IMG/VR virus record: IMGVR_UViG_3300040801_001530
Location: 356 to 64,355 of that record
Source: a virus
Reading direction: 5' to 3' (one strand)
Length of the DNA: 64,000 bases
Shown here: one piece after another, positions 1 to 64,000 of the stretch
How the letters are laid out: every line of letters starts with the position of its first letter
Numbering within the stretch: position 1 is the stretch's first letter
Translations under genes and position numbers: made by a program
Notes under the pieces: generated by a model
Databases searched by the model: none
What the model was told of the DNA's origin: nothing
Seen by the model: the letters and a program-made list of their open reading frames with translations, nothing else

Positions 1-1
1 A

Positions 2-460
2 TACAATGCTGCCGATGTGCACCTAAACCCCGCTATGGGAGGCGGTTTTGAACTTACGCTAGTAGAGGCGCAAGCGTGCGGGACACCGGTCATTACCACC
101 GACTTTACCGCAATGGCGGAGAATGCGTGGGCGGGGTGGAAGCTAGGCGCTAAAGACCAGCTAGAGTTTTACGACTTAATGTGGTGGCATCCCAATCTGC
201 TATCGTGGCGTATGAACGTCAACCCTAGCAAGATCGTGACTGCATTAGAGTATGCTGTCAGTAACCGCAATGATAATGCAATATTTGAGCTTGCTATTAA
301 TGGCGCTAAGCGATTTGATAAAGATCGCGTTTTAGCGGACTACTGGATGCCGTTACTAAAGCGGATAGAAGATGATATTGCAAAAAGAGCACCAGCGCCA
401 AAAGGCAGCACGGCAACGCCGAAGTTACAACAAGCCAAAGGTGAAGCGCAACAAGCGTAA
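2..460 (+). CDS. Glycosyltransferase family 4 (GT-B), C-terminal part; gene starts before the window
   Basis: Open from nt 2 (YNAADV...); motif GGGFELTLVEAQACGTPVITTD is the GT4 E-X7-E signature. Confidence 0.8.
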   Translation, partial: YNAADVHLNPAMGGGFELTLVEAQACGTPVITTDFTAMAENAWAGWKLGAKDQLEFYDLMWWHPNLLSWRMNVNPSKIVTALEYAVSNRNDNAIFELAINGAKRFDKDRVLADYWMPLLKRIEDDIAKRAPAPKGSTATPKLQQAKGEAQQA

Positions 461-465
461 TATCT

Positions 466-1077
466 ATGACCGATTACTGTACTACCGCCGACGTAAAACT
501 GCAGCTAGGCATACCGCTAGACGACACCACCGACGATGCGCTATTAGCCGGGTATGTAACAAATGCGTCTAGGGATATAGACCATGAATGCGGGCGACAA
601 TTCACGGGCGTTTATGATACTCGAACACGCCACGCCATTTACGATGTCAAGGGGCAGATTCTGTATCTTGACGAAGACTTAGCGGCTATTGAGGCAGTCA
701 TAAATGGTAATGGTGTTACGGTTGCGGGTAGTGATTATGTGACGTTACCCCCTAACACAGTGCCATTCCATGCCCTAGCCCTAAAGTCTAATAGCAGTAT
801 TAGTTGGACGTATAGCGGGGCGGCGGAGGATGCGATCAGTATAACGGGGACGTGGGGCTATACGGCGGGGACTACCCCGCCCCACACCATACGTAATGCG
901 GCTATCCATTTGGCGGCATGGTATTACCACAATAAAGATGCCCCCTTCGCCAATGTTGGCGCGGCAGAGAACGGCCTACAAGGGCCGCCCAATGATATAC
1001 CCGACCACATAGCACGCAAACTTACGCGGTACAAAAAGATGCGTATTACCACCGTAGACAGACGGGCGGGTTACTGA
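466..1077 (+). CDS. Head-tail connector/adaptor (HK97 gp6/SPP1 gp15-like)
   Basis: N-terminus YCTTADVKLQLGI...DDALLAGYVTNASRDID and C-terminal IRNAAIHLAAWYY are typical of adaptors; lies between capsid and tail genes. Confidence 0.7.
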   Translation: MTDYCTTADVKLQLGIPLDDTTDDALLAGYVTNASRDIDHECGRQFTGVYDTRTRHAIYDVKGQILYLDEDLAAIEAVINGNGVTVAGSDYVTLPPNTVPFHALALKSNSSISWTYSGAAEDAISITGTWGYTAGTTPPHTIRNAAIHLAAWYYHNKDAPFANVGAAENGLQGPPNDIPDHIARKLTRYKKMRITTVDRRAGY

Positions 1078-1550
1078 TGTCTTCAACCATTACCGAGATC
1101 AAAGACCGGCTTGGCACAATCCTGGAGAATATTACTAGCACGGAGTCTGGCTTTGTAGCACCACGTATGGTTAAAACTGGTAGCGCTAGACAGCTAGTTA
1201 CCCCCGCGCTACTCATTTTTACAGATAGCGCCAACAATGAGCTAGTGAGCGAAGACGTGATGCAATCCCGGCGTGTTTATCGCGTGCATTTGCTATATAA
1301 AAGCATGGCGCAAGGCACCGAGTTACAGATAGAGCGTGCTTGTGACCCATATTTTAACGCAGTCTGGCGTGCTATCAGCACAAACCCCACCCTAAGCTAT
1401 CCCGACAATACTACCCCTCTGCCGGGCGTTTTTGACGCATTTGTGCGCAGTGACTCAGGGTTTGCCGAGATTATATTCGATGATAAGCCATTTGGCGGCA
1501 TCACCTTTAATATCGAAGTTGCCACGTTGTACGAATTGGAGCGCACGTAA
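1077..1550 (+). CDS. Putative tail terminator/neck protein
   Basis: Size and position just before the major tail protein; translationally coupled. Confidence 0.4.
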   Translation: MSSTITEIKDRLGTILENITSTESGFVAPRMVKTGSARQLVTPALLIFTDSANNELVSEDVMQSRRVYRVHLLYKSMAQGTELQIERACDPYFNAVWRAISTNPTLSYPDNTTPLPGVFDAFVRSDSGFAEIIFDDKPFGGITFNIEVATLYELERT

Positions 1551-1744
1551 TGCGTTTATATATTGTGAAGATTGAATCTTTAGAGTATCCAACATGGGCT
1601 ATAGAGTTATCCGGCGCGGGATACGAGGCCACACTAGGCAACGCAGAGACATACGACGCACCCGCACACATAGAGGCGAAGGCTTTAGAATTAGTAAATC
1701 TGATTAAGGAGTGGAGTAATGGCAACAGCACAGAAGATTGCTAG
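1550..1744 (+). CDS. Hypothetical protein
   Basis: TAATG coupling inside the structural operon. Confidence 0.45.
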   Translation: MRLYIVKIESLEYPTWAIELSGAGYEATLGNAETYDAPAHIEAKALELVNLIKEWSNGNSTEDC

Positions 1745-2558
1745 TGCTAGCGGTTTACGCCGCGTTCAAGCGTACCGTCTAGACACTAATAACTTGCCGA
1801 TAGATGACACAACCGGTACCACGGGCTATAGCGGCAACCGTATTACAGGTGTAAACAGCTACACGCCTACCATACCAGACCCACAGCCTATTGTACACGT
1901 TGGCGATGATAGACCCTATGCGCAAGACCATTTGCCAGCTACAGGTATGCCCACCGCTACTATTACAAGTAGTAAGACAAACTTAGAGCTTGATGCCGAA
2001 TTTAGTAATACAAAAGTGCGGACATTGGGCGAGGCACAAATATTAAGCGAATTTACCAACAAACTAGGCAATGAACGCGATCAGGGTCTTATTGTTTATC
2101 GTCAAGCCCTTAACACCGATCCCTCTAGCAGTACATTTGGAGCGCGCCATTGGGTACACTATATCTATACAAAAACCCGTGTGGTGCCTAAAGGCGGTAG
2201 CGCAGACCAGGGGGCCGCTGATCCCAACGAGTATAATGTTATTCCTACAAAAACCACAAAAGCGTTATGGGGCCAGGCGCTTACTGAGACTGATGATGGG
2301 GCAACGGAACATGTATTCCAACGCCTTATTAGTGAATATCCAACCATGTTAGAGGGGTACCAATTTACCGCCACAGGTAGCGTATTGGCCACAAACTGGA
2401 CACCAGTTAGTACCGCCAAAACAGTTGTATTCCAGGATGGCACTGCATTAACTGTTAGCGCGGTGGATACAAGCGGCAAAACGATAACGCTCGATAGCAA
2501 CGCTGGTACTAGTACGCCAGTAATCGCGCTATATGAGACTAGTGATAGCATAGGCTAA
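1719..2558 (+). CDS. Putative major tail (tube) protein
   Basis: 279 aa, Thr/Ser-rich, RBS AAGGAG, directly upstream of the chaperone-frameshift-tape measure genes. Confidence 0.6.
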   Translation: MATAQKIASASGLRRVQAYRLDTNNLPIDDTTGTTGYSGNRITGVNSYTPTIPDPQPIVHVGDDRPYAQDHLPATGMPTATITSSKTNLELDAEFSNTKVRTLGEAQILSEFTNKLGNERDQGLIVYRQALNTDPSSSTFGARHWVHYIYTKTRVVPKGGSADQGAADPNEYNVIPTKTTKALWGQALTETDDGATEHVFQRLISEYPTMLEGYQFTATGSVLATNWTPVSTAKTVVFQDGTALTVSAVDTSGKTITLDSNAGTSTPVIALYETSDSIG

Positions 2559-2562
2559 TTAT

Positions 2563-3021
2563 ATGACGTGGCATCTAGAGTACCGTAGCGCTACCCATGC
2601 ATATCGGATTCGTGTGGGTAGCTTGACCAATGCGCAGGGCATAGCGCTAGATGCGCTTAGCACCGAGATTAGCAACCGTGCCGAGTTCGCAAACATAAAA
2701 GGCAATTTAGCGCTAGCGCTTAAACTCAACAACGTCGGGCGTTATCCTGCTATCAAATATGGCACGCAGATGCTTGAGATTGCACCCATACAGCCTAGCC
2801 CCGACGGTGACGACACAACACTAGGGGCCTGGCGCACGGTAGAAGTTAGCAAGGCCGATGGGCTAGCGCTTACTGAACAAGAGTTCTGGGATTTAGACGA
2901 AGCGTTAACTATGACATGGTATCGGGCGATTATGGAGGCTAACCCCCACCGTAACTTAGCACCGGATGCTATAAAAAAATTCCTGCGGCAAGTCGCAATG
3001 CCTACCAGCAACAATACATAG
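2563..3021 (+). CDS. Tail assembly chaperone (G-like)
   Basis: Between tail tube and tape measure genes; slippery A-AAA-AAA at 2973-2979. Confidence 0.65.
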   Translation: MTWHLEYRSATHAYRIRVGSLTNAQGIALDALSTEISNRAEFANIKGNLALALKLNNVGRYPAIKYGTQMLEIAPIQPSPDGDDTTLGAWRTVEVSKADGLALTEQEFWDLDEALTMTWYRAIMEANPHRNLAPDAIKKFLRQVAMPTSNNT

Positions 3022-3368
3022 ACGCCTATGAGGTGCGCCAACAATCTCGGTATATGGCGCTCTTACGCTGGCTTGCCAACCGCGCACAAAGAGACAGCGC
3101 CGAGGATGCAAAATACGACTTAGACCAAATGCCCTTACCGCACGGCACCGAGGCGGATTTTTTACGCGCCAAGTCTATGTATGCGCTAATGAAGTCGTTA
3201 GATTGGCAGTATCTACCTAATAGTGGCGGCCTATTAGAGCAAGACGAATTATTAATGCATAATATACTACTAATAAATGATTGGGAGCATACATTTAGGG
3301 CACAAGACGAAGCCAATAAAGCGCTCGGCGAGAGCGGATTAATAGAGAGTATGAGCGATGGCAACTAA
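2979..3368 (+). CDS. Tail assembly chaperone -1 frameshift extension (GT-like)
   Basis: The -1 frame is open from 2979 through the 3033..3368 ORF; lambda G/GT arrangement. Confidence 0.6.
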   Translation: MPAASRNAYQQQYIDAYEVRQQSRYMALLRWLANRAQRDSAEDAKYDLDQMPLPHGTEADFLRAKSMYALMKSLDWQYLPNSGGLLEQDELLMHNILLINDWEHTFRAQDEANKALGESGLIESMSDGN

Positions 3369-5754
3369 TATAGAGACACGGGCCGTGCTCAAATTTGCCG
3401 TTGACCGTGCGATGCTAAATAAGGCCATCCGGGCAAATAGCGACTTAGAGCAGTCTATTGTTGATATTCGTGAAGCAGCGGATCGCCAAGCACAGGCCGC
3501 ACAAGCTACGCTAGATGTTATGGAGAAGGTAGCGACTATTGGCACTAGTATTTTTAATGCTAGCGCCCAAGCGGCTGAGCAGTATGCACAAAGTGCCGAG
3601 GCCGCTACAGCTACTAGCGAGCGCTGGCTATCAACCAACCAACGCATAGCAGATGCGCAAACGGTATTAGCCGAGAAGCAGGCAAATGCCCTATTACCTT
3701 ATCGTGATGCATTAGCCTCTGTGCTAGAACTTACCTCCGAATTACCAGACGAGGTAATTACCTTTGGTGTTAATGCCGGGGCTGTATTATCCGCTATTGG
3801 GACGGTTGGTACTATCGGTGCACAAATTACGCGCTTTGCATCTGAGGTTCGCATACTGGGCACCTATGTGCAGACATTAGGTCTACAGCAAGGTGCTACA
3901 CGTGCTGCTGTTGGCGTGGGCGCTATAGGTGTTGGCACTGTGGCGGGTATCGGGGCCGTGCAGGCAATTGGGCGTGCTACGGGGGATGAGCGATTAGCAC
4001 AATACGGGTTTGATGATTTATTTGAGACGTTACGCGATAGCCTCGGCGCTATTGGGGCGCTATTTATTAGAGCCGCACGCGACTGGGCTAAGATACTAGT
4101 AGATACAAATAGCATTATGGCACTACTAGCTATCAAAGTTGAGGAGGCAGGCGACTCGTTTGTGCGTGCTATCATGCGTGCATATTATAGCATTCTAGAG
4201 GGTATAGGCAGCCTTAGTGCCGACACCGGCCTAGGCGTAAAGATTGATCTAGGTGACATACTAGGTATTGATGTTGAAGAAGCACGGCAGCGTATTGATG
4301 AATTAACTGAGAGCACTAAGGATTACGGCGCGGCGGCTGAAGAAGTTGGTAAGCGCAATGAAGAATTAAAGGCCCGGATTGATGCTAATACTATGGGTCT
4401 GACCGAAGGGCTTTTAGACCTACTTGGCATCACAGAACGTGAGGCCAGGCGCATTGCGGCGGATTTAGAAGCCGACTTTGAACAAAAATATGATGTTGCG
4501 CGGGCGGTCTACAATTATCTAGAGGCGTCCGATAAGGCTATTATGGCTTTTAATGATAGCCAACTAGAGGCTACCAAAGAACACCACAGCGAACTAGAGA
4601 ACCTAGCCGAAGAATACCATACTAGCCAAGAAGAAGCCTTAGCGGAGCATAATACTAGCCTGCAAGAACTAGCAGCGGAGTACCAACAGGCGCGGCAAGA
4701 TAATGAGGCAGCACATAATAAAAAACTAGCGGGCTTGCGTGATAACTATGAAGATGCTACCACTAAAGCCGCAGCCGAGTTTAATAAGAGCCGCCAAAAG
4801 GTTATAGATGACTATAACGCTGCGGAACTAAAGCGCATAGAGGAGTTTAATCGCGCTAGAGAACGTGCCGACGCAGACCACCGTGATCGCTTACGTGACG
4901 CGGCTGGTCGCCTAGACGCTATAGCCGTGCTCAATGAGCTACGCTCATACAAAAAAGACCAGTCTCGCGCTAAAGAAGACTTTGACAACACTACCAAAGA
5001 GCGGCGCAACGCGCGACAAGAACAGTTAAAAGACTTACAGGCCAGCTACGTAGAGCAAAAACAAGCGCGTGATAATCAATACAAAGAGGCACTGGCAGAC
5101 CAGCGGCAAGCCTACAGTGAGCAACAAGCGGCTACTACACAGGCATATAATGCGCAAGTCGCCACGCAAAAACAAGCATATAATGAGATGAGAACAGCAC
5201 AAGACATCGCCTATCACGAGGAGTTAAATAGCCTCAAAACGCAATTTAACGAACGTCAACAGGCGCAAGAACGCCAATTCAGGCAGGAGCTTGAACTACA
5301 AGATCAGGCGTTCCAAGAACGTCTAAAAGCTATGATGGGCTTTGAGGATGAGACAACCGCATTTTTAAGGCGCAACCTAGATGGGTATAACGATTTTGCA
5401 CAAGCCATTATCGATAATATCATGTTAATAGAGGCAGAACGCTCTAAGCTCGCGCCTGAGATTGTGTACACGCCTAGCACTACACCAAGCCGCGCTAGCG
5501 GCGGTTATTTAAATGCGGGGATGTTTAAGGGGCACCCTAATGAGTATGTGCTTAACCGGCAAACCACAGGCGTTTTAGAGCGCCTAACCGGCGGGATCCT
5601 CACACAACAAAGCGTGCAAAACATCGCTAATAATAGCCGCAGCGTTACGGTGGGCGCATTAAATATTAATGGTGACATCGGCGGCTATACACCGCAACAA
5701 ATCAAGGTGCTAGCGCAACAGGGGCTAGTAGAGTTGTTGGGGGAGATGGGATAA
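3358..5754 (+). CDS. Tape measure protein
   Basis: 798 aa, Ala/Gly-rich hydrophobic middle, long Gln/Glu/Ala coiled coil, canonical position. Confidence 0.8.
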   Translation: MATNIETRAVLKFAVDRAMLNKAIRANSDLEQSIVDIREAADRQAQAAQATLDVMEKVATIGTSIFNASAQAAEQYAQSAEAATATSERWLSTNQRIADAQTVLAEKQANALLPYRDALASVLELTSELPDEVITFGVNAGAVLSAIGTVGTIGAQITRFASEVRILGTYVQTLGLQQGATRAAVGVGAIGVGTVAGIGAVQAIGRATGDERLAQYGFDDLFETLRDSLGAIGALFIRAARDWAKILVDTNSIMALLAIKVEEAGDSFVRAIMRAYYSILEGIGSLSADTGLGVKIDLGDILGIDVEEARQRIDELTESTKDYGAAAEEVGKRNEELKARIDANTMGLTEGLLDLLGITEREARRIAADLEADFEQKYDVARAVYNYLEASDKAIMAFNDSQLEATKEHHSELENLAEEYHTSQEEALAEHNTSLQELAAEYQQARQDNEAAHNKKLAGLRDNYEDATTKAAAEFNKSRQKVIDDYNAAELKRIEEFNRARERADADHRDRLRDAAGRLDAIAVLNELRSYKKDQSRAKEDFDNTTKERRNARQEQLKDLQASYVEQKQARDNQYKEALADQRQAYSEQQAATTQAYNAQVATQKQAYNEMRTAQDIAYHEELNSLKTQFNERQQAQERQFRQELELQDQAFQERLKAMMGFEDETTAFLRRNLDGYNDFAQAIIDNIMLIEAERSKLAPEIVYTPSTTPSRASGGYLNAGMFKGHPNEYVLNRQTTGVLERLTGGILTQQSVQNIANNSRSVTVGALNINGDIGGYTPQQIKVLAQQGLVELLGEMG

Positions 5755-6140
5755 TGAGCACCTATCAATTTGCGGCGGGCTATGATAATGCTGGTAGCCT
5801 GGTTAAAGTATCGATACAACCCAACAGCCCCGGCGTTTTTGCTGGTATCCGACGCACAGCCGGTAACGGTCTAGTATATGAAGATGGTTTTTTAAATAGT
5901 GTTTGGAATTTTGGCTTTTTGCGTGCAAGCGGCAGACAGGTTTATAGCGATTTACTGACGGAGCTAGGGTTGGATAGCGCGGTATCGGTTGAGTGTACTA
6001 TTAAGATGCCAAACAACGTGCGCGTATTTACAAATTATAATGCGGTACTAATAAGGCCGGATGTCGGGCGTGCTATTGATTGGACATTAGGCGCACTTAT
6101 TAATGTGCAATTTGAGCTTATCCGTATGAGTGCATTATGA
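5754..6140 (+). CDS. Putative distal tail (Dit-like) protein
   Basis: 128 aa immediately after the tape measure gene. Confidence 0.4.
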   Translation: MSTYQFAAGYDNAGSLVKVSIQPNSPGVFAGIRRTAGNGLVYEDGFLNSVWNFGFLRASGRQVYSDLLTELGLDSAVSVECTIKMPNNVRVFTNYNAVLIRPDVGRAIDWTLGALINVQFELIRMSAL

Positions 6141-9100
6141 GCCTTGATACTACCAAATGGCGTACCCATCCCCAACGTGCAAACGGCTACCTATATATCC
6201 ATAAGCCCGATGTTGTTTGGGAGACTACGATAGACCAAACAACATTTAGTTATCCGATTGTATCTATAGCACATAGTGGCACTATATCCGGCGACCGTTC
6301 TAACGCCGGTGCCGATCAGACTATCAAGGTATCTTCTAGTGGTGGAATATTTAAGGGCTATATTAGGGCACGTTTTGCGCCTAATGCTAGTACGGTCTCA
6401 ATTAATGCCACAAGTCAAGCGGATATAGACTTTGCTAACGGTGATGTGTTAGAGTTTTTAAGCGAGTATCGCTTGTGGACGCGGATCCCACGTATTGAAG
6501 ACGACGGGACTATTAAAAAAGACTACACTATTACTTATCCCGGTTATACTAGCGAACCGCCACCGGTGCCAAATGCGGGCGGCTACTATGCACAATTCGT
6601 GGATGGTAGCGGTAAAATTACAGTAGACTTTGACGCTTCTAGCTCATTCACCATGACTGGTAACAGTATTAGCTATTTTTGGGATTTTGAGGATGGGACG
6701 CCCGGCACATCGAATAGCGCAACGGTTAATGGGGTATCATTCCCTGCGGGGGCGCGGTGGGTACGGTTACAGGTTGAAGATCTAGGTAGTGGGCGGTCTA
6801 TTAATGCACGTACGCTAGTTGTGGGCATAGACAACAGCACAGTTAGCGCGATACCCGCGCAATTATTGAGCCACACACAAACAGTAGCCGATGGCAATAA
6901 TGTGCAGTTTGGCGTTGCCAGCGGGGACATAGGGCGTATCACAGACATACCCGACGGTGCCATCGTAATCTATTTTGAGGATGAGCATTACGGGGAGAAT
7001 AATGAGAGTTTGACGGGTGAGTCTGGCCGAGAACATGTAAAATTTATCGGCTACATAGACGCTGTTAAAACGGGTATACAGGCTAATCAGGCTGAAGATG
7101 TGATATTGGAGTGCATCGGGCCGTTAGGCGCTTTAAAACGTCTGCCAGCGTACCCACAGGTGTTAGAGTATGTAGATACCTCCACTAGCTGGCTAGAGTA
7201 TGATATAGCGCTAAATTGGTGGTTATTCACACATTACCTACTGTATTGGCATAGCACATTTATTAATATATTTGACATAGAGCGTCCTAGCCATTATAAC
7301 CAATACCCTGTCGTGCGCCTTGAGAGTGTTGGTGGCACGCTCTATGACCAGATGCAAGACATAGCTAAGGCGGTTGGTGGCAATGTTACGGCAAACCGCA
7401 ATGGGCGCTTATTGTTCCGCAAGTGGCCTGTTATGCTATCTAGTGCAGACCGTGCTGCTTTAACACCATCTGTACAGCTAACAACTGATGATTGGTTTGG
7501 GCAAATCGCTATTAATGAGCGACATAGTAATAAGACAGGTTGGCTGCGCTCTAGTGCTATTGTGGCAAGCAATACCGCTATAGTACCGGTTCTAGCTATC
7601 GCGCCGGGTGCTGCGCCGGGACAAGGCCGAGATCAACAGACTTTGACACGTCAATTGGTAGCAAGTCAGGCGGAGCTTAACCAGCGTACAGGCGCTTATT
7701 ACGCTTATCTAAACCGCAACATACAAAACCTGCGCGTTAATGTACTGAACAGGGGCAACGTAGCCGATGCGGCAAATCAAGACTTTATACAACTATTTGC
7801 TGACAGTGCAAGCAATCGGCGCGGCTTGCAGTTTGGCTCATCTGATTACTTTGTGGTTACGCAAGTCGATATTAGCCAAGACCCGCTAACGGGTGTTGGT
7901 GCCGAGGTTTGGACATTAGAGCCGATACCCGCTTATGTGGATGGGGTGACCATTGACATACCCAGCGACGGTACAGACTATAATAGCCAACCCCCCCCAT
8001 CATGGGTTCCTATCCCGTTTGAGGATGTCGCAGAACCAGATTTTGTAGACGACGATATACCTACTGGTACCACAGGCATAGCATTAGCCTGGAACAATCC
8101 GCTAGCCTACACGGCAACGCGGGAGGCACCGGGGTGGTCAAGCATTTGGGCACCGGGCACAGGATTCGATGCCGTACGGTCTGTAGTAGGGGATGAATAT
8201 ACTAGTTTTTATCAGACAGGCGCGGGTGCAGCAGGTGCCTATGGCCTAACAGGAACAAATTTATACTATTGCCCAGATGTTACCGCAGGAAGCCCCGCAT
8301 TTACAAATAAACAAGCATTACTGAGTTACAATCTGCTACGCTTACCACGCGGGGTAAACGGTGGCATCATGGCATATGGTGGTGGCACCTCGTTTATTAT
8401 TAGTAATACATTCGATTTAGTGGACGAGTGGTCTTTTAACAGCACGACGGCGGCGGAGACTGATGGTAGTTTTGCCACAGACGCTAATAAGTCGTATCGT
8501 GTAAAGGTGCGAGGTGACTGGCTATATGATAGCCCTAGCCGTGCAGATGGTCAATATAACAGCCTATTAGGCGATTTTACAGACGCATCACGCAGTAATA
8601 ACATTAGCATTAATTCAACAGCCAATGCGGCTGATAACACAACCTATAATGCAGCCGAGGAAGAATTTATATACTACATTAAAAATTCTGCGGGCAACTG
8701 GACAGAAGTTAATATACTGCAAGGCGTAGACAGTGGTGATTATTACGTAAAGAGTGACAAAACACAAGCCACTATTGAGATTATCATTTTTTTAATGAAG
8801 GAGAGCACGGTCAGGGAAGTTGCGTTTGATTATTGGTTTGATAACCCGGCGAGCCTACTATGTGCCACTGGTATTAACTACCAAATCAATAACCAGACCG
8901 TAGCTGGAGCCAATATATCACGATGGGCGAACGAGGATATTAATATATGCTCCCTCGATGAGAATGAGTGGTATAGTGTTACAGAAGCAGACACAGGGCC
9001 TGATACTAATGTTGGCCGTGTGCGCTTATATATTGCTCTTAAAGCACCTACCACATCTAGTGGGGCTATACGGCTTAAAAATATCAGTATAACAACCGAT

Positions 9101-9991
9101 ACCGATACGCATGTTTATGAGTGGACACGGAGCGGTAATGGCGATGTGTTTGGGGTTGGTGTTGTAGACGCGACTACATATGTTGATAATGTCGGTTATG
9201 GATACGTGGAGCTTTATGAGATAACCTCGACACTATTTGAGGCTGGTAATTTATTAGCATATAGTAGTGATCGCGGGGATACCATCGGCACACAAAAGTT
9301 CGGCAGTGGGCTAACATCAACCGGCGGGATGGATTGCGACGATTTTAACCTCGGCATAGCGGCGTGTGTAGGCGGTACGGCAGGTATAACCACCCTTTAC
9401 TATACAACTAGCTATGATGGTAGCGTACTACCTATAAGTGGTGTGCAGCCAAGCGGCTTATTAGGTACTAGCGAGTATAATCTAGTACGTATACCTTACC
9501 GCATATTTAATGGTAAGACCCGCAATGATGACCCTCTAGCGCTAAATATCTTGTGGGGCGCTAACGCGGCCGTGCTTGATGAGACACTATGGTATGGTAG
9601 GTTAAATACCGCGTCGGGTACCATGTCCAATATAACCGCTATCACCCCCGCTATAGGCACGGTTACTTATCGTGTTGCGGATGGCAACAGCGAACAAGCT
9701 GAAGTCAATGGATTTAGCCCTGCTGTAATGGCTGGCATGTTCACCCCCGTTAATGGAAGCGGTAATTACCTGCTAACCACAACCGACACGGGGCAAAACT
9801 GGACAAGTCACGGCACCTATGACTATAACTTTTTGAGGTGGGGCGCGTCGGGCAATAAAACGTTTTGGTTAGCTGGTAGCGCGGGGTTGGGCTATAGCCC
9901 CGATCGCGGGGTAACGGTAGAGGATAGGACAGGCGATTATATAAGCGTGGGCACGCCTTCGGCGGCACGGGGGGTATTTACCATTGGCTGA
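6137..9991 (+). CDS. Large tail tip/baseplate hub protein with PKD-like and beta-propeller-like segments
   Basis: 1284 aa; SISYFWDFEDG (PKD-like); Asp-box-like AYSSDRGDT and TTTDTGQNW; position after Dit. Confidence 0.6.
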   Translation: MSLDTTKWRTHPQRANGYLYIHKPDVVWETTIDQTTFSYPIVSIAHSGTISGDRSNAGADQTIKVSSSGGIFKGYIRARFAPNASTVSINATSQADIDFANGDVLEFLSEYRLWTRIPRIEDDGTIKKDYTITYPGYTSEPPPVPNAGGYYAQFVDGSGKITVDFDASSSFTMTGNSISYFWDFEDGTPGTSNSATVNGVSFPAGARWVRLQVEDLGSGRSINARTLVVGIDNSTVSAIPAQLLSHTQTVADGNNVQFGVASGDIGRITDIPDGAIVIYFEDEHYGENNESLTGESGREHVKFIGYIDAVKTGIQANQAEDVILECIGPLGALKRLPAYPQVLEYVDTSTSWLEYDIALNWWLFTHYLLYWHSTFINIFDIERPSHYNQYPVVRLESVGGTLYDQMQDIAKAVGGNVTANRNGRLLFRKWPVMLSSADRAALTPSVQLTTDDWFGQIAINERHSNKTGWLRSSAIVASNTAIVPVLAIAPGAAPGQGRDQQTLTRQLVASQAELNQRTGAYYAYLNRNIQNLRVNVLNRGNVADAANQDFIQLFADSASNRRGLQFGSSDYFVVTQVDISQDPLTGVGAEVWTLEPIPAYVDGVTIDIPSDGTDYNSQPPPSWVPIPFEDVAEPDFVDDDIPTGTTGIALAWNNPLAYTATREAPGWSSIWAPGTGFDAVRSVVGDEYTSFYQTGAGAAGAYGLTGTNLYYCPDVTAGSPAFTNKQALLSYNLLRLPRGVNGGIMAYGGGTSFIISNTFDLVDEWSFNSTTAAETDGSFATDANKSYRVKVRGDWLYDSPSRADGQYNSLLGDFTDASRSNNISINSTANAADNTTYNAAEEEFIYYIKNSAGNWTEVNILQGVDSGDYYVKSDKTQATIEIIIFLMKESTVREVAFDYWFDNPASLLCATGINYQINNQTVAGANISRWANEDINICSLDENEWYSVTEADTGPDTNVGRVRLYIALKAPTTSSGAIRLKNISITTDTDTHVYEWTRSGNGDVFGVGVVDATTYVDNVGYGYVELYEITSTLFEAGNLLAYSSDRGDTIGTQKFGSGLTSTGGMDCDDFNLGIAACVGGTAGITTLYYTTSYDGSVLPISGVQPSGLLGTSEYNLVRIPYRIFNGKTRNDDPLALNILWGANAAVLDETLWYGRLNTASGTMSNITAITPAIGTVTYRVADGNSEQAEVNGFSPAVMAGMFTPVNGSGNYLLTTTDTGQNWTSHGTYDYNFLRWGASGNKTFWLAGSAGLGYSPDRGVTVEDRTGDYISVGTPSAARGVFTIG

Positions 9992-12677
9992 CATAAATGA
10001 TATTAAAAGTAAGGCCCAGCGTGCATTAAGAGCATCGTTACAAGGTGACGCACAGCGACGTGAATATTACGCAAAATTAGGCGACGGTAGCGGCAACGTA
10101 GACACAGGCCGCGCTAATTATGTTTTTGCGCGTGTAAGTATGCCTGATGGTATCACTGTAAGCGAGGTGTTATGTGTTCGTCTAACCCCTGTGAATGATC
10201 TGCCTGTTAGAATAGCTACAAATACCGATGACCAACTAGAGGTAATGTCGTTTGACCCCACACAAATAGCCTCGTATTATGGTGATGACAGACCACCAGG
10301 CGGTGGCGGCCCGCATGGTTGGACACACCAGCGCCTCGCTATAGACCCGGTACAATTAGGTCGGTTACAGGTGCGTGATCTGCTCACAACCCCCACAGAC
10401 CCAGCTAGTACATCGGTTTATATCGATCCCTATTTTTACCGTACCGACGCGGGTTATCAATATTGGCAAGGCGGTACGGTAGACCTATCCGCCTACATAC
10501 CTGGCACGCTTTACCAACACAGGCCATTGCTTATTGGCATAGATGGCAATACTAACACAGCACAGGTGTTAAGCGGTTCGGTAGAGCTTTACCCCGGTAT
10601 GGCGGACACAATAAACCCATTTACAGGTGAACATGCTGCCCGCATTATACCCCCCGACGATTTTATAGAGAGTGCGGGCGTTAGGGTTCGGTATGGCCAA
10701 ACGCAAATACAGGGCTATGATCTATTCCTAGATGCTAGGCAATGGAGTGCATTTAGTTACGGCGGTGGTGTTAACACATTCTTAGCGTTAGAAGATACGC
10801 CTAGCGCTTATGGCGGTAACGCGGGGCAATTTGTAGCGGTAAATAGCGCCGAAGACGGTCTAGTATTCTCTAACTCGCAGCCTGTTATTAGCGCGGGTGT
10901 TAGCTTTTTTGCGACACCAACGGGCCGATTCACGTTGCGGGATGACGAATACTATAATGAGCGTACCGACGCTGGACTAAGCGGCATTATCTCTATCACA
11001 GCCTCTAGCCAAGAAGGCGGTTTTGCGCCCAACTTTGTGCGCTCAACAGATGGTAACCCGTGGCGAAGTGCAAACACCAGTCCGCCCCATTGGATAGAGT
11101 ACCAATTTATAACTGCTAAAGATATGGCGTTAGCATATTATCGAGCGGGAGCGTACCTAAATCCAAGCGGTGTCGCAAAAGATTTTAAGATACAGTATTA
11201 TGATGGTGGTTGGATAGACGCATATAGCATAAGCAGCAATACGAGTGGCATTCTCTCGCCCGTGCTATCGGGGGATAGCTCAACACGTTGGCGGATGTAT
11301 GTAACCGGTGTTGTAAGCGGCAATCAAGTAGAGGTGGAGAGGTTAGGATTATACACGCAAGATACGCTGCCACTGTTAGCACAATCTTTTACGGTTCCTA
11401 GCTCAATTAAGCTGGAGACAGTACAACTGCGTCTAAAGCGCGTGGGGAATCCCGTAGGTAATATACAAGCTAGTATATATAGTAATATTACAGAGACATC
11501 TAGACCAGATATGGTAATTACTAACGGTGACTTTGACGCTATTAGCGCTAGCGCGGTAGATACTAGTTATGAAGATATAAGTTTTACAACTAATTCACAA
11601 CCGACGCTAGCGGGATCGACCCGCTATTGGCTGGTTCTGTCAGGCGATTACACGTTTGACAAAGACAATGCAATACAATGGGGTTATGCGGCTGGCTCAC
11701 CTTATGATGAGTTATTAAAAGTGTACAACGGCACGACGTGGTACGACTGGACAAATGGTTATGGGGATATTCAGCTAGACGCGCCTATATCATTCTGTTA
11801 TGCGGTTAACCCCAATAATGCTAATAGTATAGATAGCATTGTAGACTTCCCTGATATAGAGTTTTTTGTAGACGCCGACAACGGCACGCGGCAAACGATT
11901 AGCAACCAGACCGTGCAAACGCTTGCCGGTGGCACAGGCATAGATACCGCTAACAGCGTATCGGGCACTACCACATTTAGTTTAACAAATACAGGCGTAA
12001 CGTTCGCTGCCGACAGTGGTACTAATCAGACAATAAACTTAGGTAATACGTTTAACATTCTAGGCGGTAACGGTATTGACACAGCTATGAGTGCTGATAC
12101 TGTTACAATTGATAATGTAGGCGTTTACCAGTTTGCGGGCAACACAGGCACCGCGTTTAATGTAACACAGGGTGGCACGATTAATGTAACTGGTACCGCC
12201 TTTATGAGCGTGGAGGCCATACCGCCAAATACATTGCAAATCGCACTCGAAGAACCGGCATATGGAACATTATATGTGCAGAACGAGACGCCTACAGCAC
12301 AAACCGGCATAGGTACATCATTTACTACGGTCACAGGTTTTGAAGGCGAAGGCGAATCTAACGGTGTTACACTAAGTGCCGCTAACGATAATATTACAGT
12401 GAGTAGTGATGGGGTTTATATGATAGGCGCTCAAACTTCTTTTAGCGGCTCTAATAATGTAACCTATACCATGCGGATCTATGTAAACGGTACCGGGCAA
12501 ATAGCCTGTTTTAGGCGCAAGCTAGGGGCGAGTGGCGATGTCGGCAGCGCTTCTATCGCATTTACCCCGTTGGTACTGTCTGCTAATGATGTAATAGACC
12601 TGCGTGTTAAGGCGGATAGCGCTGGCCAAAATATTAGTATGTATTCTGGCCAGCTTAGCGTGTATAAGATTGTTTAA
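9984..12677 (+). CDS. Tail fibre/receptor-binding protein with F5/8-type-C-like domain, internal repeats and a C1q/BclA-like C-terminus
   Basis: ITASS...WRS...PHWIEYQF (discoidin-like); three repeats like TFAADSGTNQTINLGNTFNILGGNGIDT at ~11865-12200. Confidence 0.6.
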   Translation: MADINDIKSKAQRALRASLQGDAQRREYYAKLGDGSGNVDTGRANYVFARVSMPDGITVSEVLCVRLTPVNDLPVRIATNTDDQLEVMSFDPTQIASYYGDDRPPGGGGPHGWTHQRLAIDPVQLGRLQVRDLLTTPTDPASTSVYIDPYFYRTDAGYQYWQGGTVDLSAYIPGTLYQHRPLLIGIDGNTNTAQVLSGSVELYPGMADTINPFTGEHAARIIPPDDFIESAGVRVRYGQTQIQGYDLFLDARQWSAFSYGGGVNTFLALEDTPSAYGGNAGQFVAVNSAEDGLVFSNSQPVISAGVSFFATPTGRFTLRDDEYYNERTDAGLSGIISITASSQEGGFAPNFVRSTDGNPWRSANTSPPHWIEYQFITAKDMALAYYRAGAYLNPSGVAKDFKIQYYDGGWIDAYSISSNTSGILSPVLSGDSSTRWRMYVTGVVSGNQVEVERLGLYTQDTLPLLAQSFTVPSSIKLETVQLRLKRVGNPVGNIQASIYSNITETSRPDMVITNGDFDAISASAVDTSYEDISFTTNSQPTLAGSTRYWLVLSGDYTFDKDNAIQWGYAAGSPYDELLKVYNGTTWYDWTNGYGDIQLDAPISFCYAVNPNNANSIDSIVDFPDIEFFVDADNGTRQTISNQTVQTLAGGTGIDTANSVSGTTTFSLTNTGVTFAADSGTNQTINLGNTFNILGGNGIDTAMSADTVTIDNVGVYQFAGNTGTAFNVTQGGTINVTGTAFMSVEAIPPNTLQIALEEPAYGTLYVQNETPTAQTGIGTSFTTVTGFEGEGESNGVTLSAANDNITVSSDGVYMIGAQTSFSGSNNVTYTMRIYVNGTGQIACFRRKLGASGDVGSASIAFTPLVLSANDVIDLRVKADSAGQNISMYSGQLSVYKIV

Positions 12678-12717
12678 TTGCCATGCATGTTATACTAATA
12701 ATAAACAGAGTGACAAA

Positions 12718-13332
12718 ATGTCTCCAACTGATGTACTAGACATAGCTAATGGTGATTATGGCACTACCGCGCTGTTAGCGATAATAATTTTAACTTGGAT
12801 GGGGGGGCGAGTCGCACTCGCTACTATTGGCGCTTTAATCGGCAAGGATGCTAACCAGAAGGAAGAACTAGCTATGCAGGATGGTACCGAGCGGCAATGG
12901 GCAACTACAATTAAAGGGCTGACACAAGTCATCCAGGACACTATTACTGGCCTGCAACGTGTTACAGATGTGCAACAGGAGCTAGTAACAAATATAAAAT
13001 CGCTTAATGTGCAGTCAGCCCAGCATAGCCAGTTCACAACCGAATTAGCCCAGTCTATTAAAGTCATTGCAGAATATACGAGTTCTTTGGCAGCTAAAAG
13101 CGACCAGACATTGGACAATACCGCACGTGCATTACAGCGTGTAGATGAGATAAAATCTGAGTTGGCAAAAATTAAGGGATTAGTAGAGGCTGTAGAGATG
13201 CGGATAACTTCGCAAGACATACCTGTAGAAGCAATAGAGCGGATCGAGGCTGCACAGATGGCAATCCTTGCTAGGCTAAACGATTATTTAGCGGGGCTAA
13301 CCACAGAACCGATAGGGGAGAATGCTAAATAA
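12718..13332 (+). CDS. Membrane-anchored coiled-coil protein (possible lysis-related)
   Basis: N-terminal hydrophobic helix ALLAIIILTWMGG followed by heptad-rich helix; ATG 12718 chosen over the ORF-track start. Confidence 0.45.
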   Translation: MSPTDVLDIANGDYGTTALLAIIILTWMGGRVALATIGALIGKDANQKEELAMQDGTERQWATTIKGLTQVIQDTITGLQRVTDVQQELVTNIKSLNVQSAQHSQFTTELAQSIKVIAEYTSSLAAKSDQTLDNTARALQRVDEIKSELAKIKGLVEAVEMRITSQDIPVEAIERIEAAQMAILARLNDYLAGLTTEPIGENAK

Positions 13333-13703
13333 TGGCAATAGGACAGCATGATAAAAGCAAGGTGTTTTTACATACCGCTGCTACCAGCAACGGTAATGGC
13401 ACCACACTAGATGTGCTACAGGCCGCGCAAATGCGGTTGCATGTAGTGGTTACAGGCACATTTGATGGTACCATTACATTCCAAGAGTCGCTAGACGACT
13501 ACAACGCTACTAGCCTAGATTGGGTCGAGGTGGCTTTGATTGAGTTAAGCGACTGGGCAACCGCTAGCAGTACATTTACCGGAAGTGATAACAAGGGCTA
13601 CTTGTACCCTGCCCGCGCTGCACGGGCCTTTAGAGCAGTGATTAGCGAGCAATCAACAGGCACGGTAGATGTAACAGCCATCCGTTTTAAGTCGGGGATG
13701 TAA
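13332..13703 (+). CDS. Hypothetical beta-rich virion protein
   Basis: RBS GGGGAG, coupled start, beta-strand pattern. Confidence 0.45.
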   Translation: MAIGQHDKSKVFLHTAATSNGNGTTLDVLQAAQMRLHVVVTGTFDGTITFQESLDDYNATSLDWVEVALIELSDWATASSTFTGSDNKGYLYPARAARAFRAVISEQSTGTVDVTAIRFKSGM

Positions 13704-13708
13704 TATTA

Positions 13709-14455
13709 ATGGCTAACTTATTTGTGGCCGCTAAAATACCGCGTATAAGCGCTAGGCATCCAGCGCTTGCTCTCTTTGGCGCAGACTTAATCGCATTGTA
13801 TAGTGCTAAATATTCTCGAATGTTTGAGGAATCGTCTGGGCCGGGCACACCCGTAGCCGATGGCAGCCCGATTGGATGGCTTGAGGATTTAAGCGCCAAT
13901 GCATACCATCTGATCCAGACCACGACCGCCAACAAGCCGACGCTGGACGCAAACAATGCCAGTTTTGGCGGAGCAGTAGTATGGGATTTTAGCGGCAATG
14001 ACTTCTGGCAAAAAGATTTTGCGACAAGCTACACGCAACCTAATACGATTATTGGCGTTTTTAGAGTCTCTGACTTAACATCTGCGCGATACATCATAGA
14101 TGGCAATGATAGCATCAATCGGAATGTATTTTTTACAACAGCTGACGCTTACACTTTTTTTAGCGGCAGCTCAGTAGGGGGCGGCACACCAGACACAGAT
14201 ACACATGTATTCGTTGCAACTAATGGCTCATTATCCAAGGTTTGGCTAGATGGCACATTAATTATCAACACTAATGCGGGATCACACTCAATCAATGGTG
14301 TGACATCTGGGGCGCGTTACACGGGAGACGGAGGCGTGATCGGGAAGATTGCTGAATTATGTATCATTAATCGAGCCATCACCACGGCAGAACACAACGC
14401 TATGCTCGCATGGTTCAAAGATACTTATGGCATAAATTATGAGGTGGTTGCATAA
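13709..14455 (+). CDS. LamG/concanavalin A-like domain protein
   Basis: WLEDLSANAYHL...IGKIAELCIINRAITTAEH pattern typical of phage ConA-like domains. Confidence 0.55.
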   Translation: MANLFVAAKIPRISARHPALALFGADLIALYSAKYSRMFEESSGPGTPVADGSPIGWLEDLSANAYHLIQTTTANKPTLDANNASFGGAVVWDFSGNDFWQKDFATSYTQPNTIIGVFRVSDLTSARYIIDGNDSINRNVFFTTADAYTFFSGSSVGGGTPDTDTHVFVATNGSLSKVWLDGTLIINTNAGSHSINGVTSGARYTGDGGVIGKIAELCIINRAITTAEHNAMLAWFKDTYGINYEVVA

Positions 14456-15207
14456 TGCGCTGGCCGTATCGTTTATATGCATTCTTGGTGCACGATTACG
14501 ATAACACTAGCGTCGCATATGCATTTGGTGAACGCTTAGCACGCGCTGGAAGCGGTGAGACGCCGCATAGCGAGGCAGCGACGTTTGATAAATCCCCAGC
14601 CATGTTTGGCGCTAATAATTCTGGCCTATACACTATTAACATGCCAGTTAAAGACTCTATGTGGCGTGCTATTGTAGATACGTTCCCGAATAACGGCGCG
14701 TTTGCTGTTGTATCACGACCCACACCAACAGTAGTTGTCTCCTCCTTTGCTAAAATAGGTGCGGTCTTATCATGGCAAGAGGCGTTAGAGATAATCAAAA
14801 ATGATTTTGGTGTGGATGTCCCCACAGTACCCATAGAGGCAGCGAGGCTAAATTTTAACTACTACGATCGTGGTCGTGATACTGTACAGATAAGCGGCAT
14901 AATAGATACTGCGCACAACACTGCAACCATACAACGTCATAGCGGGACATTAAATATAGCTGGTAAAAACGCAGTTGCCCCTACCAGCCGCCACGAACGC
15001 CTACAAGAACTTATAGAGGCTGGGTGGTGTGTTATCACCCCCAACGTTATAGACGGGCTAGAGAGAGCCGCTATGCATGTCTGTGGTACGCATACATGCG
15101 AACTGTATTATAAAACTCCGTGCGGTTTGCGCACGATAGAGCACCCCCCATATAGCATATTATATGTACCAAATACATTTACATTATTAGCTGAACGGAG
15201 CAAATAA
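14455..15207 (+). CDS. Hypothetical protein
   Basis: 250 aa ORF coupled in the late operon. Confidence 0.45.
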   Translation: MRWPYRLYAFLVHDYDNTSVAYAFGERLARAGSGETPHSEAATFDKSPAMFGANNSGLYTINMPVKDSMWRAIVDTFPNNGAFAVVSRPTPTVVVSSFAKIGAVLSWQEALEIIKNDFGVDVPTVPIEAARLNFNYYDRGRDTVQISGIIDTAHNTATIQRHSGTLNIAGKNAVAPTSRHERLQELIEAGWCVITPNVIDGLERAAMHVCGTHTCELYYKTPCGLRTIEHPPYSILYVPNTFTLLAERSK

Positions 15208-15210
15208 CTA

Positions 15211-15510
15211 ATGGCAGTACCTACCTACTTAACAATCAACACTAGTAAATCGCTAGGCGCACGCACACGACAGTTTATTGATTTATTAGAGCAAGCGCAA
15301 AATGAGTCGGCTGCTCTATACAATATCCTGACTACACAGCGCTATCTAGATGAGCAAAGCCAGTGGCAATACGACGTAGTAGCCAACGAGTTTGGCGTAA
15401 CAGGACAAACAGCGGTGCCCGCGCAAGACTTGTGGAACCTTATTAGTGGTGTAAATACATTGTTGCAAGATAACGGTATAGACAGCGCCTTAGCGCGTTT
15501 AGGAGGTTAG
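15211..15510 (+). CDS. Hypothetical protein
   Basis: RBS GGAG, contiguous in the operon. Confidence 0.5.
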   Translation: MAVPTYLTINTSKSLGARTRQFIDLLEQAQNESAALYNILTTQRYLDEQSQWQYDVVANEFGVTGQTAVPAQDLWNLISGVNTLLQDNGIDSALARLGG

Positions 15511-15512
15511 TT

Positions 15513-15767
15513 ATGGAATTGGATGTAATGGTAGCATTGGTTATTGCGGCAGGGGCGCTGGTAGGCTGGGGACTAACCGCCTACTGGGCTATCAAGGGGC
15601 AAGTTAATAGCTATCCCCCGGCTGTTATTGATTTTGTCGAGCAACTTTTGCAACTGGTAGAGGCCGTGGCAAAATCCACCGAGGGCAAAGCGGACGATCG
15701 CACCGTCGAGCTTTTGCGCGAGGCAGCGGGCACAATTTTTGGCACTGAAGACAAGCCCACAGGGTAA
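15513..15767 (+). CDS. Putative holin-like membrane protein
   Basis: One N-terminal TM helix, charged C-terminus, last gene before terminator hairpins. Confidence 0.4.
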   Translation: MELDVMVALVIAAGALVGWGLTAYWAIKGQVNSYPPAVIDFVEQLLQLVEAVAKSTEGKADDRTVELLREAAGTIFGTEDKPTG

Positions 15768-15768
15768 A

Positions 15769-15838
15769 TAAAAAACCGGGTTTAACCCGGCTTATTAAGT
15801 ATATTATAGTCAAGGCGGGGATAATTCCCCGCTCTTTT
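15769..15838 (+). terminator. Two intrinsic terminator hairpins ending the late operon and the convergent cassette
   Basis: CCGGG-TTTAA-CCCGG and GCGGGGA-TAAT-TCCCCGC followed by a T tract. Confidence 0.6.
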
Positions 15839-15839
15839 G

Positions 15840-16235
15840 TTATGCAACCTGTTGGGCAGCGGCGGGGCGAACAAACTCCGCGCCGTGTTTGGCTTCGATA
15901 GCCGCCACGCTATCGGCATGGCCAAATGCCTCTAGCATCATTTTGGCGTCTACAGCCTTCCAACCGTAGTAATTTGCCGTGGCGGTGTCGCCGTGGTCTG
16001 TGGCGGCACAAAAAAGCGCCGTGTACCAGGCGAAGGCTTGCAAGCGCCGCCAGATAAACTCGGCGTCTAGCTCGATATGGATGGTATAATCGGCACTTGA
16101 GAGCACATTGTAGGCCGCGCCGAACATATCTAGCTCGGCTAACTCTTGCGTGTAGTAGGTTAAGCGGACTCGACTCTTCGCGATTACCGCATTGCGTAAG
16201 CCTTGTACCAGTTGGATAACCATTGAATTTTGCAT
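15840..16235 (-). CDS. Hypothetical cassette-borne protein
   Basis: Preceded by RBS AGGAG and cassette motif at 16261-16270. Confidence 0.6.
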   Translation of the reverse strand: MQNSMVIQLVQGLRNAVIAKSRVRLTYYTQELAELDMFGAAYNVLSSADYTIHIELDAEFIWRRLQAFAWYTALFCAATDHGDTATANYYGWKAVDAKMMLEAFGHADSVAAIEAKHGAEFVRPAAAQQVA

Positions 16236-16363
16236 TATACTCTCCTGTAAAGTGTTCTTGCTTGACTATGCTTTAATCATAGCATAGCCCCACAGCCTTT
16301 GCAAGTGTTCGCCCCGTCTATCGCCTAACTCTAATCTGATGTTCTAAATATGTTCTAAAAAAC

Positions 16364-16389
16364 AAAAACCCCGCTTTGTGGGCGGGGTT
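16364..16389 (-). terminator. Intrinsic terminator (same family as 22599-22630 and 36452-36478)
   Basis: CCCCGC-N7-GCGGGG stem with T tract. Confidence 0.7.
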
Positions 16390-16424
16390 GTCTGGGCTAT
16401 TCGGTTGTGTGTGGGGATGGGCTG

Positions 16425-17006
16425 CTAGCAAATGCCATAGAGGGCTTCGAAGTCGGTGTCATCATAGGCTGCCACTAACTCTAGCGCTTGCCGTTTGGGG
16501 ATATAGGCGATACCGCCCAATAGCGCGCCGTTATCATCAACCACATAACTAATATCTGTGCAATGAATTACGGCGGTGGTGTTGCCCACATAGACCTCAG
16601 CCTTAATGTGGCCATGATTACTATACCAACGCACCAACGCAGGCACGCCGTAAACTTGGCAATGGGTGGTAGGCTTTGTGAAGTATTCATCCCGCAAAAC
16701 CGATTGCTTAGCCTCGCGTACCTTTTGAGTAAGGGCTTCAATGATGGCTTCGCGCTCTTGGCACAAGTCACCATAAACCTGCCCCCAAAATTGGTTATAG
16801 GCATTGCTTACGTAATCTTCGTTAATCATGTGAGCGTCGGCGTAATCGTCGGTGTACCAAGCAATGTCGCTGCTAACCTTATCCTCAATATCAAGTGTAG
16901 ACAATTCAGCCAAAATCTCGCGGGGGTGGCTAACAAGCCAATTAAATGAGCCATTCTCATCGGTTAGGGTGTAACTGCGGGTTGTGGGGTTATAACGTGC
17001 GCTCAT
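16425..17006 (-). CDS. Hypothetical cassette-borne protein
   Basis: RBS AAGGAG, cassette motif at 17037-17046; C-terminus shared with 36507..36818. Confidence 0.65.
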   Translation of the reverse strand: MSARYNPTTRSYTLTDENGSFNWLVSHPREILAELSTLDIEDKVSSDIAWYTDDYADAHMINEDYVSNAYNQFWGQVYGDLCQEREAIIEALTQKVREAKQSVLRDEYFTKPTTHCQVYGVPALVRWYSNHGHIKAEVYVGNTTAVIHCTDISYVVDDNGALLGGIAYIPKRQALELVAAYDDTDFEALYGIC

Positions 17007-17120
17007 GGTTAGTTCTCCTTATTAGATTGTTCCTCGCTTGACTATGATACTAGCATAACACGGTTAAGGATAAAAAACACCCCCTAAATTTTAGGGGGTG
17101 TCTAACTATACTTTAGCGGC

Positions 17121-17447
17121 TTACGACTCTAGCAACCACACACTACCGATTGCATCCGTCAATGCTTGCCGTGCCTCGGCGGTGTCACTAGGCAATGCAA
17201 ACTTATATGTGTTTGCGCCCCACTCATATTTTGCACTCCAAACAATATTCACGTAATAACCATAGCGCCGCTGCCTGTCGGGTTTTACACGCGGCCCGCT
17301 CGCCGTTTGCACAATTACATAGTCTTCGGGGTTGTACTTGCCGGGGCGATACCACCCCCGCGTAATGAACATCCCGCGCAACCCTGCCGGGCCGTGTTCT
17401 GTTCTCAATTGCGCCGCCACGGGCAGCAAAGATTTGTAATAGTTCAT
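17121..17447 (-). CDS. Hypothetical protein
   Basis: RBS AAGGAG upstream; hairpin downstream. Confidence 0.55.
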   Translation of the reverse strand: MNYYKSLLPVAAQLRTEHGPAGLRGMFITRGWYRPGKYNPEDYVIVQTASGPRVKPDRQRRYGYYVNIVWSAKYEWGANTYKFALPSDTAEARQALTDAIGSVWLLES

Positions 17448-17551
17448 TGTTGGCTATCTCCTTTTTTAACAGACGTTAGATGCATCGTAGCATAACGCTA
17501 AGTTGGTGTCAATTAGAATTTATAAAATTCATAAAGCGTTCTAGCCATGTT

Positions 17552-18001
17552 CTAATGTGTTGTATCCCTCTGCAATGCCATTAGACTATTTAAAAAGTTC
17601 TGGCCACTGTTGCCACCCTCGGCCTTTTTAACTGTAATCCCCCCGCCCGTGTCTTCGGGCGTATGATATGCACGCGGGGGGCCTGATACCGTGTGTGCTG
17701 GTAGAGGCGTGCTAATGCGCTGTCCGCTCTCTAGCATTTGCGCTAACTTATCATTAATTGCGCGTAATAATTCAATAATAGAGTCATCTGTTCCAAGTGA
17801 CGTGTCGCCCCGTACCGTAACAGGTTGCGTAACATTTGTTACGGTACTTGTTACGGTACGCTTGTTACGGTTACTTTTACGCGCTGTACCACCGTGCCGA
17901 AGGCGATACGCTTCTTGCTTGCACGCATCACTACAGTATTTAGCGCGTTTTGTCTCGGCCTCAAATCTAGCACCACATGTGGTGCATTCTACAGTAACCA
18001 T
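17552..18001 (-). CDS. Zinc-finger-containing hypothetical protein
   Basis: CTTC...YCSDACKQEAYR four-Cys motif; RBS GGAGG. Confidence 0.55.
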   Translation of the reverse strand: MVTVECTTCGARFEAETKRAKYCSDACKQEAYRLRHGGTARKSNRNKRTVTSTVTNVTQPVTVRGDTSLGTDDSIIELLRAINDKLAQMLESGQRISTPLPAHTVSGPPRAYHTPEDTGGGITVKKAEGGNSGQNFLNSLMALQRDTTH

Positions 18002-18083
18002 TAGACCCTCCTATTTAGATTATTCCGGTTGACGATAATGGTAAATATGATGGGTGGGGGGGGGGAACCACCCCCCACCGGCA

Positions 18084-18299
18084 CTACGATTCGGATGTTA
18101 GTAAATGCCAAGGATAGCGTTTAATCGCCCACGCCACTAAGGCTTGCTCTACTACGTAACGGTCATGCAATGGCCTATCACGCAGCCATCGGCTTATCAG
18201 CCGAGCACGGTCTTCGTGTGTGTGCACGGCTAGTAATGCATCCCCTAACCCCGCTTCTACGATTACCTCCATCATAGTCGCAACTTTGCCGCTTACCAT
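18084..18299 (-). CDS. Hypothetical protein
   Basis: Overlapping coupling with the upstream ORF. Confidence 0.35.
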   Translation of the reverse strand: MVSGKVATMMEVIVEAGLGDALLAVHTHEDRARLISRWLRDRPLHDRYVVEQALVAWAIKRYPWHLLTSES

Positions 18300-18571
18300 T
18301 CTCTATCCCCCGGATCATAGCAACTAATAGCACGCTTACAACCATTATGCTGTTGCTCATAAATTAACATGATCGGCGTAGGTAGTACACACGTGCACTT
18401 ATTGTAAAAATTAATACCGCTAGTTGACTCGACACCCGCCAGATCGAGTAGGTGAACTGTCAAACTAGGCCCGATGTGAACACCCACCGCACTTGCCGCA
18501 AAACCATCATATAAAAACTCGCTAATTTGAACTTCGTACAATTTTGGGGCGTTCTGCTGCTTCTTAGTCAT
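18293..18571 (-). CDS. Hypothetical protein
   Basis: ATG at 18571 overlaps the stop of the recombinase gene. Confidence 0.45.
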   Translation of the reverse strand: MTKKQQNAPKLYEVQISEFLYDGFAASAVGVHIGPSLTVHLLDLAGVESTSGINFYNKCTCVLPTPIMLIYEQQHNGCKRAISCYDPGDREW

Positions 18572-19709
18572 ATGGTTTACCTTCCACCTCAAGCTGATTA
18601 CGTAATTGTGCTAATTCCCGCCCGGCGTCGCGTGCAGATAATCCTGTTAGACTTTGCACATTATATTTACTTAATAATGTTTGTGTGTATTGTTGACCGC
18701 CATCCTCATAGATAGTAGCCGCGTTTGTCATTAATGCGTTAAGCACATCAGGCACTACTAGCGCCGTGCCCGGTGCGTTATGTCCGTTAGCCGCTTCTTT
18801 GGTATCAGTAAACGCTGGCCATTTATTAATAAGGCCTTGCAGAATATTGGCGGGTAAATCGATTAGTGCGGCATATTGTTGCCCTGTTTGCCCGCTCGCC
18901 CATGCCAGTTGCGCCGCCACCTTTTGCTCATACTCATCTTCTGTATATTGCGCCAAACCCCGGCGTCGGTGCTCGTCTACCATCGCCTGCGTTGTTAGCG
19001 CGGGCGCGTGGGCAATCGACGTAACTTTAGCTTGTGTGTCCTGTGTTGGTGTGGGTGGGCTAGCCTGGCTGGGCTGTGCTCGCGGCTTACCGACGCGCTG
19101 GTCTTGCAGACGGTAAATAAACTGCTTGCGCTCTTTTGGATCCTTAATACTCATGAACTCTTTTACGCGGTCATCAGCCCGCTTAAAATCACCACCGGTC
19201 GCTTTGCCATCCCAATAGGTGGTTAAGAATAGATGACGCTCCCACGACGGGATAGCATCCGGCAACCATCGGGGCGTAACCACGGTGTTATAGATGTCAT
19301 TCGCCCCGCAAATATTACCCATGCTAGCGGCCCGCCGGATACTATCAGTAAAACCGCCTTTAACGCCTTCCTCGTTGCCGGTGTCTTCACCCACATTTGT
19401 AAGCCGGATTAGTACCCCGTCTAGCCCACGAATGACAATAGTAAGGTAATGCCCAACTGGCATAGGCTGGGCAAAACCCTTAACGGTTGAGTAAGCCCGC
19501 TCATGCTCTACCCACCAATTACCCAACCCTAACACAGTGTTAAGACGGTCTACGATGTCTCGTGTGTCAATGTAGGGAGCCATCATATGCGCCTCGGTGG
19601 GCTTGCCTTTGTCTTTTGTGCTAATCGGCACATATTTAAGCCGTGTCGGGTCTATACGCTTTTGTAATGCCGCTACCACATCGGGCGGCAAGTGTTGTGT
19701 AAGTGACAT
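18564..19709 (-). CDS. Rad52/Rad22-family (Sak-like) single-strand annealing protein
   Basis: PYIDTRDIVDRLNTVLGLGNW...KGGFTDSIRRAASM matches the Rad52/22 pattern. Confidence 0.7.
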   Translation of the reverse strand: MSLTQHLPPDVVAALQKRIDPTRLKYVPISTKDKGKPTEAHMMAPYIDTRDIVDRLNTVLGLGNWWVEHERAYSTVKGFAQPMPVGHYLTIVIRGLDGVLIRLTNVGEDTGNEEGVKGGFTDSIRRAASMGNICGANDIYNTVVTPRWLPDAIPSWERHLFLTTYWDGKATGGDFKRADDRVKEFMSIKDPKERKQFIYRLQDQRVGKPRAQPSQASPPTPTQDTQAKVTSIAHAPALTTQAMVDEHRRRGLAQYTEDEYEQKVAAQLAWASGQTGQQYAALIDLPANILQGLINKWPAFTDTKEAANGHNAPGTALVVPDVLNALMTNAATIYEDGGQQYTQTLLSKYNVQSLTGLSARDAGRELAQLRNQLEVEGKPYD

Positions 19710-19720
19710 GTCTAACCTCC

Positions 19721-21559
19721 TTAGATATGCAGATATTTAGCGCGTTGGCGTGCAATAAACGCTTGTTGGCGGATCTGGATACCGTCGGCGCTCATTAACC
19801 GTTTAGGCCACCATTGCATTAAATGCTTTAGCTCTACGTTAACGGTATCCTCAAACCCGAAGCCCCCATCGCCATACGCCCAATAGACAAACTCATGTGA
19901 GTCTATCTCCGGTACCATCGGGTAATCATAACCCCAATCGGCACCTTCAGCCTCGTAAAAGTCACTGCTATCATAGCGCGGCCCGGCCAACGGGGTGGGG
20001 GGGTGGTCTACATAGTATAGCATAGATTTACCCCGCGTGATAGCTACAAAAATCAGGTTTAGCTCCTCTTGCCGTTGCCACGGCAACATATCAGGATAGT
20101 CTAGCGGCATAGACTCGGTGTCAATGAGTACCACATTAGCAGCCTCTAACCCTTTGGCGCGATGGATAGAGCTAAGCGTAATTCGCGCCTTCGATTTATC
20201 GTTAAAAAGCGCTTTGATTTGTGCCTCTAGCGCTCTGGCATCGGGCGCTTCAAATGCATTGTGGCACGTAATGAGCGCGTTAATCTGGTCGCGATAGGCA
20301 TCTATGATGCTTTGGGATGTATCCGACTCCGCCATGCGCTTTGTCTGCTCAATCTCATAAGCACGGGCGTATGTCTCAAACTTAGCATAATCGAATGTGG
20401 GACTAGTGGCACCAAATGGCGTGCTAGGATAGCGGTGCTTTTGGATAGCGCGGAGGTGCTTTACTAATCCGCTAGCAATATCTTTGCCAAGCACGCGGCA
20501 TGGTATCCGCTTGGCTAGCAACTGATGAGCCAGCGCTAGCATCGGGGCGTTGCGCCGTGACACAATTAGCGTGTTATCTGACCACGTGCCGATATTATCG
20601 AGTAGCCAGGCTTCGGTAATGGTGCGAATACCACCGGCTGCGGCATTAGGCGCGGCTTGCAAGTCAGCTACTAGACGTTTAGCCTCCTCGACATGTGCCA
20701 CGGGGCAACGGTAAGTAATGGGTTGGCTAAACACCTGTGCATCTAATAGTTTAATCAGCTTGTCAAACGCGCCGCTATCGGCACCGGCAAACCCATAAAT
20801 ACTTTGGTTAGGGTCTCCAACAGCGATAACGCGGCCCGTTGGCTTACATGAGCGGCGGAGCACCTCTAGCTTAAGGGTGTCTAAATCCTGCGCCTCGTCT
20901 ACTAGCACAAAATCGTACTGCGGGAATGTAAGGTTATCCGCTACAGGTATATAGAGTTGCTCAATAAAAAGCAGGGGATGCTGCCAATAGCTATCAAGCG
21001 CTAACTTATGCGACTCTTCCACCACAATCGGGGCCATGCGTAGCATATCGGCATGGGTGGGCAAGCCGTAATAGCGCGCCGTAGCGGCTACGGCTTCGGG
21101 CTTATCAAGCGGTGTTAGTGTATATCGCAACATGTCGGCTAATGTCGCCATATGCTTAGCCATCTCGGCCCGCGCCCAATCCTTTTTATAGTGGTGCTGG
21201 TCAAGCAACCGTGTAATAATATCTGATTGCTTAAATCGTTGCACTTGGCTAGCTAGGTTGAATTTTGCTTCGGGATAGCCAGCCCGTAAAACGCTATAGG
21301 CGTGGCTATGGATGGTAGACAGCTTTAGGCGTTTACCCTTAATATGCTCTTTTAGCATATCATCACCCTTAAGCTCGGCTACAATCGAGTTATTAAACGC
21401 AAACATGGCGATAGATGCCTCAGTAGCGCTTGCGATCTGTTCCACCATGCGCTTAAGCAAAAATGACTTACCGGAGCCGGGGCCAGCCATAATGGCCCCG
21501 TGCCCCGTACCGCTGGCCACAAAATCTAGTATGGCCTGCTGATACCGATTTAGCGACAT
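19721..21559 (-). CDS. UvrD/Rep-like superfamily 1 helicase
   Basis: GPGSGKS, VLVDEAQD, AVGDPNQSIYGFAGA, ITYRCP, SSIHRAKGLEA, VAITRGK motifs. Confidence 0.9.
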   Translation of the reverse strand: MSLNRYQQAILDFVASGTGHGAIMAGPGSGKSFLLKRMVEQIASATEASIAMFAFNNSIVAELKGDDMLKEHIKGKRLKLSTIHSHAYSVLRAGYPEAKFNLASQVQRFKQSDIITRLLDQHHYKKDWARAEMAKHMATLADMLRYTLTPLDKPEAVAATARYYGLPTHADMLRMAPIVVEESHKLALDSYWQHPLLFIEQLYIPVADNLTFPQYDFVLVDEAQDLDTLKLEVLRRSCKPTGRVIAVGDPNQSIYGFAGADSGAFDKLIKLLDAQVFSQPITYRCPVAHVEEAKRLVADLQAAPNAAAGGIRTITEAWLLDNIGTWSDNTLIVSRRNAPMLALAHQLLAKRIPCRVLGKDIASGLVKHLRAIQKHRYPSTPFGATSPTFDYAKFETYARAYEIEQTKRMAESDTSQSIIDAYRDQINALITCHNAFEAPDARALEAQIKALFNDKSKARITLSSIHRAKGLEAANVVLIDTESMPLDYPDMLPWQRQEELNLIFVAITRGKSMLYYVDHPPTPLAGPRYDSSDFYEAEGADWGYDYPMVPEIDSHEFVYWAYGDGGFGFEDTVNVELKHLMQWWPKRLMSADGIQIRQQAFIARQRAKYLHI

Positions 21560-21828
21560 TAGTTATCCCCCTCTACGATAATCTCGATAAGTTGGATAGC
21601 CGCTTCCATCTCGTTAACTGCGTGTTCTAATGCATCAATAATGCCTGCATCTAAGTTGTGTGCGATAGCCGCCTTTAGACACGACTTAACTACTGATTTA
21701 GCCGCAATGGTTGCGCCGTGCGTTTGGTCGTATGCTTTAAATGCCACACGGGCGGCCTCTACCGTGGCTTCGATAGCTTGGCTTGTATGCGTATCGGTAA
21801 TCAATTGTTGGATCTGCTTAGCGTCCAA
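21559..21828 (-). CDS. Hypothetical protein
   Basis: First gene after the leftward promoter; coupled to the helicase. Confidence 0.5.
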   Translation of the reverse strand: MDAKQIQQLITDTHTSQAIEATVEAARVAFKAYDQTHGATIAAKSVVKSCLKAAIAHNLDAGIIDALEHAVNEMEAAIQLIEIIVEGDN

Positions 21829-21867
21829 AGTAGACTCCTTTGTTCCATAAATTAACGTGTAGCCTCT

Positions 21868-21896
21868 AGGCTACGCTAATACCCTGTTATTGTCAA
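21868..21896 (-). promoter_or_regulatory. Sigma70-like promoter for the helicase/recombinase operon
   Basis: TTGACA-17 nt-TAGCCT on the minus strand. Confidence 0.55.
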
Positions 21897-21907
21897 TAGA
21901 ACAAAAG

Positions 21908-22021
21908 TTAGAACACCAGATTAGAGTTTTATTTTATCGCCCCGCTGGCTTGCCTGTGGGGCTTTTTTGCGGTATACTTAAAGCATAGTCAATCAAGGAA
22001 CAATCCAACAAGGAGCGCAAG
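21908..22021 (+). repeat. Promoter/leader cassette A (inverted copy at ~37267-37382)
   Basis: Hairpin + TATACT + CATAGTCAA + identical AAGGAACAATCCAACAAGGAGCGCAAGA leader. Confidence 0.8.
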
Positions 22022-22183
22022 ATGTTTAAGTTTGAGATGAACGGTAACGAATACCAGACCGACGAACAAACCATCAAGGTCTTACGGCAGGCTGTGGCAA
22101 TTTACAAGGAGACAGGTAGCGCGAGTATGGTGGCCGCCGTAATGGCATTAGGGCTAAAAGCCGGGCGTATTGTCAAATTGTAG
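22022..22183 (+). CDS. Small hypothetical cassette-borne protein (53 aa, below the ORF-track cutoff)
   Basis: MFKFEMNGNEYQTDEQ... after RBS AAGGAG. Confidence 0.6.
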   Translation: MFKFEMNGNEYQTDEQTIKVLRQAVAIYKETGSASMVAAVMALGLKAGRIVKL

Positions 22184-22200
22184 TCCCGCCCACAGCCCGA

Positions 22201-22313
22201 CACCCCCTAAAAACTAGGGGGTGTATTTTACCCCAAAACGCGGTATACTAGTATCATAGTCAAGGGAGGCAACAAGCCCCCCGATAACCAACAAGGAGAG
22301 CTAAAATGAGTAA
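22201..22313 (+). repeat. Promoter/leader cassette B (113 bp; inverted copy at 36811-36923)
   Basis: Hand alignment gives 4 mismatches in 113 bp. Confidence 0.9.
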
Positions 22314-22575
22314 CCAAATGATTAACGAGATTAAAAAAGCGGCGCAACAAAACGCGGTGTCAAAAATCCAAAGCCTGACAGGCTACACTATTTACCACAT
22401 GGCCGACAACAGCGCGATCGCTATCAAAAATATGACTGTGAAGGTTCACCCGGCCAACGCGCAAGGCACCTGGGTTGAGTTGAGCGGCCTAACGCACAGC
22501 ATGGTCAAGCACTATCAAGCGAACACCCGTCAATGGTGCACGGCATTGGGCAATGGTCACACTGTCATCAGCTAG
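22306..22575 (+). CDS. Hypothetical cassette-borne protein
   Basis: RBS AAGGAG, cassette promoter, downstream terminator. Confidence 0.65.
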   Translation: MSNQMINEIKKAAQQNAVSKIQSLTGYTIYHMADNSAIAIKNMTVKVHPANAQGTWVELSGLTHSMVKHYQANTRQWCTALGNGHTVIS

Positions 22576-22598
22576 CTCCACACAACCTAAGTAACCCC

Positions 22599-22630
22599 AA
22601 AAACCCCGCCCACAAAGCGGGGTTTTTGTT
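22599..22630 (+). terminator. Intrinsic terminator
   Basis: CCCCGC-CCACAAA-GCGGGG-TTTTT. Confidence 0.75.
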
Positions 22631-22804
22631 TGCCTAATGCTAGCGCGTTGGGGGAGGGCGGGGAATAAAAAAGCCCCAGGCTAGTCAGACCTAGGGCGGG
22701 GCACAGCAGCGGCAACCTTTAGGCGTTGCAACCATTCTACACACCACTCATGCAACAGGAGATGAGTACATCATACCATGCTTGTTATTCGCTGTCAACA
22801 CCTG

Positions 22805-23119
22805 CTAATTGTTGGAATAACGACCACATAACAACTGTGTTGGCGTTTTGGGCGCGGCAAGGGCTTGCCGCTCAGCATGGCTATAGAGCGCGTCTAGCGC
22901 GTTGGTTGCAATATCCGCCGTTGCCATCGCGCCGAGATACCAACCAACACCAAAAGCCTTAGCGGGGTCATCCTCTACCATTTTTAGGGCCTGTACACGC
23001 ATAAGCGGATTAGGATCCTTATCCTCCCGTCCTGACATCCCTACAGCAACAAGCGCAAGCAAGAGGCGCTCCTCGGTTGTCAATCCTGGCATATCTGTAG
23101 CGTTTAGTCTGTTATTCAT
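22805..23119 (-). CDS. Hypothetical protein
   Basis: Overlaps the methylase stop codon. Confidence 0.45.
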   Translation of the reverse strand: MNNRLNATDMPGLTTEERLLLALVAVGMSGREDKDPNPLMRVQALKMVEDDPAKAFGVGWYLGAMATADIATNALDALYSHAERQALAAPKTPTQLLCGRYSNN

Positions 23120-24033
23120 TCTATATCCTTTAGCCTCTTAAATAGAGGCAATTCTTCTTGATAATCACTTATCCATAAAACCTCGGTGCGTTGCTGATTA
23201 GCTAAAACATTGCCCGCACCTTGTAGGTTACTAGCACGTGTTCGCCCTGATACATTGGTAGTAACGCTAAACTCTATGCGTTGCCACCCTGCGGCCTCTA
23301 GAGGCTCATAAATCGCGTTTGGATAGCCCGACACTACGCTATGCCCTTTAAGCGCTAGAATCGCCTCTACTAGTGCCGTGTGTGCCTCTATGGTCATGTT
23401 GTGGTGGTAGAACTTCTGTGTACTATCCCATGTAGTGGGTACATACGGCGGGTCGATATAAAATAATGTGTCGGGCGTATCATAGCGTGCTAGGATTTTT
23501 TGCCATGTATCGTGCTCAATTTGCACACGCTGTAAGCGCTGGTGGATAGCTGGCAATCGCTCAACCGCTTTTAACCATTTTGAGTTTGCGCTTGACATCC
23601 CCGCATGAGACTCAGCCACGCTAAACGGATAGCCTCCGCCCCATTTGCCCCCGAAGGACTGATACGCGACATAATACCATCTTATCACACGTTCTATAAT
23701 ATCGCAATCCTCTAGGACGTTGCCTTCGGCATATGCCACTTTTGCCTCGGTGCGATATTCGTTATAGAGTTGGCGTGATACCGGCAACAGGCTAACGCGG
23801 CGCTCAAACTCACTATAGAGCACCGGATCAGATAGCACTTTAAATAGCTCATATAAGCGGCTATCTAGGTCGTTATACGTCTCAATCGGAGCTGGGGGCT
23901 TAGCCAACATGATGCTAGCCCCGCCGCCAAACGGCTCGACATAATGCCGATGGGGGATGTCTACTAAGTAAGGCATGATTTTTGTAACCATCAACCCTTT
24001 ACCGCCTACCCACGTAATCGGGCTTCTAGGCAT
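23116..24033 (-). CDS. DNA adenine methyltransferase (Dam/D12 class)
   Basis: WVGGKG, YVEPFGGGAS, NDLD and FYIDPPY motifs; ATG at 24033. Confidence 0.9.
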   Translation of the reverse strand: MPRSPITWVGGKGLMVTKIMPYLVDIPHRHYVEPFGGGASIMLAKPPAPIETYNDLDSRLYELFKVLSDPVLYSEFERRVSLLPVSRQLYNEYRTEAKVAYAEGNVLEDCDIIERVIRWYYVAYQSFGGKWGGGYPFSVAESHAGMSSANSKWLKAVERLPAIHQRLQRVQIEHDTWQKILARYDTPDTLFYIDPPYVPTTWDSTQKFYHHNMTIEAHTALVEAILALKGHSVVSGYPNAIYEPLEAAGWQRIEFSVTTNVSGRTRASNLQGAGNVLANQQRTEVLWISDYQEELPLFKRLKDIE

Positions 24034-25418
24034 CACACGCCCTCCGGTGCTATATCGTAATACCATTGCTCCACGCTAGAGTAATACACAGGCACCTTAC
24101 GCGGGTACCCGTTGCGGTTATGGGTAATCGCCAGGATACGTACGCCCGACTCGGCGGGGTCAAACTCTACGGTTTTATTCCGCCCGTCTTCGTCTTTGAT
24201 AACCATATCTCTAGTATACCCTCCGGCCTCATTTTGCATCTTGACAACCACTTCCGACCATTGTTCTATTTTTTGTGACTCATACACTGAGCCATCTACG
24301 TTCAGTTGTGCGGCTGTTAATATTGCTACTTGCATATCTCTAGCAATATCCTTAATGCCTAGCATAACATCCCCCACTACAGCATAGCGATTTTGGCCCC
24401 GTATCCGCTGATCGGGATGCATAATTTGAGTGTAGTCGATAACTACCAAGTCAACCGTGCCATGCTCGTTAGTGACGCGCTTTAGGCTAGCGCGTATGTC
24501 ACTAGGGGTAGCACTGTCTCTATCATAGATAATATGCATCTTTTTAGCAACCTCGGCGTAGCTTTTGGCTAGTGTGATGTCCGCCGAAGACGCCGGGTCT
24601 AGCTTATCAAGTACAGGCTGTTGCAAGGTTGTCTCCATTTGCAAAATACGCCTAAACATTTGCTGGCTTGTCATCTCCCGTGTAACTACTAACACCCGCT
24701 TACCCATTCGTGCAGCGTTAATAGCCCATTGCATCATTACGCGGGTCTTACCCCACTTTGTAACTGCCCCAATTACAAACAATTGCGCCGGTTGGATACC
24801 ACCGCCAACCGCTCTATCAAAATCTTTTAGTCCCATCCCGATAAATTCGGGGCTACCATTCTCTAGCCACTCAACCAGCGCCTGCGCCTCCTCGGCGTGG
24901 GTAGTATAGGTGGCTCTAATATCCGTAGATGCGATGTCATTAACCGCTAAGCTAGCCTCCTTAAATACCTCGTTAATATCGCGCTCTTTATCATTTGCTA
25001 ATTTTGCGATAGCGCTAGCCGCCTCTAATAGCTTGCGCCGTAACGCCATACGGTGCACGATATGACCATAAACCTCTGCGTGTAGCGCGGTGGGGTTAGT
25101 ATTAATAAGTAGTACTAGATAGTTAGAACCACCTATCTCATCTAGTGCGGTAAGCGCGGCATTGGAGCCTGGCATGGTCTTTAGCTCCTCAGCTACGGAT
25201 ATATTATCAATATCCTCGCCACGGCTATGCAGGCGTTGCATAGCATTAAAAATAATGCCATGCTTTACTAAAAAAAACGAGTCAGGGCTTAAAAATTCTA
25301 AGCGCTCAATTGGCGGCTTGCTATCTAGCGTGCCGATTAGCACCGCGCCTAATACAGCCCGCTCGGCCTCTATGCTATGCGGCCCTGTAAAAACAACGGC
25401 TTGGTTGTTATCATCCAT
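24033..25418 (-). CDS. DnaB-like replicative helicase
   Basis: PHSIEAERAVLGAVL N-domain, Walker A GAVTKWGKT, LVVIDYTQ, AAQLN, HNRNG. Confidence 0.85.
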   Translation of the reverse strand: MDDNNQAVVFTGPHSIEAERAVLGAVLIGTLDSKPPIERLEFLSPDSFFLVKHGIIFNAMQRLHSRGEDIDNISVAEELKTMPGSNAALTALDEIGGSNYLVLLINTNPTALHAEVYGHIVHRMALRRKLLEAASAIAKLANDKERDINEVFKEASLAVNDIASTDIRATYTTHAEEAQALVEWLENGSPEFIGMGLKDFDRAVGGGIQPAQLFVIGAVTKWGKTRVMMQWAINAARMGKRVLVVTREMTSQQMFRRILQMETTLQQPVLDKLDPASSADITLAKSYAEVAKKMHIIYDRDSATPSDIRASLKRVTNEHGTVDLVVIDYTQIMHPDQRIRGQNRYAVVGDVMLGIKDIARDMQVAILTAAQLNVDGSVYESQKIEQWSEVVVKMQNEAGGYTRDMVIKDEDGRNKTVEFDPAESGVRILAITHNRNGYPRKVPVYYSSVEQWYYDIAPEGV

Positions 25419-26478
25419 TATTATTGCCTCCAACGGGAACCTTTACCCATTTACCATCTACGAATTTGTCCACCAGCACGGCGGGTGCGGGGGCTTCTAG
25501 TGCCTCTAGTGGCTTGCTCTCTCCTGACATCGCGCCGCCGTTTAGGCTCATAAAACCTTGCTCAATCTCATCTAGCCTCGCTTCGGTTTGCTCATTATAC
25601 CACATGATAAAATTGCCCCACTGATTGAGCACCTCGGATGGCTTAGGCGGGCGATAAGCGCCGGTCTTATCACGCCATACATAGGCTACACTATCCCGGC
25701 TAGCGGCCTTAGCCCACCAATAATAGAAGGCCCACAACTGGCGGGTAGGGCGTTTGGCGTCCCAAGACTCTAACGCGGTTAGTTTGTTAAGTTCTTTTTT
25801 GACATACCCACGGCTTACAGTTAGCATATCATCTGTGGATAGACGCGGGTAACAGATACGCCCTAATAACTCATACGCCGGGCTAATCGTGGCCTTTTTG
25901 CGTTTACGTTTAGGCTTTGGCATATAGGGTGTTAGGTCAACCATTGTCCTGCAATCGTCTGGATAAAGATATAGGGTAGGGGGTGCGGCAGGCGTAGCCG
26001 CCGCTTCTTTTAGTTTAGTATTATTATCTTTGTATTCTTCGGGTATCACAGATGATACCCCCCCCCTATCATCCCTGATAGGGGTATCACAGATGATACC
26101 CCCCCCATTATCAAGATCGTAAAGGCGTTTGCACTCGTACATTAAACCGCTAAAATCATAGTGGCTTGTTTTGCCCTGCGTACCGCGCCGTGTGACCACC
26201 ACCATTTTTTGCCCTCGGCTGTTTTGTTTAGCCTCTAGGCTTTGTACATATCGCCTAACCGTCTGTTTTGTGACACCCATCATGGCAGCGATACTATTAA
26301 GCGATGGTTCCGGGCCACGGCTGTTAGGGGTATCGTAGTGGAAGCTAATAATATGTTCCATAACAGTATACTCTTGATAGGTTATGCCAGCACGGCTATA
26401 GTACCAACGTATAATATTAGGCATCATAGTAAAACCGGCGTCTAATACACCGTTGCCCCAGGTATGTGATACTCTCAT
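25411..26478 (-). CDS. Replication initiator with N-terminal winged HTH (lambda O/DnaD-like)
   Basis: FTMMPN...PSLNSIAAMMGVTKQTVRRYVQSL HTH; directly upstream of DnaB; internal iterons. Confidence 0.7.
   Translation of the reverse strand: MRVSHTWGNGVLDAGFTMMPNIIRWYYSRAGITYQEYTVMEHIISFHYDTPNSRGPEPSLNSIAAMMGVTKQTVRRYVQSLEAKQNSRGQKMVVVTRRGTQGKTSHYDFSGLMYECKRLYDLDNGGGIICDTPIRDDRGGVSSVIPEEYKDNNTKLKEAAATPAAPPTLYLYPDDCRTMVDLTPYMPKPKRKRKKATISPAYELLGRICYPRLSTDDMLTVSRGYVKKELNKLTALESWDAKRPTRQLWAFYYWWAKAASRDSVAYVWRDKTGAYRPPKPSEVLNQWGNFIMWYNEQTEARLDEIEQGFMSLNGGAMSGESKPLEALEAPAPAVLVDKFVDGKWVKVPVGGNNNG
26005..26106. promoter_or_regulatory. Putative replication origin (iterons + AT-rich tract)
   Basis: Three TATCA-N4-TGATA palindromes (26044, 26067, 26085) next to an AT-rich stretch at 26005-26040 inside the initiator gene. 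Confidence 0.6.
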
Positions 26479-26492
26479 CTTATGCCCCTTGT

Positions 26493-27038
26493 TTAAATAC
26501 CACGGCGCAAGCGCTGGGCTTGTTTGTCTTCATAGTGTGCAATAATTGCACTGTTGGGGATCTCTTTAAACGGTATGTATTTAAAAGACGCCCGCGCTCG
26601 ACCGTCTTTGTTACGGTTCGCATACCATCGCGCCCGCCCCTGTGCGGTTGCTAACACTAGCGCGGGCCAATCCACAATGACAAAGTGGTCAAAATGTTCT
26701 CTATTACTATCCTCATAGGCACAAAAATAGATTTGTGGTGCTAGGCTAAACCAGTCGCCAGGCTCCCCTGTATGTTGGTTTTGCTGGTACTCTACCGTTA
26801 ACGTTTTATATTTTGCATACCGATTACTTAGGAACTTCTCCTGCGCATATAATACCATGCCCCCCGGCATAGTCAGGCGTACATCTACGCCAAACTCTCT
26901 ATCAAGCACAGCTAGGGGGCTATCGTCGTCAAATCTGGTAATGGCCTGCGCGTCAAGAATCAGTCTATAGATGTCATCCGCCGCATAGCGGAGCCTTAGT
27001 TCCTGTTGTCGTCGGGGGTCATTGCTAAAGGTGCTCAA
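26493..27038 (-). CDS. Hypothetical protein, possible PD-(D/E)xK nuclease fold
   Basis: GVDVRL...AQEKF spacing resembles D...ExK. Confidence 0.35.
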   Translation of the reverse strand: MSTFSNDPRRQQELRLRYAADDIYRLILDAQAITRFDDDSPLAVLDREFGVDVRLTMPGGMVLYAQEKFLSNRYAKYKTLTVEYQQNQHTGEPGDWFSLAPQIYFCAYEDSNREHFDHFVIVDWPALVLATAQGRARWYANRNKDGRARASFKYIPFKEIPNSAIIAHYEDKQAQRLRRGI

Positions 27039-27546
27039 TGATATTACTCTCCTCTACCCATACTACCTTAGTAGTAGCATGTTTAGTGGCTTCGTCGTAT
27101 ACGTAGCCCATATACAATACCCGTCGCCGTGCCAAATCGATTATATAGTAGCGGCTCGTCTGTACGGTGGTGATCTTGTGTTGGTTAACAGCCGCCGGTG
27201 GCCAGTAGGCATAGGCATCTTTAAGCACACCCCGCGCCCTTACAATAGTCTTAGGCGCTAGCAGCTTAGGTGGTTGCTCAAACAATACGACGGTATGCGG
27301 GTCTTCTGTTGTATCCGCCTCCCAATATGTATCGGTATAGTCTATAAGCGGATTAATACCGGCCTCCGCTAGTTTTTGGCGGATATATTCGGCACCGTGT
27401 TCCATCGATATAGCCTCGCCCGTGTAGCTGTTTTGTCCCGGCACAACATCGATGCCATTAAATGTGCTATATGATAGCATCGGACGTTCTTTATGATAAG
27501 TCTGTGGGGGCACCGCCGCCCCTGTGGTTGGTTCGTATAGTTGCAT
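27025..27546 (-). CDS. Hypothetical protein
   Basis: RBS AGGAG; first gene of the leftward replication operon. Confidence 0.5.
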   Translation of the reverse strand: MQLYEPTTGAAVPPQTYHKERPMLSYSTFNGIDVVPGQNSYTGEAISMEHGAEYIRQKLAEAGINPLIDYTDTYWEADTTEDPHTVVLFEQPPKLLAPKTIVRARGVLKDAYAYWPPAAVNQHKITTVQTSRYYIIDLARRRVLYMGYVYDEATKHATTKVVWVEESNIIEHL

Positions 27547-27621
27547 GTTTATCTCCTAGCTAGTTTGTAGGCGCAATAGAATATCCCTAGCCTACCACAG
27601 CCCTGCGGCCCCTGTCAAGCC

Positions 27622-27650
27622 TTGACAGCAAGCTGCCTAGTGGTTATCAT
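27622..27650 (+). promoter_or_regulatory. Sigma70 promoter (back-to-back with a leftward TTGACA at 27613-27618)
   Basis: TTGACA-17 nt-TATCAT. Confidence 0.7.
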
Positions 27651-27679
27651 AGAGCTAAACAATAACGAAGGTAATAACG

Positions 27680-28099
27680 ATGCATAAAACTTTTTTAGAA
27701 CGCGATACGCTTAATGAATTGGCACAAGCACAACCGGGCAAACCGCGCTTCGATGCATTGCACAACTGGTTAGAGGCTAATCGGGGGAGAGCACGGCGCA
27801 ATAACATATACACCATAACATGCCTTTTGTGTTTTGACGTGAAGCATTGCCCTACAGATGCCACCATGACGCACATTATAGCCAATGCCTATAGCGCCGA
27901 TCCGTATAACATGAACGGTGAATTATTTGCCAGAGAGGCACCCAGCCCTTACAGTACACTTAGCCGATACGATACCGACGTACCGGACAATCCACTCAAT
28001 GCAGAGTATGTTTATAAACTTACACGTGATGAGTTAGCATGGTTTTACTGGCAGTTTAAGCCGTATTTTTACAGAGGTATTACATGGATTATTACATAG
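27680..28099 (+). CDS. Hypothetical protein
   Basis: Downstream of the promoter; RBS AAGG. Confidence 0.45.
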   Translation: MHKTFLERDTLNELAQAQPGKPRFDALHNWLEANRGRARRNNIYTITCLLCFDVKHCPTDATMTHIIANAYSADPYNMNGELFAREAPSPYSTLSRYDTDVPDNPLNAEYVYKLTRDELAWFYWQFKPYFYRGITWIIT

Positions 28100-28140
28100 T
28101 TGCATAGTGATGTATAATATTAATAGGGGAGTATTGTATA

Positions 28141-28812
28141 ATGCCTTTATCGTATAACGCTAACACCGGCTCTTATAGCCAGCGTTGGCATTCAGACCAT
28201 GATAGGAATGTAATAGAGCGTGATGTTGTTAGGAGCGCTATACATTTAGTTGATAGCGTAGCTTGTGACCCGGAGCTTAGCTTTGCTAATACCGACGGTA
28301 TGACTTATACAGTAGACAGGCCGGTCGAGCGTGAAGCCTTGCGCGGTTTGCGGCGTGGTAATAAGTCGCCTGAAGACTTGCACGGCAACGTATACAGGCC
28401 ATTTACCGTACTGTTTGCGGAGAGGGCGTTAGAGTGTGCGCTAGTACTAGCCGATAATAGCGGTAACGATAGCTATAGCCTTACTTATGTACCACCGCTT
28501 GATGAGTACGGCGTGGGCTACCAGCTAACTAGCCGTGTACCTTACCGCGATCCTGCTTATATCGCTGCCGCTATGCTGTATGATGGCTATGATTTTGCGC
28601 CTAGTGTGGTTGCCGAGGCACAGCGCGTCGTCAACCTAGCCAAGGGCAAAAAACGGTTTAAAACACACCATACAAGCCTATTAGTTAGCATACTCTCTAA
28701 CAACTCCGGTAGTATTATTGATATAGCGCGGTCTAATGGCATTGAGATAGATCGTATTAATGAGTGGCTAGCGACGTTTAGTACTATTCGTGGCATACTA
28801 TCCGGTAAATAG
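28141..28812 (+). CDS. Hypothetical protein
   Basis: RBS GGGGAG; 223 aa. Confidence 0.5.
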   Translation: MPLSYNANTGSYSQRWHSDHDRNVIERDVVRSAIHLVDSVACDPELSFANTDGMTYTVDRPVEREALRGLRRGNKSPEDLHGNVYRPFTVLFAERALECALVLADNSGNDSYSLTYVPPLDEYGVGYQLTSRVPYRDPAYIAAAMLYDGYDFAPSVVAEAQRVVNLAKGKKRFKTHHTSLLVSILSNNSGSIIDIARSNGIEIDRINEWLATFSTIRGILSGK

Positions 28813-28824
28813 AGAGGCAGTTTA

Positions 28825-29817
28825 ATGACTGTTGCTAAGTACGACACTAAGGATATTGTAGAGTGGGTTACTATCCCCGCCAATGCCGCATTAGGTTATG
28901 ATAGTTTTGAGTTAGCGATTAATAAGGCGGCGCGTGACTGCGCTACGGCGTCGTTACGTGCGGGGCAACCCATCCCCGATGCCCCTATTAAGGTGGCTCT
29001 TGAATTGCTTAAGCCGGGTGATGTTGCCCTAGACGTGGGCGCTTTTGTGGGCGCTTTTGCGCTGCGCGCCGCCGCTAAGGGGTGCGGGGTAATCGCGTTT
29101 GAACCGGATCCACTTAATGCTATGTTGTTACGTACTAGTATCGAGCGTAACGGCTGGGAAGAGTATGTTAGCGTGATAGAGGCCGCAGCCGATTATGTCG
29201 AAGGCCGGTCTATAATGTATGATACAGGCCCGTTTGGATATATTGGCCCAACAACCGACACTAGCGGCGTGCGTACTGTTGCGATAGATGATATATTAAC
29301 GCGGTTTACAACATACCGTACAAACAACCGTGCAACGCCAAAAGTTATCAAGATTGATGTTGAAGGCGGCGAGTTAAATGTATTACGTGGTATGAGTAAC
29401 CTGCTAAATAGCCCATTAGCGCCGGTTGTCATATGGGAAGGTAATACCTTGACCTTGCGCCGTGCTGAGATAAATCCTATGGTTGTTAAGAGACATTTGT
29501 CAGAATTTGGTTATACTAGTGATATGCTATACGGTGACAAGCGGGTGTTTGTAGAGGTGACGGAGCCGCAAATTGTGGTTAATGTGGATTATGTCAGTCT
29601 CCGCTATTGGCATGTGCTCTTATATTCTGATGTGTTGCCAGAACGCAAGCACGGTTACACGCGGGAGCAAATGATTGAGCGTGTAGCTAAAGATATACAG
29701 GCCGCCGGGGAGGGTGCATTACGGATGCTATACATCGCACGCAATGATATGCCCCCCTGGCTATTGTTTGCACCTGAAGTGGTTGATGCGTTTGATAAAC
29801 GTAAGGGGGATATATAA
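28825..29817 (+). CDS. FkbM-family SAM-dependent methyltransferase
   Basis: ALDVGAFVG, VIAFEPDP, VIKIDVEGGELNVLRG. Confidence 0.85.
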   Translation: MTVAKYDTKDIVEWVTIPANAALGYDSFELAINKAARDCATASLRAGQPIPDAPIKVALELLKPGDVALDVGAFVGAFALRAAAKGCGVIAFEPDPLNAMLLRTSIERNGWEEYVSVIEAAADYVEGRSIMYDTGPFGYIGPTTDTSGVRTVAIDDILTRFTTYRTNNRATPKVIKIDVEGGELNVLRGMSNLLNSPLAPVVIWEGNTLTLRRAEINPMVVKRHLSEFGYTSDMLYGDKRVFVEVTEPQIVVNVDYVSLRYWHVLLYSDVLPERKHGYTREQMIERVAKDIQAAGEGALRMLYIARNDMPPWLLFAPEVVDAFDKRKGDI

Positions 29818-29819
29818 TA

Positions 29820-30329
29820 ATGGGCTTACATCGCTACAACCCTAAACGTGATAAGAATGAGCTAGAGATAATAGCGGCGTTAGAGAAGGTGGGCGCTAGC
29901 GTTAGGCGTGTATCTGGCGAAGACTTGCCCGATTTGTGGGTGGGCTATAACGGGCGTGATTATCATATAGAGGTAAAAACGCGGCGCGGGCGTCTAACGA
30001 ATGGGCAAGCGGAACTAATCCGCACGTGGCGGGGCGGGCAAATCAAAGTTGCATGGTCTATTGAGGATGCTTTACGGATCCTGGGCTTTACATGTCGTAA
30101 GGCACACTCTATAGAGCACGCGCAAGCCGAGGCCGTGATGATAGATAAGGTTAATGCTAAGCGTGCACTAATGCGGGGTGCTGGTGTCCTAGCTGCTACA
30201 GGGCATGACGAGGAAGCGAACCGGGCGCTTAATCCTATGTATTTAGTGCTGTATCTAGACGTGTTGCCTATGCCTACAATTGTCTCAAGTGAACACGAAT
30301 TAAATGAGGTATTGAATGGATTACGATAA
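29820..30329 (+). CDS. VRR-NUC/Holliday-junction-resolvase-like PD-(D/E)xK nuclease
   Basis: KRDKNE...LPDLWVG...IEVKT...LTNGQ. Confidence 0.75.
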   Translation: MGLHRYNPKRDKNELEIIAALEKVGASVRRVSGEDLPDLWVGYNGRDYHIEVKTRRGRLTNGQAELIRTWRGGQIKVAWSIEDALRILGFTCRKAHSIEHAQAEAVMIDKVNAKRALMRGAGVLAATGHDEEANRALNPMYLVLYLDVLPMPTIVSSEHELNEVLNGLR

Positions 30330-31176
30330 AAGTCTAGTCGATTTTGTGCGGGAGCGTGGGCTTGCCACCGTATTTTTAAATACGCCGGGGGAATGGGTAA
30401 GTGTGGGGCGCTTTGCACGCCAGATGTCCGACGCTACCCCCTGGCTAGTTGGCGATCTGGTAGTATATGCACAAGACCATTTAGCGCTCGATACAGTTAC
30501 AGGCGTGGTAGTATCCGCTAATGACGCTAGCGATTACGTGCAAGCAGGCGGGGATAAGGCGTGCTACAGGCTATTAGACTATGCTGATATTTTAGAGTTG
30601 TGGGCCGCCAACTTCCACCACCTCTACACCGAGCAGACCTTACGCCTATATGCACGTGTTTGCCGAGCGTGGCCCTTAGCGCGCCGTGTGTATGACTTGC
30701 CATTTGGCCATTATGAGCGGGTTACACGCCAGCATATCGCACAAGACACACGCGACATATTGTTAGCACGTATTAACGCCGAGCGTTATGGTATCGACAA
30801 CAACACCATTAGCACATACCTTAACAGCGAAGGCGGGGCTACAGCATTAACCAATATTGTTAACACGCAACGCAACGCGGGGGTAGCTGCTATGCAACAT
30901 GTGCCACGGTCGGAGCTTGACCGTCGCATTAAAGCGCTAGAGACTAGTGGCGACGTAGAGCAAATGGCTAAGAGTGCGGTTAGTCAATATCCGGTTAAGG
31001 ATATGTCTTACCATCTTAGCCACGCGGGCGATTTAGCCGCTATGCAGGACGGTATTATGCGGGCGTTACGGGATGTTGTGACGGTTGATAGTGCCGACGG
31101 TAGCCTGCGAGGAAGTGGAGATAACGGTAAGCGGCAGCTATACGCTGTTGTAAAGGTTTATGTAATCGATGGCTAG
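30316..31176 (+). CDS. Hypothetical protein
   Basis: Coupled ORF, 286 aa. Confidence 0.5.
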   Translation: MDYDKSLVDFVRERGLATVFLNTPGEWVSVGRFARQMSDATPWLVGDLVVYAQDHLALDTVTGVVVSANDASDYVQAGGDKACYRLLDYADILELWAANFHHLYTEQTLRLYARVCRAWPLARRVYDLPFGHYERVTRQHIAQDTRDILLARINAERYGIDNNTISTYLNSEGGATALTNIVNTQRNAGVAAMQHVPRSELDRRIKALETSGDVEQMAKSAVSQYPVKDMSYHLSHAGDLAAMQDGIMRALRDVVTVDSADGSLRGSGDNGKRQLYAVVKVYVIDG

Positions 31177-31828
31177 CTGGACACGTGAAGAGCGAGCACT
31201 AGCATTGGCAATTGTCGAGCGCGAAGGCGGCGAGGTGACTCGCCGCGCTCTTGATATGGTAGAGGCTGCGGTGGGTAAAAGGCCGGGCCGCCGCTCGATA
31301 TTCAGGTGGCGTAATGATATAGCAACGGCAACAGAAGCCCCACCATTAGAGCCGATACCCCGCGCTATACCAACAGATACACCCCCCGTGCCAACAGACC
31401 GTGCCATAGTGCCAACCGTGCCATCCCCCGTGCCAACACAAAATGACACACCCACTAAAATAGCCCCCCCATCCCCACCCCCTAAGCCTCGCGTGACACG
31501 TCAAGAAGTGCAAGCTGCCCACACTGACATTGCATATATGTTTGAGCTAGCCGCTACAAAAATGTTAGAGCGTCTGCTAGACGAAGATGCCGATCTTATT
31601 GGTAAGACCAACAACGTTTGGACGCTGGTTAAGTCTGCCGCTACTGCGCTAGATAAGTCGCGTCTAGTGCACGGTATGCCGACGCAAATTATGGGGGTGA
31701 TTACAGTAGTAGAGCAAATCTATAATACAGCTAATGTGCACGGTATAGATCCTGTAATAATCTTTGAGAATGTCTTAGAGGAGCTAAATGCAATCCCCGC
31801 AACAGCAACTAGCCCAGACGATAGCTAA
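31169..31828 (+). CDS. Putative terminase small subunit
   Basis: N-terminal HTH-like segment, Pro-rich linker, directly upstream of TerL. Confidence 0.55.
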   Translation: MASWTREERALALAIVEREGGEVTRRALDMVEAAVGKRPGRRSIFRWRNDIATATEAPPLEPIPRAIPTDTPPVPTDRAIVPTVPSPVPTQNDTPTKIAPPSPPPKPRVTRQEVQAAHTDIAYMFELAATKMLERLLDEDADLIGKTNNVWTLVKSAATALDKSRLVHGMPTQIMGVITVVEQIYNTANVHGIDPVIIFENVLEELNAIPATATSPDDS

Positions 31829-33233
31829 GAATGCTGTGGGTAAAGCAAGCGCCGCCCCCCGCCAGCTAGGATTCACACAATTTAAGCGCCAAATATACCC
31901 TAACTATCAACACTACCCCCACATGCAATTGATAGATGCTAAGTTAACCGACGTGGCAAAGCACCTATTAACACGCGGGGCGGATGGTATCGACCGGCTT
32001 ATAATCTCTATGCCGCCCCGGCATGGCAAGACGCTAACGGTATCTAGGCTATTCCCCGCATGGCTTATTGGTCAAGCGGTGGCTAGAGGGGTAGAGAGTG
32101 CGCGATTGATACTTACCAGCTACGGCGCAACGTTAGCGGATGACAATAGTCGATTTGTGCGTAACGTCATACGGGATGATAGATACACCGCGCTTTATCC
32201 TAAAGTAATATTAAGCGGTGATAAGACATCGGCTTCGCGTTGGGATATAAAGGACGCTAACGCGGGGTGTGTTGCGGCTGGTGTCGGGGGTGGGCTAACG
32301 GGGCATGGGGGCAACCTTATCCTGATAGACGACCCGATTAAGGACAGGGCCGAGGCCGAGTCGCAAACAATACGCCAGCGCCTAATAGATTGGTATAACG
32401 ACGTATTGCTAACACGTTTGCAGCCGGGTGGGGCTATTATATTAATAATGACCCGTTGGCATACTGCCGACTTAGCCGGGTACCTGTTAGATGATAATAC
32501 TGACAATTGGCATTATTTACGCCTACCAGCTTACGCCGAAGACAACGACCCGCTAGACCGCACACCGGGGCAAACACTAGAGGGCATATTTACACCGGAG
32601 GAGTTTGCTAGGCGTAAGGCGCAAATGGGTAGCTATGGGTTTGCGGCGCTTTACCAACAAGACCCGATGCAAAGTCAGGGCCGATTATTCGACACGGTTA
32701 TGATAGAGACTAAGGATACAGATCCACCAGCCTCTGCGATGGTGCGGTTTTGGGATCTGGCTATTACCGCTAAGGCGCGTGCATCCTATACCGTGGGGCT
32801 TAAGATGGGTTATGTTAATGACGGTAGGTATCATATCTACCATATATGGAGGGATCAGCGGGAATATCCAGACGTTAAGCGGGCTATTAAACAAATGGCT
32901 AGTGTAGATGGCAAAGGAACACACATCGTTATAGAGGCGGAGAAGGCCGGTCAAGCCGCATTACAAGAGTTATTGCGCGATAGAGACTTAGCCGGATATT
33001 CGATACAAATTAGGGTACCAAAAGGTGATAAATACAGCCGTGCGGGGCCGGTCGCCGAGCGTGTTAACGCGGGATTGATTAGCATAAGCGCGGGGCCGCA
33101 CGTGCGGGCGTTTTTAGATGAGCTATCTGTCTATAGTGGTGGGGCGGCGGTTAACGATCAGGTGGACGCGCTAAGTGGTGCCTATACTGAATTAGACGCG
33201 GGTAAGTGGCCTTCCAAGTGGTTTTTTAGATGA
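31788..33233 (+). CDS. terL: Terminase large subunit
   Basis: ISMPPRHGKT Walker A, LILIDDPIKD Walker B, C-terminal RNase H-like FWDLA...NDQVDALS. Confidence 0.92.
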   Translation: MQSPQQQLAQTIAKNAVGKASAAPRQLGFTQFKRQIYPNYQHYPHMQLIDAKLTDVAKHLLTRGADGIDRLIISMPPRHGKTLTVSRLFPAWLIGQAVARGVESARLILTSYGATLADDNSRFVRNVIRDDRYTALYPKVILSGDKTSASRWDIKDANAGCVAAGVGGGLTGHGGNLILIDDPIKDRAEAESQTIRQRLIDWYNDVLLTRLQPGGAIILIMTRWHTADLAGYLLDDNTDNWHYLRLPAYAEDNDPLDRTPGQTLEGIFTPEEFARRKAQMGSYGFAALYQQDPMQSQGRLFDTVMIETKDTDPPASAMVRFWDLAITAKARASYTVGLKMGYVNDGRYHIYHIWRDQREYPDVKRAIKQMASVDGKGTHIVIEAEKAGQAALQELLRDRDLAGYSIQIRVPKGDKYSRAGPVAERVNAGLISISAGPHVRAFLDELSVYSGGAAVNDQVDALSGAYTELDAGKWPSKWFFR

Positions 33234-33261
33234 TTAAAATTAATATTATTGAGGGGTAGAG

Positions 33262-36200
33262 ATGAGCAACAAACGGACGTTAAGAGCGTATGAGCTGCGC
33301 CAACAAGGCTATTCGCAAGCGGCTATAGCGCAACAGTTAGGGGTATCGCAAGCGACGATTAGCCGTGATTTACGCGGGGTAAAGGCCGCTATAGCGGATG
33401 GGCAAGCCACGGGGCCGCCGATAAGCACACAACCCCGCACGATTTGGCCAGACGAACGGCGGCAACGCCAGCTAGGCACCTATATAGGGCCTCTGCGGCG
33501 GGGTGATATTAAGGCGCTTAGTATTCCCGGTATCGAGAAGGGTTACGATTATGTCTCCTTCCACGCAATGGGGGACTATGACAAGCTGCTAGGCTTTGCA
33601 AATGACACCACGTTAGCGCGTGCCTATAACCTATCTATTTGGGCTTACCGTTGCATAGAGGTTTTTGCTAGCTCATTGGCGGGGGTCGATAGGGTAGCGC
33701 ACAAAGCCGATGGGGAACTGTACGAGTTAGATCACTGGCTTAGTCAGTTGGTGGGTATTGCGGCTAATAATACCTTCGCACGGTGGGCGGCAGATCGGCG
33801 TGTATTCGGTACCGCTTACGGGATGCTAGAGCAACAGCCCCACGGCGGCTACCAGCTAGTACGCATTAATCCACAGCTTATTACGCCACTACCGGCGGAG
33901 CGCGGGCAAGGCATAGCCGCCTTTAGTTGGCGGGTTAACGGTGTTGAGGTGGCACGGCTTACCCCGCAAGACTTGCTTTATATGCCGATGTTCAACCCTG
34001 AAGACGACTTCTCTAACCGCGCCCGTTTTGGTGGCATAGCATCCCCATTAGCGCGTGCATTAAGCGCGGTCGAAGCCGACGAGGTACAATGGGCTTATGT
34101 ATTATCGTTCTTTGTTAATGACGCTATGCCCGCGTTTGTGCTAGAGACGGAGCAGCCTGTCATGGCAAGAGAACAAATAGCCGAGTTGCAGTTGGGTTTT
34201 GAGCGTGATTTTAAGGGGATAGAGAATAAGCACAAGCCCTTCGTAGCACATAGTGGGCTAGGCATTAAAGAATTAGGTAGCCCTATGAAGGATCTGATAA
34301 TCCCTGAGTTGCAAGAAGTCACGGTGCGGCGTATTGCGGCGGCTATCGGGGTGCCGTTAACGCTGGCGATGGGCACCGACGCGGCCAACTTCGCCACAAT
34401 GAAGGAGCAGCATACTACATTTTATACCGTTAGTGTGTTGCCAGAACTTAATGCGATACTATCCGACTTGAATAGCCAACTATTACCGCGCCTGCGTGTA
34501 GAGCGTGGGGCACGGGTTGAGGCAGACCGGGGCAGCATTGAGGTATTACAAGAAGATAGGGTCGAGATTACTAGCCGCACCACCGCCGAGTGGCAAGCTG
34601 GGCTGCTTACCTTAGCCGAGGCGCGGGCACGGCTGGGCCTACAACCGCTAGACCGTGATTATATGATGGTCGCAGGCCAGTGGGTAGAGGTATCAGCTAT
34701 TGAGGCGGGGCAATTACCGGAGCCACCGATGCCAGGCGGCGGCGGTTTTGCGGGATTACTTAGTGACATCCCCGACGATGATAGCGCTAGGCTAGATATA
34801 AAAGAGGATGCACGCGGCGCTAGCGTGCTGTTGCGGATAGCCAACCGTGCCGATCTGATTAGCCTCCAGCGTAAGCTAAAGGGACAAGCGGGCGGGGCAG
34901 GCCGTTGGGTAGAGCCAAACGATTTACACATTACATTAGCCATCGCGCCCGATGTTAGCGACAGTCAGTTAGAGCAATTGCGGGCCTGTATCGAGACGTT
35001 AGACTATGAGCCGCTAGCGCTAGCGCTAGGCAGTCTACGCACTTTTGACACACTAGGCGAGTATGCGCTACACTTTAGAATCCGTACAAACCCTGCACTA
35101 ACCGACTTGCAAGCGCAGGTATATAACCTCTTTGAACGCTGTGGTATCGAGACGGTAAGCCACAGCCAACCGGCGCAATACATCCCGCATATTACATTAG
35201 GCTATCTACCAGACAAGCAACGCACATTGCGCTATGATAACCGCCTAACGATTGAGACGGGGCCGCTAGTACTATCGGTTGAAGAAGGTGATGGGTACCG
35301 GGACGTTATCAGCATTAAAGCCGCCTACCACGCGGCTAGGCGCGATTTAGTAAACTGGCATAAGAAGGTGCGCAACCGGGGCGTTAAAGCCGCTTTTAAG
35401 AGTGATGCTATACCCCCCGGTATATTTGCCCATATCCGTATGGAGTTGGCTACATTAGCCCCAGGCGACGATGCTAAGCCCATTTTTGCACATTGGTTGG
35501 ACGCGCTTAAAGCACAGCCCGATGATTTACCCGAAGACATCCCCACCTATCAAGAATTTAGCCGTTATTGGGCTGGTGTGGATGATAGCTTTGATGACAT
35601 AGCCAAAGCCTTCGCTAGTTATCTAGATGAGCAACGCGAGCGGATCCTAGCCCAATTACGGGCGGGTAAAAAACCTGATAAGTTTTTTGGCGATGCTAGC
35701 GAATTAATCGCCATGCTAGCCGGGACGGTAGAGGAGCCGGGGCCTTTGGCTAACGTGTTGCTAGCAGGGTATGCCAGGGGTAACGATATACTAGAGGGTC
35801 GTATAGCCCCCACGCGGCGTATAAAGGCCGAAGACGACGATAACCCCGCGTGGGACGTGGTAATGCCGGAGGCGGTCGATTGGGCACTAGAGTATGCCGC
35901 TAGTCTGGTGTCGGGTGTCAATGACCGCACGCAGCGTGCTATACAGGATACGCTAGCCGGATGGGTCGAGGTGGGAGGTAGCTTTAGCGATCTGGCGTTA
36001 GCGCTAGAGGATAATCTGCTGCAGTTGGATATGCCGCCGGGATGGTCGGGGGCGCGGGCGCGATGGGCTACCAGCCCGCAGCGGGCGGCGCTTATCGCCC
36101 AAACTGAGAGCACCAACATATTTGCCGAGGGGTCTAGGCAACGGTGGAAGGCGGCGGACGTTAAGCAGGTCAAGTGGCGAACGGCTAGAGATGAGCTAGT

Positions 36201-36351
36201 CTGCCCGCTTTGCCGCGCCCTACACAATCAGACCGGGGACATTGACAAGGGGATATACTACAACGGGCCGCATAAGGTGGGCAACCGTACCTATTACACC
36301 CCCGCTGCACATCCTAACTGCCGCTGCTTTTTAGCGCCGGTCGCTAATTAG
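33262..36351 (+). CDS. Portal protein fused to an N-terminal HTH, a 2H phosphoesterase domain and a MuF (SPP1 gp7-like) domain
   Basis: HK97-type portal motifs (FFVNDAMPAFVL, IAAAIGVP); two HxT motifs LHITL (34927) and PHITL (35188); C-terminal WRTARDELVCPLC...AHPNCRC. Confidence 0.8.
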   Translation: MSNKRTLRAYELRQQGYSQAAIAQQLGVSQATISRDLRGVKAAIADGQATGPPISTQPRTIWPDERRQRQLGTYIGPLRRGDIKALSIPGIEKGYDYVSFHAMGDYDKLLGFANDTTLARAYNLSIWAYRCIEVFASSLAGVDRVAHKADGELYELDHWLSQLVGIAANNTFARWAADRRVFGTAYGMLEQQPHGGYQLVRINPQLITPLPAERGQGIAAFSWRVNGVEVARLTPQDLLYMPMFNPEDDFSNRARFGGIASPLARALSAVEADEVQWAYVLSFFVNDAMPAFVLETEQPVMAREQIAELQLGFERDFKGIENKHKPFVAHSGLGIKELGSPMKDLIIPELQEVTVRRIAAAIGVPLTLAMGTDAANFATMKEQHTTFYTVSVLPELNAILSDLNSQLLPRLRVERGARVEADRGSIEVLQEDRVEITSRTTAEWQAGLLTLAEARARLGLQPLDRDYMMVAGQWVEVSAIEAGQLPEPPMPGGGGFAGLLSDIPDDDSARLDIKEDARGASVLLRIANRADLISLQRKLKGQAGGAGRWVEPNDLHITLAIAPDVSDSQLEQLRACIETLDYEPLALALGSLRTFDTLGEYALHFRIRTNPALTDLQAQVYNLFERCGIETVSHSQPAQYIPHITLGYLPDKQRTLRYDNRLTIETGPLVLSVEEGDGYRDVISIKAAYHAARRDLVNWHKKVRNRGVKAAFKSDAIPPGIFAHIRMELATLAPGDDAKPIFAHWLDALKAQPDDLPEDIPTYQEFSRYWAGVDDSFDDIAKAFASYLDEQRERILAQLRAGKKPDKFFGDASELIAMLAGTVEEPGPLANVLLAGYARGNDILEGRIAPTRRIKAEDDDNPAWDVVMPEAVDWALEYAASLVSGVNDRTQRAIQDTLAGWVEVGGSFSDLALALEDNLLQLDMPPGWSGARARWATSPQRAALIAQTESTNIFAEGSRQRWKAADVKQVKWRTARDELVCPLCRALHNQTGDIDKGIYYNGPHKVGNRTYYTPAAHPNCRCFLAPVAN

Positions 36352-36451
36352 GTGGCGGAGTAATAGTAATTCTTAATTATAAACATGTGTGGGCGCTATA
36401 AGGCTAACGATATTAGACACTAACATATAAAACAGCGCCAGCTAGGCAAAC

Positions 36452-36478
36452 AAAAACCCCGCTCAATCGGGCGGGGTT
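36452..36478 (-). terminator. Intrinsic terminator
   Basis: CCCCGC/GCGGGG stem, T tract on the minus strand. Confidence 0.7.
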
Positions 36479-36506
36479 GTCTGGGTTATTCTGTTGTGGG
36501 GGGGGG

Positions 36507-36818
36507 CTAGCAAATGCCAAACAGGGCTTCGAAGTCGGTGTCGTTGTAAGCGCTTGCGATTGTATGCTGCGCTTCTTCGGTTAATTCGGCGGTATGTTTA
36601 GTTGCCTCTCCACGCACAAATATTGCATCTGGGAAGTGTAGCTTTACACGCTCGCAAGCCTCTAAGAACGACCATTTGTGATAGTGCCCAAAACTTGCGG
36701 CATAAATTGGCTTTGTCGGCCTAAAATTTGTGTACCCAATAACCTGTGGGTTCCAACCGCGTTTTGGTTCCTGCCTGCTTGCCCACGTAAGCCTAAAATC
36801 CCTGTTATGATTACTCAT
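36507..36818 (-). CDS. Hypothetical cassette-borne protein
   Basis: Cassette B promoter/RBS upstream. Confidence 0.65.
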   Translation of the reverse strand: MSNHNRDFRLTWASRQEPKRGWNPQVIGYTNFRPTKPIYAASFGHYHKWSFLEACERVKLHFPDAIFVRGEATKHTAELTEEAQHTIASAYNDTDFEALFGIC

Positions 36819-36923
36819 CTTAGTTCTCCTTGTTGGTTATCGGGGGGCTTGTCGCCTCCCTTGACTATGATACTAGTATACCGTGTTTTGGGGTAAAATA
36901 CACCCCCTAGTTTTTAGGGGGTG
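36811..36923 (-). repeat. Promoter/leader cassette B, inverted copy of 22201-22313
   Basis: 109/113 identity by hand alignment. Confidence 0.9.
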
Positions 36924-36932
36924 TGTGTTGTG

Positions 36933-37265
36933 CTATTCGGGGATAATCTCAACCTCTAGCGTGATGTCTGGATTGATAAGCGCGCCGTGTTGCGCCAAAT
37001 TGGCTAAGACTTCGGGCAATTCCTTAACTTTTGTCGAATAGTGGCCGGATACTGTCGAGAATTGCCCACCCTTGCGCACCCACGCTTGATACAATTTGGG
37101 GCTGCGATCTTTTTTAAAGAACATCCGCCCTAGATTGTGGCTGTCTTCTTGCCACACAACCGCTACAACTGTATAGCTATCTTGGTAGCGTTCACCTACT
37201 TTGTACTCAAATGCGTATGGTACATTGCCCGTGTATCGCGTGGCTTTAAAGGTTGGGTTACTCAT
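36933..37265 (-). CDS. Hypothetical cassette-borne protein
   Basis: ATG 37265 after RBS AAGGAG of cassette A. Confidence 0.6.
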   Translation of the reverse strand: MSNPTFKATRYTGNVPYAFEYKVGERYQDSYTVVAVVWQEDSHNLGRMFFKKDRSPKLYQAWVRKGGQFSTVSGHYSTKVKELPEVLANLAQHGALINPDITLEVEIIPE

Positions 37266-37266
37266 G

Positions 37267-37382
37267 TCTTGCGCTCCTTGTTGGATTGTTCCTTGCTTGA
37301 CTATGATACTAGTATAGCGCAAAAAAGCCCCGCAGGCAAGCCTGCGGGGCGATAAAATAAAACTCTAATCTAGTGTTCTAAT
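37267..37382 (-). repeat. Promoter/leader cassette A, inverted copy of ~21908-22021
   Basis: Shared AGATTAGAGTTTTATTTTATCGCCCCGC hairpin, TATACT and identical leader. Confidence 0.8.
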
Positions 37383-37836
37383 TTTGTACTACAGCTAAAT
37401 AGCGCTTGTAGTCCTCCTCCCCACCCTCAACATGCACACTAATAAGGTTCTCATCCCAAAACTTCTGCCACGCCTCTCGGTGTTTGCGGTTGTTGTAGAG
37501 GTTAAGCGCACGAGTCAAGTGTGCTTTGCGGTCGCTCATGCCATCAACCGGGATAGGCTGCGGGTATTTACCAATGCACAAAAGTTTAATAAACCCTTTG
37601 GCATATTGGTAAGCCTGTTGCCAGGCCGCGTCGGTGGCAAACTCTCCGACCGCGCTAAATTCTTGCACGGTATCGTGCATAATACCCCAACCGCCGTTAG
37701 GCTTGGCACGCCACAGCGCAACGCTGCTGCGATATTCCACCGCACCGGCGCTATTAGTTACCCAATAGATAGCGATGCTAAGGCGGTGGTGGATATTTAG
37801 GGCAAAGGTTTGAATGGTGTGATCGTGCCAAAACAT
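37378..37836 (-). CDS. Hypothetical cassette-borne protein
   Basis: Cassette motif at 37862-37871; RBS AAGGAG. Confidence 0.6.
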   Translation of the reverse strand: MFWHDHTIQTFALNIHHRLSIAIYWVTNSAGAVEYRSSVALWRAKPNGGWGIMHDTVQEFSAVGEFATDAAWQQAYQYAKGFIKLLCIGKYPQPIPVDGMSDRKAHLTRALNLYNNRKHREAWQKFWDENLISVHVEGGEEDYKRYLAVVQN

Positions 37837-37969
37837 GGGGCTAACTCCTTGTTGATTGTTCCTTGACTATGGCTAAAGCATATCACGCGGGGTTAGCTAG
37901 TGTCAAGAACTATTTGTCTAGCTTCCAATTCTCTAATCTAGCGTTCTATATGCGTTCTATGGCTAGCGT

Positions 37970-37998
37970 TTGACACATCACGCCAAAACGGTTACACT
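37970..37998 (+). promoter_or_regulatory. Sigma70 promoter
   Basis: TTGACA-17 nt-TACACT. Confidence 0.75.
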
Positions 37999-38032
37999 AG
38001 ACCTATAACATAAACAATAGAGGGATTACAAA

Positions 38033-38890
38033 ATGTCTAATTTACCGTTGCCTATGCCGGAGAATCCTGTTTATCGTGTTGTGTCATTCGGCGGCGGCGT
38101 GCAATCACACACAATAATGGCGCTAGATGTACTAGAAGGGCGTCCTAGCCCCTATGCCGCCTATGTTATGGCTGATGTGGGGCACGATAGTGAACACCCC
38201 GACACGGTTGAATATATTGAGCGATATACAAAACCATTTGCGGCTAAGCATGGCATTAACCTTGTATTTGCTCAAAAAACAACACGGGGGATCGGCCCGG
38301 AGACGTTGCTAAGTTTTGCGTACCGCACCGAGCGTAGCATTCCGTTGCCTATGTATCTTATGCCAAACGGCGCGCCGGGTAACCGCACTTGCACAACCGA
38401 CTTTAAGGTAAAAGTGGTGGATAAGTGGATCAAAACCACGTTAGGTAATGTGCAAGCTATTGTGGCGTTGGGCTTTACTGTAGATGAGTTGCGGCGGGCG
38501 CGTGTAATCCGATGGGATAACAAATACGGTAAGCGCAATTTAGGATTTTGGAAGCGCTTTGAATATCCGCTAATCGACCGGCGGCTATCCCGCTCGCATT
38601 GCGCTACAGTTTTGGCTAAGGTGGGGTTACCATTGCCACCCCGATCGGCCTGTTGGTTTTGCCCCTTCCAAAAAAGAGAACAATGGCAAGCGTTGCGGGA
38701 TACACACCCCGATTTGTGGCAGGCCGCTATTAAGTTAGAGCGGGCTATGAATGATAAGCGGCGGATGCTAGGACGGGATGATATGTATTTACACCGAGAT
38801 TTAAAGCCACTCGATGCAATCCCGCCTTTGCAAGCTACTCTATTTGATGACGAAGACATCGGGTGTAATGATAGCTCATGCTTTACATAG
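38033..38890 (+). CDS. PAPS reductase (CysH)/adenine-nucleotide alpha-hydrolase family protein
   Basis: VSFGGGVQS PP-loop, CTTDFKV, PPRSACWFCPF Cys cluster. Confidence 0.75.
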   Translation: MSNLPLPMPENPVYRVVSFGGGVQSHTIMALDVLEGRPSPYAAYVMADVGHDSEHPDTVEYIERYTKPFAAKHGINLVFAQKTTRGIGPETLLSFAYRTERSIPLPMYLMPNGAPGNRTCTTDFKVKVVDKWIKTTLGNVQAIVALGFTVDELRRARVIRWDNKYGKRNLGFWKRFEYPLIDRRLSRSHCATVLAKVGLPLPPRSACWFCPFQKREQWQALRDTHPDLWQAAIKLERAMNDKRRMLGRDDMYLHRDLKPLDAIPPLQATLFDDEDIGCNDSSCFT

Positions 38891-38893
38891 GCA

Positions 38894-38975
38894 CCCTAAA
38901 AATTAGGGGGCACAAAGCCCCCTAAACGTGCTATACTAGTATCATAGTCAAGCAAGGAATAATCTAACAAGGAGC
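38894..38975 (+). repeat. Promoter/leader cassette C (inverted copy ~56904-56983)
   Basis: Near-identical CCCTAAAAATTAGGGGGCACAAAGCCCCCTAAACGTGCTATACTAGTATCATAGTCAAGCAAGGAATAATCTAAC. Confidence 0.85.
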
Positions 38976-38980
38976 CTTTA

Positions 38981-39220
38981 ATGTACCGCTTTACAGTAAC
39001 AAAACGCATGACAGCCAGCACCGAGTCGCCTATGCTTTGGGCGCGCCGGGGCAATACGTCCCAAAAACGCGAAGCGGCTAAGTTCATTGCCCACGCGACA
39101 GGGCAAAGCGCGGCACACTGGCACCGGTTGCTTGTAACACGCGGGGAGACGCGCATTGTAGACGGGCCGATTACGGTTTATGTCTGGTATGATGATAAGC
39201 CCGACTCCTATTATGCCTAA
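38981..39220 (+). CDS. Hypothetical cassette-borne protein
   Basis: Cassette C promoter and RBS AAGGAG. Confidence 0.6.
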   Translation: MYRFTVTKRMTASTESPMLWARRGNTSQKREAAKFIAHATGQSAAHWHRLLVTRGETRIVDGPITVYVWYDDKPDSYYA

Positions 39221-39243
39221 GCCAAGCGAGGCCGCCTAACACA

Positions 39244-39275
39244 AAAGCCCCACGGCGTAACAACCGTGGGGCTTT
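39244..39275. terminator. Bidirectional intrinsic terminator
   Basis: 12-bp stem AAAGCCCCACGG/CCGTGGGGCTTT between convergent transcripts. Confidence 0.65.
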
Positions 39276-39363
39276 GTCTTACTATCATCGCGCTCTAAAT
39301 ACAGCGCACACATTTTATCAATTGCCCCTTACACGCTGGTAAGCATGGGGGCTAAAATGTATG

Positions 39364-39436
39364 TTGGCCTGACTGGACTCGAACCAGCAACCTACACTTT
39401 ATGAGAGTGCTGCGCTAACCATTGCGCCACAGGCCA
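39364..39436 (-). tRNA. tRNA with CAT anticodon (Ile2-lysidine or Met)
   Basis: Full cloverleaf: TGGCCTG/CAGGCCA acceptor, GCACT-CTCATAA-AGTGT arm, TTCGAGT T-loop; C4-G69 and C5-G68 favour Ile2. Confidence 0.88.
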
Positions 39437-39437
39437 G

Positions 39438-39519
39438 TTGCCCCGATAGGAGTCGAACCTACACGGCTAATGCCAGCCGCTTCTAAAACGGCTGCGTCTA
39501 CCAGTTCCGCCACGGGGCA
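39438..39519 (-). tRNA. tRNA-Leu(TAG)
   Basis: Class II cloverleaf, GCCGT-TTTAGAA-GCGGC arm, long variable arm, TTCGACT T-loop, A73. Confidence 0.92.
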
Positions 39520-39561
39520 ATGAGGCGATAACTAAGTTTGTCCGCTTTAGTCTATCGCCAG

Positions 39562-39645
39562 TAGGCTTAGTGGGAGTCGAACCCACACGGGAATTACCCC
39601 AACGGTTTTTAAGACCGTCGTGTCTACCAATTCCACCATAAGCCC
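39562..39645 (-). tRNA. tRNA-Leu(TAA)
   Basis: Class II cloverleaf, ACGGT-CTTAAAA-ACCGT arm, TTCGACT T-loop, A73. Confidence 0.92.
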
Positions 39646-39650
39646 ATAAG

Positions 39651-39720
39651 TAGGGCGTGCCGGTTGCGATTCGGCATCTCCCGCGCCAACGCGGGTGCTT
39701 TTACATTAAGCTAACGCCCT
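39651..39720 (-). tRNA. Degenerate tRNA-like gene (TGG/Pro-like, 16-nt anticodon arm, non-canonical T-loop)
   Basis: Perfect 7-bp acceptor AGGGCGT/ACGCCCT, D-arm GCTT/AAGC, arm CCCGCGTTGGCGCGGG, T-loop ATCGCAA. Confidence 0.55.
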
Positions 39721-39852
39721 CGCCGGTATTTTATAGCGCCCCGCTGCGTCGGCGCTTATTAATAACACCCCGTCGGGTTTTACCGTCGTCACGGCAAAGG
39801 GTTGTGTTTGTGTATCTATAAAAGGGCAAACAACCTCTATCTGAAGCCCCTT

Positions 39853-39921
39853 AAAGCATTGTCGGGATTGAACCGACCACCTCCGCATAGAGCGGCGTAA
39901 TCACCAGATTACTTAATGCCT
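39853..39921 (-). tRNA. Aberrant tRNA-like gene with shortened anticodon arm centred on CTA
   Basis: Acceptor AGGCATT/AATGCTT, D-arm GTAA/TTAC with GG, T-arm GTCGG-TTCAATC-CCGAC, arm CCGC-TCTAT-GCGG. Confidence 0.6.
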
Positions 39922-39973
39922 TCGTAAAGCATCGACACGCCCCATATGTGAGGCTATGTTTATATACAAAACA

Positions 39974-40002
39974 ACTATATCACATCCCGGCGGACTTGTC
40001 AA
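39974..40002 (-). promoter_or_regulatory. Sigma70 promoter for the tRNA cluster, overlapping the last codons of iscB
   Basis: TTGACA-17 nt-TATAGT on the minus strand. Confidence 0.7.
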
Positions 40003-41335
40003 GGGCTGTGTCATGTTTAACAACGATATGCCCTATAGAGCGCTGTAGAACGGTGCAAGCGCTAGGGGATGCGCTGTGTCGTTGCCCGCGTCTATCTGTG
40101 ATGCTAAACCCGCCCTTAGCACGCCAACTGGTAACAAACCCCGTGAATGTGGTACCATCGCGCTTAATCACCCTGACAAAATCACGTGCTCTAATTCCAT
40201 CTCTCGTTTTTGCGCGGGCCTTCGGCTTTGCGCGGGGGAACCCGAATTTATCCGGTTTGCACGCTTGCCTGCTGCCACGGGCTTTGGCAATAATCAACTT
40301 AGGCACGATAGAGCGCGGTATAATAATCTTTGAGCCTATCGCCCCCACGCAGGCCGCGTCTATCCAATGGTCTTTAGGATACCCGGCTAAGGTACGATTA
40401 TATTTAGTAAGCGCCCCCGTGCCCAACTCTACGATTAGCCCCGATGCCTCTAGCCGTTCCCGTAACACAATGCGTGTAGCATTTACAGCCGCCATATCCC
40501 GCATAGATAGCCCCCGCTGTGCTTTTGCTTGCAGCGCGGGGTGTCCAAACTCGTCTGCGGTATTATTACCCTTGCGCTGGTTGCATGGCCCGCAGGCTAT
40601 TGCTAGATTATCAATCCGATTAGAGCCACCGCGCGATTTAGGGACAATATGCTCAATCTGTAGGGGTACGTTTGCGGCACCGCAATAGGCGCACTTCCTA
40701 CCCCACTTCTCTAACAGATATTCCCTAACCTCGTACCCCGCTAGTGTGCCCTGCTGGTATTCCACACCACTAATTGCAGGGTTGGCCATTAGTTGAGTAT
40801 CAAACTTAACATCCTCTAGCGCGTTGTGCTCATAGCCTGTATAACGCCATACACGCTCCGCCCAAACCATAGTATTATCCAAGCGGCTACGCATAGAGGG
40901 CGCAAGCCAACCCTTCGGCACCATGCGACGGTAGGTGATTTTACCTGCCCGCTTATTTGCGCCTAGCACCTCACCAGCACGGGGCCGCCACGGGCGATAG
41001 CGCAGGTTAGCTGTACGGCGGCGGCGACGGTATCCGCTACGATCTTTTAAATGCTTGACCACTACACTAGCCCGGTGTTCGAGATTTGCGCCCCATACGA
41101 CAGTAGGCCCGCGCTTAAAATCAGCTACCAACGCTATACCCGTTGTTTTGCTGCCGGGATCTATTTTGTATTGCATGGCTTGCTTATGGCCGCCTTCGTG
41201 GTCTTTTAATATGATGGTAAATGGCGTGTGGCGATAAACCGCCGCCTTACCATCACGCAACAGCTTACGCGCCCGTGCCGGTTGACATGGCATTAAGGGC
41301 TGCTTATGTTTGTCTAGTACAAAAACACGGCTCAT
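39980..41335 (-). CDS. iscB: IscB RNA-guided endonuclease (PLMP, split RuvC, bridge helix, HNH)
   Basis: VFVLDKHKQPLMPC (PLMP); IDPGSKTTG (RuvC-I); RRRRRTANLRYR bridge helix; LEDVKFDTQ (RuvC-II); EHIVPKSRGGSNRIDNLAIACGPCNQRKG (HNH); HWIDAACV (RuvC-III). Confidence 0.97.
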   Translation of the reverse strand: MSRVFVLDKHKQPLMPCQPARARKLLRDGKAAVYRHTPFTIILKDHEGGHKQAMQYKIDPGSKTTGIALVADFKRGPTVVWGANLEHRASVVVKHLKDRSGYRRRRRTANLRYRPWRPRAGEVLGANKRAGKITYRRMVPKGWLAPSMRSRLDNTMVWAERVWRYTGYEHNALEDVKFDTQLMANPAISGVEYQQGTLAGYEVREYLLEKWGRKCAYCGAANVPLQIEHIVPKSRGGSNRIDNLAIACGPCNQRKGNNTADEFGHPALQAKAQRGLSMRDMAAVNATRIVLRERLEASGLIVELGTGALTKYNRTLAGYPKDHWIDAACVGAIGSKIIIPRSIVPKLIIAKARGSRQACKPDKFGFPRAKPKARAKTRDGIRARDFVRVIKRDGTTFTGFVTSWRAKGGFSITDRRGQRHSASPSACTVLQRSIGHIVVKHDTALDKSAGM

Positions 41336-41369
41336 AGCCTACCCTTCTATGTGATTGGTGTATATTACA

Positions 41370-41695
41370 AAAATGCCGTAGAGTTGCGTAACCCCACGGC
41401 ATTTTGTGCCACTGTAAAATGGCCACTCCTAGCCGCTTACGCGGCATCGGGTAAAGGTCTCCTTGGCAATGTTATGCACGGTTTATCGCTAACAGCACTT
41501 CGCTAAGCGGGTTACGATGTTTAACTGTTGAGCCGTATTTTACCCAGACTGGAGAAGCATCCGGGGATACCTATATATTCGCACATAACGTAGGCTATTT
41601 AGCGTTTATGGCGCTATTCGCCTTAGCCGGGATGCAGTGGTATTGTAAACGTTTTGGGGTTACAATACCCCCACGGCGTGGGGCCGCTCTGCAAC
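41370..41695 (-). ncRNA. Omega RNA (HEARO-type) scaffold fused to the terminal CRISPR repeat
   Basis: Minus strand CTACGTTATGTGCGAATATATAGGTATCCCCGGATGCTTCTCCAGTCTGGG...TAAACA...CATAACATTGCCAAGGAGACCTTTACCCG matches the recalled IscB omega RNA core; 3' hairpin 41371-41404; ends approximate. Confidence 0.85.
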
Positions 41696-41829
41696 AAACG
41701 CGATACCATAAATGAGTTACAATACCCCCACGGCGTGGGGCCGCTCTGCAACTTTAGCAAATCGAGCTTTGCCCTTATCGTTTGAGGATTACAATACCCC
41801 CCCCACACGGCGTAGGGCCACGCTAGAAC
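41659..41829 (-). CRISPR. Mini CRISPR array: two identical 37-nt repeats, one degenerate repeat, two spacers (20 and 35 nt)
   Basis: Repeat GTTGCAGAGCGGCCCCACGCCGTGGGGGTATTGTAAC at 41659-41695 and 41716-41752; degenerate copy 41788-41829; spacers 41696-41715 and 41753-41787. Confidence 0.88.
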
Positions 41830-41835
41830 ACACTA

Positions 41836-41864
41836 AGTGTATCATGCATCACGTCTCTTGTCAA
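41836..41864 (-). promoter_or_regulatory. Sigma70 promoter driving array-omegaRNA-iscB
   Basis: TTGACA-17 nt-TACACT; predicted start ~41829-41830, at the first repeat; overlaps a divergent TTGTCA-17-TAAACT (41858-41886). Confidence 0.8.
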
Positions 41865-41920
41865 GGGTTAGATTATATGGTAAACTTTTAGCATATCTAA
41901 AGGATAAGGAAGCGAACAAG

Positions 41921-42397
41921 ATGTTATTTAAACCTGAATTAGTGGCTAAGGTATTAGAAGGCCAAAAGACGCAAACGCGGCGGCTTTGGCGCGAAGGCGA
42001 TATGGCAATAAAAGCGGGGCTGCTTTACGAACAGACAGAAGACAGCCCTATTAAATTTGTTCGTCGCGTAACTAAGTCTGGCAAAACCCGTATGCATCGG
42101 GCTGTTAAATCTGACTACGCACTCCAGCCGGGGCGGGGTAAGCCAGGCGTGGCACGTATCCGTCTAGATGCCATCCGCTTAGAACACTTGCAAGACATCA
42201 CACAGCAAGACGCGCAAGCCGAGGGCTTTGCCGGTGTTGACGAGTTTAAAAGCTATTGGGATATGATTAACAACCGCGCTGGTGTGCGATGGGTTGATAA
42301 CCCTAGGGTGTGGGTTTTGGATTTTACGGTAGTAGAGCGTGCCGCCGAGGATGTGCTAGCGGCGCTTGCGCATAATCTGGCGGAGCGTAATGAATGA
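41921..42397 (+). CDS. ASCH-domain protein
   Basis: MLFKPELVAKVLEGQKTQTRR...LQDITQQDAQAEGF...NPRVWVLDF. Confidence 0.8.
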   Translation: MLFKPELVAKVLEGQKTQTRRLWREGDMAIKAGLLYEQTEDSPIKFVRRVTKSGKTRMHRAVKSDYALQPGRGKPGVARIRLDAIRLEHLQDITQQDAQAEGFAGVDEFKSYWDMINNRAGVRWVDNPRVWVLDFTVVERAAEDVLAALAHNLAERNE

Positions 42398-42891
42398 GGA
42401 TGTTAACTATGGATGATAAAAAACAGTGTGCACGGTGCGGGGAAGTCTTGCCGCTTACCGATTACCACGTAACGCGGGCGGCGGATGGTAAGCTATATGC
42501 ATACTGTCGCGCTTGCCATCGTGAATACCAGCGCGTCTGGCGGCAAAAGCGGCGGATACAAAGCCGGATTTTAGACAAGATGCAAATAACCAGCGCCGAT
42601 GGGCCTAGCTTTGCCGCCGGTGCCGAGTGTGCGGCGGGGGTAGCAAGCGATATGATGGTAGAGCAAAGTGCATCATACAATGCGCTAGTAACGCGGGTTT
42701 GTGACGCGCTATCTACAGTAAATAAGATGCGTATGGAGGCATACGCGGCGCTTGATGTGTCGGAGCGGTTAGACCCTGAAGGGTATGAGGCGGCTGTAAT
42801 GGCTAGCCCAGCATATCAGGCTTATGACATGGTATATAACTTGGTACTAAAAGTGTTACAAGATAGTTACCCAGGAGGGGATGATGAGTAA
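42394..42891 (+). CDS. Zinc-finger protein
   Basis: CARCGEVLPLTDYH...YCRACHRE, similar to the N-terminus of 44419..45231. Confidence 0.55.
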   Translation: MRMLTMDDKKQCARCGEVLPLTDYHVTRAADGKLYAYCRACHREYQRVWRQKRRIQSRILDKMQITSADGPSFAAGAECAAGVASDMMVEQSASYNALVTRVCDALSTVNKMRMEAYAALDVSERLDPEGYEAAVMASPAYQAYDMVYNLVLKVLQDSYPGGDDE

Positions 42892-43210
42892 GAAGGCAAC
42901 TAAAAAGGCACGGGAACTATGGCCCGATCGGGTTGGCTATCTAGGCGATAGCAACGTATACACGGCGGCTATGTTGTGGGGGCGTGCCTCTATGGGCTGG
43001 CTATCGTGCGAAGAATTAGCGGTGATAGATATGTTATTACGCACGTTACCAAGTAACGAGCATGATAACCTACTATTCGATATACAGCAAATGCGCACAG
43101 GTGTTTATTATCGGCCTAGCTTCGATGATATACAAACCCGCTACCAAGCCATTATTGACGGGGCTAACCCGCCCCCATTCGATTATAGCGGCGGTAATAA
43201 TGCCGATTGA
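42881..43210 (+). CDS. Hypothetical protein
   Basis: Coupled ORF with RBS GGAGG. Confidence 0.5.
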   Translation: MMSKKATKKARELWPDRVGYLGDSNVYTAAMLWGRASMGWLSCEELAVIDMLLRTLPSNEHDNLLFDIQQMRTGVYYRPSFDDIQTRYQAIIDGANPPPFDYSGGNNAD

Positions 43211-43529
43211 TTATAGCCAATACTGTAGGGACTGGCGCACGTTTAGCCGCGTTATGCGTTTTGTGATAGCGGGCAACCGGTGCGAGTGGTGCGGGGCTGT
43301 GAATTACGAACCACACCCCGACACCGGCTCTAAAGTGATTCTAACCGTGGCACATATTGACCACGACAAGACCAACAACACCCCCAAAAACCTACGTGCT
43401 TTGTGCCAACGTTGCCACCTTAGCCATGATAGAGAACACCATGCCCACAGTCGGGCGGCAAATCGGCGTAAGGCGCTGGAGGATGCGGGGCAATTGAGAT
43501 TAATAGAGGTGGAGGGCACTAATGAGTAG
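43200..43529 (+). CDS. Small HNH endonuclease
   Basis: RCEWCG...LTVAHIDHDKTNNTPKNLRALCQRCHLSHD. Confidence 0.8.
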   Translation: MPIDYSQYCRDWRTFSRVMRFVIAGNRCEWCGAVNYEPHPDTGSKVILTVAHIDHDKTNNTPKNLRALCQRCHLSHDREHHAHSRAANRRKALEDAGQLRLIEVEGTNE

Positions 43530-43743
43530 CAAGCCGTTTGGGCATTTTGAGTGTGACGGTGCAAAGTACTTTTATATCCGGCTTGGCAGCCGCTTGTATC
43601 TGGTAGAGCGTGGCGAGCGCGGGGTGCATTTTATGGCGGTGGGCGAAGCCGAGTCTGGCGGTGGATTTTTAGCGCCGGATGAGTGCCCCGATCCGCCAAC
43701 CCCGCCGGGCAAGCCGGGTTGGACGGGGTTAAACAAGCCATAA
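43522..43743 (+). CDS. Hypothetical protein
   Basis: Coupled ORF with RBS GGAGG. Confidence 0.45.
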   Translation: MSSKPFGHFECDGAKYFYIRLGSRLYLVERGERGVHFMAVGEAESGGGFLAPDECPDPPTPPGKPGWTGLNKP

Positions 43744-44411
43744 TGGGTGGATTACGGTTACTTGACTTGTTTTGCGGGGCTGGCGGCTGTGCTGGCGGCT
43801 GTGCTGTCGGCTACCATCGGGCGGGGTTTGCTGAGGTTGTGGGGGTGGACATCGCCCCGCAGCCTAATTACCCTTTTACGTTTGTATTAGGTGACGCGCT
43901 AGAGTATGTTAGCAAGCATGGGCACACATTCGACATGATACACGCTAGCCCACCATGCCAAGCGTACTCTATCACATGCCACATACACGGCAAAAGTAAG
44001 AGCTACCCCGACTTAATAGGTGCAACACGTGCGGCGTTACGTGCCACGGGTAAGCCGTATGTTATCGAGAATGTGCCAGGATCGCCGCTTGTAAATCCGG
44101 TTAAGTTGCGCGGTGATATGTTTGGGCTTCGTGTGCTTAGAGAACGATGGTTCGAGACTAACCCTTGGCTACTATCTCCCCCGATGCCACCGCGCCCCAA
44201 AGACGCATACACTAACGTAAGCCGTGGGTATTCGTCTTTTAGTGCGGGGGCTACTTATATTTGCGTAGCTGGCCATAATTTTAGCCGCGCCGACGGGGCT
44301 AAGGCTATGGCCATAGATTGGATGCAAGCACGCGACGAGCTAGCGCAAGCAATACCGCCCGCTTACACGGAATATATAGGTAAGCAAATGATAAGAGTAA
44401 TAGCAGAATAG
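43743..44411 (+). CDS. C5-cytosine DNA methyltransferase-like protein (short phage type)
   Basis: LLDLFCGAGG, VGVDI, IHASPPCQAYS, YVIENV. Confidence 0.8.
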   Translation: MGGLRLLDLFCGAGGCAGGCAVGYHRAGFAEVVGVDIAPQPNYPFTFVLGDALEYVSKHGHTFDMIHASPPCQAYSITCHIHGKSKSYPDLIGATRAALRATGKPYVIENVPGSPLVNPVKLRGDMFGLRVLRERWFETNPWLLSPPMPPRPKDAYTNVSRGYSSFSAGATYICVAGHNFSRADGAKAMAIDWMQARDELAQAIPPAYTEYIGKQMIRVIAE

Positions 44412-44418
44412 GTGTGAT

Positions 44419-45231
44419 ATGTGTGAGACAACTAAGGTATGCGCAAAGTGCGGTAAAGAGAAGCCGTTAAGTGAATTTTATCGGCAGGCAGCCTGTAGTG
44501 ATGGCTGTGGGTCTTATTGTAAGGAATGTACCCGCGAATACGAGCGGGAACGTTACGCCAATGACCCGGAATACCAGGAACGCAAGCGGGAACGCAATCG
44601 AGAATACAACCGGGTGCGCTATGCCAATGACCCGGAATACCAGGAACGCAAGCGGGAACGTAATCGGGAACGCCGGGCCAATGACCCGGAATACCGGGAA
44701 CGCGAGCGGGAACGCTATGCCAATGACCCAGAATACCGGGAACGCAAGCGGGAACGCGAGCGGGTGCGCTATGCCAATGACCCGGAATACCGGGAACGTA
44801 AGCGGGAATACAAGCGGGAACGCTGGGCCAATGACCCGGAATACCGGGAACGTCACCGGGAATACAGGCGGGCACGTCGCGCTAAAAACCACGGCCTACC
44901 GTTTGCGTGGGGCACCGAAGACAGCCAGCGGGCACTAGACTATTGGCATGGGCGCTGCGCTTATTGTGGGGAGCCGTTAGCTGATTTATTTGGCGATGTC
45001 GTGCCACACATGGATCACTATATTCCCATCTCATACGCGGGCGAAGACAACCCCGGCACGGTACCGGAGAACATGTTACCGACGTGCTCTGAATGTAACT
45101 TAAGTAAAAACGCCGCTATGCCCGAAGAGTGGGTAGAACGCACATTCGGTAAGCGCAAGGCCAAAGGGATTATTAAGCGCATACTAGAATACTTTGAGTG
45201 GGTAGAGGATACCATGCTAGATGCGGATTAG
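44419..45231 (+). CDS. HNH endonuclease with N-terminal zinc finger and six ANDPEY charged repeats
   Basis: CAKC...CKEC; repeats; RCAYCG...MDHYIPIS...NMLPTCSECNLSK. Confidence 0.8.
   Translation: MCETTKVCAKCGKEKPLSEFYRQAACSDGCGSYCKECTREYERERYANDPEYQERKRERNREYNRVRYANDPEYQERKRERNRERRANDPEYRERERERYANDPEYRERKRERERVRYANDPEYRERKREYKRERWANDPEYRERHREYRRARRAKNHGLPFAWGTEDSQRALDYWHGRCAYCGEPLADLFGDVVPHMDHYIPISYAGEDNPGTVPENMLPTCSECNLSKNAAMPEEWVERTFGKRKAKGIIKRILEYFEWVEDTMLDAD
44540..44880 (+). repeat. Imperfect coding tandem repeat, core GCCAATGACCCGGAATAC x6
   Basis: Six copies read directly, one with a G>A variant. Confidence 0.9.
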
Positions 45232-45273
45232 GTAAACATAATAGAACTTATCACGAGTTATGAAGGTAGGTAA

Positions 45274-45354
45274 ATGATGCTACAACTAACACCGGATAGC
45301 GTACACTGTATAGATGGTCTGGCTTTACTCAATGCATTACCAACCGAATCGTAG
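45274..45354 (+). pseudogene. Truncated N-terminus of an N4/N6 DNA methyltransferase
   Basis: MMLQLTPDSVHCIDGLALLNALPTES* resembles the IHCGDCLELLKxLPDESVD start, then stops. Confidence 0.4.
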
Positions 45355-45493
45355 GGGCTAAAGGCTAATAGAATTAGCCACATATGTCTATAGTTAAGGG
45401 CTACTACTATATCCGCACGTTTTAGCGTTTGCATCCCGTATGTGTTTGTGTTATTATAAGGGAATATGGTATCTAAGCAAAACAGGCTGTCTA

Positions 45494-46105
45494 ATGTATG
45501 ATATTATCTATGCGGATCCACCCTGGCTTTATCGCGTATGGTCTGATAAAGGCACAGGGCGTAGCGCGGAGCAACACTATAGCACCATGAGCCTAGAGGC
45601 GCTTAAGCTCGTACCAGTGGCACGGCTAGCTAACCCTAACAGTGTATTACTGATGTGGGTAACGTGGCCTAATCTAGTAGAGGCGTTAGAGGTGGGGGCG
45701 GCGTGGGGCTTTGCATATAAAACGTGTGCCTTCGATTGGCTTAAGCGCACATCTACAAACGCAACTTGGCATATAGGATTAGGACACTACACGCGGGCTA
45801 ATTCGGAGCCGTGCCTGCTGTTTACGCACGGCAAGCCCCTAACGAGGCACAATAAAGGGGTTAGGCAACTGATAGCGGATGACAACGGTACATTACTAGC
45901 CCCGCTTGTTGCGCCCATTGCTAGGCACTCTAAAAAGCCCCTAGAAGCCTATGACAGAATTGATAAGTTGTGGCCTAACGCTAGCAAGGTAGAGTTATTT
46001 GCACGCCAGCGGCGCGTTGGGTGGACTAGTCTAGGTAATGAGATAGATGGCAAGGATATTAGCCAGGCGATAGAAGATTTAATATTAGTGCAAGATAGCG
46101 TATAA
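45494..46105 (+). CDS. MT-A70-family adenine methyltransferase
   Basis: YDIIYADPPW, LLMWVT, GLGHYTRANSEPCLL, HSKKP, VELFARQ. Confidence 0.88.
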   Translation: MYDIIYADPPWLYRVWSDKGTGRSAEQHYSTMSLEALKLVPVARLANPNSVLLMWVTWPNLVEALEVGAAWGFAYKTCAFDWLKRTSTNATWHIGLGHYTRANSEPCLLFTHGKPLTRHNKGVRQLIADDNGTLLAPLVAPIARHSKKPLEAYDRIDKLWPNASKVELFARQRRVGWTSLGNEIDGKDISQAIEDLILVQDSV

Positions 46106-46116
46106 GGTGCGGTGCG

Positions 46117-46335
46117 ATGTTCGTTTACGTTTTGGAGTATCGTTATGAGGGGCGCGGGCATATGATAGGCGTCTATACCGATATTGAGCTAGCTAAGCAG
46201 GCAGGGCGTGTTTGGTCGGGATGCGATGATATGCCGGAGTGGGACATGTACAACGAAGATATTTATTGGGGTTATGAACATAACGACGAGGTAGAGTTAA
46301 CCATTACACGTGTACTATTAAACAAAACGCTATAG
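46117..46335 (+). CDS. Hypothetical protein
   Basis: Short ORF in a run of co-oriented genes. Confidence 0.45.
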   Translation: MFVYVLEYRYEGRGHMIGVYTDIELAKQAGRVWSGCDDMPEWDMYNEDIYWGYEHNDEVELTITRVLLNKTL

Positions 46336-46348
46336 GGGGGGGCTTGAT

Positions 46349-46576
46349 TTGGATAACCTAAATGCGAATGATGTTATTAACAAGCTATTAAACGGGCAAG
46401 AGACTACACTAAGCGAAGATGAGCGTGCAACGCTTATAGACTACATTAGCGGTATGGCTAATATGAGTGACGAAGTAGATATAACATTCTATACAACAGA
46501 CGAGGGTAAGACCATCACAGGTGTTACTATCACAGTAATATGGGGTGATGAGACTGCAGGCGGGTTCCTACAATGA
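46349..46576 (+). CDS. Hypothetical protein
   Basis: TTG start after a G-rich RBS. Confidence 0.4.
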   Translation: MDNLNANDVINKLLNGQETTLSEDERATLIDYISGMANMSDEVDITFYTTDEGKTITGVTITVIWGDETAGGFLQ

Positions 46577-46678
46577 CAATGGGAGCTTTAAGCGTTGTGG
46601 GTGTCCTAGTCATGGGCTTTGTGGTGATACCCGGCGTGGTTTGTGTGCTGGCCATATCCGATTATCTCAAGTTAAGGG

Positions 46679-46954
46679 GTGTGTGTAATGTCTGATTTGC
46701 CGATACAGTTTGTTAAGGACTATCACAAGGGCTGGTTATATCGACTCCGTGATATTGTTCGCTTTGTTGGCCTAATCCCAGCGTGGCCTATGTTGGTACT
46801 GTTATGGCTCATGCTAGACGACACAGATAATTACTTAGCTGCTGAAGACGCGGTTATCTGGTGCGTGGGATTTATCTATGTTTGTATGGCCGCTATTATG
46901 TGCTTCATAATTCCATTAACCCTTTTGGCGGCATGGTTGGGTAGTCTTCTGTAG
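46679..46954 (+). CDS. Small membrane protein
   Basis: Two hydrophobic segments. Confidence 0.4.
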   Translation: MCVMSDLPIQFVKDYHKGWLYRLRDIVRFVGLIPAWPMLVLLWLMLDDTDNYLAAEDAVIWCVGFIYVCMAAIMCFIIPLTLLAAWLGSLL

Positions 46955-47001
46955 GTGGTTGAGGGCCGCAAGCCCTTTAATAATAACCGGGAGGTATATA
47001 T

Positions 47002-48246
47002 ATGGACGCTAACGAATACCAACGACAGGCGTTAAGCACAGCTAACACCGATGCGGATATAGTTAATTGGATACTAGGCTTGACGGGCGAAGTAGGCGAA
47101 GTGGCTAATATCGCTAAAAAACAATTGTACCATGACAAGACACCGGGGTCTAATGCTTATCTAGATGAGCTAGGCGACGTGTTATGGTATCTATCGGTGC
47201 TAGCATATCAGCTCGACCTTGATTTAAGTGACATCATGCGTTATAATTTAAACAAACTCGCTAAGAGGCACCCCGGCGGATTTAAGACATATGCTAACCG
47301 GGGTGATAGAGAGGATATAAGTAAGGTGGATACCGAGGCGCTTTTATTACGCATCGGGTGTGATGAGACAAAGAGCGGTAAAACTATGTGGCGTTGCGTG
47401 ATGGATGACGGGGCTACGATTAATATTTTTGAGCGTCAAGTCGCCCAAATGCCGGAGCGCCTGCGTAATGAATTGCAGCATATGGTATTTGGCGGCGCTA
47501 TAGCATTAGCGCCAGGCGTGCCGGTAACATATGCTACTAACGAACGTGGCTATAAGGTTCTTACGACATTGGGTATCGACTGCGATAATTCATTTATAAT
47601 GCATATCCCCAATATACTGGATATTGACAGACAAGTAGCACATATGTGTATGCATAAGCGGGCTAAGGCGTTATGGGAGACAGCTAACAAAGAGAGCGGC
47701 AAGCGGATTGTGGCCTTCGACACCGAGACAACCGGCTTGGCGCGTGACGACGTTATTGTACAGATCGGTGTTGTGGACAATGGGCATAATGTTGTCTTAG
47801 AGCAGCTTATTAACCCCGGCAAGGTATTAGGTAGCCGGATGATGAAGCCGGTATTAGGCACTAAATCAGCTAGTGATGTGCACGGGATTACATACGAAGC
47901 ACTTAAGAGTAAACCTAGTTGGGGTATGGTGGCACAAGCTATCAAGCGTGCTTTTGAGGGTGCGCAACTAGTGGCTTACAATGCCGCGTTTGATAACAAG
48001 ATGTTAATACAGTCAGGCTATGACAAACCACTTAACACGATCTGTATTATGGAGATGTTTGCCGCCTATGCGGGCGTATGGCAAAAGGAACTGCAGCGCT
48101 GGCGCTGGCATAGCTTAGAGGCTGCTTGTAGGGCGTTAGGGATTGAGCCACGCGAAGCGCACGACGCTACACAAGATGCACATATGACAATTAGTGTGCT
48201 AGAGGCGATGGCTAAGGGGGTAGAGGTAGATCATGCCAAACTTTAA
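47002..48246 (+). CDS. MazG-like NTP pyrophosphohydrolase fused to a DEDDh 3'-5' exonuclease
   Basis: LGLTGEVGEVANIAKK...DELGDVLWY (MazG-like); VAFDTETTGL, AYNAAFD, HDATQDA (DEDDh). Confidence 0.85.
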   Translation: MDANEYQRQALSTANTDADIVNWILGLTGEVGEVANIAKKQLYHDKTPGSNAYLDELGDVLWYLSVLAYQLDLDLSDIMRYNLNKLAKRHPGGFKTYANRGDREDISKVDTEALLLRIGCDETKSGKTMWRCVMDDGATINIFERQVAQMPERLRNELQHMVFGGAIALAPGVPVTYATNERGYKVLTTLGIDCDNSFIMHIPNILDIDRQVAHMCMHKRAKALWETANKESGKRIVAFDTETTGLARDDVIVQIGVVDNGHNVVLEQLINPGKVLGSRMMKPVLGTKSASDVHGITYEALKSKPSWGMVAQAIKRAFEGAQLVAYNAAFDNKMLIQSGYDKPLNTICIMEMFAAYAGVWQKELQRWRWHSLEAACRALGIEPREAHDATQDAHMTISVLEAMAKGVEVDHAKL

Positions 48247-48472
48247 AAAGAATCTAATGAGAAGCGGCTATTTAAAACTGTGGCGAACGCAACCATTAAC
48301 AACGGTAATTGTAAGTGTTGTGGCGGCATTAGTTGGTGTTATGGCAGCACAACTATTATCAGCCGCTTCTACCAACGCGCTTGTTATTTTAGTAGGTTGC
48401 CCTATCGCATGTCTGATTAACCTATTATGGATTTGTATTAATGATATGGGTGATGGCGATGAATCTATTTAA
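48233..48472 (+). CDS. Small membrane protein
   Basis: Two predicted TM segments; coupled. Confidence 0.45.
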   Translation: MPNFKKNLMRSGYLKLWRTQPLTTVIVSVVAALVGVMAAQLLSAASTNALVILVGCPIACLINLLWICINDMGDGDESI

Positions 48473-48846
48473 CGCTAGAGAGTTGTACAAAGACGGGTTT
48501 AACCAAGACGGGGGCGCACTGACAGCACGCATACTAAAGATTATGACGGATATTGCTAAAACGGAGGGGACAGATGCGCGGCTTATTCGTTGAGGTTTTT
48601 GGTGACGCAAGACTAAAGCAATACACCCGCGCTAAGGAGTCGGCAAAAGCGGCTGGTGCTGATGAGTTTGACGCCGGGGCGCGTTTTGCCGTGGCTGTGA
48701 TTGAAGCCGCATTTGTCCGCGCTGGGCTTTACAAGATACCAGATGTATATGAGGATGAGGATACAATTAACTTGGAGCAAGATACGACACCGAACAATAC
48801 CACTAATGTTTTACGTATATGTAATGAGGATAAGGGGGATGGATGA
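48459..48846 (+). pseudogene. Hypothetical gene apparently split by one extra G (or a sequencing error)
   Basis: MNLFNARE...KTEG joins QMRGLFVE... if one G is removed from GGAGGGGA at ~48563-48570. Confidence 0.35.
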
Positions 48847-49529
48847 CTACAGTTGTAGGCTTAGCCGATAAGAACGGGGTATATATCGGGGCTGATAGTG
48901 GTGTACAAGTTAGCACCGTGCAATATGTGGTGGATAATCCTAAGATACTTGTATATGACGGTTTAATCCTAGCAGGCGCTGGGAACCTATCGGTTATCCA
49001 ACTCATTAAGCATAACTATAGCTGGCTATCCGTAGCAAGTAAGCGGCACAACTACGAGACCGATTTAGACTTCCTAATATCCGCTTTAGCGGGTTCGTTG
49101 CGTAATATGCTAGCCACCGAGAATAGTGACATGCAAGGCGAGCATGGGTTGTGCCAGCTACTAATTGCCTATAATCATCGTCTCTATTACATGGCTGAAG
49201 ATTATGCGATTTTAGAGCCGGCAAGCGGTATGGCAGCTATTGGGTCTGGCTGCGAGTATGCGTTAGGCGCATTGTACGCTAGTAAAGGCAAAAACTCGCA
49301 GGCTAGAATAGAGACCGCGCTAGAGGCGGCGGCTAATTATGATGTATACACGCGGGGGCCATTTACAATAAAAGCACAACGCAAGTCGGCGGCAGAGACT
49401 GATAAGCCTATTGATGAAGCGCATACAGCAAAGTTTGTATCATGGGTCTACGAACCGGGCGCTTCACCTGCGATATTACCGCCTGCGCCAACGCAACCGG
49501 AGGGTAGCGATGGCACAAGTACAAGTTGA
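48843..49529 (+). CDS. Ntn-hydrolase, proteasome beta-subunit/HslV-like peptidase
   Basis: Starts M-T-T-V-V-G, GADS motif, AIGSG...ALGAL, DVYT.GP. Confidence 0.8.
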   Translation: MTTVVGLADKNGVYIGADSGVQVSTVQYVVDNPKILVYDGLILAGAGNLSVIQLIKHNYSWLSVASKRHNYETDLDFLISALAGSLRNMLATENSDMQGEHGLCQLLIAYNHRLYYMAEDYAILEPASGMAAIGSGCEYALGALYASKGKNSQARIETALEAAANYDVYTRGPFTIKAQRKSAAETDKPIDEAHTAKFVSWVYEPGASPAILPPAPTQPEGSDGTSTS

Positions 49530-50130
49530 TTTAAGTGAATATGAGGAGCTTACAGCACGTTTAGAGCGCCTACCTCGTGCTATGCAAGGGGTTATACTAA
49601 CACGGGCTGCTAATGCTGTGGGGGTAGCGCTAGACGATGTGGCAAAGGGGGTTGCCTATCCGCCAGATAGGCGGCCTATACCGATGTCACGGTGGGCAAC
49701 AGCCAAGCAAAAACGGTGGTGGTGGTACACCGTGCACGCAATTGCTAAAGGTGAGAAGTCTAGTAATGTGTTGCCAGGCTATCGCATCGGCTATAAACAG
49801 GTGCGTAGCATAAAGACACAAAACACGATTAAGGTACTCGATATTAGAGGATTTTATAGGCGCTCTAATACACTTATAAAGTCGCTTACTTACGTTGTCG
49901 AAGTGGCGGCTAATGCTGTTAGCGGCGCTGTAACCTTGCTCTATGGCACTGCTATTAAATATGCTAAATACGTCATAGGCGGGGCGGATGAGCAAGCGCA
50001 ATATCACGCGGGTAATTGGTTGCCACTAGTTGGTTTAATAGAACGCTATAACCCAGTTTTAGCACGCGAGTATACTAAAGCGGTTGATAAATCGCTAACT
50101 GAATATCTAGAGGGTGGTACAAATGATTGA
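49510..50130 (+). CDS. Putative HK97 gp10-like neck/tail component
   Basis: DLSEYEELTARLERLP...YGTAIKYAKYV pattern. Confidence 0.5.
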   Translation: MAQVQVDLSEYEELTARLERLPRAMQGVILTRAANAVGVALDDVAKGVAYPPDRRPIPMSRWATAKQKRWWWYTVHAIAKGEKSSNVLPGYRIGYKQVRSIKTQNTIKVLDIRGFYRRSNTLIKSLTYVVEVAANAVSGAVTLLYGTAIKYAKYVIGGADEQAQYHAGNWLPLVGLIERYNPVLAREYTKAVDKSLTEYLEGGTND

Positions 50131-51325
50131 GACACATAAGCCTAAACGGGTAATCATAGATTGCCGGTGGGCTAAGGCGGGGCGTACCATAACCGAGCGC
50201 GGTATCGGGCAATACTCATGGGCTGTTATTGAGGCGCTGGTAGAATACGCGCCACACAATGAGTACATTGTGCTAATTGAACGCGATACAGATTTATCAC
50301 CATACATCGGACACCTGTATGATAAGCTACAGATAGCTGCGGTACCACCTGTGAATGTGGGTGTAATAAACGATAGTAATAGGCTAGCTTATCAAGCGCA
50401 GTTTAACCGCGCATTAGCTGGCATTAAGGCCGACGTGTACCTAAACACCGCGCCGGCGCCTCACTACCAGAATGAGACATTTTTAAATGTAGATATGCCT
50501 AGCGTGGTTATCTGGTACGATCTAATCCCCAACATTTACAAAGCAGCCTTTAATCCCGGTAAAGACTACTATCTCGGTGTGCTATTTGCTAAACATGCCG
50601 ACGCACAAGTATATATATCAGACAGCGCCGCCAACGATGCTTATAATATTGGCTTTGATACGGCGAGGGGGCACATTGCCTACCCCGTTGTGCGTAATAT
50701 GGTTAAGGGAGACCCCGATACTACCGATTTAGAAGCCTTGGGTTTGCCAGCCGGTAACTGGTTGCTTACAGTATCGGGGCTAGGTATCCATAAGCGGCTA
50801 GAGTGGTTAATAGAGCAATGCGGTATGTTGCCTGATGAGATTAAAAACCGCTATCCTCTTATCGTTGTGTGTGACCTATCTAAGTTCCAAATTGAGCAGC
50901 TATCGAGACTAGCCGCCGAGGTTGGCGCTAATGTGCACTTTACGGGTCATATTACCGACGCGCAACTAAATGCGTTGTACCACTCTGCGTGGGGGTACAT
51001 ACATGCTAGCGAGTATGAGGGCTTCGGTATTCCAGTGGCGGAGGCGCTGGCTTGCGGTCTGCCATGCTTAATTGCTAATGCGGCTTCGTTGCCAGAAGCA
51101 GGCGGGGACGTTGCTCGCTATTTTGAGCATGATACCCCCAGCGAGCTTGGTAACTTCCAAGAGGCCGCAATTGAGTTTTTGACCATGCCAGCTAGCACAT
51201 TAGAGGATATGGGACAGCGCGGCAAGCAGCACGTCGCAAAATTTAACAAGCAAAACCTTGCAGCCTCTATAGCGGCTGCGTTAGATAGCGCGATTGAGAG
51301 GTATAACGATGGCATCCCGTTTTAA
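50114..51325 (+). CDS. Glycosyltransferase family 4
   Basis: RGIGQYS N-terminus, HKRLEWL, EYEGFGIPVAEALACG. Confidence 0.88.
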   Translation: MVQMIETHKPKRVIIDCRWAKAGRTITERGIGQYSWAVIEALVEYAPHNEYIVLIERDTDLSPYIGHLYDKLQIAAVPPVNVGVINDSNRLAYQAQFNRALAGIKADVYLNTAPAPHYQNETFLNVDMPSVVIWYDLIPNIYKAAFNPGKDYYLGVLFAKHADAQVYISDSAANDAYNIGFDTARGHIAYPVVRNMVKGDPDTTDLEALGLPAGNWLLTVSGLGIHKRLEWLIEQCGMLPDEIKNRYPLIVVCDLSKFQIEQLSRLAAEVGANVHFTGHITDAQLNALYHSAWGYIHASEYEGFGIPVAEALACGLPCLIANAASLPEAGGDVARYFEHDTPSELGNFQEAAIEFLTMPASTLEDMGQRGKQHVAKFNKQNLAASIAAALDSAIERYNDGIPF

Positions 51326-52649
51326 CCAGCGCATAGCAATGTATTCTCCGCTCCCGCCTGTACCGTCAGGTATTAGCGACTATACGTTTGAATTAGCGCA
51401 AGCTATGATAGATCGCGGGGTAGAGTTAGATTTATTCCTAGACGACGGGTATACGCCGGAGACGTATGTGATAGACGGGCTTCGTGCCCGTATCCATCAC
51501 TACGGCGCTTACCGTCGCAAAGCGGCTATTAAGCCATATGATGCAAATATTATACAGTTTGGCAATAACCCGGCACATTGGTATATGTACCACGAGATGC
51601 AACGCCTAAGCACGCCTACGATTACGGTTATACATGATGTGCCGTGGTCGCCAACATTTATTAACGTACACGCTAAACGCGGTACGCTTGATGATGCTAG
51701 GGAGATTATAGCGGGCCTGTATCCGCCGGGGTTTGACGACGATACGCTGGAGACGTTTGACGCGGCGCTAGATGCCTACCTAACAGGTGATAACGCGCTA
51801 TTAAATCGTTGGATTAAACAAAATCCACTGCTAGACAATGTGCTGATTAATTCAGACGCGCTAATTGTACATAACGACAGTGCAGGTGCTGATATTGTAG
51901 CCGCATATGGTGATGCGTACCGTTTACCGCCCGTGCATATCGTAGAGGCGGCAACCCGTCCTAATCTACATACAAAAGAGGCCGCTAGGGCGCTACATAG
52001 GCCGTTAGAGCGGTTTAAATTCGTTGTCGGGGCTGTTGGGCATATAAGCCGCAATAAGCGCTATAAGGTGCTGATTGAGGCGTTTAAGGTGCTATTAAAA
52101 TACGCCCCTGATAGTTTATTACTATTGGTCGGGCCGCACAACGACGAACAATACCGGCAAGAGTTACTAGCCTTAACTGATGATATTAAGGGTAATGTAT
52201 CCTATACCGGTATGCGGACTATATCAGAAGGATTTGAGACGCTAGTAGCCGCGTGCGACGTGGGGGTGCAGTTGCGCACCGATGATATGGGAGCCACCAG
52301 CGCCGCTATTAGCCGCTTTATGTCTGCAGGCAGACCGTGCATTATTAGTGATGTCCCGGCGTGGCGTGGCTATCCCGATAACGTATGCTACAAAGTGCCA
52401 CATAGCACGGGCAAAGTGGTTCCGTTGCCCGACGGTTGGCTACACCCCGATCCTGAGATAAACGCTATCGCTAGCCAACTATTGGTGTGGTATCGCTACC
52501 CAGACCAGCTAGGCGAGGCGGCTAGCGAGGTTAAAATGTGGTATAATAATGGCCACGATTTAGACAACATGGTAACGCAATATATGCATGTTATCAAAGA
52601 GGTTATTGAGCGCGATAACGAATTAAAGGAGTTAGTTAGTTATGGGTAA
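51309..52649 (+). CDS. Glycosyltransferase family 4
   Basis: SPLPPVPSGISDYT N-terminus, GHISRNKR, GATSAAISRFMSAGRPCI. Confidence 0.85.
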   Translation: MASRFNQRIAMYSPLPPVPSGISDYTFELAQAMIDRGVELDLFLDDGYTPETYVIDGLRARIHHYGAYRRKAAIKPYDANIIQFGNNPAHWYMYHEMQRLSTPTITVIHDVPWSPTFINVHAKRGTLDDAREIIAGLYPPGFDDDTLETFDAALDAYLTGDNALLNRWIKQNPLLDNVLINSDALIVHNDSAGADIVAAYGDAYRLPPVHIVEAATRPNLHTKEAARALHRPLERFKFVVGAVGHISRNKRYKVLIEAFKVLLKYAPDSLLLLVGPHNDEQYRQELLALTDDIKGNVSYTGMRTISEGFETLVAACDVGVQLRTDDMGATSAAISRFMSAGRPCIISDVPAWRGYPDNVCYKVPHSTGKVVPLPDGWLHPDPEINAIASQLLVWYRYPDQLGEAASEVKMWYNNGHDLDNMVTQYMHVIKEVIERDNELKELVSYG

Positions 52650-53040
52650 ACGTGCGCAGCACACTAGTAACATACTAATGCTATGTGAGCAGGGTCTTAC
52701 TACCGAGCAAATTAGCAAAGAGCTAGGCTTGGCTAAATCAACCATTAACGAGTATAAGCGTGCGGCGCAGGGCGGCCCTAACAAAAACCAGCTAGCGCAA
52801 GCACGGGCGGAACGATGCACCGAGGCTGTACGGTTGCATGGGGAAGGTATGACAATAGAAGGTATTGCTAATAATTTAGGTGTTAGCGTGTATACTATTA
52901 AGCGCTATTTGCAAGAGGCGCAGCGTACTAGCCCAGCCGTGTCGCCGCGCTTAATGGATAGCCTGCAAGGGTTTGGGCGTGCACGTTTTGCAGCTGCATA
53001 CCAAATGCTAATCGATGCAGGCTATATGGAGGCTGACTAA
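52642..53040 (+). CDS. Tandem HTH DNA-binding protein
   Basis: GLTTEQISKELGLAKSTINEY and GMTIEGIANNLGVSVYTIKRY. Confidence 0.7.
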   Translation: MGKRAQHTSNILMLCEQGLTTEQISKELGLAKSTINEYKRAAQGGPNKNQLAQARAERCTEAVRLHGEGMTIEGIANNLGVSVYTIKRYLQEAQRTSPAVSPRLMDSLQGFGRARFAAAYQMLIDAGYMEAD

Positions 53041-53861
53041 TGGGTTATGTCAATGTGGCACGCCCAATTATTACAGGGGCATGGTGTGATGTCCCGCCCG
53101 GCATAAAAGAGTGGCCTTGTTATAACCACTCAATCCACAAAAACGAACTAGCAGCATGGTTTGAGGCACAGCCCAGCGTAGCACACTATGAGGGCACCAG
53201 CATAGTTGATACACTCATAAAGGCGGGGATCCTTGACGTTACGCATTATCAGTATACTTACTACAACACGCCGTGGGGTGGGCTGTGGCTTGACAGTGAT
53301 AATCAAAACAACCAACGGTCTAGGGTGGTCGCCGATGCGGTCGCCGGTCGTGGCTACATGTCACAAATAGACACGGCGCGGCTAGAGTATGCTGTCATTA
53401 ACGATAATGCGGGCAACTACGGTGCTTCGGCGTTGTATTACAAGTATATAAACCCGCGATTAAGTATTATACAAGTAGGGACTAAAGAGCGGCTGGCCTT
53501 AAATTTACGGCATAAGCCTGGGGTCTATTTATCACTAAGAAGCAATGCTGGTATTACGGCGCTAACAACACTATTAGAGTGGCCTCGTATCGACCTTTTA
53601 CAGGTAGACGGTGATGGGTTATCTTTGTTGCACTGGTTGCACGGCAACAAGGATGAGATTAACGACGGTGCTTTAGATATACTTAACAAAACCCGTGTCG
53701 TTGTCGGTACCGTGCCGTGTGACGCTGCCGAGGCGCGTGTAGAGGCTGCGCTTAAAGCGGGCTACAATGCGCAACTATGGCCAAATGCCCAAACGCCTAC
53801 GTCGCTCATTACGCCATTTAGTTACTCTGATTACTATATAGAGTTAGAGGCGGGTATATGA
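53040..53861 (+). CDS. Possible divergent FkbM-like methyltransferase
   Basis: RIDLLQVDGDG...LNKTRVVVG resembles the FkbM IDLLKIDxEG segment. Confidence 0.4.
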   Translation: MGYVNVARPIITGAWCDVPPGIKEWPCYNHSIHKNELAAWFEAQPSVAHYEGTSIVDTLIKAGILDVTHYQYTYYNTPWGGLWLDSDNQNNQRSRVVADAVAGRGYMSQIDTARLEYAVINDNAGNYGASALYYKYINPRLSIIQVGTKERLALNLRHKPGVYLSLRSNAGITALTTLLEWPRIDLLQVDGDGLSLLHWLHGNKDEINDGALDILNKTRVVVGTVPCDAAEARVEAALKAGYNAQLWPNAQTPTSLITPFSYSDYYIELEAGI

Positions 53862-54622
53862 GATGCTACGATAGCACAAAACCGTTACTTTTTAGCCATA
53901 TTCATAAGGCTGGTGGTAATAGCGTCCTCTATGCGCTAAGTAAGCTATTCGATCATCGTGCTATATCGAGTGGTAATCGCACCATGACGCTAGGCTTAAT
54001 AAATAGTCTGCGTGGCTATCGCTTGGCACATGGCCATTACCCGCCGAGCATAGCGGCGGGGTGGCCCGGCGCGCAATACATCACCATGCTTAGAGAGCCT
54101 ATTAGCCGTGCACACTCACAATATCAGTGGATGCGTACACAGGCTAATGACGCAGCACATCCCGACGCTAGTACGATGGATATTAAGACGTTTTTATCTA
54201 AGAGCGTCTATGCTGGTATGTGCTCTAACCACATGACCCGATTCCTAGCATCTAGGGTAGCGTTTACCCCCGACGGTGCTTTAGCGCGGGTGGAGACTGA
54301 TGACGATATGCTAGGCGTGGCTAAGTCGGTACTAGATAGCGCGCTTTGGGTTGGCGTCTTAGAGCGTTTGCCACAAAGTACTGTCCTATTGCGTGCTGTC
54401 ATGCGCCAACCGACACTAGCCATAGGTCATATTAATAAGGCACCTAACATATATCATGCGCTAGATAGTGAGACGTTAAGCTACATAGCATCTTACAACC
54501 AAATGGATATAGCATTATACACTTATGCTAATAATCTGCTACAACAACGCTATGAGGCGCTAGCGCACCATTACTCGCCTGATGAGTTAGCTATTTTGCA
54601 TAAAGGGGTAGCGTTTGAGTAA
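53858..54622 (+). CDS. Sulfotransferase (Sulfotransfer_2-like)
   Basis: FSHIHKAGGNSV (5'-PAPS loop), ITMLREPISRAHSQY (3'-phosphate site), YNQMDIALY. Confidence 0.8.
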   Translation: MRCYDSTKPLLFSHIHKAGGNSVLYALSKLFDHRAISSGNRTMTLGLINSLRGYRLAHGHYPPSIAAGWPGAQYITMLREPISRAHSQYQWMRTQANDAAHPDASTMDIKTFLSKSVYAGMCSNHMTRFLASRVAFTPDGALARVETDDDMLGVAKSVLDSALWVGVLERLPQSTVLLRAVMRQPTLAIGHINKAPNIYHALDSETLSYIASYNQMDIALYTYANNLLQQRYEALAHHYSPDELAILHKGVAFE

Positions 54623-55100
54623 TATAATCGCTTATACGGGGGTTGTTGTAGTCCCTAAGCTATATGCAAGATCGTCACCCGCTATTACCGGCGGTAATGT
54701 CACTAGGCTATTAGATAACGGGGACATATTACGCCTGCGTGCCGGTGAGGATGCAAGCGTGGCATGGGGAGGCTATGATTGGCGGCTGCTAGATAACGGT
54801 AGCGAATGGGTGGCCACTAACACCGATGGTATGACAAGTGTATTTGTTAAGCTAACGGCGGTATATGAGCCAGACGCATTACCATCTACAGGTGAATTTA
54901 TTGTTATTATGCGTGTTAAGGCTGGGCATACTATCAATCATGCGCCTACCCTAGGCGTTAACGGATACGTAGACTGGTACACTAGCGATATGCCAACAGG
55001 GCAAGATCGTTGGGTGATGAGCGTTAACCCCGACGTTATCACAGTAGTAAGCACGGGGTATGTACACAATATTAGCACAGATAAGGAGCGTGATGCTTGA
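54615..55100 (+). CDS. Hypothetical protein
   Basis: Coupled ORF. Confidence 0.45.
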   Translation: MSNIIAYTGVVVVPKLYARSSPAITGGNVTRLLDNGDILRLRAGEDASVAWGGYDWRLLDNGSEWVATNTDGMTSVFVKLTAVYEPDALPSTGEFIVIMRVKAGHTINHAPTLGVNGYVDWYTSDMPTGQDRWVMSVNPDVITVVSTGYVHNISTDKERDA

Positions 55101-56197
55101 TAAAAGATAACGTAATAATTACCGGCGGGGCAGGCTTTATAGGTACCAACCTGGCGTTATCAGCTATTAAAAAGGGGTACCGTGTAATCATATTCGATAA
55201 TCTATCACGTGCCGGTTCCGATAATAACCTAAACGCCATATTACCACACCAACATAACGTAGGCGAGTTACACCGCGCTGCCGATAGAGGCCAGCTTGTA
55301 AAGGGTGATATACGCTCTAAGCACGATGTAAAGCGCCTTCTAGAGGCGTATGGGAGCCGATGCTATGCGGTGTTCCATTTGGCGGCTCAAACGGCGGTAA
55401 CTACCTCTTTAGTATATCCAGAACAAGACTTCGAACAAAACGCCTGGGGGACGTTTAATATTCTCAATCACTTACGCCAGATCGCGCCGGAGGTGCCGTT
55501 TATCTATGCTAGTACAAATAAGGTCTATGGTGCGTTAGATTGGCCTGTAGAGCGTGCTAGACTGGGTAACTACTATTGGAAGCAAGGCGCGGCCAATCCG
55601 CTAGAGGAGGCTATTAGCGAATTGCAACCCCTAGACCCCGCTACACCCTACGGGGTATCTAAAGCTTGCGGTGGGCAATACGTGCTAGATTTTGCGCAGT
55701 CTTACGGTATTAGAGCGGTGGATATGCGTCAAAGTTGCATCTATGGGCCGTATCAGTATGGTGCGGAGGCGCAAGGTTGGCTAGCCTGGCTAACGATCGC
55801 GGCGGTGTATGATTTACCTATTACTGTGTTTGGTAGTGGGTTACAAAAGCGCGATGTGCTTTGGGTTGAGGATTTAGTAGCCGCGTATTGGGCGGCGGTC
55901 GAGAATATCGATAAGGCTGCAGGCCAGACATACAACATCGGGGGCGGTTGGCATAATACCCTATCGGTTTTGCAGTTGCTTGAGTTATTAAGCAAAAAAC
56001 TCGGTAAGGTTATCCCGGCGGCAAACTCGGCGGCTAGACCATCCGACCAAAAGATATATGTAAGTGACATCCGCAAGGCTAAGCGTGATTTAGGGTGGGA
56101 GCCTACTGTGGCACCTGATGTGGGGGTAGACAGGCTAGTAAGATGGGTGCAAGGCAACCGTAACCTATTCGTAAAGGCTGGTGTATTAAACACCTAA
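55097..56197 (+). CDS. NAD-dependent nucleotide-sugar epimerase (CDP-paratose 2-epimerase-like extended SDR)
   Basis: TGGAGFIG, AAQTAVTTS, YASTNKVYG, PYGVSK, MRQSCIYG...QGWLAW. Confidence 0.85.
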   Translation: MIKDNVIITGGAGFIGTNLALSAIKKGYRVIIFDNLSRAGSDNNLNAILPHQHNVGELHRAADRGQLVKGDIRSKHDVKRLLEAYGSRCYAVFHLAAQTAVTTSLVYPEQDFEQNAWGTFNILNHLRQIAPEVPFIYASTNKVYGALDWPVERARLGNYYWKQGAANPLEEAISELQPLDPATPYGVSKACGGQYVLDFAQSYGIRAVDMRQSCIYGPYQYGAEAQGWLAWLTIAAVYDLPITVFGSGLQKRDVLWVEDLVAAYWAAVENIDKAAGQTYNIGGGWHNTLSVLQLLELLSKKLGKVIPAANSAARPSDQKIYVSDIRKAKRDLGWEPTVAPDVGVDRLVRWVQGNRNLFVKAGVLNT

Positions 56198-56218
56198 GCC
56201 CACTGCTAGTGTAAAGAT

Positions 56219-56245
56219 AAAAGCCCCGGCGGGATACCGGGGCTT
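56219..56245. terminator. Intrinsic terminator between convergent units
   Basis: AAGCCCCGG-N-CCGGGGCTT stem. Confidence 0.65.
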
Positions 56246-56254
56246 GGTGTGTGG

Positions 56255-56572
56255 CTACAGGCATTTATAGGGCGATCGAACGCCTTCCACTAAAAACCGT
56301 GCGTTACCGATTTTTGAGTAGCCAAACATTCGGCGGGCGCAGGCCCGCGCTGCGGTCTCGCTTTTGTAAACTGATGCCGTGCCATAGAATGGGCCAAACC
56401 AGTTTTTATATTGATATTGCCCAGGTCGGTAGGTAGCTACACCAAATACTACCTTGCCGGTACGTATATCCTGCACGCGCCAGACATTTGGTTGTTGCGG
56501 CGTTGCGTGCAAATTATAAGTCATGTGTGTAAGGTTCTCGACTTGGATAGTTTGGCCATTTGCGTTCTTCAT
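56255..56572 (-). CDS. Hypothetical protein
   Basis: ATG 56572 after RBS AAGGAG. Confidence 0.55.
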   Translation of the reverse strand: MKNANGQTIQVENLTHMTYNLHATPQQPNVWRVQDIRTGKVVFGVATYRPGQYQYKNWFGPFYGTASVYKSETAARACARRMFGYSKIGNARFLVEGVRSPYKCL

Positions 56573-56636
56573 GTTTAGTTCTCCTTGTGTGTTTTGGGGG
56601 CTAGGCTTTATTGCCCGCCCCCTTTTTATTATTTGG

Positions 56637-56894
56637 TTATTGGTTGACAATCGCTAAGAGTTCGGTCATGGTGATCCGATGCGCCAGATAAGCCCATGTG
56701 GCTTCGGGGTATACGGTAAACTTATGCATGGCTTCCATTGTACGGAGGGCGGCGGCGCGGGCGTTGCGTATATCCTCGGCTGTAATGTTTGTGGGGTATG
56801 CTGTCTGGCGACCGTATTTGCTCATAACGTAAGCGCGGCGGTCATCTTGGGGCAGGTATTGGGTTAAATTGACTTGCGGTTTACTGTTGAACAT
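56637..56894 (-). CDS. Hypothetical cassette-borne protein
   Basis: Cassette C copy upstream; RBS GAGGAG. Confidence 0.6.
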   Translation of the reverse strand: MFNSKPQVNLTQYLPQDDRRAYVMSKYGRQTAYPTNITAEDIRNARAAALRTMEAMHKFTVYPEATWAYLAHRITMTELLAIVNQ

Positions 56895-56903
56895 GAGTTT
56901 AAC

Positions 56904-56983
56904 TCCTCGTTAGATTATTCCTTGCTTGACTATGATACTAGTATAGCACGTTTAGGGGGCTTTGTGCCCCCTAATTTTTAGGG
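56904..56983 (-). repeat. Promoter/leader cassette C, inverted copy of ~38894-38975
   Basis: Near-identical by hand alignment. Confidence 0.85.
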
Positions 56984-57562
56984 GGTGCGTGTATCACCAG
57001 CAAAACTAAATGGCTCTAAGCCTGCGGGGCAGCGGGCGGCGGGTTGGAATACGGTAATAATACAGCCCGGCCCCCATGTCCCCCTGTAACACAATTCTTG
57101 GTATCGCCAAGCATCTGCCAGCACTTCGCGCCCGTATAGCGTCATATCGATAAGCGCCGATTTGCCACTAGTACCAATGACCTTAACCGTAATACGGCTA
57201 TTGTCGGCATAGATTAGCGTGTAGATGTGCGCCGCGCGCCCGGTGTTGTAATAGTTGGCTAACCGCGCATAAACCACCCGCTTAGCCTTATCAAATAACC
57301 TCGCAACCTGTTTTTTAACGCCGCGTTCTATAACGTGTTGTGTCTCAAAATGATACACGTACACAGTATAGCACAATTCGTTATAGGCGTCGTCAAATGT
57401 GGCGAATGTCTTACTAGGCTGAATGTTAGCATGATGCATAAGCCATTGGTTGCCATCGCGCTCGATATAGTAAACATGGCCTTCGTAGCATGTAAAGCGC
57501 CATTTATTAAGCCATTGCCCATATTTATCTTGCATCCTACCGTGCTCTTTGATAAGTGGCAT
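56978..57562 (-). CDS. Hypothetical cassette-borne protein
   Basis: Cassette motif 57593-57602; RBS GAGGAG. Confidence 0.6.
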   Translation of the reverse strand: MPLIKEHGRMQDKYGQWLNKWRFTCYEGHVYYIERDGNQWLMHHANIQPSKTFATFDDAYNELCYTVYVYHFETQHVIERGVKKQVARLFDKAKRVVYARLANYYNTGRAAHIYTLIYADNSRITVKVIGTSGKSALIDMTLYGREVLADAWRYQELCYRGTWGPGCIITVFQPAARCPAGLEPFSFAGDTRTP

Positions 57563-57682
57563 GTTTTTAGCTCCTCGTTGGGTTGATTTTTACTTGACTA
57601 TGATACTAGTATAGCAAAACCCCGCACATTATACAAGCGCGGGGTTATTTTTTAATCTGGTGTTCTATTCGTGTTCTAACGC

Positions 57683-58093
57683 CTACGGCTTCGCGTGTGG
57701 CAACGGTACCGGCTCAAAGATCGTAAACCTATCGGGTTGCATCCGTTTAGCGTAATCAGGCACACGCCCGAATCCTGGCACCGGGATAGCGGCGACCACA
57801 TCCGGCGCGTATGCGCGGGCGGCTAGGATACTACCCAGGATGATAGCGTCGGGCCACAGCGACCGTATATGGTCTACTAGCGAACGGCCATAGGGGGTGG
57901 GGATAAAGGCCGATGAGCAGAACTTAACGCCGCCGGGGCCACGCCCGACTTCGATTGATGTGGCCTCAGCCTCTAAACGTTTGCCACAGGGGGGAACACT
58001 AAACCATATACTATCTTTGTCGCCAAAATCGTAAGGGTGCCCCGTGACATTTACAAAGGTAATTCCATCTACTGTTGTATGTTCCAATGCCAT
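57683..58093 (-). CDS. Hypothetical protein
   Basis: Paired with the upstream ORF. Confidence 0.5.
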   Translation of the reverse strand: MALEHTTVDGITFVNVTGHPYDFGDKDSIWFSVPPCGKRLEAEATSIEVGRGPGGVKFCSSAFIPTPYGRSLVDHIRSLWPDAIILGSILAARAYAPDVVAAIPVPGFGRVPDYAKRMQPDRFTIFEPVPLPHAKP

Positions 58094-58094
58094 T

Positions 58095-58466
58095 TTAATC
58101 TACACCGTGGATAATACTACTACTAAAGCCACCGTCTTTGTCTATCATATCATAGCCGATTGAGCCATCAGGCTGCGCGGTTACATCCAACGTGCGCAAA
58201 TCGCCACACCAATGCCCCACCTCGGCAAGATGCAACAACGCGCTAGATGCACTATCAAAGTTATAGAGTGTGACGCGGCACAAACTCACGGTATCAGTAA
58301 CGACCCACGGCTTTAGACCGTCTTCGATTAAATCGTGCTCATAGTAAATATGCATAGAGTTCTCCAAACGTTGCCGGTATGCAAAAGAGTAACGCGGGGG
58401 CCTCCCGGTATTATCCCCCACGCTAAAAGATGCGTCTAATATATCATGGCATATCATGTGTGTCAA
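58095..58466 (-). CDS. Hypothetical protein
   Basis: 123 aa ORF. Confidence 0.45.
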   Translation of the reverse strand: MTHMICHDILDASFSVGDNTGRPPRYSFAYRQRLENSMHIYYEHDLIEDGLKPWVVTDTVSLCRVTLYNFDSASSALLHLAEVGHWCGDLRTLDVTAQPDGSIGYDMIDKDGGFSSSIIHGVD

Positions 58467-58517
58467 GTCAGCATGTTCTAATCAATAGAACATAAGATGA
58501 GTATTTTAGCTAAACGC

Positions 58518-58546
58518 TTGCACGCGATGGCAATATATGATATACT
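58518..58546 (+). promoter_or_regulatory. Sigma70-like promoter
   Basis: TTGCAC-17 nt-TATACT. Confidence 0.6.
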
Positions 58547-58606
58547 TTTAGCATCGAATGAATACCCTCCCCGCGCGGGGGGGCAGGCGAATAAAGGCGA
58601 ATAAAA

Positions 58607-59134
58607 ATGTACAACCAGACAACAAAAAGTTACACCGCAAAAGATGGCAGCGACAACTGGATCGCAGAACCCAAACCGGAACCAGCTATCACGTTAAAGC
58701 AAATGAGTATCGTGCTCAATGCTTATGAAGAAGAATTTGAGCGGATAGTAGGTTTACTAGTTGCAGTGTTACAAAATAAAGCTGCTACACTTGTAGACTG
58801 CTCCCCCAAGGAATATGCAAGCATGTTCCTTAAGGGTATGATTAGCAAAGACGCAGGTGCCCGCGCTAAAGCATTGAAGTACAACAGCGTCTTTGTGCAC
58901 GCACGTTATGGTGTGCTGCACAAAGGGCAGCCAACATATGGTATGCCCATTCCAGCGGGGAAGACCCCGCATTGTGCACAGATCAACACAACCGGCCTAC
59001 GTGTAGATATTGAGGCAAAATCCACAGGCAATATATATCACCGAGCTTATTGTTACAGAGTAGCAGTAACAAAGCCCGATACCATCGCCCGTGCTATATG
59101 CTTTAATAAACTCCCACATAAGCATTGTGGCTAG
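58607..59134 (+). CDS. Hypothetical protein, probably the 5' half of a gene interrupted at ~59068 (3' half ~59695-60001, same frame)
   Basis: N-terminus YNQTTKSYT...NW resembles 16425..17006; its end overlaps an antisense foreign segment. Confidence 0.4.
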   Translation: MYNQTTKSYTAKDGSDNWIAEPKPEPAITLKQMSIVLNAYEEEFERIVGLLVAVLQNKAATLVDCSPKEYASMFLKGMISKDAGARAKALKYNSVFVHARYGVLHKGQPTYGMPIPAGKTPHCAQINTTGLRVDIEAKSTGNIYHRAYCYRVAVTKPDTIARAICFNKLPHKHCG

Positions 59135-59380
59135 ATATTGTGGGAGTGTTAGTTCGCAAATGACAGAAGACAATTTTGTCGGTACAGGGAATTGTGCAAC
59201 AATCGCATTAACTTGCTCTTGCGCCAACCCTGGCACTTGCGCACGCTCAGTAAGTTGTTTACGACGATAAAACGCTGTCACGTTGGAGTTATTCTTTTGT
59301 GCTGGGTCATGGTGGGATACTGGTGTAATAAATGTAGCAACGAATGTAATACGGCGTGATTCTGGTGTAATATGATACAT
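59068..59380 (-). pseudogene. Possible N-terminal fragment of a type IV CRISPR Csf2/Cas7-like RAMP protein
   Basis: RITFVATFITPVSHHDP...FYRRKQL...EFIKAYSTGDGIGL recalls type IV Cas7-like N-termini; RBS AAGGAGG; from memory, unverified. Confidence 0.35.
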
Positions 59381-59695
59381 TATGCCTCCTTTTGGGCAAT
59401 AAATAATGCTAATGTAAACTCATCAGTTAGGCGATATGGCACAATAATACGCTCGTATTGGATTAATTCCATTAACGTTAGGTTATGTCCCTTAATCTTA
59501 TTAGCTAATAGAAGATTATCAGCAATAACCACCTTGCTTATTCCCATGCTATAAATCTGCTCTACTTTATCCAATACATCAAGGAGCTTGGTATGGTCAA
59601 TAGTTAATACGCGCTCTATATTACCATCAACTACAAGAATTAATGCTGTGACAAATAGTACATCGGTTTTTGTGCGCTGGACACTCAGCAGCACG
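59380..59695 (-). pseudogene. Possible C-terminal fragment of a type IV Csf1 (Cas8-like) protein
   Basis: VEQIYSMGISK...YERIIVPYRLTDEFTLALFIAQKEA recalls Csf1 C-termini; coupled to the Csf2-like fragment; unverified. Confidence 0.35.
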
Positions 59696-60116
59696 GCGCA
59701 AATGGAAGAGTGGGTAGCTACTGGCGTATGGCCCGATGGCACTTCGATTATCAAAGTACCGCTTGATGAGAATTTGCGCTGGTATCTGCTGCGCTACTTC
59801 CAAAACCATGACGAACCAAAAAGAACAGGTATGTTTGCGCCTGCAAGCAGCTTTTATATTGGCGTGTTTGACAAAGAGCCATCAGCACTGGACGCACGCA
59901 AATACCTTATGCGCATCCTGAACGCATGTGAGTGTTGCAAAGAGTGCGAAGGCGAACAGTACAAGCCAGGTGGTGCGTGCGACACCACCTATCTGTTCTA
60001 AATTAGAACACCAGATTAGAGCTTAAAATTATTATGGCCCCACACTTGACCGTGGGGCTTTTTTGCTTTATACTTGTATCATAGTCAAGCAAGCAAACAT
60101 CTACGGAGAGAATAAA

Positions 60117-60281
60117 ATGCGTACAGTTTATATCAATCGACAGCACGATTTAGAGTGGGAATGTCCCCAAAAAACACGCACTTGGCAGGAATACCGTAAG
60201 CTACTTGTACAAGTCCTGGCTTTAAGTCAGGACGCATCTTGGGCCAATTACAAGAGTTTTTTGGCCTACTTCGCTAACTAA
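60117..60281 (+). CDS. Small hypothetical cassette-borne protein
   Basis: Cassette motif 60080-60089, RBS GGAG, terminator ~60304-60334. Confidence 0.55.
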   Translation: MRTVYINRQHDLEWECPQKTRTWQEYRKLLVQVLALSQDASWANYKSFLAYFAN

Positions 60282-60431
60282 ATATCTAAGCAAGATCAAG
60301 CTAAAAGCCCTACAGTCAAGTGTGGGGTTTTTTGTTTTACCCCCCCCCCCGCCCTATTTGACATATGTATTATAATAATAATAGGATAACTTACTTATTA
60401 TACTTATTACTTATTATTTAGGTGCATATGT

Positions 60432-63281
60432 ATGCCAAAACCAGCCCCCCAGACCATTATTAACATATATAATGCCACAGCACAGCCTGAACCCAACAAC
60501 ACTAAGGCTGTGCCTGTGCGTTACGAGCATATTGATTTTAAACCTACCCAAACAATGGCCGATAACGCTAAGCGCGGGCTTGAGTTGCGCAAAGAGCACG
60601 AGCGCGGCGGTACCGAGGTTGGCGTCCAACGGGCGCGCAACATCTCTAACCGTGACAACATAAGCCCCGACGTGGTTAAGGCCATGCATAGCTTTTTTAG
60701 CCGCCATGAGGTTAATAAACAAGCTGATGGGTGGGGCGACCGTGCCGAGCCTAGCGCGGGATATATCCCCTGGCTACTGTGGGGCGGTGACGAAGGCCAA
60801 ACGTGGGCACGGGCTAGAGTAGAGCAAATGCGGGCGGCGGATGACAGCGCCAAAGCGGGTGGCTATACAAAGCCTTATCAGACCGATAGCCCTAGCCTAC
60901 CTGATTATGTGCAACGCCTAAGCGACAATGAGCGCCAACGGTGGGTGTCAACCTTTAATAACGCACTAGAGGAGACTGGTAACGAGTCTAGCGCGTTTGC
61001 TATAGCAAATAGTGCTATAAAAAGTATCACCCAGGCCGCAGATAGCCCCGTCACGTTGCCAAAGCCAGGCGGGGGTATCAAGGCACTAGGCAGCGCACCA
61101 AACACCATAGGCGGCTATTTAGTGCGCTGGGGTAGCCCCAACGATAGGGACAGCGAAGGTGAATATTTTACCCCCCGTGTTGACTTTATGCGTGATGTCT
61201 ACCCTATTGATATACCAGTTTACTATGAGCATAGTATTGTAGATGACGCAGGCTCGCCTACCACTGATGATACAAAATGGGCAAATACCCGCAAAACATT
61301 GGTAGGCAAGATTACGGACATTAGACAAGATGATACCGGGCTATGGGTAGAGGCCACGCTAGATACTAATGCAATGGCACGGGAAGCGTTAGAGGCGATT
61401 ACAGCGGGGCATATGTTCTGGTCTTCTGGGACAGCGCCCCACCTAGCCCGACGCACTGAGGATAGTGAGATTACTACATGGCCTATTATAGACGCTAGCA
61501 TAACCGCAACACCAGCGGAGCCACACGGCACGGCCATATATCAAATTAAGAGCGATTTTGGCGCTGAAGGTGCTTGGGAGATGCTATTGAGAGCATATAG
61601 CACAGATAGCGCTAACAATAATAGTAAAGTTAAACACAATATAAGAGAGGTCGAGATGGATCCCAAACAAAAAACGCCCCCCACCGGGGACGGGGCAGCC
61701 GATCCGCAGCCCAAACCACGTTTTAGCGATATGCTTGAGATGAGCGCTTTAGAGCGGACACAAACTTATGCAACCGCTATTAAGTCGCTGTGGCCTAATA
61801 TCCAACGCATGATCAGCGCTATCGAAGCCGATATTAAAGCGGCAGGCAAAGAGGGGCCTGAATATACCAAGGCCATTGATGAGCAGTTACAAGTCGAATT
61901 AACCGACATGGCTAAACGCCTTGCTAGCATGGTCACAGGCGACACCGTAGAGGATGCATTACGCGCACTTACCGAGCATGTAATGCTTAAACTTACGGCT
62001 AGTATGCAGGCTGAAGAAGCCCCAGCGGCTATGCCCGACGCCGATAAGATGAGCGACGAAGACGAAGACGCTAATAAAATGTATGACGACAAGATGATAA
62101 CAGAAGACGGTGATGATATTATTAAGGGTACAGCTAAACGTGGTGCTAAGAGCCGTATGCCAGCGCCGCTCTATGGGGCTTATTTGACCGCGCCAACAGC
62201 TACTAGTGCGGCAAGCAGCACCTATAGCGCACCTAACCTTAATATCAAGAGTAATAAGCGCTATTCGATTACTGACCATGTGCGGGCGATGTATGCTGCG
62301 CGTAACGGAGATGCCAGCACGCTTGCACGCCAAAAACGTGCAACCTACAAGAGCTATTTGTCTAAGTATGGCCAGGACTGGACTATTAAGGCACTTGGCT
62401 CTAATCCGCTTACTATCGGCGGCTTCACGATTGACGCCGAGCAGTCTAGCGAGATTATTGGCGGTCTGTATGACGAGAATGTGATCTTAAGTGAGAGTGC
62501 GACCGATAGTTGGGCGCGGCGTATGCCGATGGTTAACAACCAACTACTCATGCCACGTGTTAATACGCCGATTAGTGCCGGTTTTGTTGGTGAGAATCAA
62601 GAGACCGACGAAGACACCGCTCTAGACTTTGGTCTAGAACAAATGAATGCGGTTAAGTTGTACAGTATGATTCGTGTGCCACGCGAGTATTTAGCCGATA
62701 GTAGCGTTAATGTTGACAGCTTCTTACAAGAAGAGATGACAGCGGCGCTACAACAAGAGATGTTGCGCGGCATTTTAGAGGGTACTGGCGGGGTCGAGCC
62801 TGTAGGTTTAGCCACCCGTGGCATTAGCACGAGCTTAAGTGACGCAGCGCCTACCGTTAACGATTTAACTAGTATGCTGCGCCGTATGAACCAGGCCAAG
62901 GTAGGCGTTAAGCCTAGCAAAAAGGCTGGTTGGTTGATGGATCCCCGCGAGGCCGAGACTATCCGCTTGTTAGAGGATACCGAAGGCAATTATGTCTGGA
63001 CGGGGCACGACGGGCAAGGCTTAGCGCTTAGCGAAGGCTTAGTCCCAGGCCGGTTGCTTGGATTACCTGTTAAGCAAACAAATCAAATATCCGATAATAA
63101 AATCATTGTGGCGAATTGGCGCGACGTGATGGTAGCTATTCGTGAAGACATCGAATTACAGCTTACCGAAGAACGTTACTGGGAGTACGACCAAATCGCT
63201 TACCGCGTTATTATGCGGATTGCCGTTGGTGTGGCCTATCCTGACTCGGTGCAGATTTTGACCGACGTCGGCACGGCATAA
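60432..63281 (+). CDS. Head polyprotein: unknown N-domain + ChaB-like domain + prohead protease + scaffold + HK97-fold major capsid protein
   Basis: SLPDYVQRLSDNERQRWVSTFNNA (ChaB-like); IGGYLVRWG...DSEGEYF (HK97-type protease); GGFTIDAEQSSEII...FVGENQ...YDQIAYRVIMR (capsid). Confidence 0.85.
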   Translation: MPKPAPQTIINIYNATAQPEPNNTKAVPVRYEHIDFKPTQTMADNAKRGLELRKEHERGGTEVGVQRARNISNRDNISPDVVKAMHSFFSRHEVNKQADGWGDRAEPSAGYIPWLLWGGDEGQTWARARVEQMRAADDSAKAGGYTKPYQTDSPSLPDYVQRLSDNERQRWVSTFNNALEETGNESSAFAIANSAIKSITQAADSPVTLPKPGGGIKALGSAPNTIGGYLVRWGSPNDRDSEGEYFTPRVDFMRDVYPIDIPVYYEHSIVDDAGSPTTDDTKWANTRKTLVGKITDIRQDDTGLWVEATLDTNAMAREALEAITAGHMFWSSGTAPHLARRTEDSEITTWPIIDASITATPAEPHGTAIYQIKSDFGAEGAWEMLLRAYSTDSANNNSKVKHNIREVEMDPKQKTPPTGDGAADPQPKPRFSDMLEMSALERTQTYATAIKSLWPNIQRMISAIEADIKAAGKEGPEYTKAIDEQLQVELTDMAKRLASMVTGDTVEDALRALTEHVMLKLTASMQAEEAPAAMPDADKMSDEDEDANKMYDDKMITEDGDDIIKGTAKRGAKSRMPAPLYGAYLTAPTATSAASSTYSAPNLNIKSNKRYSITDHVRAMYAARNGDASTLARQKRATYKSYLSKYGQDWTIKALGSNPLTIGGFTIDAEQSSEIIGGLYDENVILSESATDSWARRMPMVNNQLLMPRVNTPISAGFVGENQETDEDTALDFGLEQMNAVKLYSMIRVPREYLADSSVNVDSFLQEEMTAALQQEMLRGILEGTGGVEPVGLATRGISTSLSDAAPTVNDLTSMLRRMNQAKVGVKPSKKAGWLMDPREAETIRLLEDTEGNYVWTGHDGQGLALSEGLVPGRLLGLPVKQTNQISDNKIIVANWRDVMVAIREDIELQLTEERYWEYDQIAYRVIMRIAVGVAYPDSVQILTDVGTA

Positions 63282-63295
63282 GGAGAGAGATAATA

Positions 63296-63760
63296 ATGCC
63301 TGTTTTTAATAAAGACCTACAAAGTGTTGTCGCATTCCGGCCCGCGATCGCGGCGGGTACCTATGCCGATAGCGCTCAATATTCTACGATCTACGATATT
63401 ACCGAATATGGCCACGCCACGTTTATTGTAAACGCCGCATCTAGTATGGGTGGTAACGTGGTTTGCGCGATTGAGGAGAATAGCTCTAGTAGCTCTAGTG
63501 GCACTACAGCTAGTACAGATCGTGACGGTGATGCTATTACTGGTACCCTTACCGCTGGTACGGATGATGGGCGCGTAGGTGTGCTTAGTATCCATTCCTC
63601 CGATCTTGGTAGTGGCAACCGTTACGTTATGCTTAAAGTTACCCCCGCAAGTGCTGATGAGCCGTTAGCAGCCAGCGTACTGTTGGGTGGGCGGTATGCA
63701 TTGCCAACCGCTAACGGCACCGCTAACGAAGTGGCTTTTGCCGTGGGTAACAACGATTAA
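63296..63760 (+). CDS. Putative head decoration/virion protein
   Basis: Directly after the capsid gene, RBS AAGGAG, Ser/Thr/Gly-rich beta pattern. Confidence 0.5.
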   Translation: MPVFNKDLQSVVAFRPAIAAGTYADSAQYSTIYDITEYGHATFIVNAASSMGGNVVCAIEENSSSSSSGTTASTDRDGDAITGTLTAGTDDGRVGVLSIHSSDLGSGNRYVMLKVTPASADEPLAASVLLGGRYALPTANGTANEVAFAVGNND

Positions 63761-64000
63761 TGCGTATCCTGTTAGTAACAGATACGCCGTTCTGTTTAAG
63801 TGCGTATGCTCAGCAAGCGGTAATGCTTGCTGAGCACGCTAACAACAATGGCCACGAGGTAATTTATTATGCCTCAAACTATCAGGGTATCGAGCAACGC
63901 CTAAAGGGGTTTAGGATATTAGGATTGCTTAATAGCCCCCTATCCCATGAGCACATCGCGCAATTTGCCGTAGATGAGCAAGCCGACTGCATTATTACAT
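63760..64000 (+). CDS. Glycosyltransferase N-terminus (partial, runs off the window)
   Basis: MRILLVTDTPFCLSAYAQQA... is a GT-B N-terminal pattern; open to the window end; probably continues into 2..460. Confidence 0.65.
   Translation, partial: MRILLVTDTPFCLSAYAQQAVMLAEHANNNGHEVIYYASNYQGIEQRLKGFRILGLLNSPLSHEHIAQFAVDEQADCIIT

Follow-up and report, generated by a model that had tools for sequence, protein, structure and literature searches.

Probable promoter cassettes resembling PeSLs, with a common predicted start-site box, in an uncultivated siphovirus-like phage

Introduction

Phages are known to keep some single genes under their own transcription signals. The morons of lambdoid and other phages, described in the work of Juhala and Hendrix, are reportedly autonomous promoter-gene-terminator units, which share no single promoter family and usually differ from their genome in base composition. 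In the promoter-early stem-loops (PeSLs) of T4-type myoviruses, by definition, a sigma70-type promoter follows closely on a stem-loop terminator and leads into the Shine-Dalgarno site and ATG of an ORFan (Arbiol et al. 2010, PMC2839356; Comeau et al. 2014, PMC4122927). The stoperators of Cluster A mycobacteriophages, in turn, can lie at any point of a short gap between genes, and a known immunity repressor binds them (PMC9283540).

Here we analyse a window of 64,000 nucleotides (positions 356 to 64,355 of IMG/VR record IMGVR_UViG_3300040801_001530; all coordinates are those of the window) from an uncultivated, siphovirus-like tailed phage of a microbial mat. The contig measures 64.6 kb, with an estimated completeness of 82%. 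No close relative was found, the best TerL identity being 56%, and the phage was not present in the one metatranscriptome from the source sample. Its two largest proteins of no known function have PKD and discoidin domains, as do tail proteins. The first-pass annotation had recognised a dispersed family of cassettes here and likened it to T4-type PeSLs. The anatomy does match the published definition, and modular exchange and a common predicted 5' end are upheld below; membership of the T4 PeSL family is not, because this phage is not T4-like, which makes the cassettes an analogue. We consider it probable that they are host-RNA-polymerase promoter/terminator cassettes, spread by homologous recombination and PeSL-like in a different lineage.

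The cassette family and its anatomy

The invariant box CATAGTCAA(G) occurs eleven times in the window, each time in front of a different orphan gene: on the minus strand at 16261, 17037, 36860, 37296, 37862, 56925 and 57593, and on the plus strand at 21984, 22255, 38943 and 60080. These are the positions first annotated, ten of them exact and 21984 carrying the variant CATAGTCAAT. Allowing at most one mismatch, CATAGTCAAG has 14 matches against 3.4 expected, a number reached in none of 100 shuffles, and a profile built from the eleven copies recovers exactly those eleven at E < 1e-6, the rest being noise; the family thus has exactly eleven members. One-mismatch matches at 22500 and 26868 lie inside genes and were rejected as chance. 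Also rejected as a working copy was TATAGTCAAG at 15805, taken for a relic because its -10 spacing is wrong, it has no ORF and convergent terminators stand on both sides.

As had been noted, the box lies in all eleven copies exactly 5 nt past a TATACT, TATGCT or TATGAT -10 box, and is followed by an AGGAG-type Shine-Dalgarno site and a same-strand ORF of 53-194 aa. The leader (34-50 nt) is unstructured and purine-rich, and ends in AAGGAG and the start codon. The cassettes, named by the box coordinate, are as follows, together with two degraded copies.

16236-16357, minus: c16261, class A; element 16329-16357, -35 TTGCAA 16299-16304, -10 TATGAT 16276-16281, box 16261-16270, leader 34 nt
17007-17103, minus: c17037, class B1; hairpin 17075-17103, TGt-TATGCT 17052-17057, box 17037-17046, leader 39 nt
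21897-22021, plus: c21984, class A; element 21897-21926, terminator hairpin with loop -35 TTGCCT 21950-21955, -10 21973-21978, variant box 21984-21993
22199-22305, plus: c22255, class B1; hairpin 22200-22224, -10 22244-22249, box 22255-22264, leader 50 nt with a small internal hairpin
36819-36924, minus: c36860, class B1; inverted copy of c22255
37266-37391, minus: c37296, class A; element 37363-37391, hairpin 37327-37350 with loop -35 TTGCCT 37334-37339, -10 37311-37316, box 37296-37305; inverted copy of c21984
37837-37959, minus: c37862, class A without hairpin; element 37931-37959 (shared with a divergent promoter, 37970-37998, plus), -35 TTGACA 37901-37906, spacer 18 bp, TGa-TATGCT 37877-37882, box 37862-37871
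38891-38980, plus: c38943, class B2; overlapping hairpins 38894-38925 (T-run terminator on the opposite strand), TGc-TATACT 38932-38937, box 38943-38952
56895-56983, minus: c56925, class B2; inverted copy of c38943
57563-57678, minus: c57593, class A; element 57650-57678 with variant end AGATTAAAA, hairpin loop -35 TTGTAT 57631-57636, TGc-TATACT 57608-57613, box 57593-57602; element to -35, 13 nt
59995-60116, plus: c60080, class A; element 59995-60021, terminator hairpin 60036-60059 with loop -35 TTGACC 60046-60051, -10 60069-60074, box 60080-60089; unit closed by an inverted copy of its hairpin, 60303-60332
15768-15839, plus: relic; TATAGTCAAG at 15805-15814
18002-18083, minus: diverged twelfth cassette, preceding 17552-18001; leader 82% like that of c38943, box decayed to TTATCGTCAAC, G/C-tract hairpin upstream

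Class A (n=6) is defined by the upstream element TAGAAC-N5-TAGAACAYYAGATTAGAG and has TTGnnn before the -10 box in every copy, with a spacing of 17 bp except in c37862 (18 bp). Class B (n=5) combines the hairpin with an extended -10 box (TGn in three of the five) or with a -10 box alone. A hairpin of -17 to -23.5 kcal/mol lies upstream in nine of the eleven copies, c16261 and c37862 having a plain -35 hexamer and no strong hairpin. The first description, of a GC hairpin where a -35 would be expected, stands for the hairpin and needs correction in five of six class-A copies, whose -35 sits within the terminator hairpin loop, exactly 17 bp from the -10 box. By E. coli rules c22255 and c36860, which lack both TGn and a good -35 hexamer, would be weak promoters. 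This counts against the host-RNA-polymerase reading, as does the T-run terminator of class B2, which faces opposite to its cassette, and the assumption about the host that goes into applying sigma70 consensus rules.

Cargo, borders and exchange

The genes behind the cassettes are these:

15840-16235, minus: cargo of c16261, 131 aa
16425-17006, minus: cargo of c17037, 193 aa; singleton in 5.8 billion proteins; C-terminal 17 aa common to 36507-36818
22022-22183, plus: cargo of c21984, 53 aa
22306-22575, plus: cargo of c22255, 89 aa
36507-36818, minus: cargo of c36860, 103 aa
36933-37265, minus: cargo of c37296, 110 aa
37378-37836, minus: cargo of c37862, 152 aa; only a weak language-model lead, if a high-scoring one, to an NTF2/SnoaL-like fold
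38981-39220, plus: cargo of c38943, 79 aa
56637-56894, minus: cargo of c56925, 85 aa; downstream lies an ORF, 56255-56572 (105 aa), behind a leader-only relic, 56573-56636
56978-57562, minus: cargo of c57593, 194 aa; singleton among 1.84 billion cluster representatives
60117-60281, plus: cargo of c60080, 54 aa, weakest coding score; then a terminator and the capsid-gene promoter

One cassette directly precedes the capsid gene. The cargo proteins have no match in Pfam or PHROGs and, save for the shared 17-aa tail, are mutually unrelated. The early host-takeover or anti-defence role first suggested for them finds no support here.

The cassettes themselves come partly in pairs. Three near-identical frames with differing cargo had been pointed out, and all three hold, at 92-99% identity: 21904-22022 and 37267-37385 (92% over 119 nt), 22200-22316 and 36808-36924 (96% over 117 nt), and 38894-38974 and 56903-56983 (99% over 81 nt, 80 of 81 identical). 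Within the pairs, an identity of about 95% gives way to random levels precisely at both edges, where the unrelated cargo ORFs border. Three class-B units, moreover, enclose unrelated ORFs between a common 5' cassette and a common 3' terminator module:

16360-16424, minus: 3' module X, copy 1; terminator 16367-16389 plus conserved flank, running into the last 17 codons of 16425-17006
22576-22636, plus: 3' module X, copy 2; terminator only, behind 22306-22575
36443-36506, minus: 3' module X, copy 3; terminator 36455-36478, running into the last 17 codons of 36507-36818

The phage thus bears in its own genome the signature of modular exchange, in the sharp loss of identity at cargo borders and the common 5' and 3' modules. 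These borders bear on a rather unlikely alternative, in which the promoters are static: copied and kept alike by gene conversion, they would never have exchanged cargo and would resemble PeSLs in architecture only. Cargo GC content and codon use match those of the remaining genome and thereby give no hint of recent import; no relative showing turnover was found, and alternative junctions were not seen in thin read data, all of which suits static promoters. However, borders exact to the start codon before unrelated genes themselves require recombination at the cassettes, and so does the same 3' module with 17 shared codons behind two ORFs.

Discrete modules with sharp borders, hairpins and inverted pairs at strand-switch points would also be expected of small DNA elements, mobile or structural, with no role as transcription signals: MITE- or REP-like elements, recombinase sites, or signals for replication or packaging. 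Such an origin is very improbable: terminal inverted repeats and target duplications are absent, the repeats keep a strict relation to -10 box, Shine-Dalgarno site and start codon with an orientation that follows the gene, and no transposase or integrase was found besides a separate IscB locus.

The upstream element in other phages

On phage contigs from metagenomes that are unrelated to this one, the exact 18-mer of the class-A element recurs in some 60 promoter contexts; dozens of unrelated environmental phages have the element in common. In about 40 of these other phages it precedes near-consensus TTGACA-17-TATAAT promoters. Among 185,579 bacterial species genomes the element is absent but for three small MAG contigs. 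It lies 4, 14, 24-25 or 35 bp from the -35 hexamer, in steps with a period of 10.4 bp, and because of this phasing we regard it as a candidate activator-type site. In class I activator-dependent promoters of E. coli, CRP likewise binds at -61.5, -71.5 or -82.5, and UP elements can be displaced in the same way; these too differ by whole helical turns, whereas the element described here lies on phage contigs and its sequence matches no known site that could be named.

The element-bearing promoters of other phages also speak against a phage-encoded RNA polymerase or sigma-like factor recognising the conserved stretch of about 21 bp, TATACTAGTATCATAGTCAAG, as its own promoter. Length and conservation through +1 do resemble single-subunit polymerase promoters, and a contig about 82% complete might lack the gene. 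Nevertheless, no phage RNA polymerase or sigma factor was found among the proteins scanned in its 64.6 kb, the -10 box varies, all class-A copies keep a correctly spaced TTGnnn, and other phages pair the element with ordinary sigma70-type promoters. We judge this explanation highly unlikely.

The start-site box

In 39 representative element-bearing promoters from other phages, position 6 after the -10 box is a pyrimidine (Y) in 38 and position 7 is A in 35. This Y-A step supports the predicted start, the A of CATAG, and with it the common 5' end proposed at first. Past the Y-A start these promoters show no conservation, which means that polymerases in general do not require the box.

In work by Gentz and Bujard, and by Kammerer and colleagues in 1986, strong early promoters of phage T5 are said to share transcribed-region sequence past +1 that affects promoter clearance. 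The T5 conservation is loose, whereas here nine bases are invariant. These nine bases exceed what a promoter needs, and the host-RNA-polymerase model leaves them unaccounted for.

As a supplement to the promoter reading and not a replacement for it, the box may work, at +1 to +9, as an asymmetric operator or an RNA tag through which one phage or host factor would switch the eleven genes together; we hold this possible, if on the doubtful side. A monomeric repressor might bind it, as happens at mycobacteriophage stoperators; it might signal a pause close to the start; or the common 5' end AUAGUCAAG might be the target of an RNA-binding protein or a nuclease. Nine consecutive box columns are invariant across the eleven copies while -10 box, discriminator and leader all vary, the discriminator keeping its length of 5 nt despite its variable sequence, and box orientation is that of the gene in 11 of 11 copies. 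On an otherwise unrelated phage contig (L225/L257) the same box recurs in the same place, 20 of 21 bases being identical to c16261, with spacers around it that are not conserved. The bare Y-A start of the other element-bearing promoters points the same way. Short, asymmetric, many-copy sites whose orientation follows transcription have a precedent in the Cluster A operators and stoperators (PMC9283540), although here the box is fixed at promoter +1. Against an operator or tag, the contig yielded no recognisable repressor, HTH regulator or RNA-binding protein, gene conversion among copies could partly account for the invariance, the cassette at 18002-18083 fronts a gene although its box is lost, and a search for structure or complementarity in which the box takes part was negative.

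A model for the cassettes

The host-RNA-polymerase reading, which we prefer, places the cassettes close to PeSLs. Both combine stem-loop terminator, sigma70-type promoter and Shine-Dalgarno/ATG, occur in many copies clustered between conserved modules, and flank ORFans as insulated units; in both, homology stops between the -10 box and the ATG, and degraded half-copies occur. Contrary to PeSLs, these belong to an unrelated siphovirus-like phage, bury the -35 in the terminator loop in five of six class-A copies, carry an invariant 9-nt start-site box and a separate phased upstream element, and have a conserved 3' module that extends into coding sequence. With morons they share the arrangement of one gene, equipped with a promoter and terminator of its own, set between functional modules; they differ in having one promoter family and cargo of the genome's composition. 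It counts against our reading that the distant relatives retrieved lack cassettes of this kind, and that the cargo bears no mark of recent import.

From the sequence we infer active promoters and terminators, as we would any timing of their expression. The upstream element would lead the cassette in class A only, and the GC-rich hairpin with its T run would halt transcription arriving from upstream. A sigma70-type promoter would follow, its 17-bp spacer made of the 3' stem and T run in five of six class-A copies, while class B would depend on TGn-extended -10 boxes or the -10 box alone. After the fixed discriminator, transcription would start at the A of the invariant box C/ATAGTCAA(G), and run through one orphan ORF per cassette to another terminator. 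Among the phage's genes are those for an Erf-like annealing protein, helicases and a resolvase-like nuclease; no integrase was found among the proteins scanned in the contig. Homologous recombination between copies would both spread the family and keep its members alike, and would set unrelated ORFs between the same 5' and 3' modules, the mode of working proposed for T4-type PeSLs. The outcome would be insulated single-gene units, in which every mRNA would start with AUAGUCAA.

Anatomy of the cassettes

Eleven cassettes are scattered over the window, each combining a predicted sigma70-type promoter, an invariant start-site box (ATAGTCAAG) and a leader that fronts a small cargo ORF, in most cases behind a terminator hairpin. 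Allowing at most one mismatch, CATAGTCAAG occurs 14 times against 3.4 expected, 11 of these occurrences being the family, and a profile built from the 11 copies recovers exactly those 11. In every copy, a -10 box (TATACT, TATGCT or TATGAT) ends exactly 5 nt before the start-site box, which is oriented like the next gene; behind it come an unstructured leader of 34-50 nt, a ribosome site of the AAGGAG type and an ORF that is 53-194 aa long. The first-pass annotation, which had described a box family at a fixed distance from the -10 box, with a strong ribosome-binding site and a short ORF behind each copy, was therefore right on these points. Nine bases, CATAGTCAA, are invariant in the alignment, in contrast to the -10 box, the sequence of the discriminator and the leader, all of which vary. 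According to the presence of an upstream element, two classes can be distinguished.

Copies of the cassette, named by the window position of their start-site box, and decayed copies
Class A, with the element, six copies: c16261, c21984, c37296, c37862, c57593, c60080
Class B, without the element, five copies: c17037, c22255 and c36860 among them
15805: decayed copy, box without an ORF
56573-56636: decayed copy, leader only
18002-18083: decayed copy, diverged cassette

A stem-loop of -17 to -23.5 kcal/mol lies directly upstream of the promoter in nine of the 11 copies. The class A element, TAGAAC-N5-TAGAACAYYAGATTAGAG, has six matches against 0.35 expected, and in all six copies the -10 box is preceded by a TTGnnn hexamer, with a spacing of 17 bp in five and of 18 bp in c37862. 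In those five, this -35 hexamer sits inside the loop of the GC hairpin, and the promoter spacer is made of the 3' stem of the hairpin plus its T run. The earlier proposal that a hairpin stands in place of the -35 is thus not borne out for these copies, since the five loops themselves contain TTGnnn 17 bp from the -10 box; terminator and promoter are superimposed. The hairpin of the class B copies is of the ACACCCCCTA...TAGGGGGTGT type or a related double one, their -35 hexamer is no more than weak, and three of the five have a TGn-extended -10 box; the T run of class B2 lies on the opposite strand. The cassettes are grouped into six blocks, located where modules join and the coding strand switches. 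On its 3' side, each cargo ORF is followed either by a further terminator or by the next cassette's hairpin, so that the units appear insulated and monocistronic.

The start-site box

Among 39 representative promoters carrying the element in other phages, the sixth position behind the -10 box is a pyrimidine in 38 and the seventh is an A in 35. This pyrimidine-A step supports the A of CATAG within the box as the predicted transcription start. Nothing is conserved past that step in the 39 promoters, so such promoters do not generally require what remains of the box. The box recurs at the same place in the otherwise unrelated phage contig family L225/L257, where 20 of the 21 bases running from the -10 box to +9 are the same, next to spacers that differ. 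This recurrence, together with the invariance of the box and the fixed 5-nt discriminator, argues for a function of its own. That it would serve, in addition to the promoter model, as an operator, a pause signal or a 5' RNA tag is a possibility that we rate as rather unlikely. No cognate protein for the box is recognisable in the contig.

A small-RNA candidate was found at about 22665-22763 (-), within a region (22665-22798, minus strand) holding that region's best sigma70 match, TTGACA-17-TGgTATGAT, with a strong terminator about 100 nt further on. Its predicted 5' end, AUCUCCUGUUG, is of the anti-Shine-Dalgarno type and complementary to the CAACA(A)GGAGA of the cassette leaders. Its duplex energies with the leaders were not consistently better than those of shuffled controls, and an alternative is that the candidate merely mirrors a leader of the plus strand that has decayed.

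Probable modular exchange and cargo

The three near-identical pairs reported at first pass, inverted copies at 22.2/36.9 kb, 21.9/37.3 kb and 38.9/56.9 kb, are real: inside the cassette 15-20 of every 20 bases agree, a figure that drops to 2-8 of 20 at either border, which on the downstream side is the ribosome site or the first codons. Cassettes in tandem lie at 36.8-37.9 kb and 56.9-57.6 kb. Three class B units, c17037, c22255 and c36860, also have a 3' terminator module in common, and two of them share their last 17 codons, so that the same 5' and 3' flanks surround otherwise unrelated ORFs of 193, 89 and 103 aa. Over 21500-39500, the reads, taken as Logan contigs at a depth of about 3, gave no joints, and the single loose end was a sister cassette; no RNA data set was listed as carrying the phage.

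The cargo differs between copies, as had been claimed, the proteins being unrelated to one another and identity being lost at the cassette edges. None of the ten cargo proteins searched had a match in Pfam or PHROGs; the 193-aa protein found only itself among 5.8 billion sequences, and so did the 194-aa protein among 1.84 billion. Protein-atlas scores for the cargo are below 0.9 and the atlas models are poor. The GC content of the cargo is 0.497 against 0.489 in the other genes, and its codon score is alike. The host-takeover and anti-defence roles suggested at first pass find no support for or against, and early expression is not a given, since c60080 lies just before the capsid gene.

The upstream element in unrelated phages

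As an exact 18-mer, TAGAACACCAGATTAGAG, the class A element was found on 68 metagenome contigs of sediment, wetland, groundwater and soil origin, on 9 IMG/VR contigs, and on 3 small MAG contigs whose bins belong to three different phyla. Cultured phages lacked the 18-mer, the element search giving just a chance 5'-UTR match in Bacillus phage G, and a literature text search with the motif letters returned nothing relevant. About 60 of the matches have a common architecture, consisting of the 18-mer, a variable spacer, a near-consensus cTTGACA-16/17-TATAAT promoter and a small ORF, often with a second TAGAAC 8-12 nt upstream of the 18-mer. Conservation is lacking in the spacers between 18-mer and promoter, the genes that come first downstream have no family in common, and the contigs have almost no protein in common with this phage or with each other. 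Six element-bearing genomes range from 49 to 63% GC; no protein family is common to all six, nor across the 68 loci, and this comparison identified no binding protein for the element. Copy number goes from one each in the complete genomes G002 and G004, through four on a 79-kb contig, to six in this phage.

Measured to the -35, the element of the 39 representative promoters lies 4, 13-14, 23-25 or 34-36 nt away, with one exception at 18. These distances are phased with a best period of 10.4 bp and a resultant length R of 0.90, the maximum R in 5000 random sets being 0.56, and the six copies of this phage are on the same phase (13, 23, 23, 24, 24 and 24). A position on one face of the helix, kept across unrelated genomes with unconserved spacers, looks like that of an activator-type or polymerase-contacting site, and fits poorly with recent horizontal transfer as the source of the distribution. 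Our tentative reading, held at somewhat less than even confidence, is that the element (TAGAACA-N4-ATTAGAG) would be the site of a trans-acting factor touching RNA polymerase from one helix face, marking orphan-island promoters in unrelated phages and amplified here, with the box, into PeSL-like cassettes.

Several known sites were compared with the box and the element by inspection and rejected. N4-type hairpin promoters, an antisense promoter using TTGACT, LexA sites (GAAC-N4-GTTC or GAAC-N7-GAAC) and CtsR, IHF, Fis, CRP and PhoB/OmpR-type boxes are a misfit in sequence or geometry, and ECF-sigma promoters (GAAC ... GTCAA) have the wrong distance.

Pairs of TAGAAC/GTTCTA also abut the -35 of divergent consensus promoters without the box, namely P21828(-), P37998(+) and P58438(-), in the stretches 21829-21990, 37931-37998 and 58438-58496; a TAGAAC pair likewise precedes the promoter at 17512-17484(-). 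The same sites thus seem to serve both directions. Element variants (TAGAACATTACATTAGAG and similar) occur as several copies at 0.5-0.7 kb intervals in other uncultivated phages (L247, 5321-7591; G005, 32923, 51716 and 51795), so tandem arrays of element, promoter and small ORF are not unique to this phage.

The phage and its genome

The source contig, from a microbial mat metagenome, is 64,579 bp long, of which the window covers nearly all, and its completeness is estimated at 82%. It encodes a tape-measure protein, a large terminase (TerL), a portal fused to a head-morphogenesis domain and an HK97-type capsid fusion, as well as helicases, an Erf-like annealing protein, a DnaB-like helicase, methyltransferases and a resolvase-like nuclease; PKD and discoidin domains, as in tail proteins, are present in the largest two of the proteins left unassigned. 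The tape-measure, HK97-type capsid and portal genes indicate a siphovirus-like phage, and T4 core genes are absent. A gene for an RNA polymerase, a sigma factor or an integrase was not found in this 82%-complete contig, and Rfam reported only tRNAs in the window.

No close relative was matched by megablast among cultured phages or by a scan of IMG/VR with the TerL peptide, the best TerL relative among 5.8 billion proteins having 56% identity. In IMG/VR, a 15-mer and a degenerate 14-base pattern gave single chance matches only, and a 21-mer gave zero matches in metagenome and genome collections. The repeated cassettes are absent from the distant relatives L096 and L099, which have too little in common with this phage for synteny arguments.

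Additional features of the window
33262-36351 and 60432-63281: portal and capsid genes; the 24 kb that separate them are bounded on either side by cassette blocks
38894-38974 and 56903-56983: inverted cassettes, 99% identical, which could invert the intervening 18 kb
39363-39922 (-): tRNA cluster (Met-CAT, Leu-TAG, Leu-TAA); a fourth ARAGORN call, anticodon CTA (amber-suppressor type), was not confirmed by Rfam
40002-39974: consensus promoter near the tRNA cluster
39980-41864 (-): 451-aa HNH-endonuclease-family protein adjoining three 37-nt direct repeats at 41659-41829
44419-45231: gene with internal tandem repeats (44521-44916, period 12/42/54 nt), its C-terminal part an HNH-like domain present in five of the six element-bearing genomes
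18050-18075, 26041-26106, 36497-36505 and 60334-60344: homopolymer G/C tracts of 8-11 bases, beside cassettes or within a duplicated 25-mer

Distant relatives have terminase, portal, two small genes and capsid next to one another. The two spacers of the putative IscB array, between the 37-nt repeats, matched nothing in the window, cassettes included. The G/C tracts are possible slippage sites.

Resemblance to known systems

The PeSLs of T4-like phages combine a stem-loop, a sigma70 promoter, a ribosome site and an ORFan, with crossovers between the -10 and the ATG and with half-elements (PMC2839356, PMC4122927). Gains, losses or swaps at the elements between sister genomes, and mini-circles formed by recombination among copies, are the evolutionary marks of that family. 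The cassettes share with them sigma70-like -35 and -10 hexamers about 17 bp apart (class A, 6/6), an upstream stem-loop terminator (9/11), which overlaps the -35 in five of six class A copies, and an end formed by the Shine-Dalgarno and start codon of a small ORF (11/11). They also place the same flanks around different ORFs, here seen within one genome only. Membership of the PeSL family nevertheless fails on lineage, this phage being siphovirus-like and not a T4-like myovirus. The likeness to T4-type PeSLs drawn at first pass consequently stands for architecture and for the within-genome signs of module exchange and falls for lineage; as a description of how the cassettes would work, judged by analogy, it is apt.

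Other comparisons hold in part. As in morons, a single gene lies between its own promoter and its own terminator, but the base composition of the cargo, unlike that of morons, equals that of the genome. Stoperator-type repressor sites are likewise asymmetric multi-copy boxes with an orientation tied to transcription (11/11 here); no cognate repressor was recognised among the roughly 55 proteins scanned, many small ORFs matching nothing. Contrary to promoters of phage-encoded RNA polymerases, the box is accompanied by no polymerase gene in the contig as recovered. The spacing of the element from the promoter in helical-turn steps is like that of a class I type activator site.

Biological significance

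To our knowledge, T4-like phages have so far been the only ones in which composite promoter-terminator cassettes are described as a platform for shuffling genes. The observation of the cassette family is solid, and two of its aspects go beyond what is described: a -35 hexamer that is embedded in the terminator and accompanied by an invariant start box, and an upstream element, phased with the helix, that many unrelated uncultivated phages have in common. The form found here is more compact than the T4-like cassettes, with the -35 in the terminator loop and common 5' and 3' modules, and the same solution in an unrelated phage suggests a general phage way to add or swap orphan genes while leaving the neighbours undisturbed. 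The invariant box marks eleven orphan genes, predicted to be co-regulated, as a candidate list for functional screens. For an 18-mer placed one to four helical turns from a consensus promoter on dozens of unrelated contigs, a protein partner is to be expected; if a trans-acting factor does read it, this would be a cross-lineage phage regulatory code described nowhere so far. The element offers a concrete starting point, open to test, for learning how orphan genes are switched on in many uncultivated phages.

Follow-up and report, generated by a model that had tools for sequence, protein, structure and literature searches.

IscB is the small ancestor of Cas9. As the original prediction for the locus described here had assumed, its CRISPR-associated form is a known and rare subclass (Altae-Tran 2021, Science 374:57, as cited in PMC12660989 and PMC10734217). 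One member, DelIscB, is a protein of 457 aa with the TAM NAC and a 16-nt guide. Its layout comprises an array, a repeat/anti-repeat hairpin and an omega scaffold, with a guide of ~16 nt, and it is experimentally active (PMC12660989). The occurrence of IscB in viruses has already been published (PMC9755519), and for transposon IscB and TnpB, RNA-guided self-inheritance is an established role (PMC10055086).

The locus analyzed here comes from a 64.6-kb IMG/VR virus record, 82% complete, obtained from a microbial mat; the window, meaning the whole stretch of DNA that was analyzed, is 64,000 nucleotides long. The record carries genes for terminase, portal, capsid, tape measure and DnaB, in agreement with the view that the IscB unit is phage-borne. 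On balance, we favor as reasonably probable the reading that the locus belongs to the CRISPR-associated IscB kind and is carried by a phage. The order predicted for it, from a promoter-like site through a degenerate repeat, a 35-nt spacer, a repeat, a 20-nt spacer and a repeat fused to the omega RNA to iscB, was recovered in full, with the elements placed as follows:

41836-41864, minus strand: candidate sigma-70-like promoter, TTGACA-17-TACACT with an upstream TG (consensus scan only)
41788-41829, minus strand: degenerate repeat R1, 42 nt, with 31 of 37 repeat positions kept and a 5-nt insertion
41753-41787, minus strand: spacer S1, 35 nt, unique
41716-41752, minus strand: exact 37-nt repeat R2, 100% identical to R3 (37/37)
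41696-41715, minus strand: spacer S2, 20 nt, occupying the guide position, immediately 5' of the omega RNA scaffold
41659-41695, minus strand: exact repeat R3, corresponding to omega RNA scaffold nt 1-37 in the HEARO alignment
41633-41648, minus strand: anti-repeat in cis, in which TTACAATACC pairs with GGTATTGTAA of the repeat and CTGCA with TGCAG
41451-41689, minus strand: omega RNA core (Rfam HEARO RF02033; 65.1 bits, E 4.6e-12, model 1-211)
41367-41407, minus strand: terminator-like long hairpin and U-run (inverted repeat I2; z -4.67)
39980-41335, minus strand: iscB, 451 aa (Pfam RRXRR, 7e-55, plus HNH)

The unit thus consists of an intact IscB gene preceded by its own omega RNA gene, and of that RNA the first 37 nt are present in three tandem copies. 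In the protein, the Pfam RRXRR match spans residues 4-196, and the HNH domain is recognized by both HNH_5 (1.5e-13) and HNH (3.4e-12). The RuvC and HNH catalytic motifs expected from the original prediction are all present: RuvC-I D59, RuvC-II E174 and RuvC-III H323/D326, together with H229/N243 of the HNH domain. These residues and the PLMP motif (13-16) do not vary among 16 aligned relatives, nor do the HNH residues C215, C218, H229, N243, C248 and C251, and the catalytic residues align with D61/E193/H247/H340/D343 of OgeuIscB. The protein also has an arginine-rich bridge helix (RRRRR, 103-107) and a C-terminal TAM-interaction region. It has no REC lobe, and its 451 aa fall among the 415-481 aa of its relatives. 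Its best PDB matches are IscBs, while Cas9d aligns over the HNH region only.

The omega RNA lies upstream of iscB on the same strand, and R3 continues unbroken into the full-length HEARO match. The expectation that the RNA would be recognized by the Rfam covariance model was borne out in the extent and E-value of the match, but its 65.1 bits fall under the family gathering score of 83. The terminator-like hairpin lies where the omega RNA ends, 30 nt upstream of the iscB start codon. A MAFFT alignment of omega RNAs placed the 5' end of the window's RNA wrongly, and the Rfam alignment was used instead.

The triplicated 37 nt contain one whole hairpin together with the 5' strand of the outer stem and that of hairpin 2. 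R3 thus has the outer-stem strand TGCAG, the hairpin CCCCAC-GCC-GTGGGG and the hairpin-2 strand GGTATTGTAA. R1 retains the GGTATTGTAA segment and has lost the TGCAG outer-stem segment; the start site predicted for the candidate promoter lies near its first base (41829). The CRISPR-like array is minimal, with two exact 37-nt repeats, one degenerate copy and spacers of 35 and 20 nt that are unrelated in sequence. It is known from these two spacers in a single genome, and the repeat core was absent elsewhere in IMG/VR and JGI metagenomes. The anti-repeat is complementary to R2 and to R3 alike (10/10 + 5/5), from which it is separated by 68 and 11 nt, respectively. The two constrained folds, in which one or the other of these repeats is paired, are predicted to be isoenergetic (-156.0 versus -155.2 kcal/mol). 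When all 454 nt of the transcript are folded without constraint, the minimum free energy structure has R1 paired to the 3' end; it was deemed uninformative.

Expression was assessed from assembled unitigs, a form of data without mapped read ends, from one mat sample that is probably the contig's own. RNA unitigs cover 41376/41385-41688 and 41659-41745 at a depth of about 8-12 (9.5-11.8 for those of the omega RNA). The unitigs at 41659-41745, from RNA runs X3 and X4, join the last 30 nt of R2 to S2, and the ends at 41376 and 41385 fall at the terminator-like hairpin. Three metatranscriptome runs contain the omega RNA and S2, and also 30 nt or more of the repeat upstream of S2. In these, a fraction of 0.71-0.76 of the words of 41376-41864 was recovered, which equals the share made up by 41376-41752. 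The source mat accumulates a discrete and stable RNA, roughly 340-380 nt long, that runs from within or just upstream of R2 through S2, R3 and the omega scaffold to the terminator-like hairpin before iscB. S1 and R1 were absent from the contigs of the three runs, and the first ~77 nt expected from the candidate promoter were uncovered by RNA contigs. The original prediction had proposed two guides; the 20-nt spacer S2 is found in environmental RNA but S1 and R1 are missing from it, so that expression is shown for one guide but not for the other, with the proviso that unitigs discard rare words and a minor S1-bearing species would go unseen. No iscB mRNA was detected in the sample, the RNA depth being zero across an open reading frame that the DNA runs of the same sample cover.

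On the model we favor, IscB would bind the mat RNA with S2 as its guide and, by analogy with characterized IscBs, would cut double-stranded DNA matching S2 beside a TAM. As in OgeuIscB and DelIscB, HNH would be the domain that cuts the target strand, and RuvC would cut the opposite one. The array would be expected to escape cleavage, because the DNA after each spacer is repeat (GTTGCAG...) and not a TAM. S1 might act as a second guide if R2 replaced R3 in pairing with the single anti-repeat. The nuclease could be directed against other DNA in the infected cell, whether a rival element or the host, or could serve its own selfish inheritance.

The proposal that the guides are aimed at competing elements or host genes gained no backing from searches with either spacer, which returned no credible protospacer in the window, IMG/VR, JGI metagenomes or GTDB genomes. 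Within the window, at up to 3 mismatches, the spacers match themselves only; there is no seed of at least 11 nt and no meaningful-looking 16-mer at up to 3 mismatches. In IMG/VR, the S2 20-mer had no exact match and the middle 19-mer of S1 had none at all, while the 10 matches to an S2 16-mer and the 3 to an S1 18-mer were ascribed to chance, none extending past the searched core. Two exact S2 matches in GTDB, one in a Thermodesulfobacteriota MAG and one in Leuconostoc, both within unrelated genes, were likewise attributed to chance. So were two in JGI metagenomes, allelic contigs from one sample, which were set aside as lacking long ORFs, whichever stop-codon reading was applied, and as otherwise dissimilar to the window. 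Overall, the exact 16-20-mer spacer matches stand at chance level, fall in unrelated genes or ORF-poor contigs, and cannot be extended.

The unit lies in a variable region rich in HNH/EndoVII endonucleases, methyltransferases and tRNAs. On the record, which is 82% complete, searches found no integrase or resolvase, no Cas1 or Cas2, and no match to Y1 TnpA (PF01797) in its 64.6 kb, the positive controls having worked. The adjacent ASCH-like gene had no relative in IMG/VR that could show synteny with sister phages, and matches of the window's DNA to cultured phages were confined to tRNAs. Stop-codon recoding, suggested by an ARAGORN tRNA with a CUA anticodon, was rejected because TAG terminates 15 of 57 long ORFs and read-through yields no specific gain.

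Of 80 other viral IscB loci, 15 also have arrays, with 3-4 repeats upstream or long arrays downstream. Upstream arrays fused to the omega RNA occur at three IMG/VR loci (L051, L042 and L096), with an anti-repeat at L042 and L096, while the clade of L075, L081, L091 and L095 has 36-nt repeats downstream of iscB. L051 resembles the present locus in that exactly the first 37 nt of the omega RNA occur three times, with 35-36-nt spacers, and in that the repeat unit stops in the hairpin-2 loop. These named loci nevertheless differ from ours in repeat sequence, have IscBs that lie in other clades at 44-47% identity and, in several cases, hold many more spacers. The nearest relatives of the phage IscB (54-55% identity) have no array, and the closest of all is an ordinary IscB element located within a cytochrome gene cluster of a bacterium. 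In a tree of the viral loci, the phage IscB stands separate from the other array-bearing IscBs, and an AU test rejected a single clade of the four upstream-array IscBs (p 2e-5). This placement suggests that such arrays arise repeatedly.

Several other explanations were weighed against a CRISPR-associated IscB. A single-guide omega RNA, in which only S2 guides and the upstream duplication is vestigial or structural, is a serious but rather unlikely account; R1-S1-R2 would then be a decaying relic of earlier duplications, or a 5' leader with an RNA-stabilizing GC hairpin, and the array would not work as a multi-guide one. The three metatranscriptome runs fit it, with 30 nt of R2, S2, R3 and the omega RNA present and S1 and R1 missing, although a minor S1-bearing species could have been lost with the rare words that unitigs drop. 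The degeneracy of R1 and the loss of its outer-stem segment speak for decay, whereas the identity of R2 and R3 at 37 of 37 positions is unexpected if the copies decay freely. The anti-repeat lies much nearer to R3 (11 nt) than to R2 (68 nt), transcripts could begin inside R2 from a possible extended -10 (TGCTAAAGT) where S1 meets R2, and the 10 + 5 bp duplex is probably too short for RNase III-type processing. On the other hand, S1 is 35 nt long, like the spacers of the L051 array, and other viral IscB loci carry upstream repeats or long downstream arrays. A further reading is an independently born proto-CRISPR at the two-spacer stage, in which units of guide plus scaffold nt 1-37 were stacked without Cas1 or Cas2 in a lineage of phage IscBs related to others with plain omega RNAs, giving an unprocessed, guide-switching transcript whose anti-repeat pairs with either identical repeat. 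We regard this combination as quite improbable; if true, it would represent a processing-free intermediate between the single-guide omega RNA and the crRNA:tracrRNA pair.

Selfish homing appears improbable as well. Under it, the unit would be a TnpA-less passenger of the IS200/IS605 type, its guide matching the empty site of related phages and the unit being copied by cleavage and recombination. RNA-guided self-inheritance has precedent in transposon IscB and TnpB (PMC10055086), the surrounding region of endonucleases, methyltransferases and tRNAs is variable, and the nearest relative is the ordinary element of the cytochrome gene cluster. Yet the record is without TnpA, no credible S1 or S2 match that could represent an empty site was found on any phage or metagenome contig searched, and the neighboring gene had no IMG/VR relative for comparison. 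Moreover, the guide of a homing element is expected to be phage flank, and S2 is instead bordered by another repeat. Finally, we give almost no credence to the repeats being an assembly artefact. The R-S2-R arrangement was recovered without mismatches in Logan unitigs from four runs, two of DNA and two of RNA, including a loop unitig of 87 nt (57 + k-1), and that part is therefore not an artefact of one assembly; R3 is, in addition, integral to the HEARO fold. The check stands differently for R1 and S1, which are found in the IMG/VR assembly alone, the Logan DNA contigs skipping 41753-41871 where coverage is ~3x.

Read as a CRISPR-associated IscB, the locus belongs to the nearest living picture of a transposon guide RNA turning into a CRISPR array and a tracrRNA. 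It is a small and clean case, with a repeat that equals exactly scaffold nt 1-37 and is split in a hairpin loop. As the relatives of the phage IscB are array-less, it adds a data point for the repeated birth of arrays free of adaptation genes. The environmental RNA represents a guide RNA made in nature, and, in practical terms, the locus offers a compact 451-aa nuclease with a natural single-guide layout.

Among the closest known systems is DelIscB, compared here from its published description. Both proteins are small, without a REC lobe and of similar size (451 versus 457 aa), and both follow an upstream non-coding RNA in which repeats and spacers precede the omega scaffold, with an anti-repeat between them that folds into a hairpin with the last repeat. 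The activity of CRISPR-associated IscB requires no adaptation genes, and the phage record likewise has none. The repeat/anti-repeat duplex is long in DelIscB but short in the phage, where 10 + 5 bp surround a hairpin. The phage locus further differs from CRISPR-associated IscB in having no more than two spacers, which differ in length (35 and 20 nt), a tailed-phage carrier and array-less nearest relatives.

With canonical IscB-omega RNA systems (OgeuIscB, PDB 7XHT and 7UTN; KraIscB), the locus shares the protein family and the catalytic residues. In common with IS200/IS605-type elements it has an omega RNA of the same family, upstream and in the same orientation, with the guide directly 5' of the scaffold. 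Canonical elements carry a single flank-derived guide and no repeats, whereas in the phage scaffold nt 1-37 are triplicated around unique spacers, hairpin 2 is extended to 10 bp, and TnpA is missing from the record. Type II CRISPR-Cas9, including II-D Cas9d, shares the HNH-split RuvC and the repeat/anti-repeat logic of crRNA and tracrRNA; unlike it, the phage system has no REC lobe (451 aa) and no cas1 or cas2, and its anti-repeat lies in cis, in what would be the same transcript as the array, instead of in a separate tracrRNA gene. The locus opens no new category. Its architecture is that of the published DelIscB type, viral IscB is known, and 15 of the 80 other viral loci carry arrays as well. 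What distinguishes it is modest, namely the array-less nearest relatives and the placement of its IscB apart from the other array-bearing IscBs.

The minus strand carries, in the order promoter, R1, S1, R2, S2, R3 (R, repeat; S, spacer), the array, omega RNA and iscB architecture described in the original prediction, with all parts present:

41864..41836, minus strand: sigma-70-like promoter, TG and TTGACA-17-TACACT, read from the sequence
41829..41788, minus strand: degenerate repeat R1, 42 nt, retaining 31 of 37 repeat positions, with a single 5-nt insertion
41787..41753, minus strand: spacer S1, 35 nt
41752..41716, minus strand: exact repeat R2, 37 nt
41715..41696, minus strand: spacer S2, 20 nt
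41695..41659, minus strand: repeat R3, second exact copy
41689..41451, minus strand: HEARO (RF02033) match, model positions 1-211, 65.1 bits (below the curated gathering score of 83), E 4.6e-12
41648..41633, minus strand: cis anti-repeat, TTACAATACC then CTGCA, the partner strands of the repeat, past an 11-nt loop
41407..41367, minus strand: long hairpin and U-run, terminator-like, z -4.67
41335..39980, minus strand: iscB ORF, 451 aa, Pfam RRXRR (7e-55) and HNH

R3 runs without a break into the full-length match to HEARO, the Rfam family of the IscB guide-RNA scaffold. The match spans the whole model in the right orientation immediately before the nuclease gene, with all of the family's conserved single-stranded motifs present. 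In the Rfam alignment, the repeat comprises the outer-stem 5' strand TGCAG, the complete hairpin 1 (CCCCAC-GCC-GTGGGG) and the hairpin-2 5' strand GGTATTGTAA. The anti-repeat is perfectly complementary to both R2 and R3, while S1 and S2, when compared, have no sequence in common. The terminator-like hairpin and U-run lie at the end of the omega RNA, 30 nt before the iscB start codon.

The iscB gene is intact. Among proteins of solved structure, its best relatives are the IscBs TbaIscB, OgeuIscB and HfmIscB, with similarity to Cas9d confined to the HNH surroundings. The predicted RuvC and HNH catalytic motifs are all there, aligning with OgeuIscB D61, E193, H247, H340 and D343. Invariant in 16 relatives are PLMP 13-16, D59, an arginine run (103-107), E174, C215/C218/H229/N243/C248/C251 and H323/D326. 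Compared with the consensus built from 15 relatives, our protein carries ~18 extra residues at positions ~115-139 (40919-40993), after the bridge-helix RYRP motif and before PKGWL.

Public sequencing runs of a single microbial-mat sample contain contigs nearly identical to the locus. We mapped Logan contigs from two DNA runs and two metatranscriptomes onto the interval 39800-42000. RNA unitigs at 41376..41688 (depth 11.8) and 41385..41688 (depth 9.5) span the omega RNA as far as the terminator-like hairpin, and an 87-nt RNA unitig at 41659..41745 (depth 8-9) joins R3 and S2 to the final 30 nt of R2. The unitigs stop at 41688 and 41745 not because the RNA ends there but because a 37-nt repeat is expected to create branch points at these positions in a k=31 graph. 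RNA depth in the two metatranscriptome runs is zero across the entire iscB ORF, parts of which the DNA runs cover at ~3x; this silence argues against DNA carry-over. A stable RNA of R2 (at least 30 nt), S2, R3 and scaffold is thus made in situ, at a level far above that of iscB mRNA.

In a second look-up, the share of sampled words from 41376-41864 that was present came to 0.76, 0.73 and 0.71 in three RNA runs. The stretch 41376-41752 accounts for 0.76 of these words; the RNA contigs of these runs therefore lack S1, R1 and the promoter region. The RNA either derives from an upstream-promoter transcript trimmed as far as R2 or is initiated close to the S1/R2 junction, where an extended -10-like motif, TGCTAAAGT, was read by eye. 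A minor S1-bearing species may have been missed, because unitigs drop rare words.

With the parts observed, intact and represented by an expressed RNA, a working can be proposed. By analogy with OgeuIscB structures and the biochemistry of DelIscB, a characterised CRISPR-associated IscB (PMC12660989), the protein would bind the omega scaffold with S2 as guide and, as in its family, would cleave S2-matching double-stranded DNA beside a TAM. The array DNA itself would be spared, because each spacer precedes a repeat instead of a TAM. S1 could possibly act as a second guide if R2 replaced R3 in pairing with the single anti-repeat. Constrained folding gave -156.0 kcal/mol with R3 paired and -155.2 kcal/mol with R2 paired, near-equal predicted energies meaning merely that the R2-paired alternative is not forbidden. 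In the leading rival, R1-S1-R2 would be either a relic or a 5' leader that stabilises the RNA, and only one guide would work. The RNA data lean towards this rival; the perfect identity of R2 leans against it. The two guides of the original prediction fared differently: S2 occurs in environmental RNA contigs, from which S1 is absent. The element may also have a homing role; the spacer searches found no empty site.

Within the window, each spacer matches nothing but itself. When IMG/VR, JGI metagenomes and GTDB genomes (one per species) were searched for exact matches, the hits were at chance level only, and neither a viral or host target nor a TAM emerged. The 16- and 18-mer matches in IMG/VR failed to extend past their core, two S2 20-mer matches in GTDB genomes lay in unrelated genes of unrelated bacteria, and two S2-matching contigs of one unrelated metagenome were allelic and ORF-poor; all were rejected as targets.

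Among 5.8 billion proteins, the closest relatives reach merely 54% identity, many of them from Chloroflexota MAGs. The closest proteins include 10 loci with HEARO RNA, all without repeats, and the nearest relative is an ordinary IscB element amid bacterial cytochrome genes. Arrays occur at 15 of 80 further viral IscB loci (L-numbers, from IMG/VR). One clade carries 36-nt repeats after iscB, up to 17 or more. This well-supported clade (L075, L081-L083, L085, L091, L092, L095, L097, L101-L103) has IscBs 44-45% identical to ours, repeats of GTTAATGATTGTATTGGTTCTTGACTGACTTGATAC and variants immediately 3' of iscB, and spacers varying from contig to contig. Upstream arrays of 2-4 repeats, ending at or near the omega RNA, occur at three loci (L051:1109-1300; L042:1092-1290; L096:930-1300). 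L051 has the same design in different sequence: three 37-nt repeats with 35-36-nt spacers, the last repeat beginning exactly at HEARO position 1 and ending within the loop of hairpin 2, with a short anti-repeat after it. L096, with a full-length anti-repeat ~35 nt past the last repeat, is nearer the DelIscB description. Separately, two full HEARO RNAs (L005/L006: 2742-2957 and 6080-6295) share the same ~100-kb viral contigs at a spacing of 3.3 kb, suggesting a pair of neighbouring IscB-type elements.

In a maximum-likelihood tree of 34 proteins, the nearest partner of our IscB is that of array-less L033 (support 96/97), while L051, L042 and L096 fall in a clade without it (support 100/98), intermixed with array-less loci. 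Forcing the four upstream-array loci together cost 97 log-likelihood units (AU p 2e-5, somewhat generous as the group was chosen after a first quick tree), and the upstream-array label requires four changes. Omega-fused arrays thus appear sporadic on this tree, via repeated gain or repeated loss.

The window is nearly all of a 64,579-bp IMG/VR virus record (CheckV completeness 82%) encoding a large terminase, portal-MuF fusion, major head protein, tape measure, DnaB and a second helicase. The fusion is a 1029-aa ORF (33262-36351) with a portal match (residues 113-470) and a head-morphogenesis/MuF-like C-terminal domain (about 850-1027) in a single frame. Six-frame searches of this 82%-complete record detected their positive controls but neither a Y1 TnpA nor any tyrosine integrase, serine recombinase, Cas1 or Cas2.

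Genes surrounding the locus include an ASCH-like gene, several HNH/endonuclease VII genes, two DNA methyltransferases, a PAPS-reductase-like gene and a tRNA cluster. Packed beside the IscB unit at 42394-46105 are endonuclease VII-like, two HNH endonuclease, C5 cytosine methyltransferase-like and MT-A70 methyltransferase genes. A plus-strand promoter-like site (TTGTCA-17-TAAACT with TG, 41858-41886) and the array promoter are placed back to back, so the probable start of the ASCH-like gene is ATG 41920 rather than the ORF finder's GTG 41837. Just downstream of iscB, the minus-strand tRNA cluster (39363-39922) is preceded by a near-consensus promoter, TTGACA-17-TATAGT (40002..39974), overlapping the iscB ORF end, and 39800-39934 is found in RNA contigs. 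ARAGORN reports Met, Leu(TAG), Leu(TAA) and a CUA-anticodon (amber suppressor) tRNA at 39852-39922; the Rfam tRNA model does not report the last at E<=1 and adds one at 39651-39720 missed by ARAGORN. Stop-codon recoding, hinted at by the CUA anticodon, shows no sign, because TAG terminates 15 of 57 long ORFs.

CRISPR-associated IscB has been on record since 2021 (PMC12660989; PMC10734217). DelIscB is a member that has been characterised and engineered, with a non-coding RNA of repeats, spacers, anti-repeat hairpin and scaffold (PMC12660989; summary PMC10734217). In one survey, >16% of HEARO/IscB contigs were viral or prophage-derived (PMC9755519). We also found IscB homologues in cultured Ralstonia, Microcoleus and Nodularia phages. 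Given published CRISPR-associated and viral IscBs, the locus is real but of a kind already described. The interpretation of a phage-domesticated two-guide nuclease is supported in part, by the intact IscB, omega RNA and array on a phage, but not by S1, which is not seen in RNA. To the known systems the locus adds the smallest form of the CRISPR-IscB design, repeat-unit boundaries that the omega fold defines exactly, expression data from the environment and a phylogenetic position that supports recurrent array origin.

Follow-up and report, generated by a model that had tools for sequence, protein, structure and literature searches.

The window, by which we mean the whole 64,000-nucleotide stretch of DNA that was analysed, is part of a viral contig (64,579 bases, about 82% complete) and carries on its minus strand an iscB gene whose product, judged from its sequence, is an intact-looking IscB, a nuclease related to Cas9 but smaller. 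In Pfam, the RRXRR domain (PF14239) covers residues 4–196 of the protein (E = 7.2e-55), and HNH_5 (E = 1.5e-13) and HNH cover residues 215–264; QPLMPC is found at residues 12–17, and the RuvC and HNH motifs IDPGSK, IEHIVP...N and DHWIDA are readable in the sequence, as for an HNH domain set into a split RuvC domain. The protein also aligns to the solved IscBs 9k30, 7xht and 7utn, with E values down to 3.7e-38. Neither Cas1 (PF01867) nor the Y1 transposase TnpA (PF01797) was found in the contig; as about 82% of the viral genome is represented, absence of cas1/cas2 from the phage is not thereby proven. HEARO/IscB genes are common in viral contigs (PMC9755519).

Just downstream of iscB lies a cluster of tRNA genes (39363–39934, minus strand), in which ARAGORN called Met(CAT), Leu(TAG), Leu(TAA) and 'Pyl'. 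The 'Pyl' tRNA, with a CTA anticodon, was placed at 39852–39922, where Rfam makes no call, having instead a tRNA at 39651–39720. Recoding of TAG, considered because of this CUA-anticodon call, was rejected, since the ORF statistics give no sign that TAG is a sense codon. The strongest promoter-like site of the region (39974–40002, minus strand; TTGACA, 17 nt, TATAGT with TG; 11/12 matches) is inside the last iscB codons and faces the tRNA cluster; it may drive the tRNAs. Divergent from the iscB unit, at 42394–46105 on the plus strand, are two endonuclease VII/HNH-like genes and two DNA methyltransferase genes, so that the phage carries several nucleases and DNA modification genes beside its RNA-guided nuclease.

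Upstream of iscB, inspection of the minus strand revealed, in this order, a degenerate repeat, spacer S1, a repeat, spacer S2, an identical repeat, an 8-nt loop and an anti-repeat (Table 1). The 9 nt that follow the degenerate repeat, CCUCAAACG, are similar to the loop that follows the terminal repeat, CCCAAAACG. A reading of S1 as a decayed copy of the scaffold was rejected: its similarity to the downstream RNA was matched by 518 of 2000 shuffles, and its first 9 nt alone resemble the loop. The anti-repeat is followed by CCGGCUAAG, a continuation shared with one of the IscB relatives considered below (L015). The promoter-like site found upstream of the array by a consensus scan has its predicted start at about the first base of the degenerate repeat, just downstream of which the region is not covered by RNA contigs. 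In addition, the 3′ end of S1 and the first two bases of the middle repeat together read TGCTAAAGT, which to the eye resembles an extended −10 element. At the other end of the unit, between the omega RNA and the ribosome-binding site of iscB, the terminator-like stem is an inverted repeat, flanked by A and U runs, that forms a 14-bp stem in the minimum free energy (MFE) fold.

Table 1. Features of the iscB unit, in minus-strand order (positions in the window)
Feature	Position	Strand	Length	Remarks
Promoter-like site	41836–41864	minus		TTGACA, 17 nt, TACACT, with TG before the second hexamer; consensus scan, 10/12 matches
Degenerate first repeat	41788–41829	minus	42 nt	5-nt insertion and several substitutions; GGUAUUGUAA strand kept
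Spacer S1	41753–41787	minus	35 nt	
Middle repeat	41716–41752	minus	37 nt	Identical to terminal repeat
Spacer S2	41696–41715	minus	20 nt	Directly abuts the scaffold; guide segment of the expressed omega RNA
Terminal repeat	41659–41695	minus	37 nt	5′ half of the guide-adaptor domain (HEARO alignment, energies, relatives)
Outer stem, 5′ strand	41689–41695	minus		Within terminal repeat; 41684–41689 in the model register
Hairpin 1	41669–41683	minus		Within terminal repeat
Hairpin 2, 5′ strand	41659–41668	minus		Within terminal repeat
Loop CCCAAAAC	41651–41658	minus	8 nt	Closes hairpin 2
Anti-repeat	41631–41650	minus		Hairpin 2 3′ strand, CA linker and outer-stem 3′ strand
Hairpin 2, 3′ strand, GUUUACAAUACC	41639–41650	minus		41639/41640–41650; CA linker is next
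Outer stem, 3′ strand, CUGCAUC	41631–41637	minus		
Omega RNA (HEARO), core scaffold	41451–41630	minus		RF02033 match; covered by RNA contigs
Omega RNA, 3′ extension	41370–41450	minus		Further hairpins and a terminator-like stem (41370–41405), then a U run
iscB (P0001)	39980–41335	minus	451 aa	PLMP, RRXRR/bridge helix, HNH and RuvC motifs

Pairing of the repeat with the anti-repeat and the HEARO model

The first-pass annotation had noted that the terminal repeat is followed, after an 8-nt loop, by a segment that pairs back to it, and this arrangement was confirmed on the minus strand. GGUAUUGUAA and UUACAAUACC form a perfect 10-bp helix, plus a C–G pair across a 1-nt bulge; in full-length folds this long helix (hairpin 2) was recovered with pair probabilities of 0.96–0.99. 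The outer helix, UGCAG with CUGCA, has the five pairs that had been described, and is of low probability in the full-length thermodynamic ensemble. Between the outer helix and the long helix sits the repeat's own CCCC...GGGG hairpin (hairpin 1). It does form, but CCCCACG and CGUGGGG cannot pair over all 7 bp, as had been drawn, because the loop would be of 1 nt; at most six pairs are made around a 3-nt loop. One G is common to both inner helices, a further correction to the original pairing. For the isolated 70-nt domain, the energy of the three-helix junction is −21.7 kcal/mol, against an MFE of −22.2 kcal/mol.

The outer stem can be drawn in two registers, GAGCGG with CUGC-UC, as in the HEARO model, or GUUGCAG with CUGCAUC, with one U–U mismatch, and their energies are close (−21.4 versus −20.3 kcal/mol). 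With no close relative to decide by covariation, we favour GUUGCAG/CUGCAUC as the probable register, because the scaffold of the relatives begins with GU directly after the guide and because the first base of the repeat is then also the first base of the scaffold. Perfect stems of at least 10 bp with a short loop occur at about eight places in the window; 20 shuffles had about 0.45 on average. Taken alone, the 81-nt piece has a folding energy within the usual range of shuffles (z = −0.65); as the thermodynamics of the isolated piece is unexceptional, the weight of the evidence is carried by the homology to the HEARO model.

The HEARO family (RF02033) matches 41451–41689 over positions 1–211 of the 211 in the model, with 65.1 bits (E = 4.6e-12), which is below the Rfam gathering score of 83; the scores of the IscB relatives range from 46 to 156 bits. 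The match is on the same strand as iscB and directly upstream of its ORF start at 41335, with the guide at the 5′ end of the RNA. The repeat and the anti-repeat fall on model positions 1–59, that is, on an outer stem enclosing two hairpins. The proposal that the locus encodes a natural single-guide RNA was thus borne out in that a repeat:anti-repeat structure in cis leads into an omega RNA upstream of the iscB gene. The additional proposal, that this structure replaces the usual 5′ stem of the omega RNA, was not: both the covariance model and the relatives identify it as the usual 5′ guide-adaptor domain. For OgeuIscB, the guide-adaptor hairpin has been described as corresponding to the repeat:anti-repeat duplex of Cas9 (PMC9640706).

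The relatives share a common plan, in which an outer stem, a CCCC...GGGG hairpin and a second hairpin are followed by CAGCC or CCGGC; in L055–L057, for instance, GUCAAC is followed by a CCC...GGG hairpin, a CUU-GUAA-AAG hairpin, GUUGAC and then CAGCC. Among them, the outer stem changes on both strands together (CAAC/GUUG, CAGC/GCUG, CACU/AGUG, UGAGUC/GACUCA and UAUCC/GGAUA), a pattern of paired changes into which UGCAG/CUGCA of the window fits, and in hairpin 1, which also covaries, both sides change in 8 of the 12 predicted pairs in the alignment of relatives. The length of the second hairpin varies among the relatives, reaching 9 bp in L012; in the window it is 10–11 bp, lengthened from 3–4 bp. 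The MAFFT alignment was poor over this variable hairpin, and RNAalifold, run on it, recovered hairpin 1 alone.

No IscB relative above 56% identity was found in viral contigs, metagenome contigs or a set of 5.8 billion proteins, and all of the approximately 44 relatives examined (40–56% identity) have plain omega RNAs, with the upstream array absent. The 29-nt core of the repeat has no exact match in viral contigs, and the locus as a whole gave no blastn match among 50,697 phage records. In L040, three copies of an 18-nt motif, GTTACCTATGATCCCGGT, one of them a variant, are spaced 26–27 nt from start to start at 1519–1620, about 400–480 nt upstream of the gene for an IscB relative; this motif, which has no relation to the omega RNA, may be operator-like. 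L005 and L006, which are phage contigs of about 100 kb, each have two full HEARO RNAs (2742–2957 and 6080–6295), about 3.3 kb apart, which suggests two IscB units in tandem.

Transcripts, spacers and the use of the array

The stretch is present in four runs of one microbial-mat sample, three of them metatranscriptome libraries and the fourth a run that we guess to be of DNA. The contigs assembled from the three RNA libraries cover 41376/41385/41398–41688 and 41659–41745, as well as the tRNA area (39644–39934). RNA coverage of the unit therefore extends from about 41376 to at least 41745 and includes the scaffold, the terminal repeat, the 20-nt spacer S2 and most of the middle repeat, at least the last 30 nt of which run on into S2 in the contigs from all three libraries. 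These are assembled contigs from a single sample, from which transcript ends, strand and rare species cannot be read. In the same RNA contigs, iscB, S1, the degenerate repeat and the divergent neighbouring gene had no coverage, and the junction of S1 with the middle repeat was absent from the assembly graphs of all three libraries; the presumed DNA run shows patches of low coverage over the region. The breaks at 41688, 41659 and 41745 are assembly artefacts, as 31-letter words were used on a repeat of 37 nt. The 3′ ends at 41376, 41385 and 41398 fall at the terminator-like 14-bp stem with its U run. Coverage and 3′ ends together point to a stable RNA of about 340–380 nt, with the whole terminal repeat, S2 and at least most of the middle repeat, besides the scaffold and the terminator. 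Moreover, since the RNA contigs stop within 41370–41405 and none covers iscB, the mRNA for the nuclease seems to be far rarer than the guide RNA in this sample.

The guides of IscB are of about 16–17 nt (PMC9640706). Neither S1 nor S2 has a match elsewhere in the window; in viral contigs, no protospacer was found for S2 and no exact match for the 3′ 22-mer of S1. In 596 Gb of genomes, S2 has two exact 20-nt matches, where about one is expected by chance. The first is in a Thermodesulfobacteriota sequence (L053, 596–618), where the last 3 bases of the repeat also match, for 23 nt in all, and the second in Leuconostoc litchii (L054, 1905–1924). The gene matched in the former is, on our own reading of the ORF, presumably that for heterodisulfide reductase subunit B. 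Nothing else in common was found between these two genomes and the phage, and with about one match expected both were set aside as chance matches rather than targets. The array also departs from one acquired adaptively by Cas1-Cas2: its spacers are unequal (35 and 20 nt), its degenerate repeat adjoins the predicted promoter, where an adaptive array would have it at the leader-distal end, and protospacers were not found in the searches above.

We consider it probable, at about 80%, that the paired segments make up the 5′-terminal guide-adaptor domain of an omega (HEARO) guide RNA that belongs to a phage-encoded IscB, and that the first 37 nt of this RNA have been copied into a mini-array of three repeats. 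In this reading, the terminal repeat contributes the small hairpin in full together with the 5′ strands of the outer stem and of the second, lengthened hairpin, and both returning strands come from the anti-repeat; S2, immediately 5′ of the adaptor domain, would be the guide. Guide, adaptor, core scaffold and 3′ terminator hairpin are carried on one naturally occurring RNA of about 340–380 nt which, by analogy with the solved IscB complexes, would bind IscB and direct the cutting of S2-complementary DNA beside a target-adjacent motif. The upstream units of the array would be dispensable for the working complex.

The upstream repeats could instead supply no guides and serve as a regulatory or stabilising leader. 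They might protect the RNA as a 5′ stem-loop, carry an internal promoter, or compete for pairing and so toggle the adaptor between an active and an inactive fold. In the expressed RNA the guide is preceded by 30 nt or more of the middle repeat, and the repeat by itself folds into a stable hairpin (−15.9 kcal/mol). In addition, the extended −10 that we recognized by eye would place a transcription start at the very beginning of the middle repeat, where RNA coverage begins. However, the contig ends at 41745 and 41688, being artefacts of the assembly of repeats, give no evidence of a start site, and the relatives function without such a leader. We regard a leader role as possible, if rather unlikely.

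A working array, in which the upstream units are excised as crRNAs that pair with the one anti-repeat, whether in trans or in cis across a long loop, so that S1 and S2 are both used in the manner of crRNA and tracrRNA of Cas9, appears improbable. Its repeat of 37 nt and spacer of 35 nt are of CRISPR-like size, and the middle-repeat crRNA could pair with the anti-repeat in trans, as the first-pass annotation had pointed out, because the repeats are identical. DelIscB, moreover, tolerates the deletion of about 100 nt between its first repeat and the anti-repeat with its function kept, which implies pairing across the intervening units of the array (PMC12660989). In folds of a transcript beginning at the degenerate repeat, this repeat takes the anti-repeat with a probability of about 0.4. 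Against the middle repeat, however, the tethered terminal repeat took the anti-repeat in folds (0.98–1.0 for most pairs versus 0.00). Against a working array also stand the missing S1/repeat junction in the RNA assembly graphs, the unequal lengths of the spacers and the failure to find adaptation genes in the contig (Cas1 profile); furthermore, a separate transcript beginning with the anti-repeat was not evident. Finally, the hairpin could have arisen by chance or be a simple terminator with no role in a guide RNA; this would agree with the unexceptional folding energy of the 81-nt piece but can be dismissed, as a HEARO match over the full model, directly upstream of iscB, encloses the hairpin, perfect 10-bp hairpins are about 20-fold less frequent in shuffled sequence, and the hairpin is transcribed through and does not terminate the RNA.

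Relation to known systems and origin of the array

CRISPR-associated IscB was first reported by Altae-Tran et al. (2021, Science 374:57), as related in PMC11610941 and PMC12660989. DelIscB (457 aa; Zhang et al., 2025) has a non-coding RNA with spacers, repeats and an anti-repeat, in which the direct-repeat/anti-repeat hairpin forms in cis and can be shortened, and the system was proposed as an intermediate between OMEGA and type II CRISPR/Cas9 (PMC12660989). The suggestion of the first-pass annotation that the locus captures the transition from omega RNA to crRNA/tracrRNA is therefore not new, but the published reading of CRISPR-associated IscB (PMC12660989). Our locus is similar in its IscB of about 450 aa, in the absence of cas1/cas2 (here by the Cas1 profile, in a contig about 82% complete), and in an upstream RNA with spacers, repeats and an anti-repeat, in which a direct-repeat/anti-repeat hairpin precedes the omega scaffold. 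Two of the three repeats of our locus are identical; the repeat makes a perfect 10-bp helix and an outer stem of 5–7 bp with a downstream segment, and RNA contigs span repeat, spacer and scaffold. Unlike DelIscB, the locus comes from a microbial mat, on a phage contig of 64.6 kb; just 8 nt separate its repeat from the anti-repeat, and, the adaptor domain being branched, a hairpin also forms within the repeat. The nearest protein relatives found (at most 56% identity) have no array, which suggests a separate origin.

The RNA has the position, strand, full-length model match and guide directly 5′ of the adaptor that are typical of canonical omega RNAs (RF02033), such as that of OgeuIscB, and the arrangement of outer stem and inner hairpins seen in the relatives L010, L012, L015 and L055–L058. 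It differs from the canonical form in its second inner hairpin (10–11 bp and an 8-nt loop versus 3–4 bp and a tetraloop), in the repetition of its first 37 nt upstream and in a score below the Rfam cut-off. In contrast to IscB transposons of the IS200/IS605 type, TnpA was not found, and the guide is flanked by another repeat and not by an insertion junction. The order of elements is that of the crRNA:tracrRNA of Cas9 and of engineered sgRNAs, with a guide, a lower stem (here the outer stem), a bulge (the linker and hairpin 1) and an upper stem (hairpin 2), and, as in an engineered sgRNA, a loop stands at the point where two RNAs are joined; the 8-nt loop is the position at which crRNA and tracrRNA would be separate molecules. 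Unlike in Cas9 systems, the two halves are naturally joined, by 8 nt, and there is no separate tracrRNA gene; the effector has 451 aa and no REC lobe, and an adaptation module is lacking (Cas1 absent from the contig). Mini-CRISPR arrays were reportedly described in archaeal viruses by Medvedeva and co-workers in 2019. The array described here resembles such virus-borne mini-arrays in being short (2–4 repeats), in its location in a viral genome and in the lack of adaptation genes, but its repeats come from the phage's own guide-RNA scaffold rather than from a host array. That the array plays a part in virus–virus conflict is only a guess, since no spacer targets were found in the window or in viral contigs.

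We infer that the mini-array arose in the phage lineage, the guide and the first 37 nt of the scaffold having been copied upstream, without Cas1-Cas2. Copying without adaptation is suggested by the failure to find Cas1 or the Y1 transposase, by the unequal spacers and by the lack of an array in the approximately 44 relatives. A bolder version, which we think doubtful, is that a CRISPR-like array was born here directly from an omega RNA, independently of the other CRISPR-associated IscBs and without Cas1-Cas2, by serial copying or recombination of a unit made of the guide and the 5′ half of the guide-adaptor domain, with the break point exactly in the loop that corresponds to the crRNA/tracrRNA boundary of Cas9 systems, and that the upstream units are used as alternative guides through the single anti-repeat, in cis or in trans. 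If this were true, the locus would be a natural, working intermediate between single-guide and dual-RNA systems. Combined with the RNA found in situ, the small locus (about 1.9 kb) offers a natural test of whether splitting an omega RNA into crRNA-like and tracrRNA-like parts is feasible, and of whether the upstream units of such an array are used.

For CRISPR-associated IscB, the locus is one more example and leaves the published picture unchanged. What makes it useful is that it is clean and expressed, and that each base of the repeat can be assigned a place in the adaptor domain of the omega RNA. It shows how a CRISPR repeat can derive from the scaffold of a guide RNA: the 37 nt of the repeat here are the start of the omega RNA up to a hairpin loop, beyond which the remaining scaffold retains the complementary strand.

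Follow-up and report, generated by a model that had tools for sequence, protein, structure and literature searches.

How does a phage with no recognizable adaptation genes come to carry a CRISPR-like array whose degenerate repeat lies next to the promoter, and whose perfect repeats lie beside the omega RNA of an IscB nuclease? The first-pass annotation of this DNA had read the arrangement as a reversed array polarity, with a host-type repeat, growth at the omega end and, possibly, the use of borrowed host Cas1-Cas2. The window analyzed here is a 64,000-nt stretch that makes up nearly all of the 64,579-bp IMG/VR phage record IMGVR_UViG_3300040801_001530 (82% complete by CheckV). The phage record encodes portal and MuF domains and has long ORFs under the standard code, and the GC content of the block formed by the array, the omega RNA and iscB is no different from that of the remainder of the phage. 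We did not find sibling phages through an IscB search of viral contigs (best match 47-48% identity), through the ASCH-domain gene beside the array, or through a 481-aa ORF that we take, by its position only, to be a putative large terminase subunit; a search of INPHARED returned tRNA matches only.

Layout of the array and its promoter

On the minus strand, a compact block of ~1.9 kb runs from a promoter-like site through a degenerate repeat (R3), a 35-nt spacer, a perfect repeat (R2), a 20-nt spacer, a second perfect repeat (R1) and the omega RNA to iscB (Table 1). The array is real: it consists of two identical 37-nt repeats and a degenerate third, and the number of 37-nt matches such as that between R1 and R2 expected from shuffles of the window was 0.00. 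Both spacer sequences were reproduced exactly as annotated, and the coordinates agree that the degenerate repeat is promoter-proximal and that the perfect repeats adjoin the omega RNA. The interval originally assigned to the array, 41696-41829, does contain the degenerate copy, R2 and both spacers, but it leaves out R1. With repeats of 37, 37 and 42 nt and spacers of 20 and 35 nt, the units are unequal in length (57 and 77 nt). Beyond its first nine nucleotides, the 35-nt spacer has no similarity to the omega RNA, and neither does any part of the 20-nt spacer.

Table 1. Features of the array, omega RNA and iscB block in window coordinates, listed in the direction of the minus strand.
Feature	Position	Strand	Remarks
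Promoter-like site	41836..41864	-	TTGACA, 17 nt, TG-n-TACACT (extended -10); consensus only
Degenerate repeat R3, 42 nt	41788..41829	-	5-nt insertion, ~9 substitutions; P3 5' strand GGTATTGTAA intact
35-nt spacer	41753-41787	-	
Putative P3 loop relic, CCTCAAACG	41779..41787	-	First 9 nt of the 35-nt spacer
Unique 26-nt part of the 35-nt spacer	41753..41778	-	Possible second guide; small hairpin GCAAA..TTTGC inside
Perfect repeat R2, 37 nt	41716..41752	-	Identical to R1
20-nt spacer	41696..41715	-	At the ordinary IscB guide position, directly 5' of the scaffold
Perfect repeat R1, 37 nt	41659..41695	-	First 37 nt of the predicted omega RNA: P1 5' strand, P2 hairpin, P3 5' strand
P3 loop, CCCAAAACG	41650-41658	-	9 nt, after R1
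Anti-repeat, TTTACAATACC	41639-41649	-	Inverted repeat and folds
P1 3' strand, ACTGCATCCCGGC	41626-41638	-	Inverted repeat and folds
HEARO (RF02033) match	41451..41689	-	Full model, 1-211
Terminator-like hairpin	41370..41405	-	~18 bp, ends in a U run; between the omega RNA and the iscB RBS
iscB, 451 aa	39980..41335	-	PLMP/RRXRR N-terminus, RuvC, HNH
Second promoter-like site	39974..40002	-	Same type; overlaps the last iscB codons, faces the tRNA cluster
Five sites of the promoter pattern	17484-17512, 22770-22798, 39974-40002, 41836-41864, 58438-58466	-	

Transcription from the promoter-like site at the head of the block would be expected to start ~7 nt past it, at or near 41829. This is the first base of R3, as the original annotation had it, and the prediction is made from consensus only. 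We found that the pattern TTGACA-N14-TG-N-TA-NNN-T occurs five times in the window, every time on the minus strand, against 0.02 occurrences expected, which makes the start-site prediction reasonable, if unproven. The five sites are probably a set of host-sigma70 promoters for minus-strand units of the phage.

Two of these promoters bracket the block (41828-41867 and 39966-40005, both on the minus strand); both have CCCTTGACAAG and further bases in common, and the score of their alignment was reached by 2 of 500 shuffles. We considered a target duplication as the source of this similarity and set it aside, since a shared promoter consensus may suffice. The whole block may have been inserted at the start site of a promoter. 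Alignments to homologues of IscB end at residue 436 of 451, and the last 15 iscB codons, which overlap the second promoter-like site, may be flanking sequence that is read through.

The IscB locus and the identity of the repeat

Judged from its sequence, iscB is intact and encodes a typical IscB. Its product matches the Pfam families RRXRR (7.2e-55) and HNH (3.4e-12) as well as solved IscB structures (1e-22 to 4e-38), and the RuvC D, the HNH H and the RuvC III H..D are all present in the alignment to those structures. The nearest proteins among 5.8 billion are only 54-56% identical; those that carry a name are mostly from Chloroflexota, and these nearest named homologues, the one pointer to a host, suggest Chloroflexota.

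Just upstream of iscB, the Rfam HEARO model is matched with 65.1 bits (E 3.4e-12), a score below the Rfam gathering score of 83, and model position 1 falls within R1. Read in order, the repeat consists of GTTGCAGAGCGG, CCCCAC-GCC-GTGGGG and GTATTGTAAC, and the partner strands TTTACAATACC and ACTGCATCCCGGC follow after the 9-nt loop. We aligned the 5' ends of 13 array-less relatives and found the same elements, once each: GTCAAC (P1), a CCCC..GGGG hairpin (P2) and CTTGTAA (P3), with the loop, the P3 3' strand and GTTGAC, the P1 3' strand, downstream. Because the order of elements matches that in the HEARO relatives, the GTTGCA and TTGTAAC ends of the repeat are, on comparative grounds, strands of P1 and P3 and not a class 1 handle. 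By the same alignment, the 37-nt repeat is the 5' end of the phage's own omega RNA, from the guide/scaffold junction to the apex of P3. The first-pass annotation's host-type repeat finds no support in this comparison, the P1/P2/P3 order being that of the 13 relatives.

Folding predictions are consistent with this assignment. The local fold contains P2 and an 11-bp P3 in which R1 pairs with the anti-repeat, and forcing either perfect repeat to pair with the anti-repeat gave predicted energies of -123.6 kcal/mol for R1 and -121.6 kcal/mol for R2, within 2 kcal/mol of each other. If the terminator-like hairpin downstream of the scaffold does terminate transcription, iscB would need read-through or a promoter of its own.

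We fetched relatives of the IscB at 7 viral and 31 genomic loci, with 38-55% identity. In 6 of the 7 viral loci scanned, a HEARO match lies just upstream of iscB, the exception (at E 0.001) being L007; a single HEARO precedes iscB at each of the 14 genomic loci that we scanned, and scores across the relatives are 46-168 bits. Direct repeats of at least 12 nt, at a spacing of 30-160 nt and within 900 nt upstream of iscB, were present in 0 of 32 relatives; as a control, the same script detected the window's own repeats. On this comparison the array is private to this phage lineage, which agrees with the statement in PMC10691335 that arrays joined IscB on several independent occasions.

Two of these viral loci, the related phage contigs L004 and L005, each have two HEARO matches ~3.3 kb apart (3742-3957 and 7080-7295), the second copy being downstream of iscB, with a group I intron match upstream of these (229-618).

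Origin of the repeat copies

R3 aligns with R1 through its 5-nt insertion and then continues for 9 nt beyond the repeat, where CCTCAAACG and the P3 loop CCCAAAACG are identical at 7 of 9 positions. By a binomial estimate, the chance of at least 7 identical positions in 9 is ~0.0013, and the 9 nt after R2, at the start of the 20-nt spacer, agree with the P3 loop at only 3 of 9. This match suggests that R3 was copied from the scaffold, although the putative relic spans no more than 9 nt. The foreign part of the '35-nt spacer' would then be only 26 nt.

We consider it probable that the locus is a phage CRISPR-associated IscB with a mini-array made from its own omega RNA by segmental duplication. 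R1 would be the working 5' end of the omega RNA, with the 20 nt before it as the guide slot, and duplication of a segment, with both break sites at the P3 apex, would have given rise to the upstream units. For R3, copied from a scaffold-attached copy, the breakpoint would lie at the border of the P3 loop and 3' strand; for R2, it would lie at the border of the 5' strand and the loop. R3 would be the oldest copy, and R2 a recent or selected one. At the predicted 5' end of the transcript there is no room for a guide before R3, which would explain its decay, and R1 would be kept intact by its role in the scaffold. A single transcript would start at the promoter, take in all three repeats and the scaffold, and extend as far as the hairpin ahead of iscB, and IscB would bind the scaffold (the helices formed by R1 and the anti-repeat) with the 16-20 nt before R1 as its guide.

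Segmental duplication would also account for the polarity of the array. If the scaffold copy is the template for new copies, and intact copies persist only next to the scaffold, then copying of the scaffold's own start would leave old copies far from the omega RNA and new ones near it, without a leader at the omega end. The growth at the omega end proposed in the first-pass annotation is compatible with the age order of the copies, but leader-like adaptation at that end finds no support, since copying from the scaffold suffices; the 'wrong' polarity requires no exotic adaptation mechanism. We infer from these observations the duplication mechanism itself, a guide function of the 20-nt spacer, and a possible second guide, available if R2 in place of R1 pairs with the anti-repeat. 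Since a simple duplication would carry the guide along with the repeat, it does not account for the different spacers between the copies, and the origin of these unrelated spacers is explained by none of the models that we tested.

Arrays have been proposed to arise by serial duplication of omega RNA segments (PMC10691335). Accounts of how CRISPR arrays originated beside the transposon nucleases IscB and TnpB rest largely on phylogeny, with omega RNA duplication as the favored but undocumented route (PMC10691335). The present locus lends that route sequence-level support through three observations: the positional homology of the repeat, the breakpoints at one apex, and the loop relic.

We find it unlikely, if by no means far-fetched, that the copies are instead scars stacked up at one site, in which case they would be element ends left by repeated insertion, excision or repair of the IS200/IS605 type, the 'array' would be functionless, and the ordinary, flank-derived 20-nt guide alone would work. 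In mobile IscB elements the transposon ends at the guide/scaffold junction, with which the 5' edge of the repeat does coincide, but both breakpoints lie at the P3 apex and not at the element end. The distal copy is decaying, as expected of a scar, yet R2 is identical to R1 at 37 of 37 positions while R3 has decayed, so that R2 would have to be very recent or selected; judging by a bridging contig from the RNA runs, R2 is also co-transcribed with the guide. The position of the block, at the predicted start of a phage promoter and with a similar promoter at its other end, would suit an insertion. Against a mobile element stands the gene content: in six frames of the record we found no Y1 transposase TnpA (PF01797), and no second copy of the repeat or omega RNA was found elsewhere in the record. 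The locus lacks both of the features of a mobile IS200/IS605 copy that we tested, a Y1 transposase and further copies.

It is very improbable that the array is adaptive, with host Cas1-Cas2 recognizing a host-like repeat and integrating spacers at the omega-proximal end. Such growth would produce a degenerate copy distal to the omega RNA and two identical copies proximal to it, as observed, in a phage without adaptation genes of its own; as the first-pass annotation had noted, cas1 and cas2 are absent, and our six-frame HMM search of the 64,579-bp record found neither Cas1 (PF01867) nor Cas2 (PF09827), while control genomes matched. Phage CRISPR systems that lack Cas1 and Cas2 have been described, as have virus-borne mini-arrays that rely on host machinery, and these precedents favor a borrowed integrase. 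The repeat itself argues otherwise, being homologous to the HEARO 5' end and pairing with the 3' strands of the phage's own omega RNA. Nor would a Cas1-Cas2 ruler give units of 57 and 77 nt or a repeat that bears indels, and the unequal spacers (20 and 35 nt), the loop relic (7/9) and the indels in the degenerate copy all speak against borrowed host Cas1-Cas2. We also found no exact match to the 25-nt repeat core in one genome each of 185,579 species, no exact match to the 37-nt repeat in viral contigs, and no array variants in the DNA-run contigs, which come from one sample at low depth. Of the features of a Cas1-Cas2-maintained array that we tested, the locus lacks the genes, the uniform lengths and a degenerate repeat at the end away from the leader. 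Serial duplication of an omega RNA segment fits the sequence better than growth by Cas1-Cas2.

Least probable of all is that IscB was inserted beside a captured host CRISPR array and that its omega RNA later evolved an anti-repeat: the repeat ends resemble those of common class 1 repeats, but the repeat holds the conserved HEARO P2 hairpin and P3 strand in conserved order and position, the last repeat is part of the scaffold and not adjacent to it, and there are two and a half units only and no other cas gene. Capture is a route left open for systems of the Cas12/TnpA type (PMC10691335).

Within the segmental duplication that we prefer, a further step can be modeled, which we hold to be rather doubtful: a single unprocessed transcript could serve as a two-guide RNA, with the one anti-repeat pairing with either R1 or R2. 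Pairing with R1 would present the 20-nt spacer; in the R2-paired form the guide would be the 3' end of the 35-nt spacer, and R1 together with the 20-nt spacer would form a loop at a dispensable P3 apex. In DelIscB, repeats and anti-repeat lie in one ncRNA, the system stays functional when the DR/anti-repeat hairpin is truncated, and guides of 16-18 nt work (PMC12660989); the tolerance of truncation makes such a looped-out form conceivable. If this reading were true, IscB would multiplex guides without a trans tracrRNA, RNase III processing or Cas1-Cas2. The locus would then represent a living intermediate between omega RNA and crRNA:tracrRNA, used by the phage as a weapon.

Known systems, spacer targets and RNA cover

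The CRISPR-associated IscB described by Altae-Tran et al. in 2021 reportedly has no adaptation genes. Like this group, the present locus encodes a small IscB (451 aa, against 457 aa for DelIscB) and has a single ncRNA upstream in the same orientation, which contains the repeats, spacers and anti-repeat, with a repeat/anti-repeat hairpin formed in cis. It differs in being phage-borne, in having two perfect repeats and one decayed repeat, and in its loop relic and unequal spacers; the comparison with DelIscB was made by published description. As far as sequence can tell, the locus has the features of a CRISPR-associated IscB that we tested (the protein, an upstream omega scaffold, and repeats with an anti-repeat). 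The closest known kind is CRISPR-associated IscB (DelIscB), a type of system that is rare but already described (Altae-Tran et al. 2021, summarized in PMC10691335 and PMC11610941). What is new here is modest: a distinct phage lineage, the loop relic, and RNA-library evidence from a natural community.

Other systems are less similar. Type II CRISPR-Cas likewise has the spacer 5' of the repeat, a repeat that pairs with an anti-repeat, and array and scaffold upstream of the nuclease; in subtype II-D, the array lies upstream of the gene for Cas9d (PMC10691335). Here, unlike in type II, there is no separate tracrRNA gene, the anti-repeat being fused in cis to the last repeat, and there is no Cas1/Cas2, no REC lobe and no uniform spacer length. 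Ordinary IscB-omega RNA systems (OMEGA; OgeuIscB, PDB 7XHT/7UTN) have the same protein domains, an upstream HEARO-type scaffold and a guide 5' of that scaffold. In ordinary OMEGA elements of the IS200/IS605 type, however, there is one guide derived from the flank and no repeat, whereas here there are three copies of the scaffold's first 37 nt, and TnpA and a second copy are missing. Viral mini-arrays and phage CRISPR without adaptation genes have reportedly been described by Medvedeva et al. and Faure et al. in 2019 and by Al-Shayeb et al. in 2020. Virus-borne mini-arrays have host-type repeats, depend on host effectors and carry spacers that match rival viruses. They resemble the present locus as very short arrays in viruses without Cas1/Cas2; here, in contrast, the repeat is part of the guide RNA of the phage's own IscB, and our searches found no target above chance.

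We searched for targets of the spacers in the window and in viral and metagenome contigs. With up to three mismatches allowed, no second copy of either spacer was found in the window, which bears out the first-pass observation that no full protospacer is present there. For the 20-nt spacer, the 3' 16-mer has 10 exact matches in viral contigs, against 22 for the reversed control; the best of these extends to 19 of 20 nt (in L012), and none reaches 20 nt. The 3' 17-mer of the 35-nt spacer has 13 exact matches in viral contigs, against 4 for the reversed control, and none extends beyond 17 nt. Eight of the 13 share a single location, the conserved motif DASGEARFAKG of a helicase-like gene, which we take from its motifs alone to be T4 gp41/DnaB-like. 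By our own count, the 17-mer matches represent ~5 independent sequences against 4 for the reversed control, and we treated them as chance and not as protospacers.

In the eight divergent viral contigs concerned (L023, L024, L026, L027 and L030-L033), the 17-mer corresponds to the codons for EARFAK. The 3' flank of these matches is GGTAT, GGAAT or GGTGT, and two of the contigs match the spacer at 26 of 35 positions overall. A 16-nt IscB guide would formally match the helicase-like genes of all eight.

The full 20-mer was found in metagenome contigs at one locus, in two strain variants (L065:771-790 and L066:1102-1121; Ga0247779), with identity at 20 of 20 positions; ~1 such match is expected by chance, a rough estimate as the size of the collection is not stated. 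The match lies at the start of a 157-aa ORF and is followed by ACCCCAAAGA; the similarity of its 3' flank ACCCCAAA to the end of R1 and the adjoining loop does not exceed that of shuffles. ORFs of the contig are fragmented under every stop reassignment and a histone-deacetylase domain is split, so that the contig looks eukaryotic, and no other similarity between it and the window was found. We rejected this match as a protospacer and regard it as probably due to chance, with ~1 expected and a eukaryote-like contig unrelated to the phage. Exact-match scans of viral and metagenome contigs gave no protospacers above chance.

The phage comes from a microbial-mat sample, and the single study that holds the sequence comprises two DNA and two metatranscriptome runs, which we examined as Logan contigs. 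This RNA evidence consists of assembled contigs from one sample and carries no information on strand, ends or processing. In both RNA runs, contigs extend from 41376 or 41385 to 41688 and from 41659 to 41745, at a depth of 8-12. The latter contig, 87 nt long, spans the final 30 nt of R2, the 20-nt spacer and R1, which shows that some molecules read through R2. RNA-run contigs are also present in the tRNA region below iscB (39664-39934) and are absent from both the coding sequence of iscB and the ASCH-domain gene beside the array. The DNA runs cover patches of the omega RNA, array, tRNA, iscB and ASCH regions at ~3x; contigs of neither the RNA nor the DNA runs reach the 35-nt spacer or R3. Carry-over of DNA would explain this pattern less well than a stable and abundant omega RNA would. 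The locus appears, from the RNA-run contigs, to be expressed in a natural community. The contig stops at 41688 and 41745 each fall k-1 bases inside one of the identical repeats and are assembly breaks, not RNA ends. Those at 41376 and 41385, inside the terminator-like hairpin, are a weak hint of the 3' end of the omega RNA.

A cluster of tRNA genes lies directly below iscB, at 39363-39922 of the window on the minus strand. ARAGORN calls a tRNA with anticodon CTA (an amber reader) at 39852-39922, which is absent from the Rfam listing, and Rfam at a looser threshold has a tRNA-like match at 39651-39720, which is absent from the ARAGORN calls. Both agree on the tRNAs for Met, Leu-TAG and Leu-TAA.
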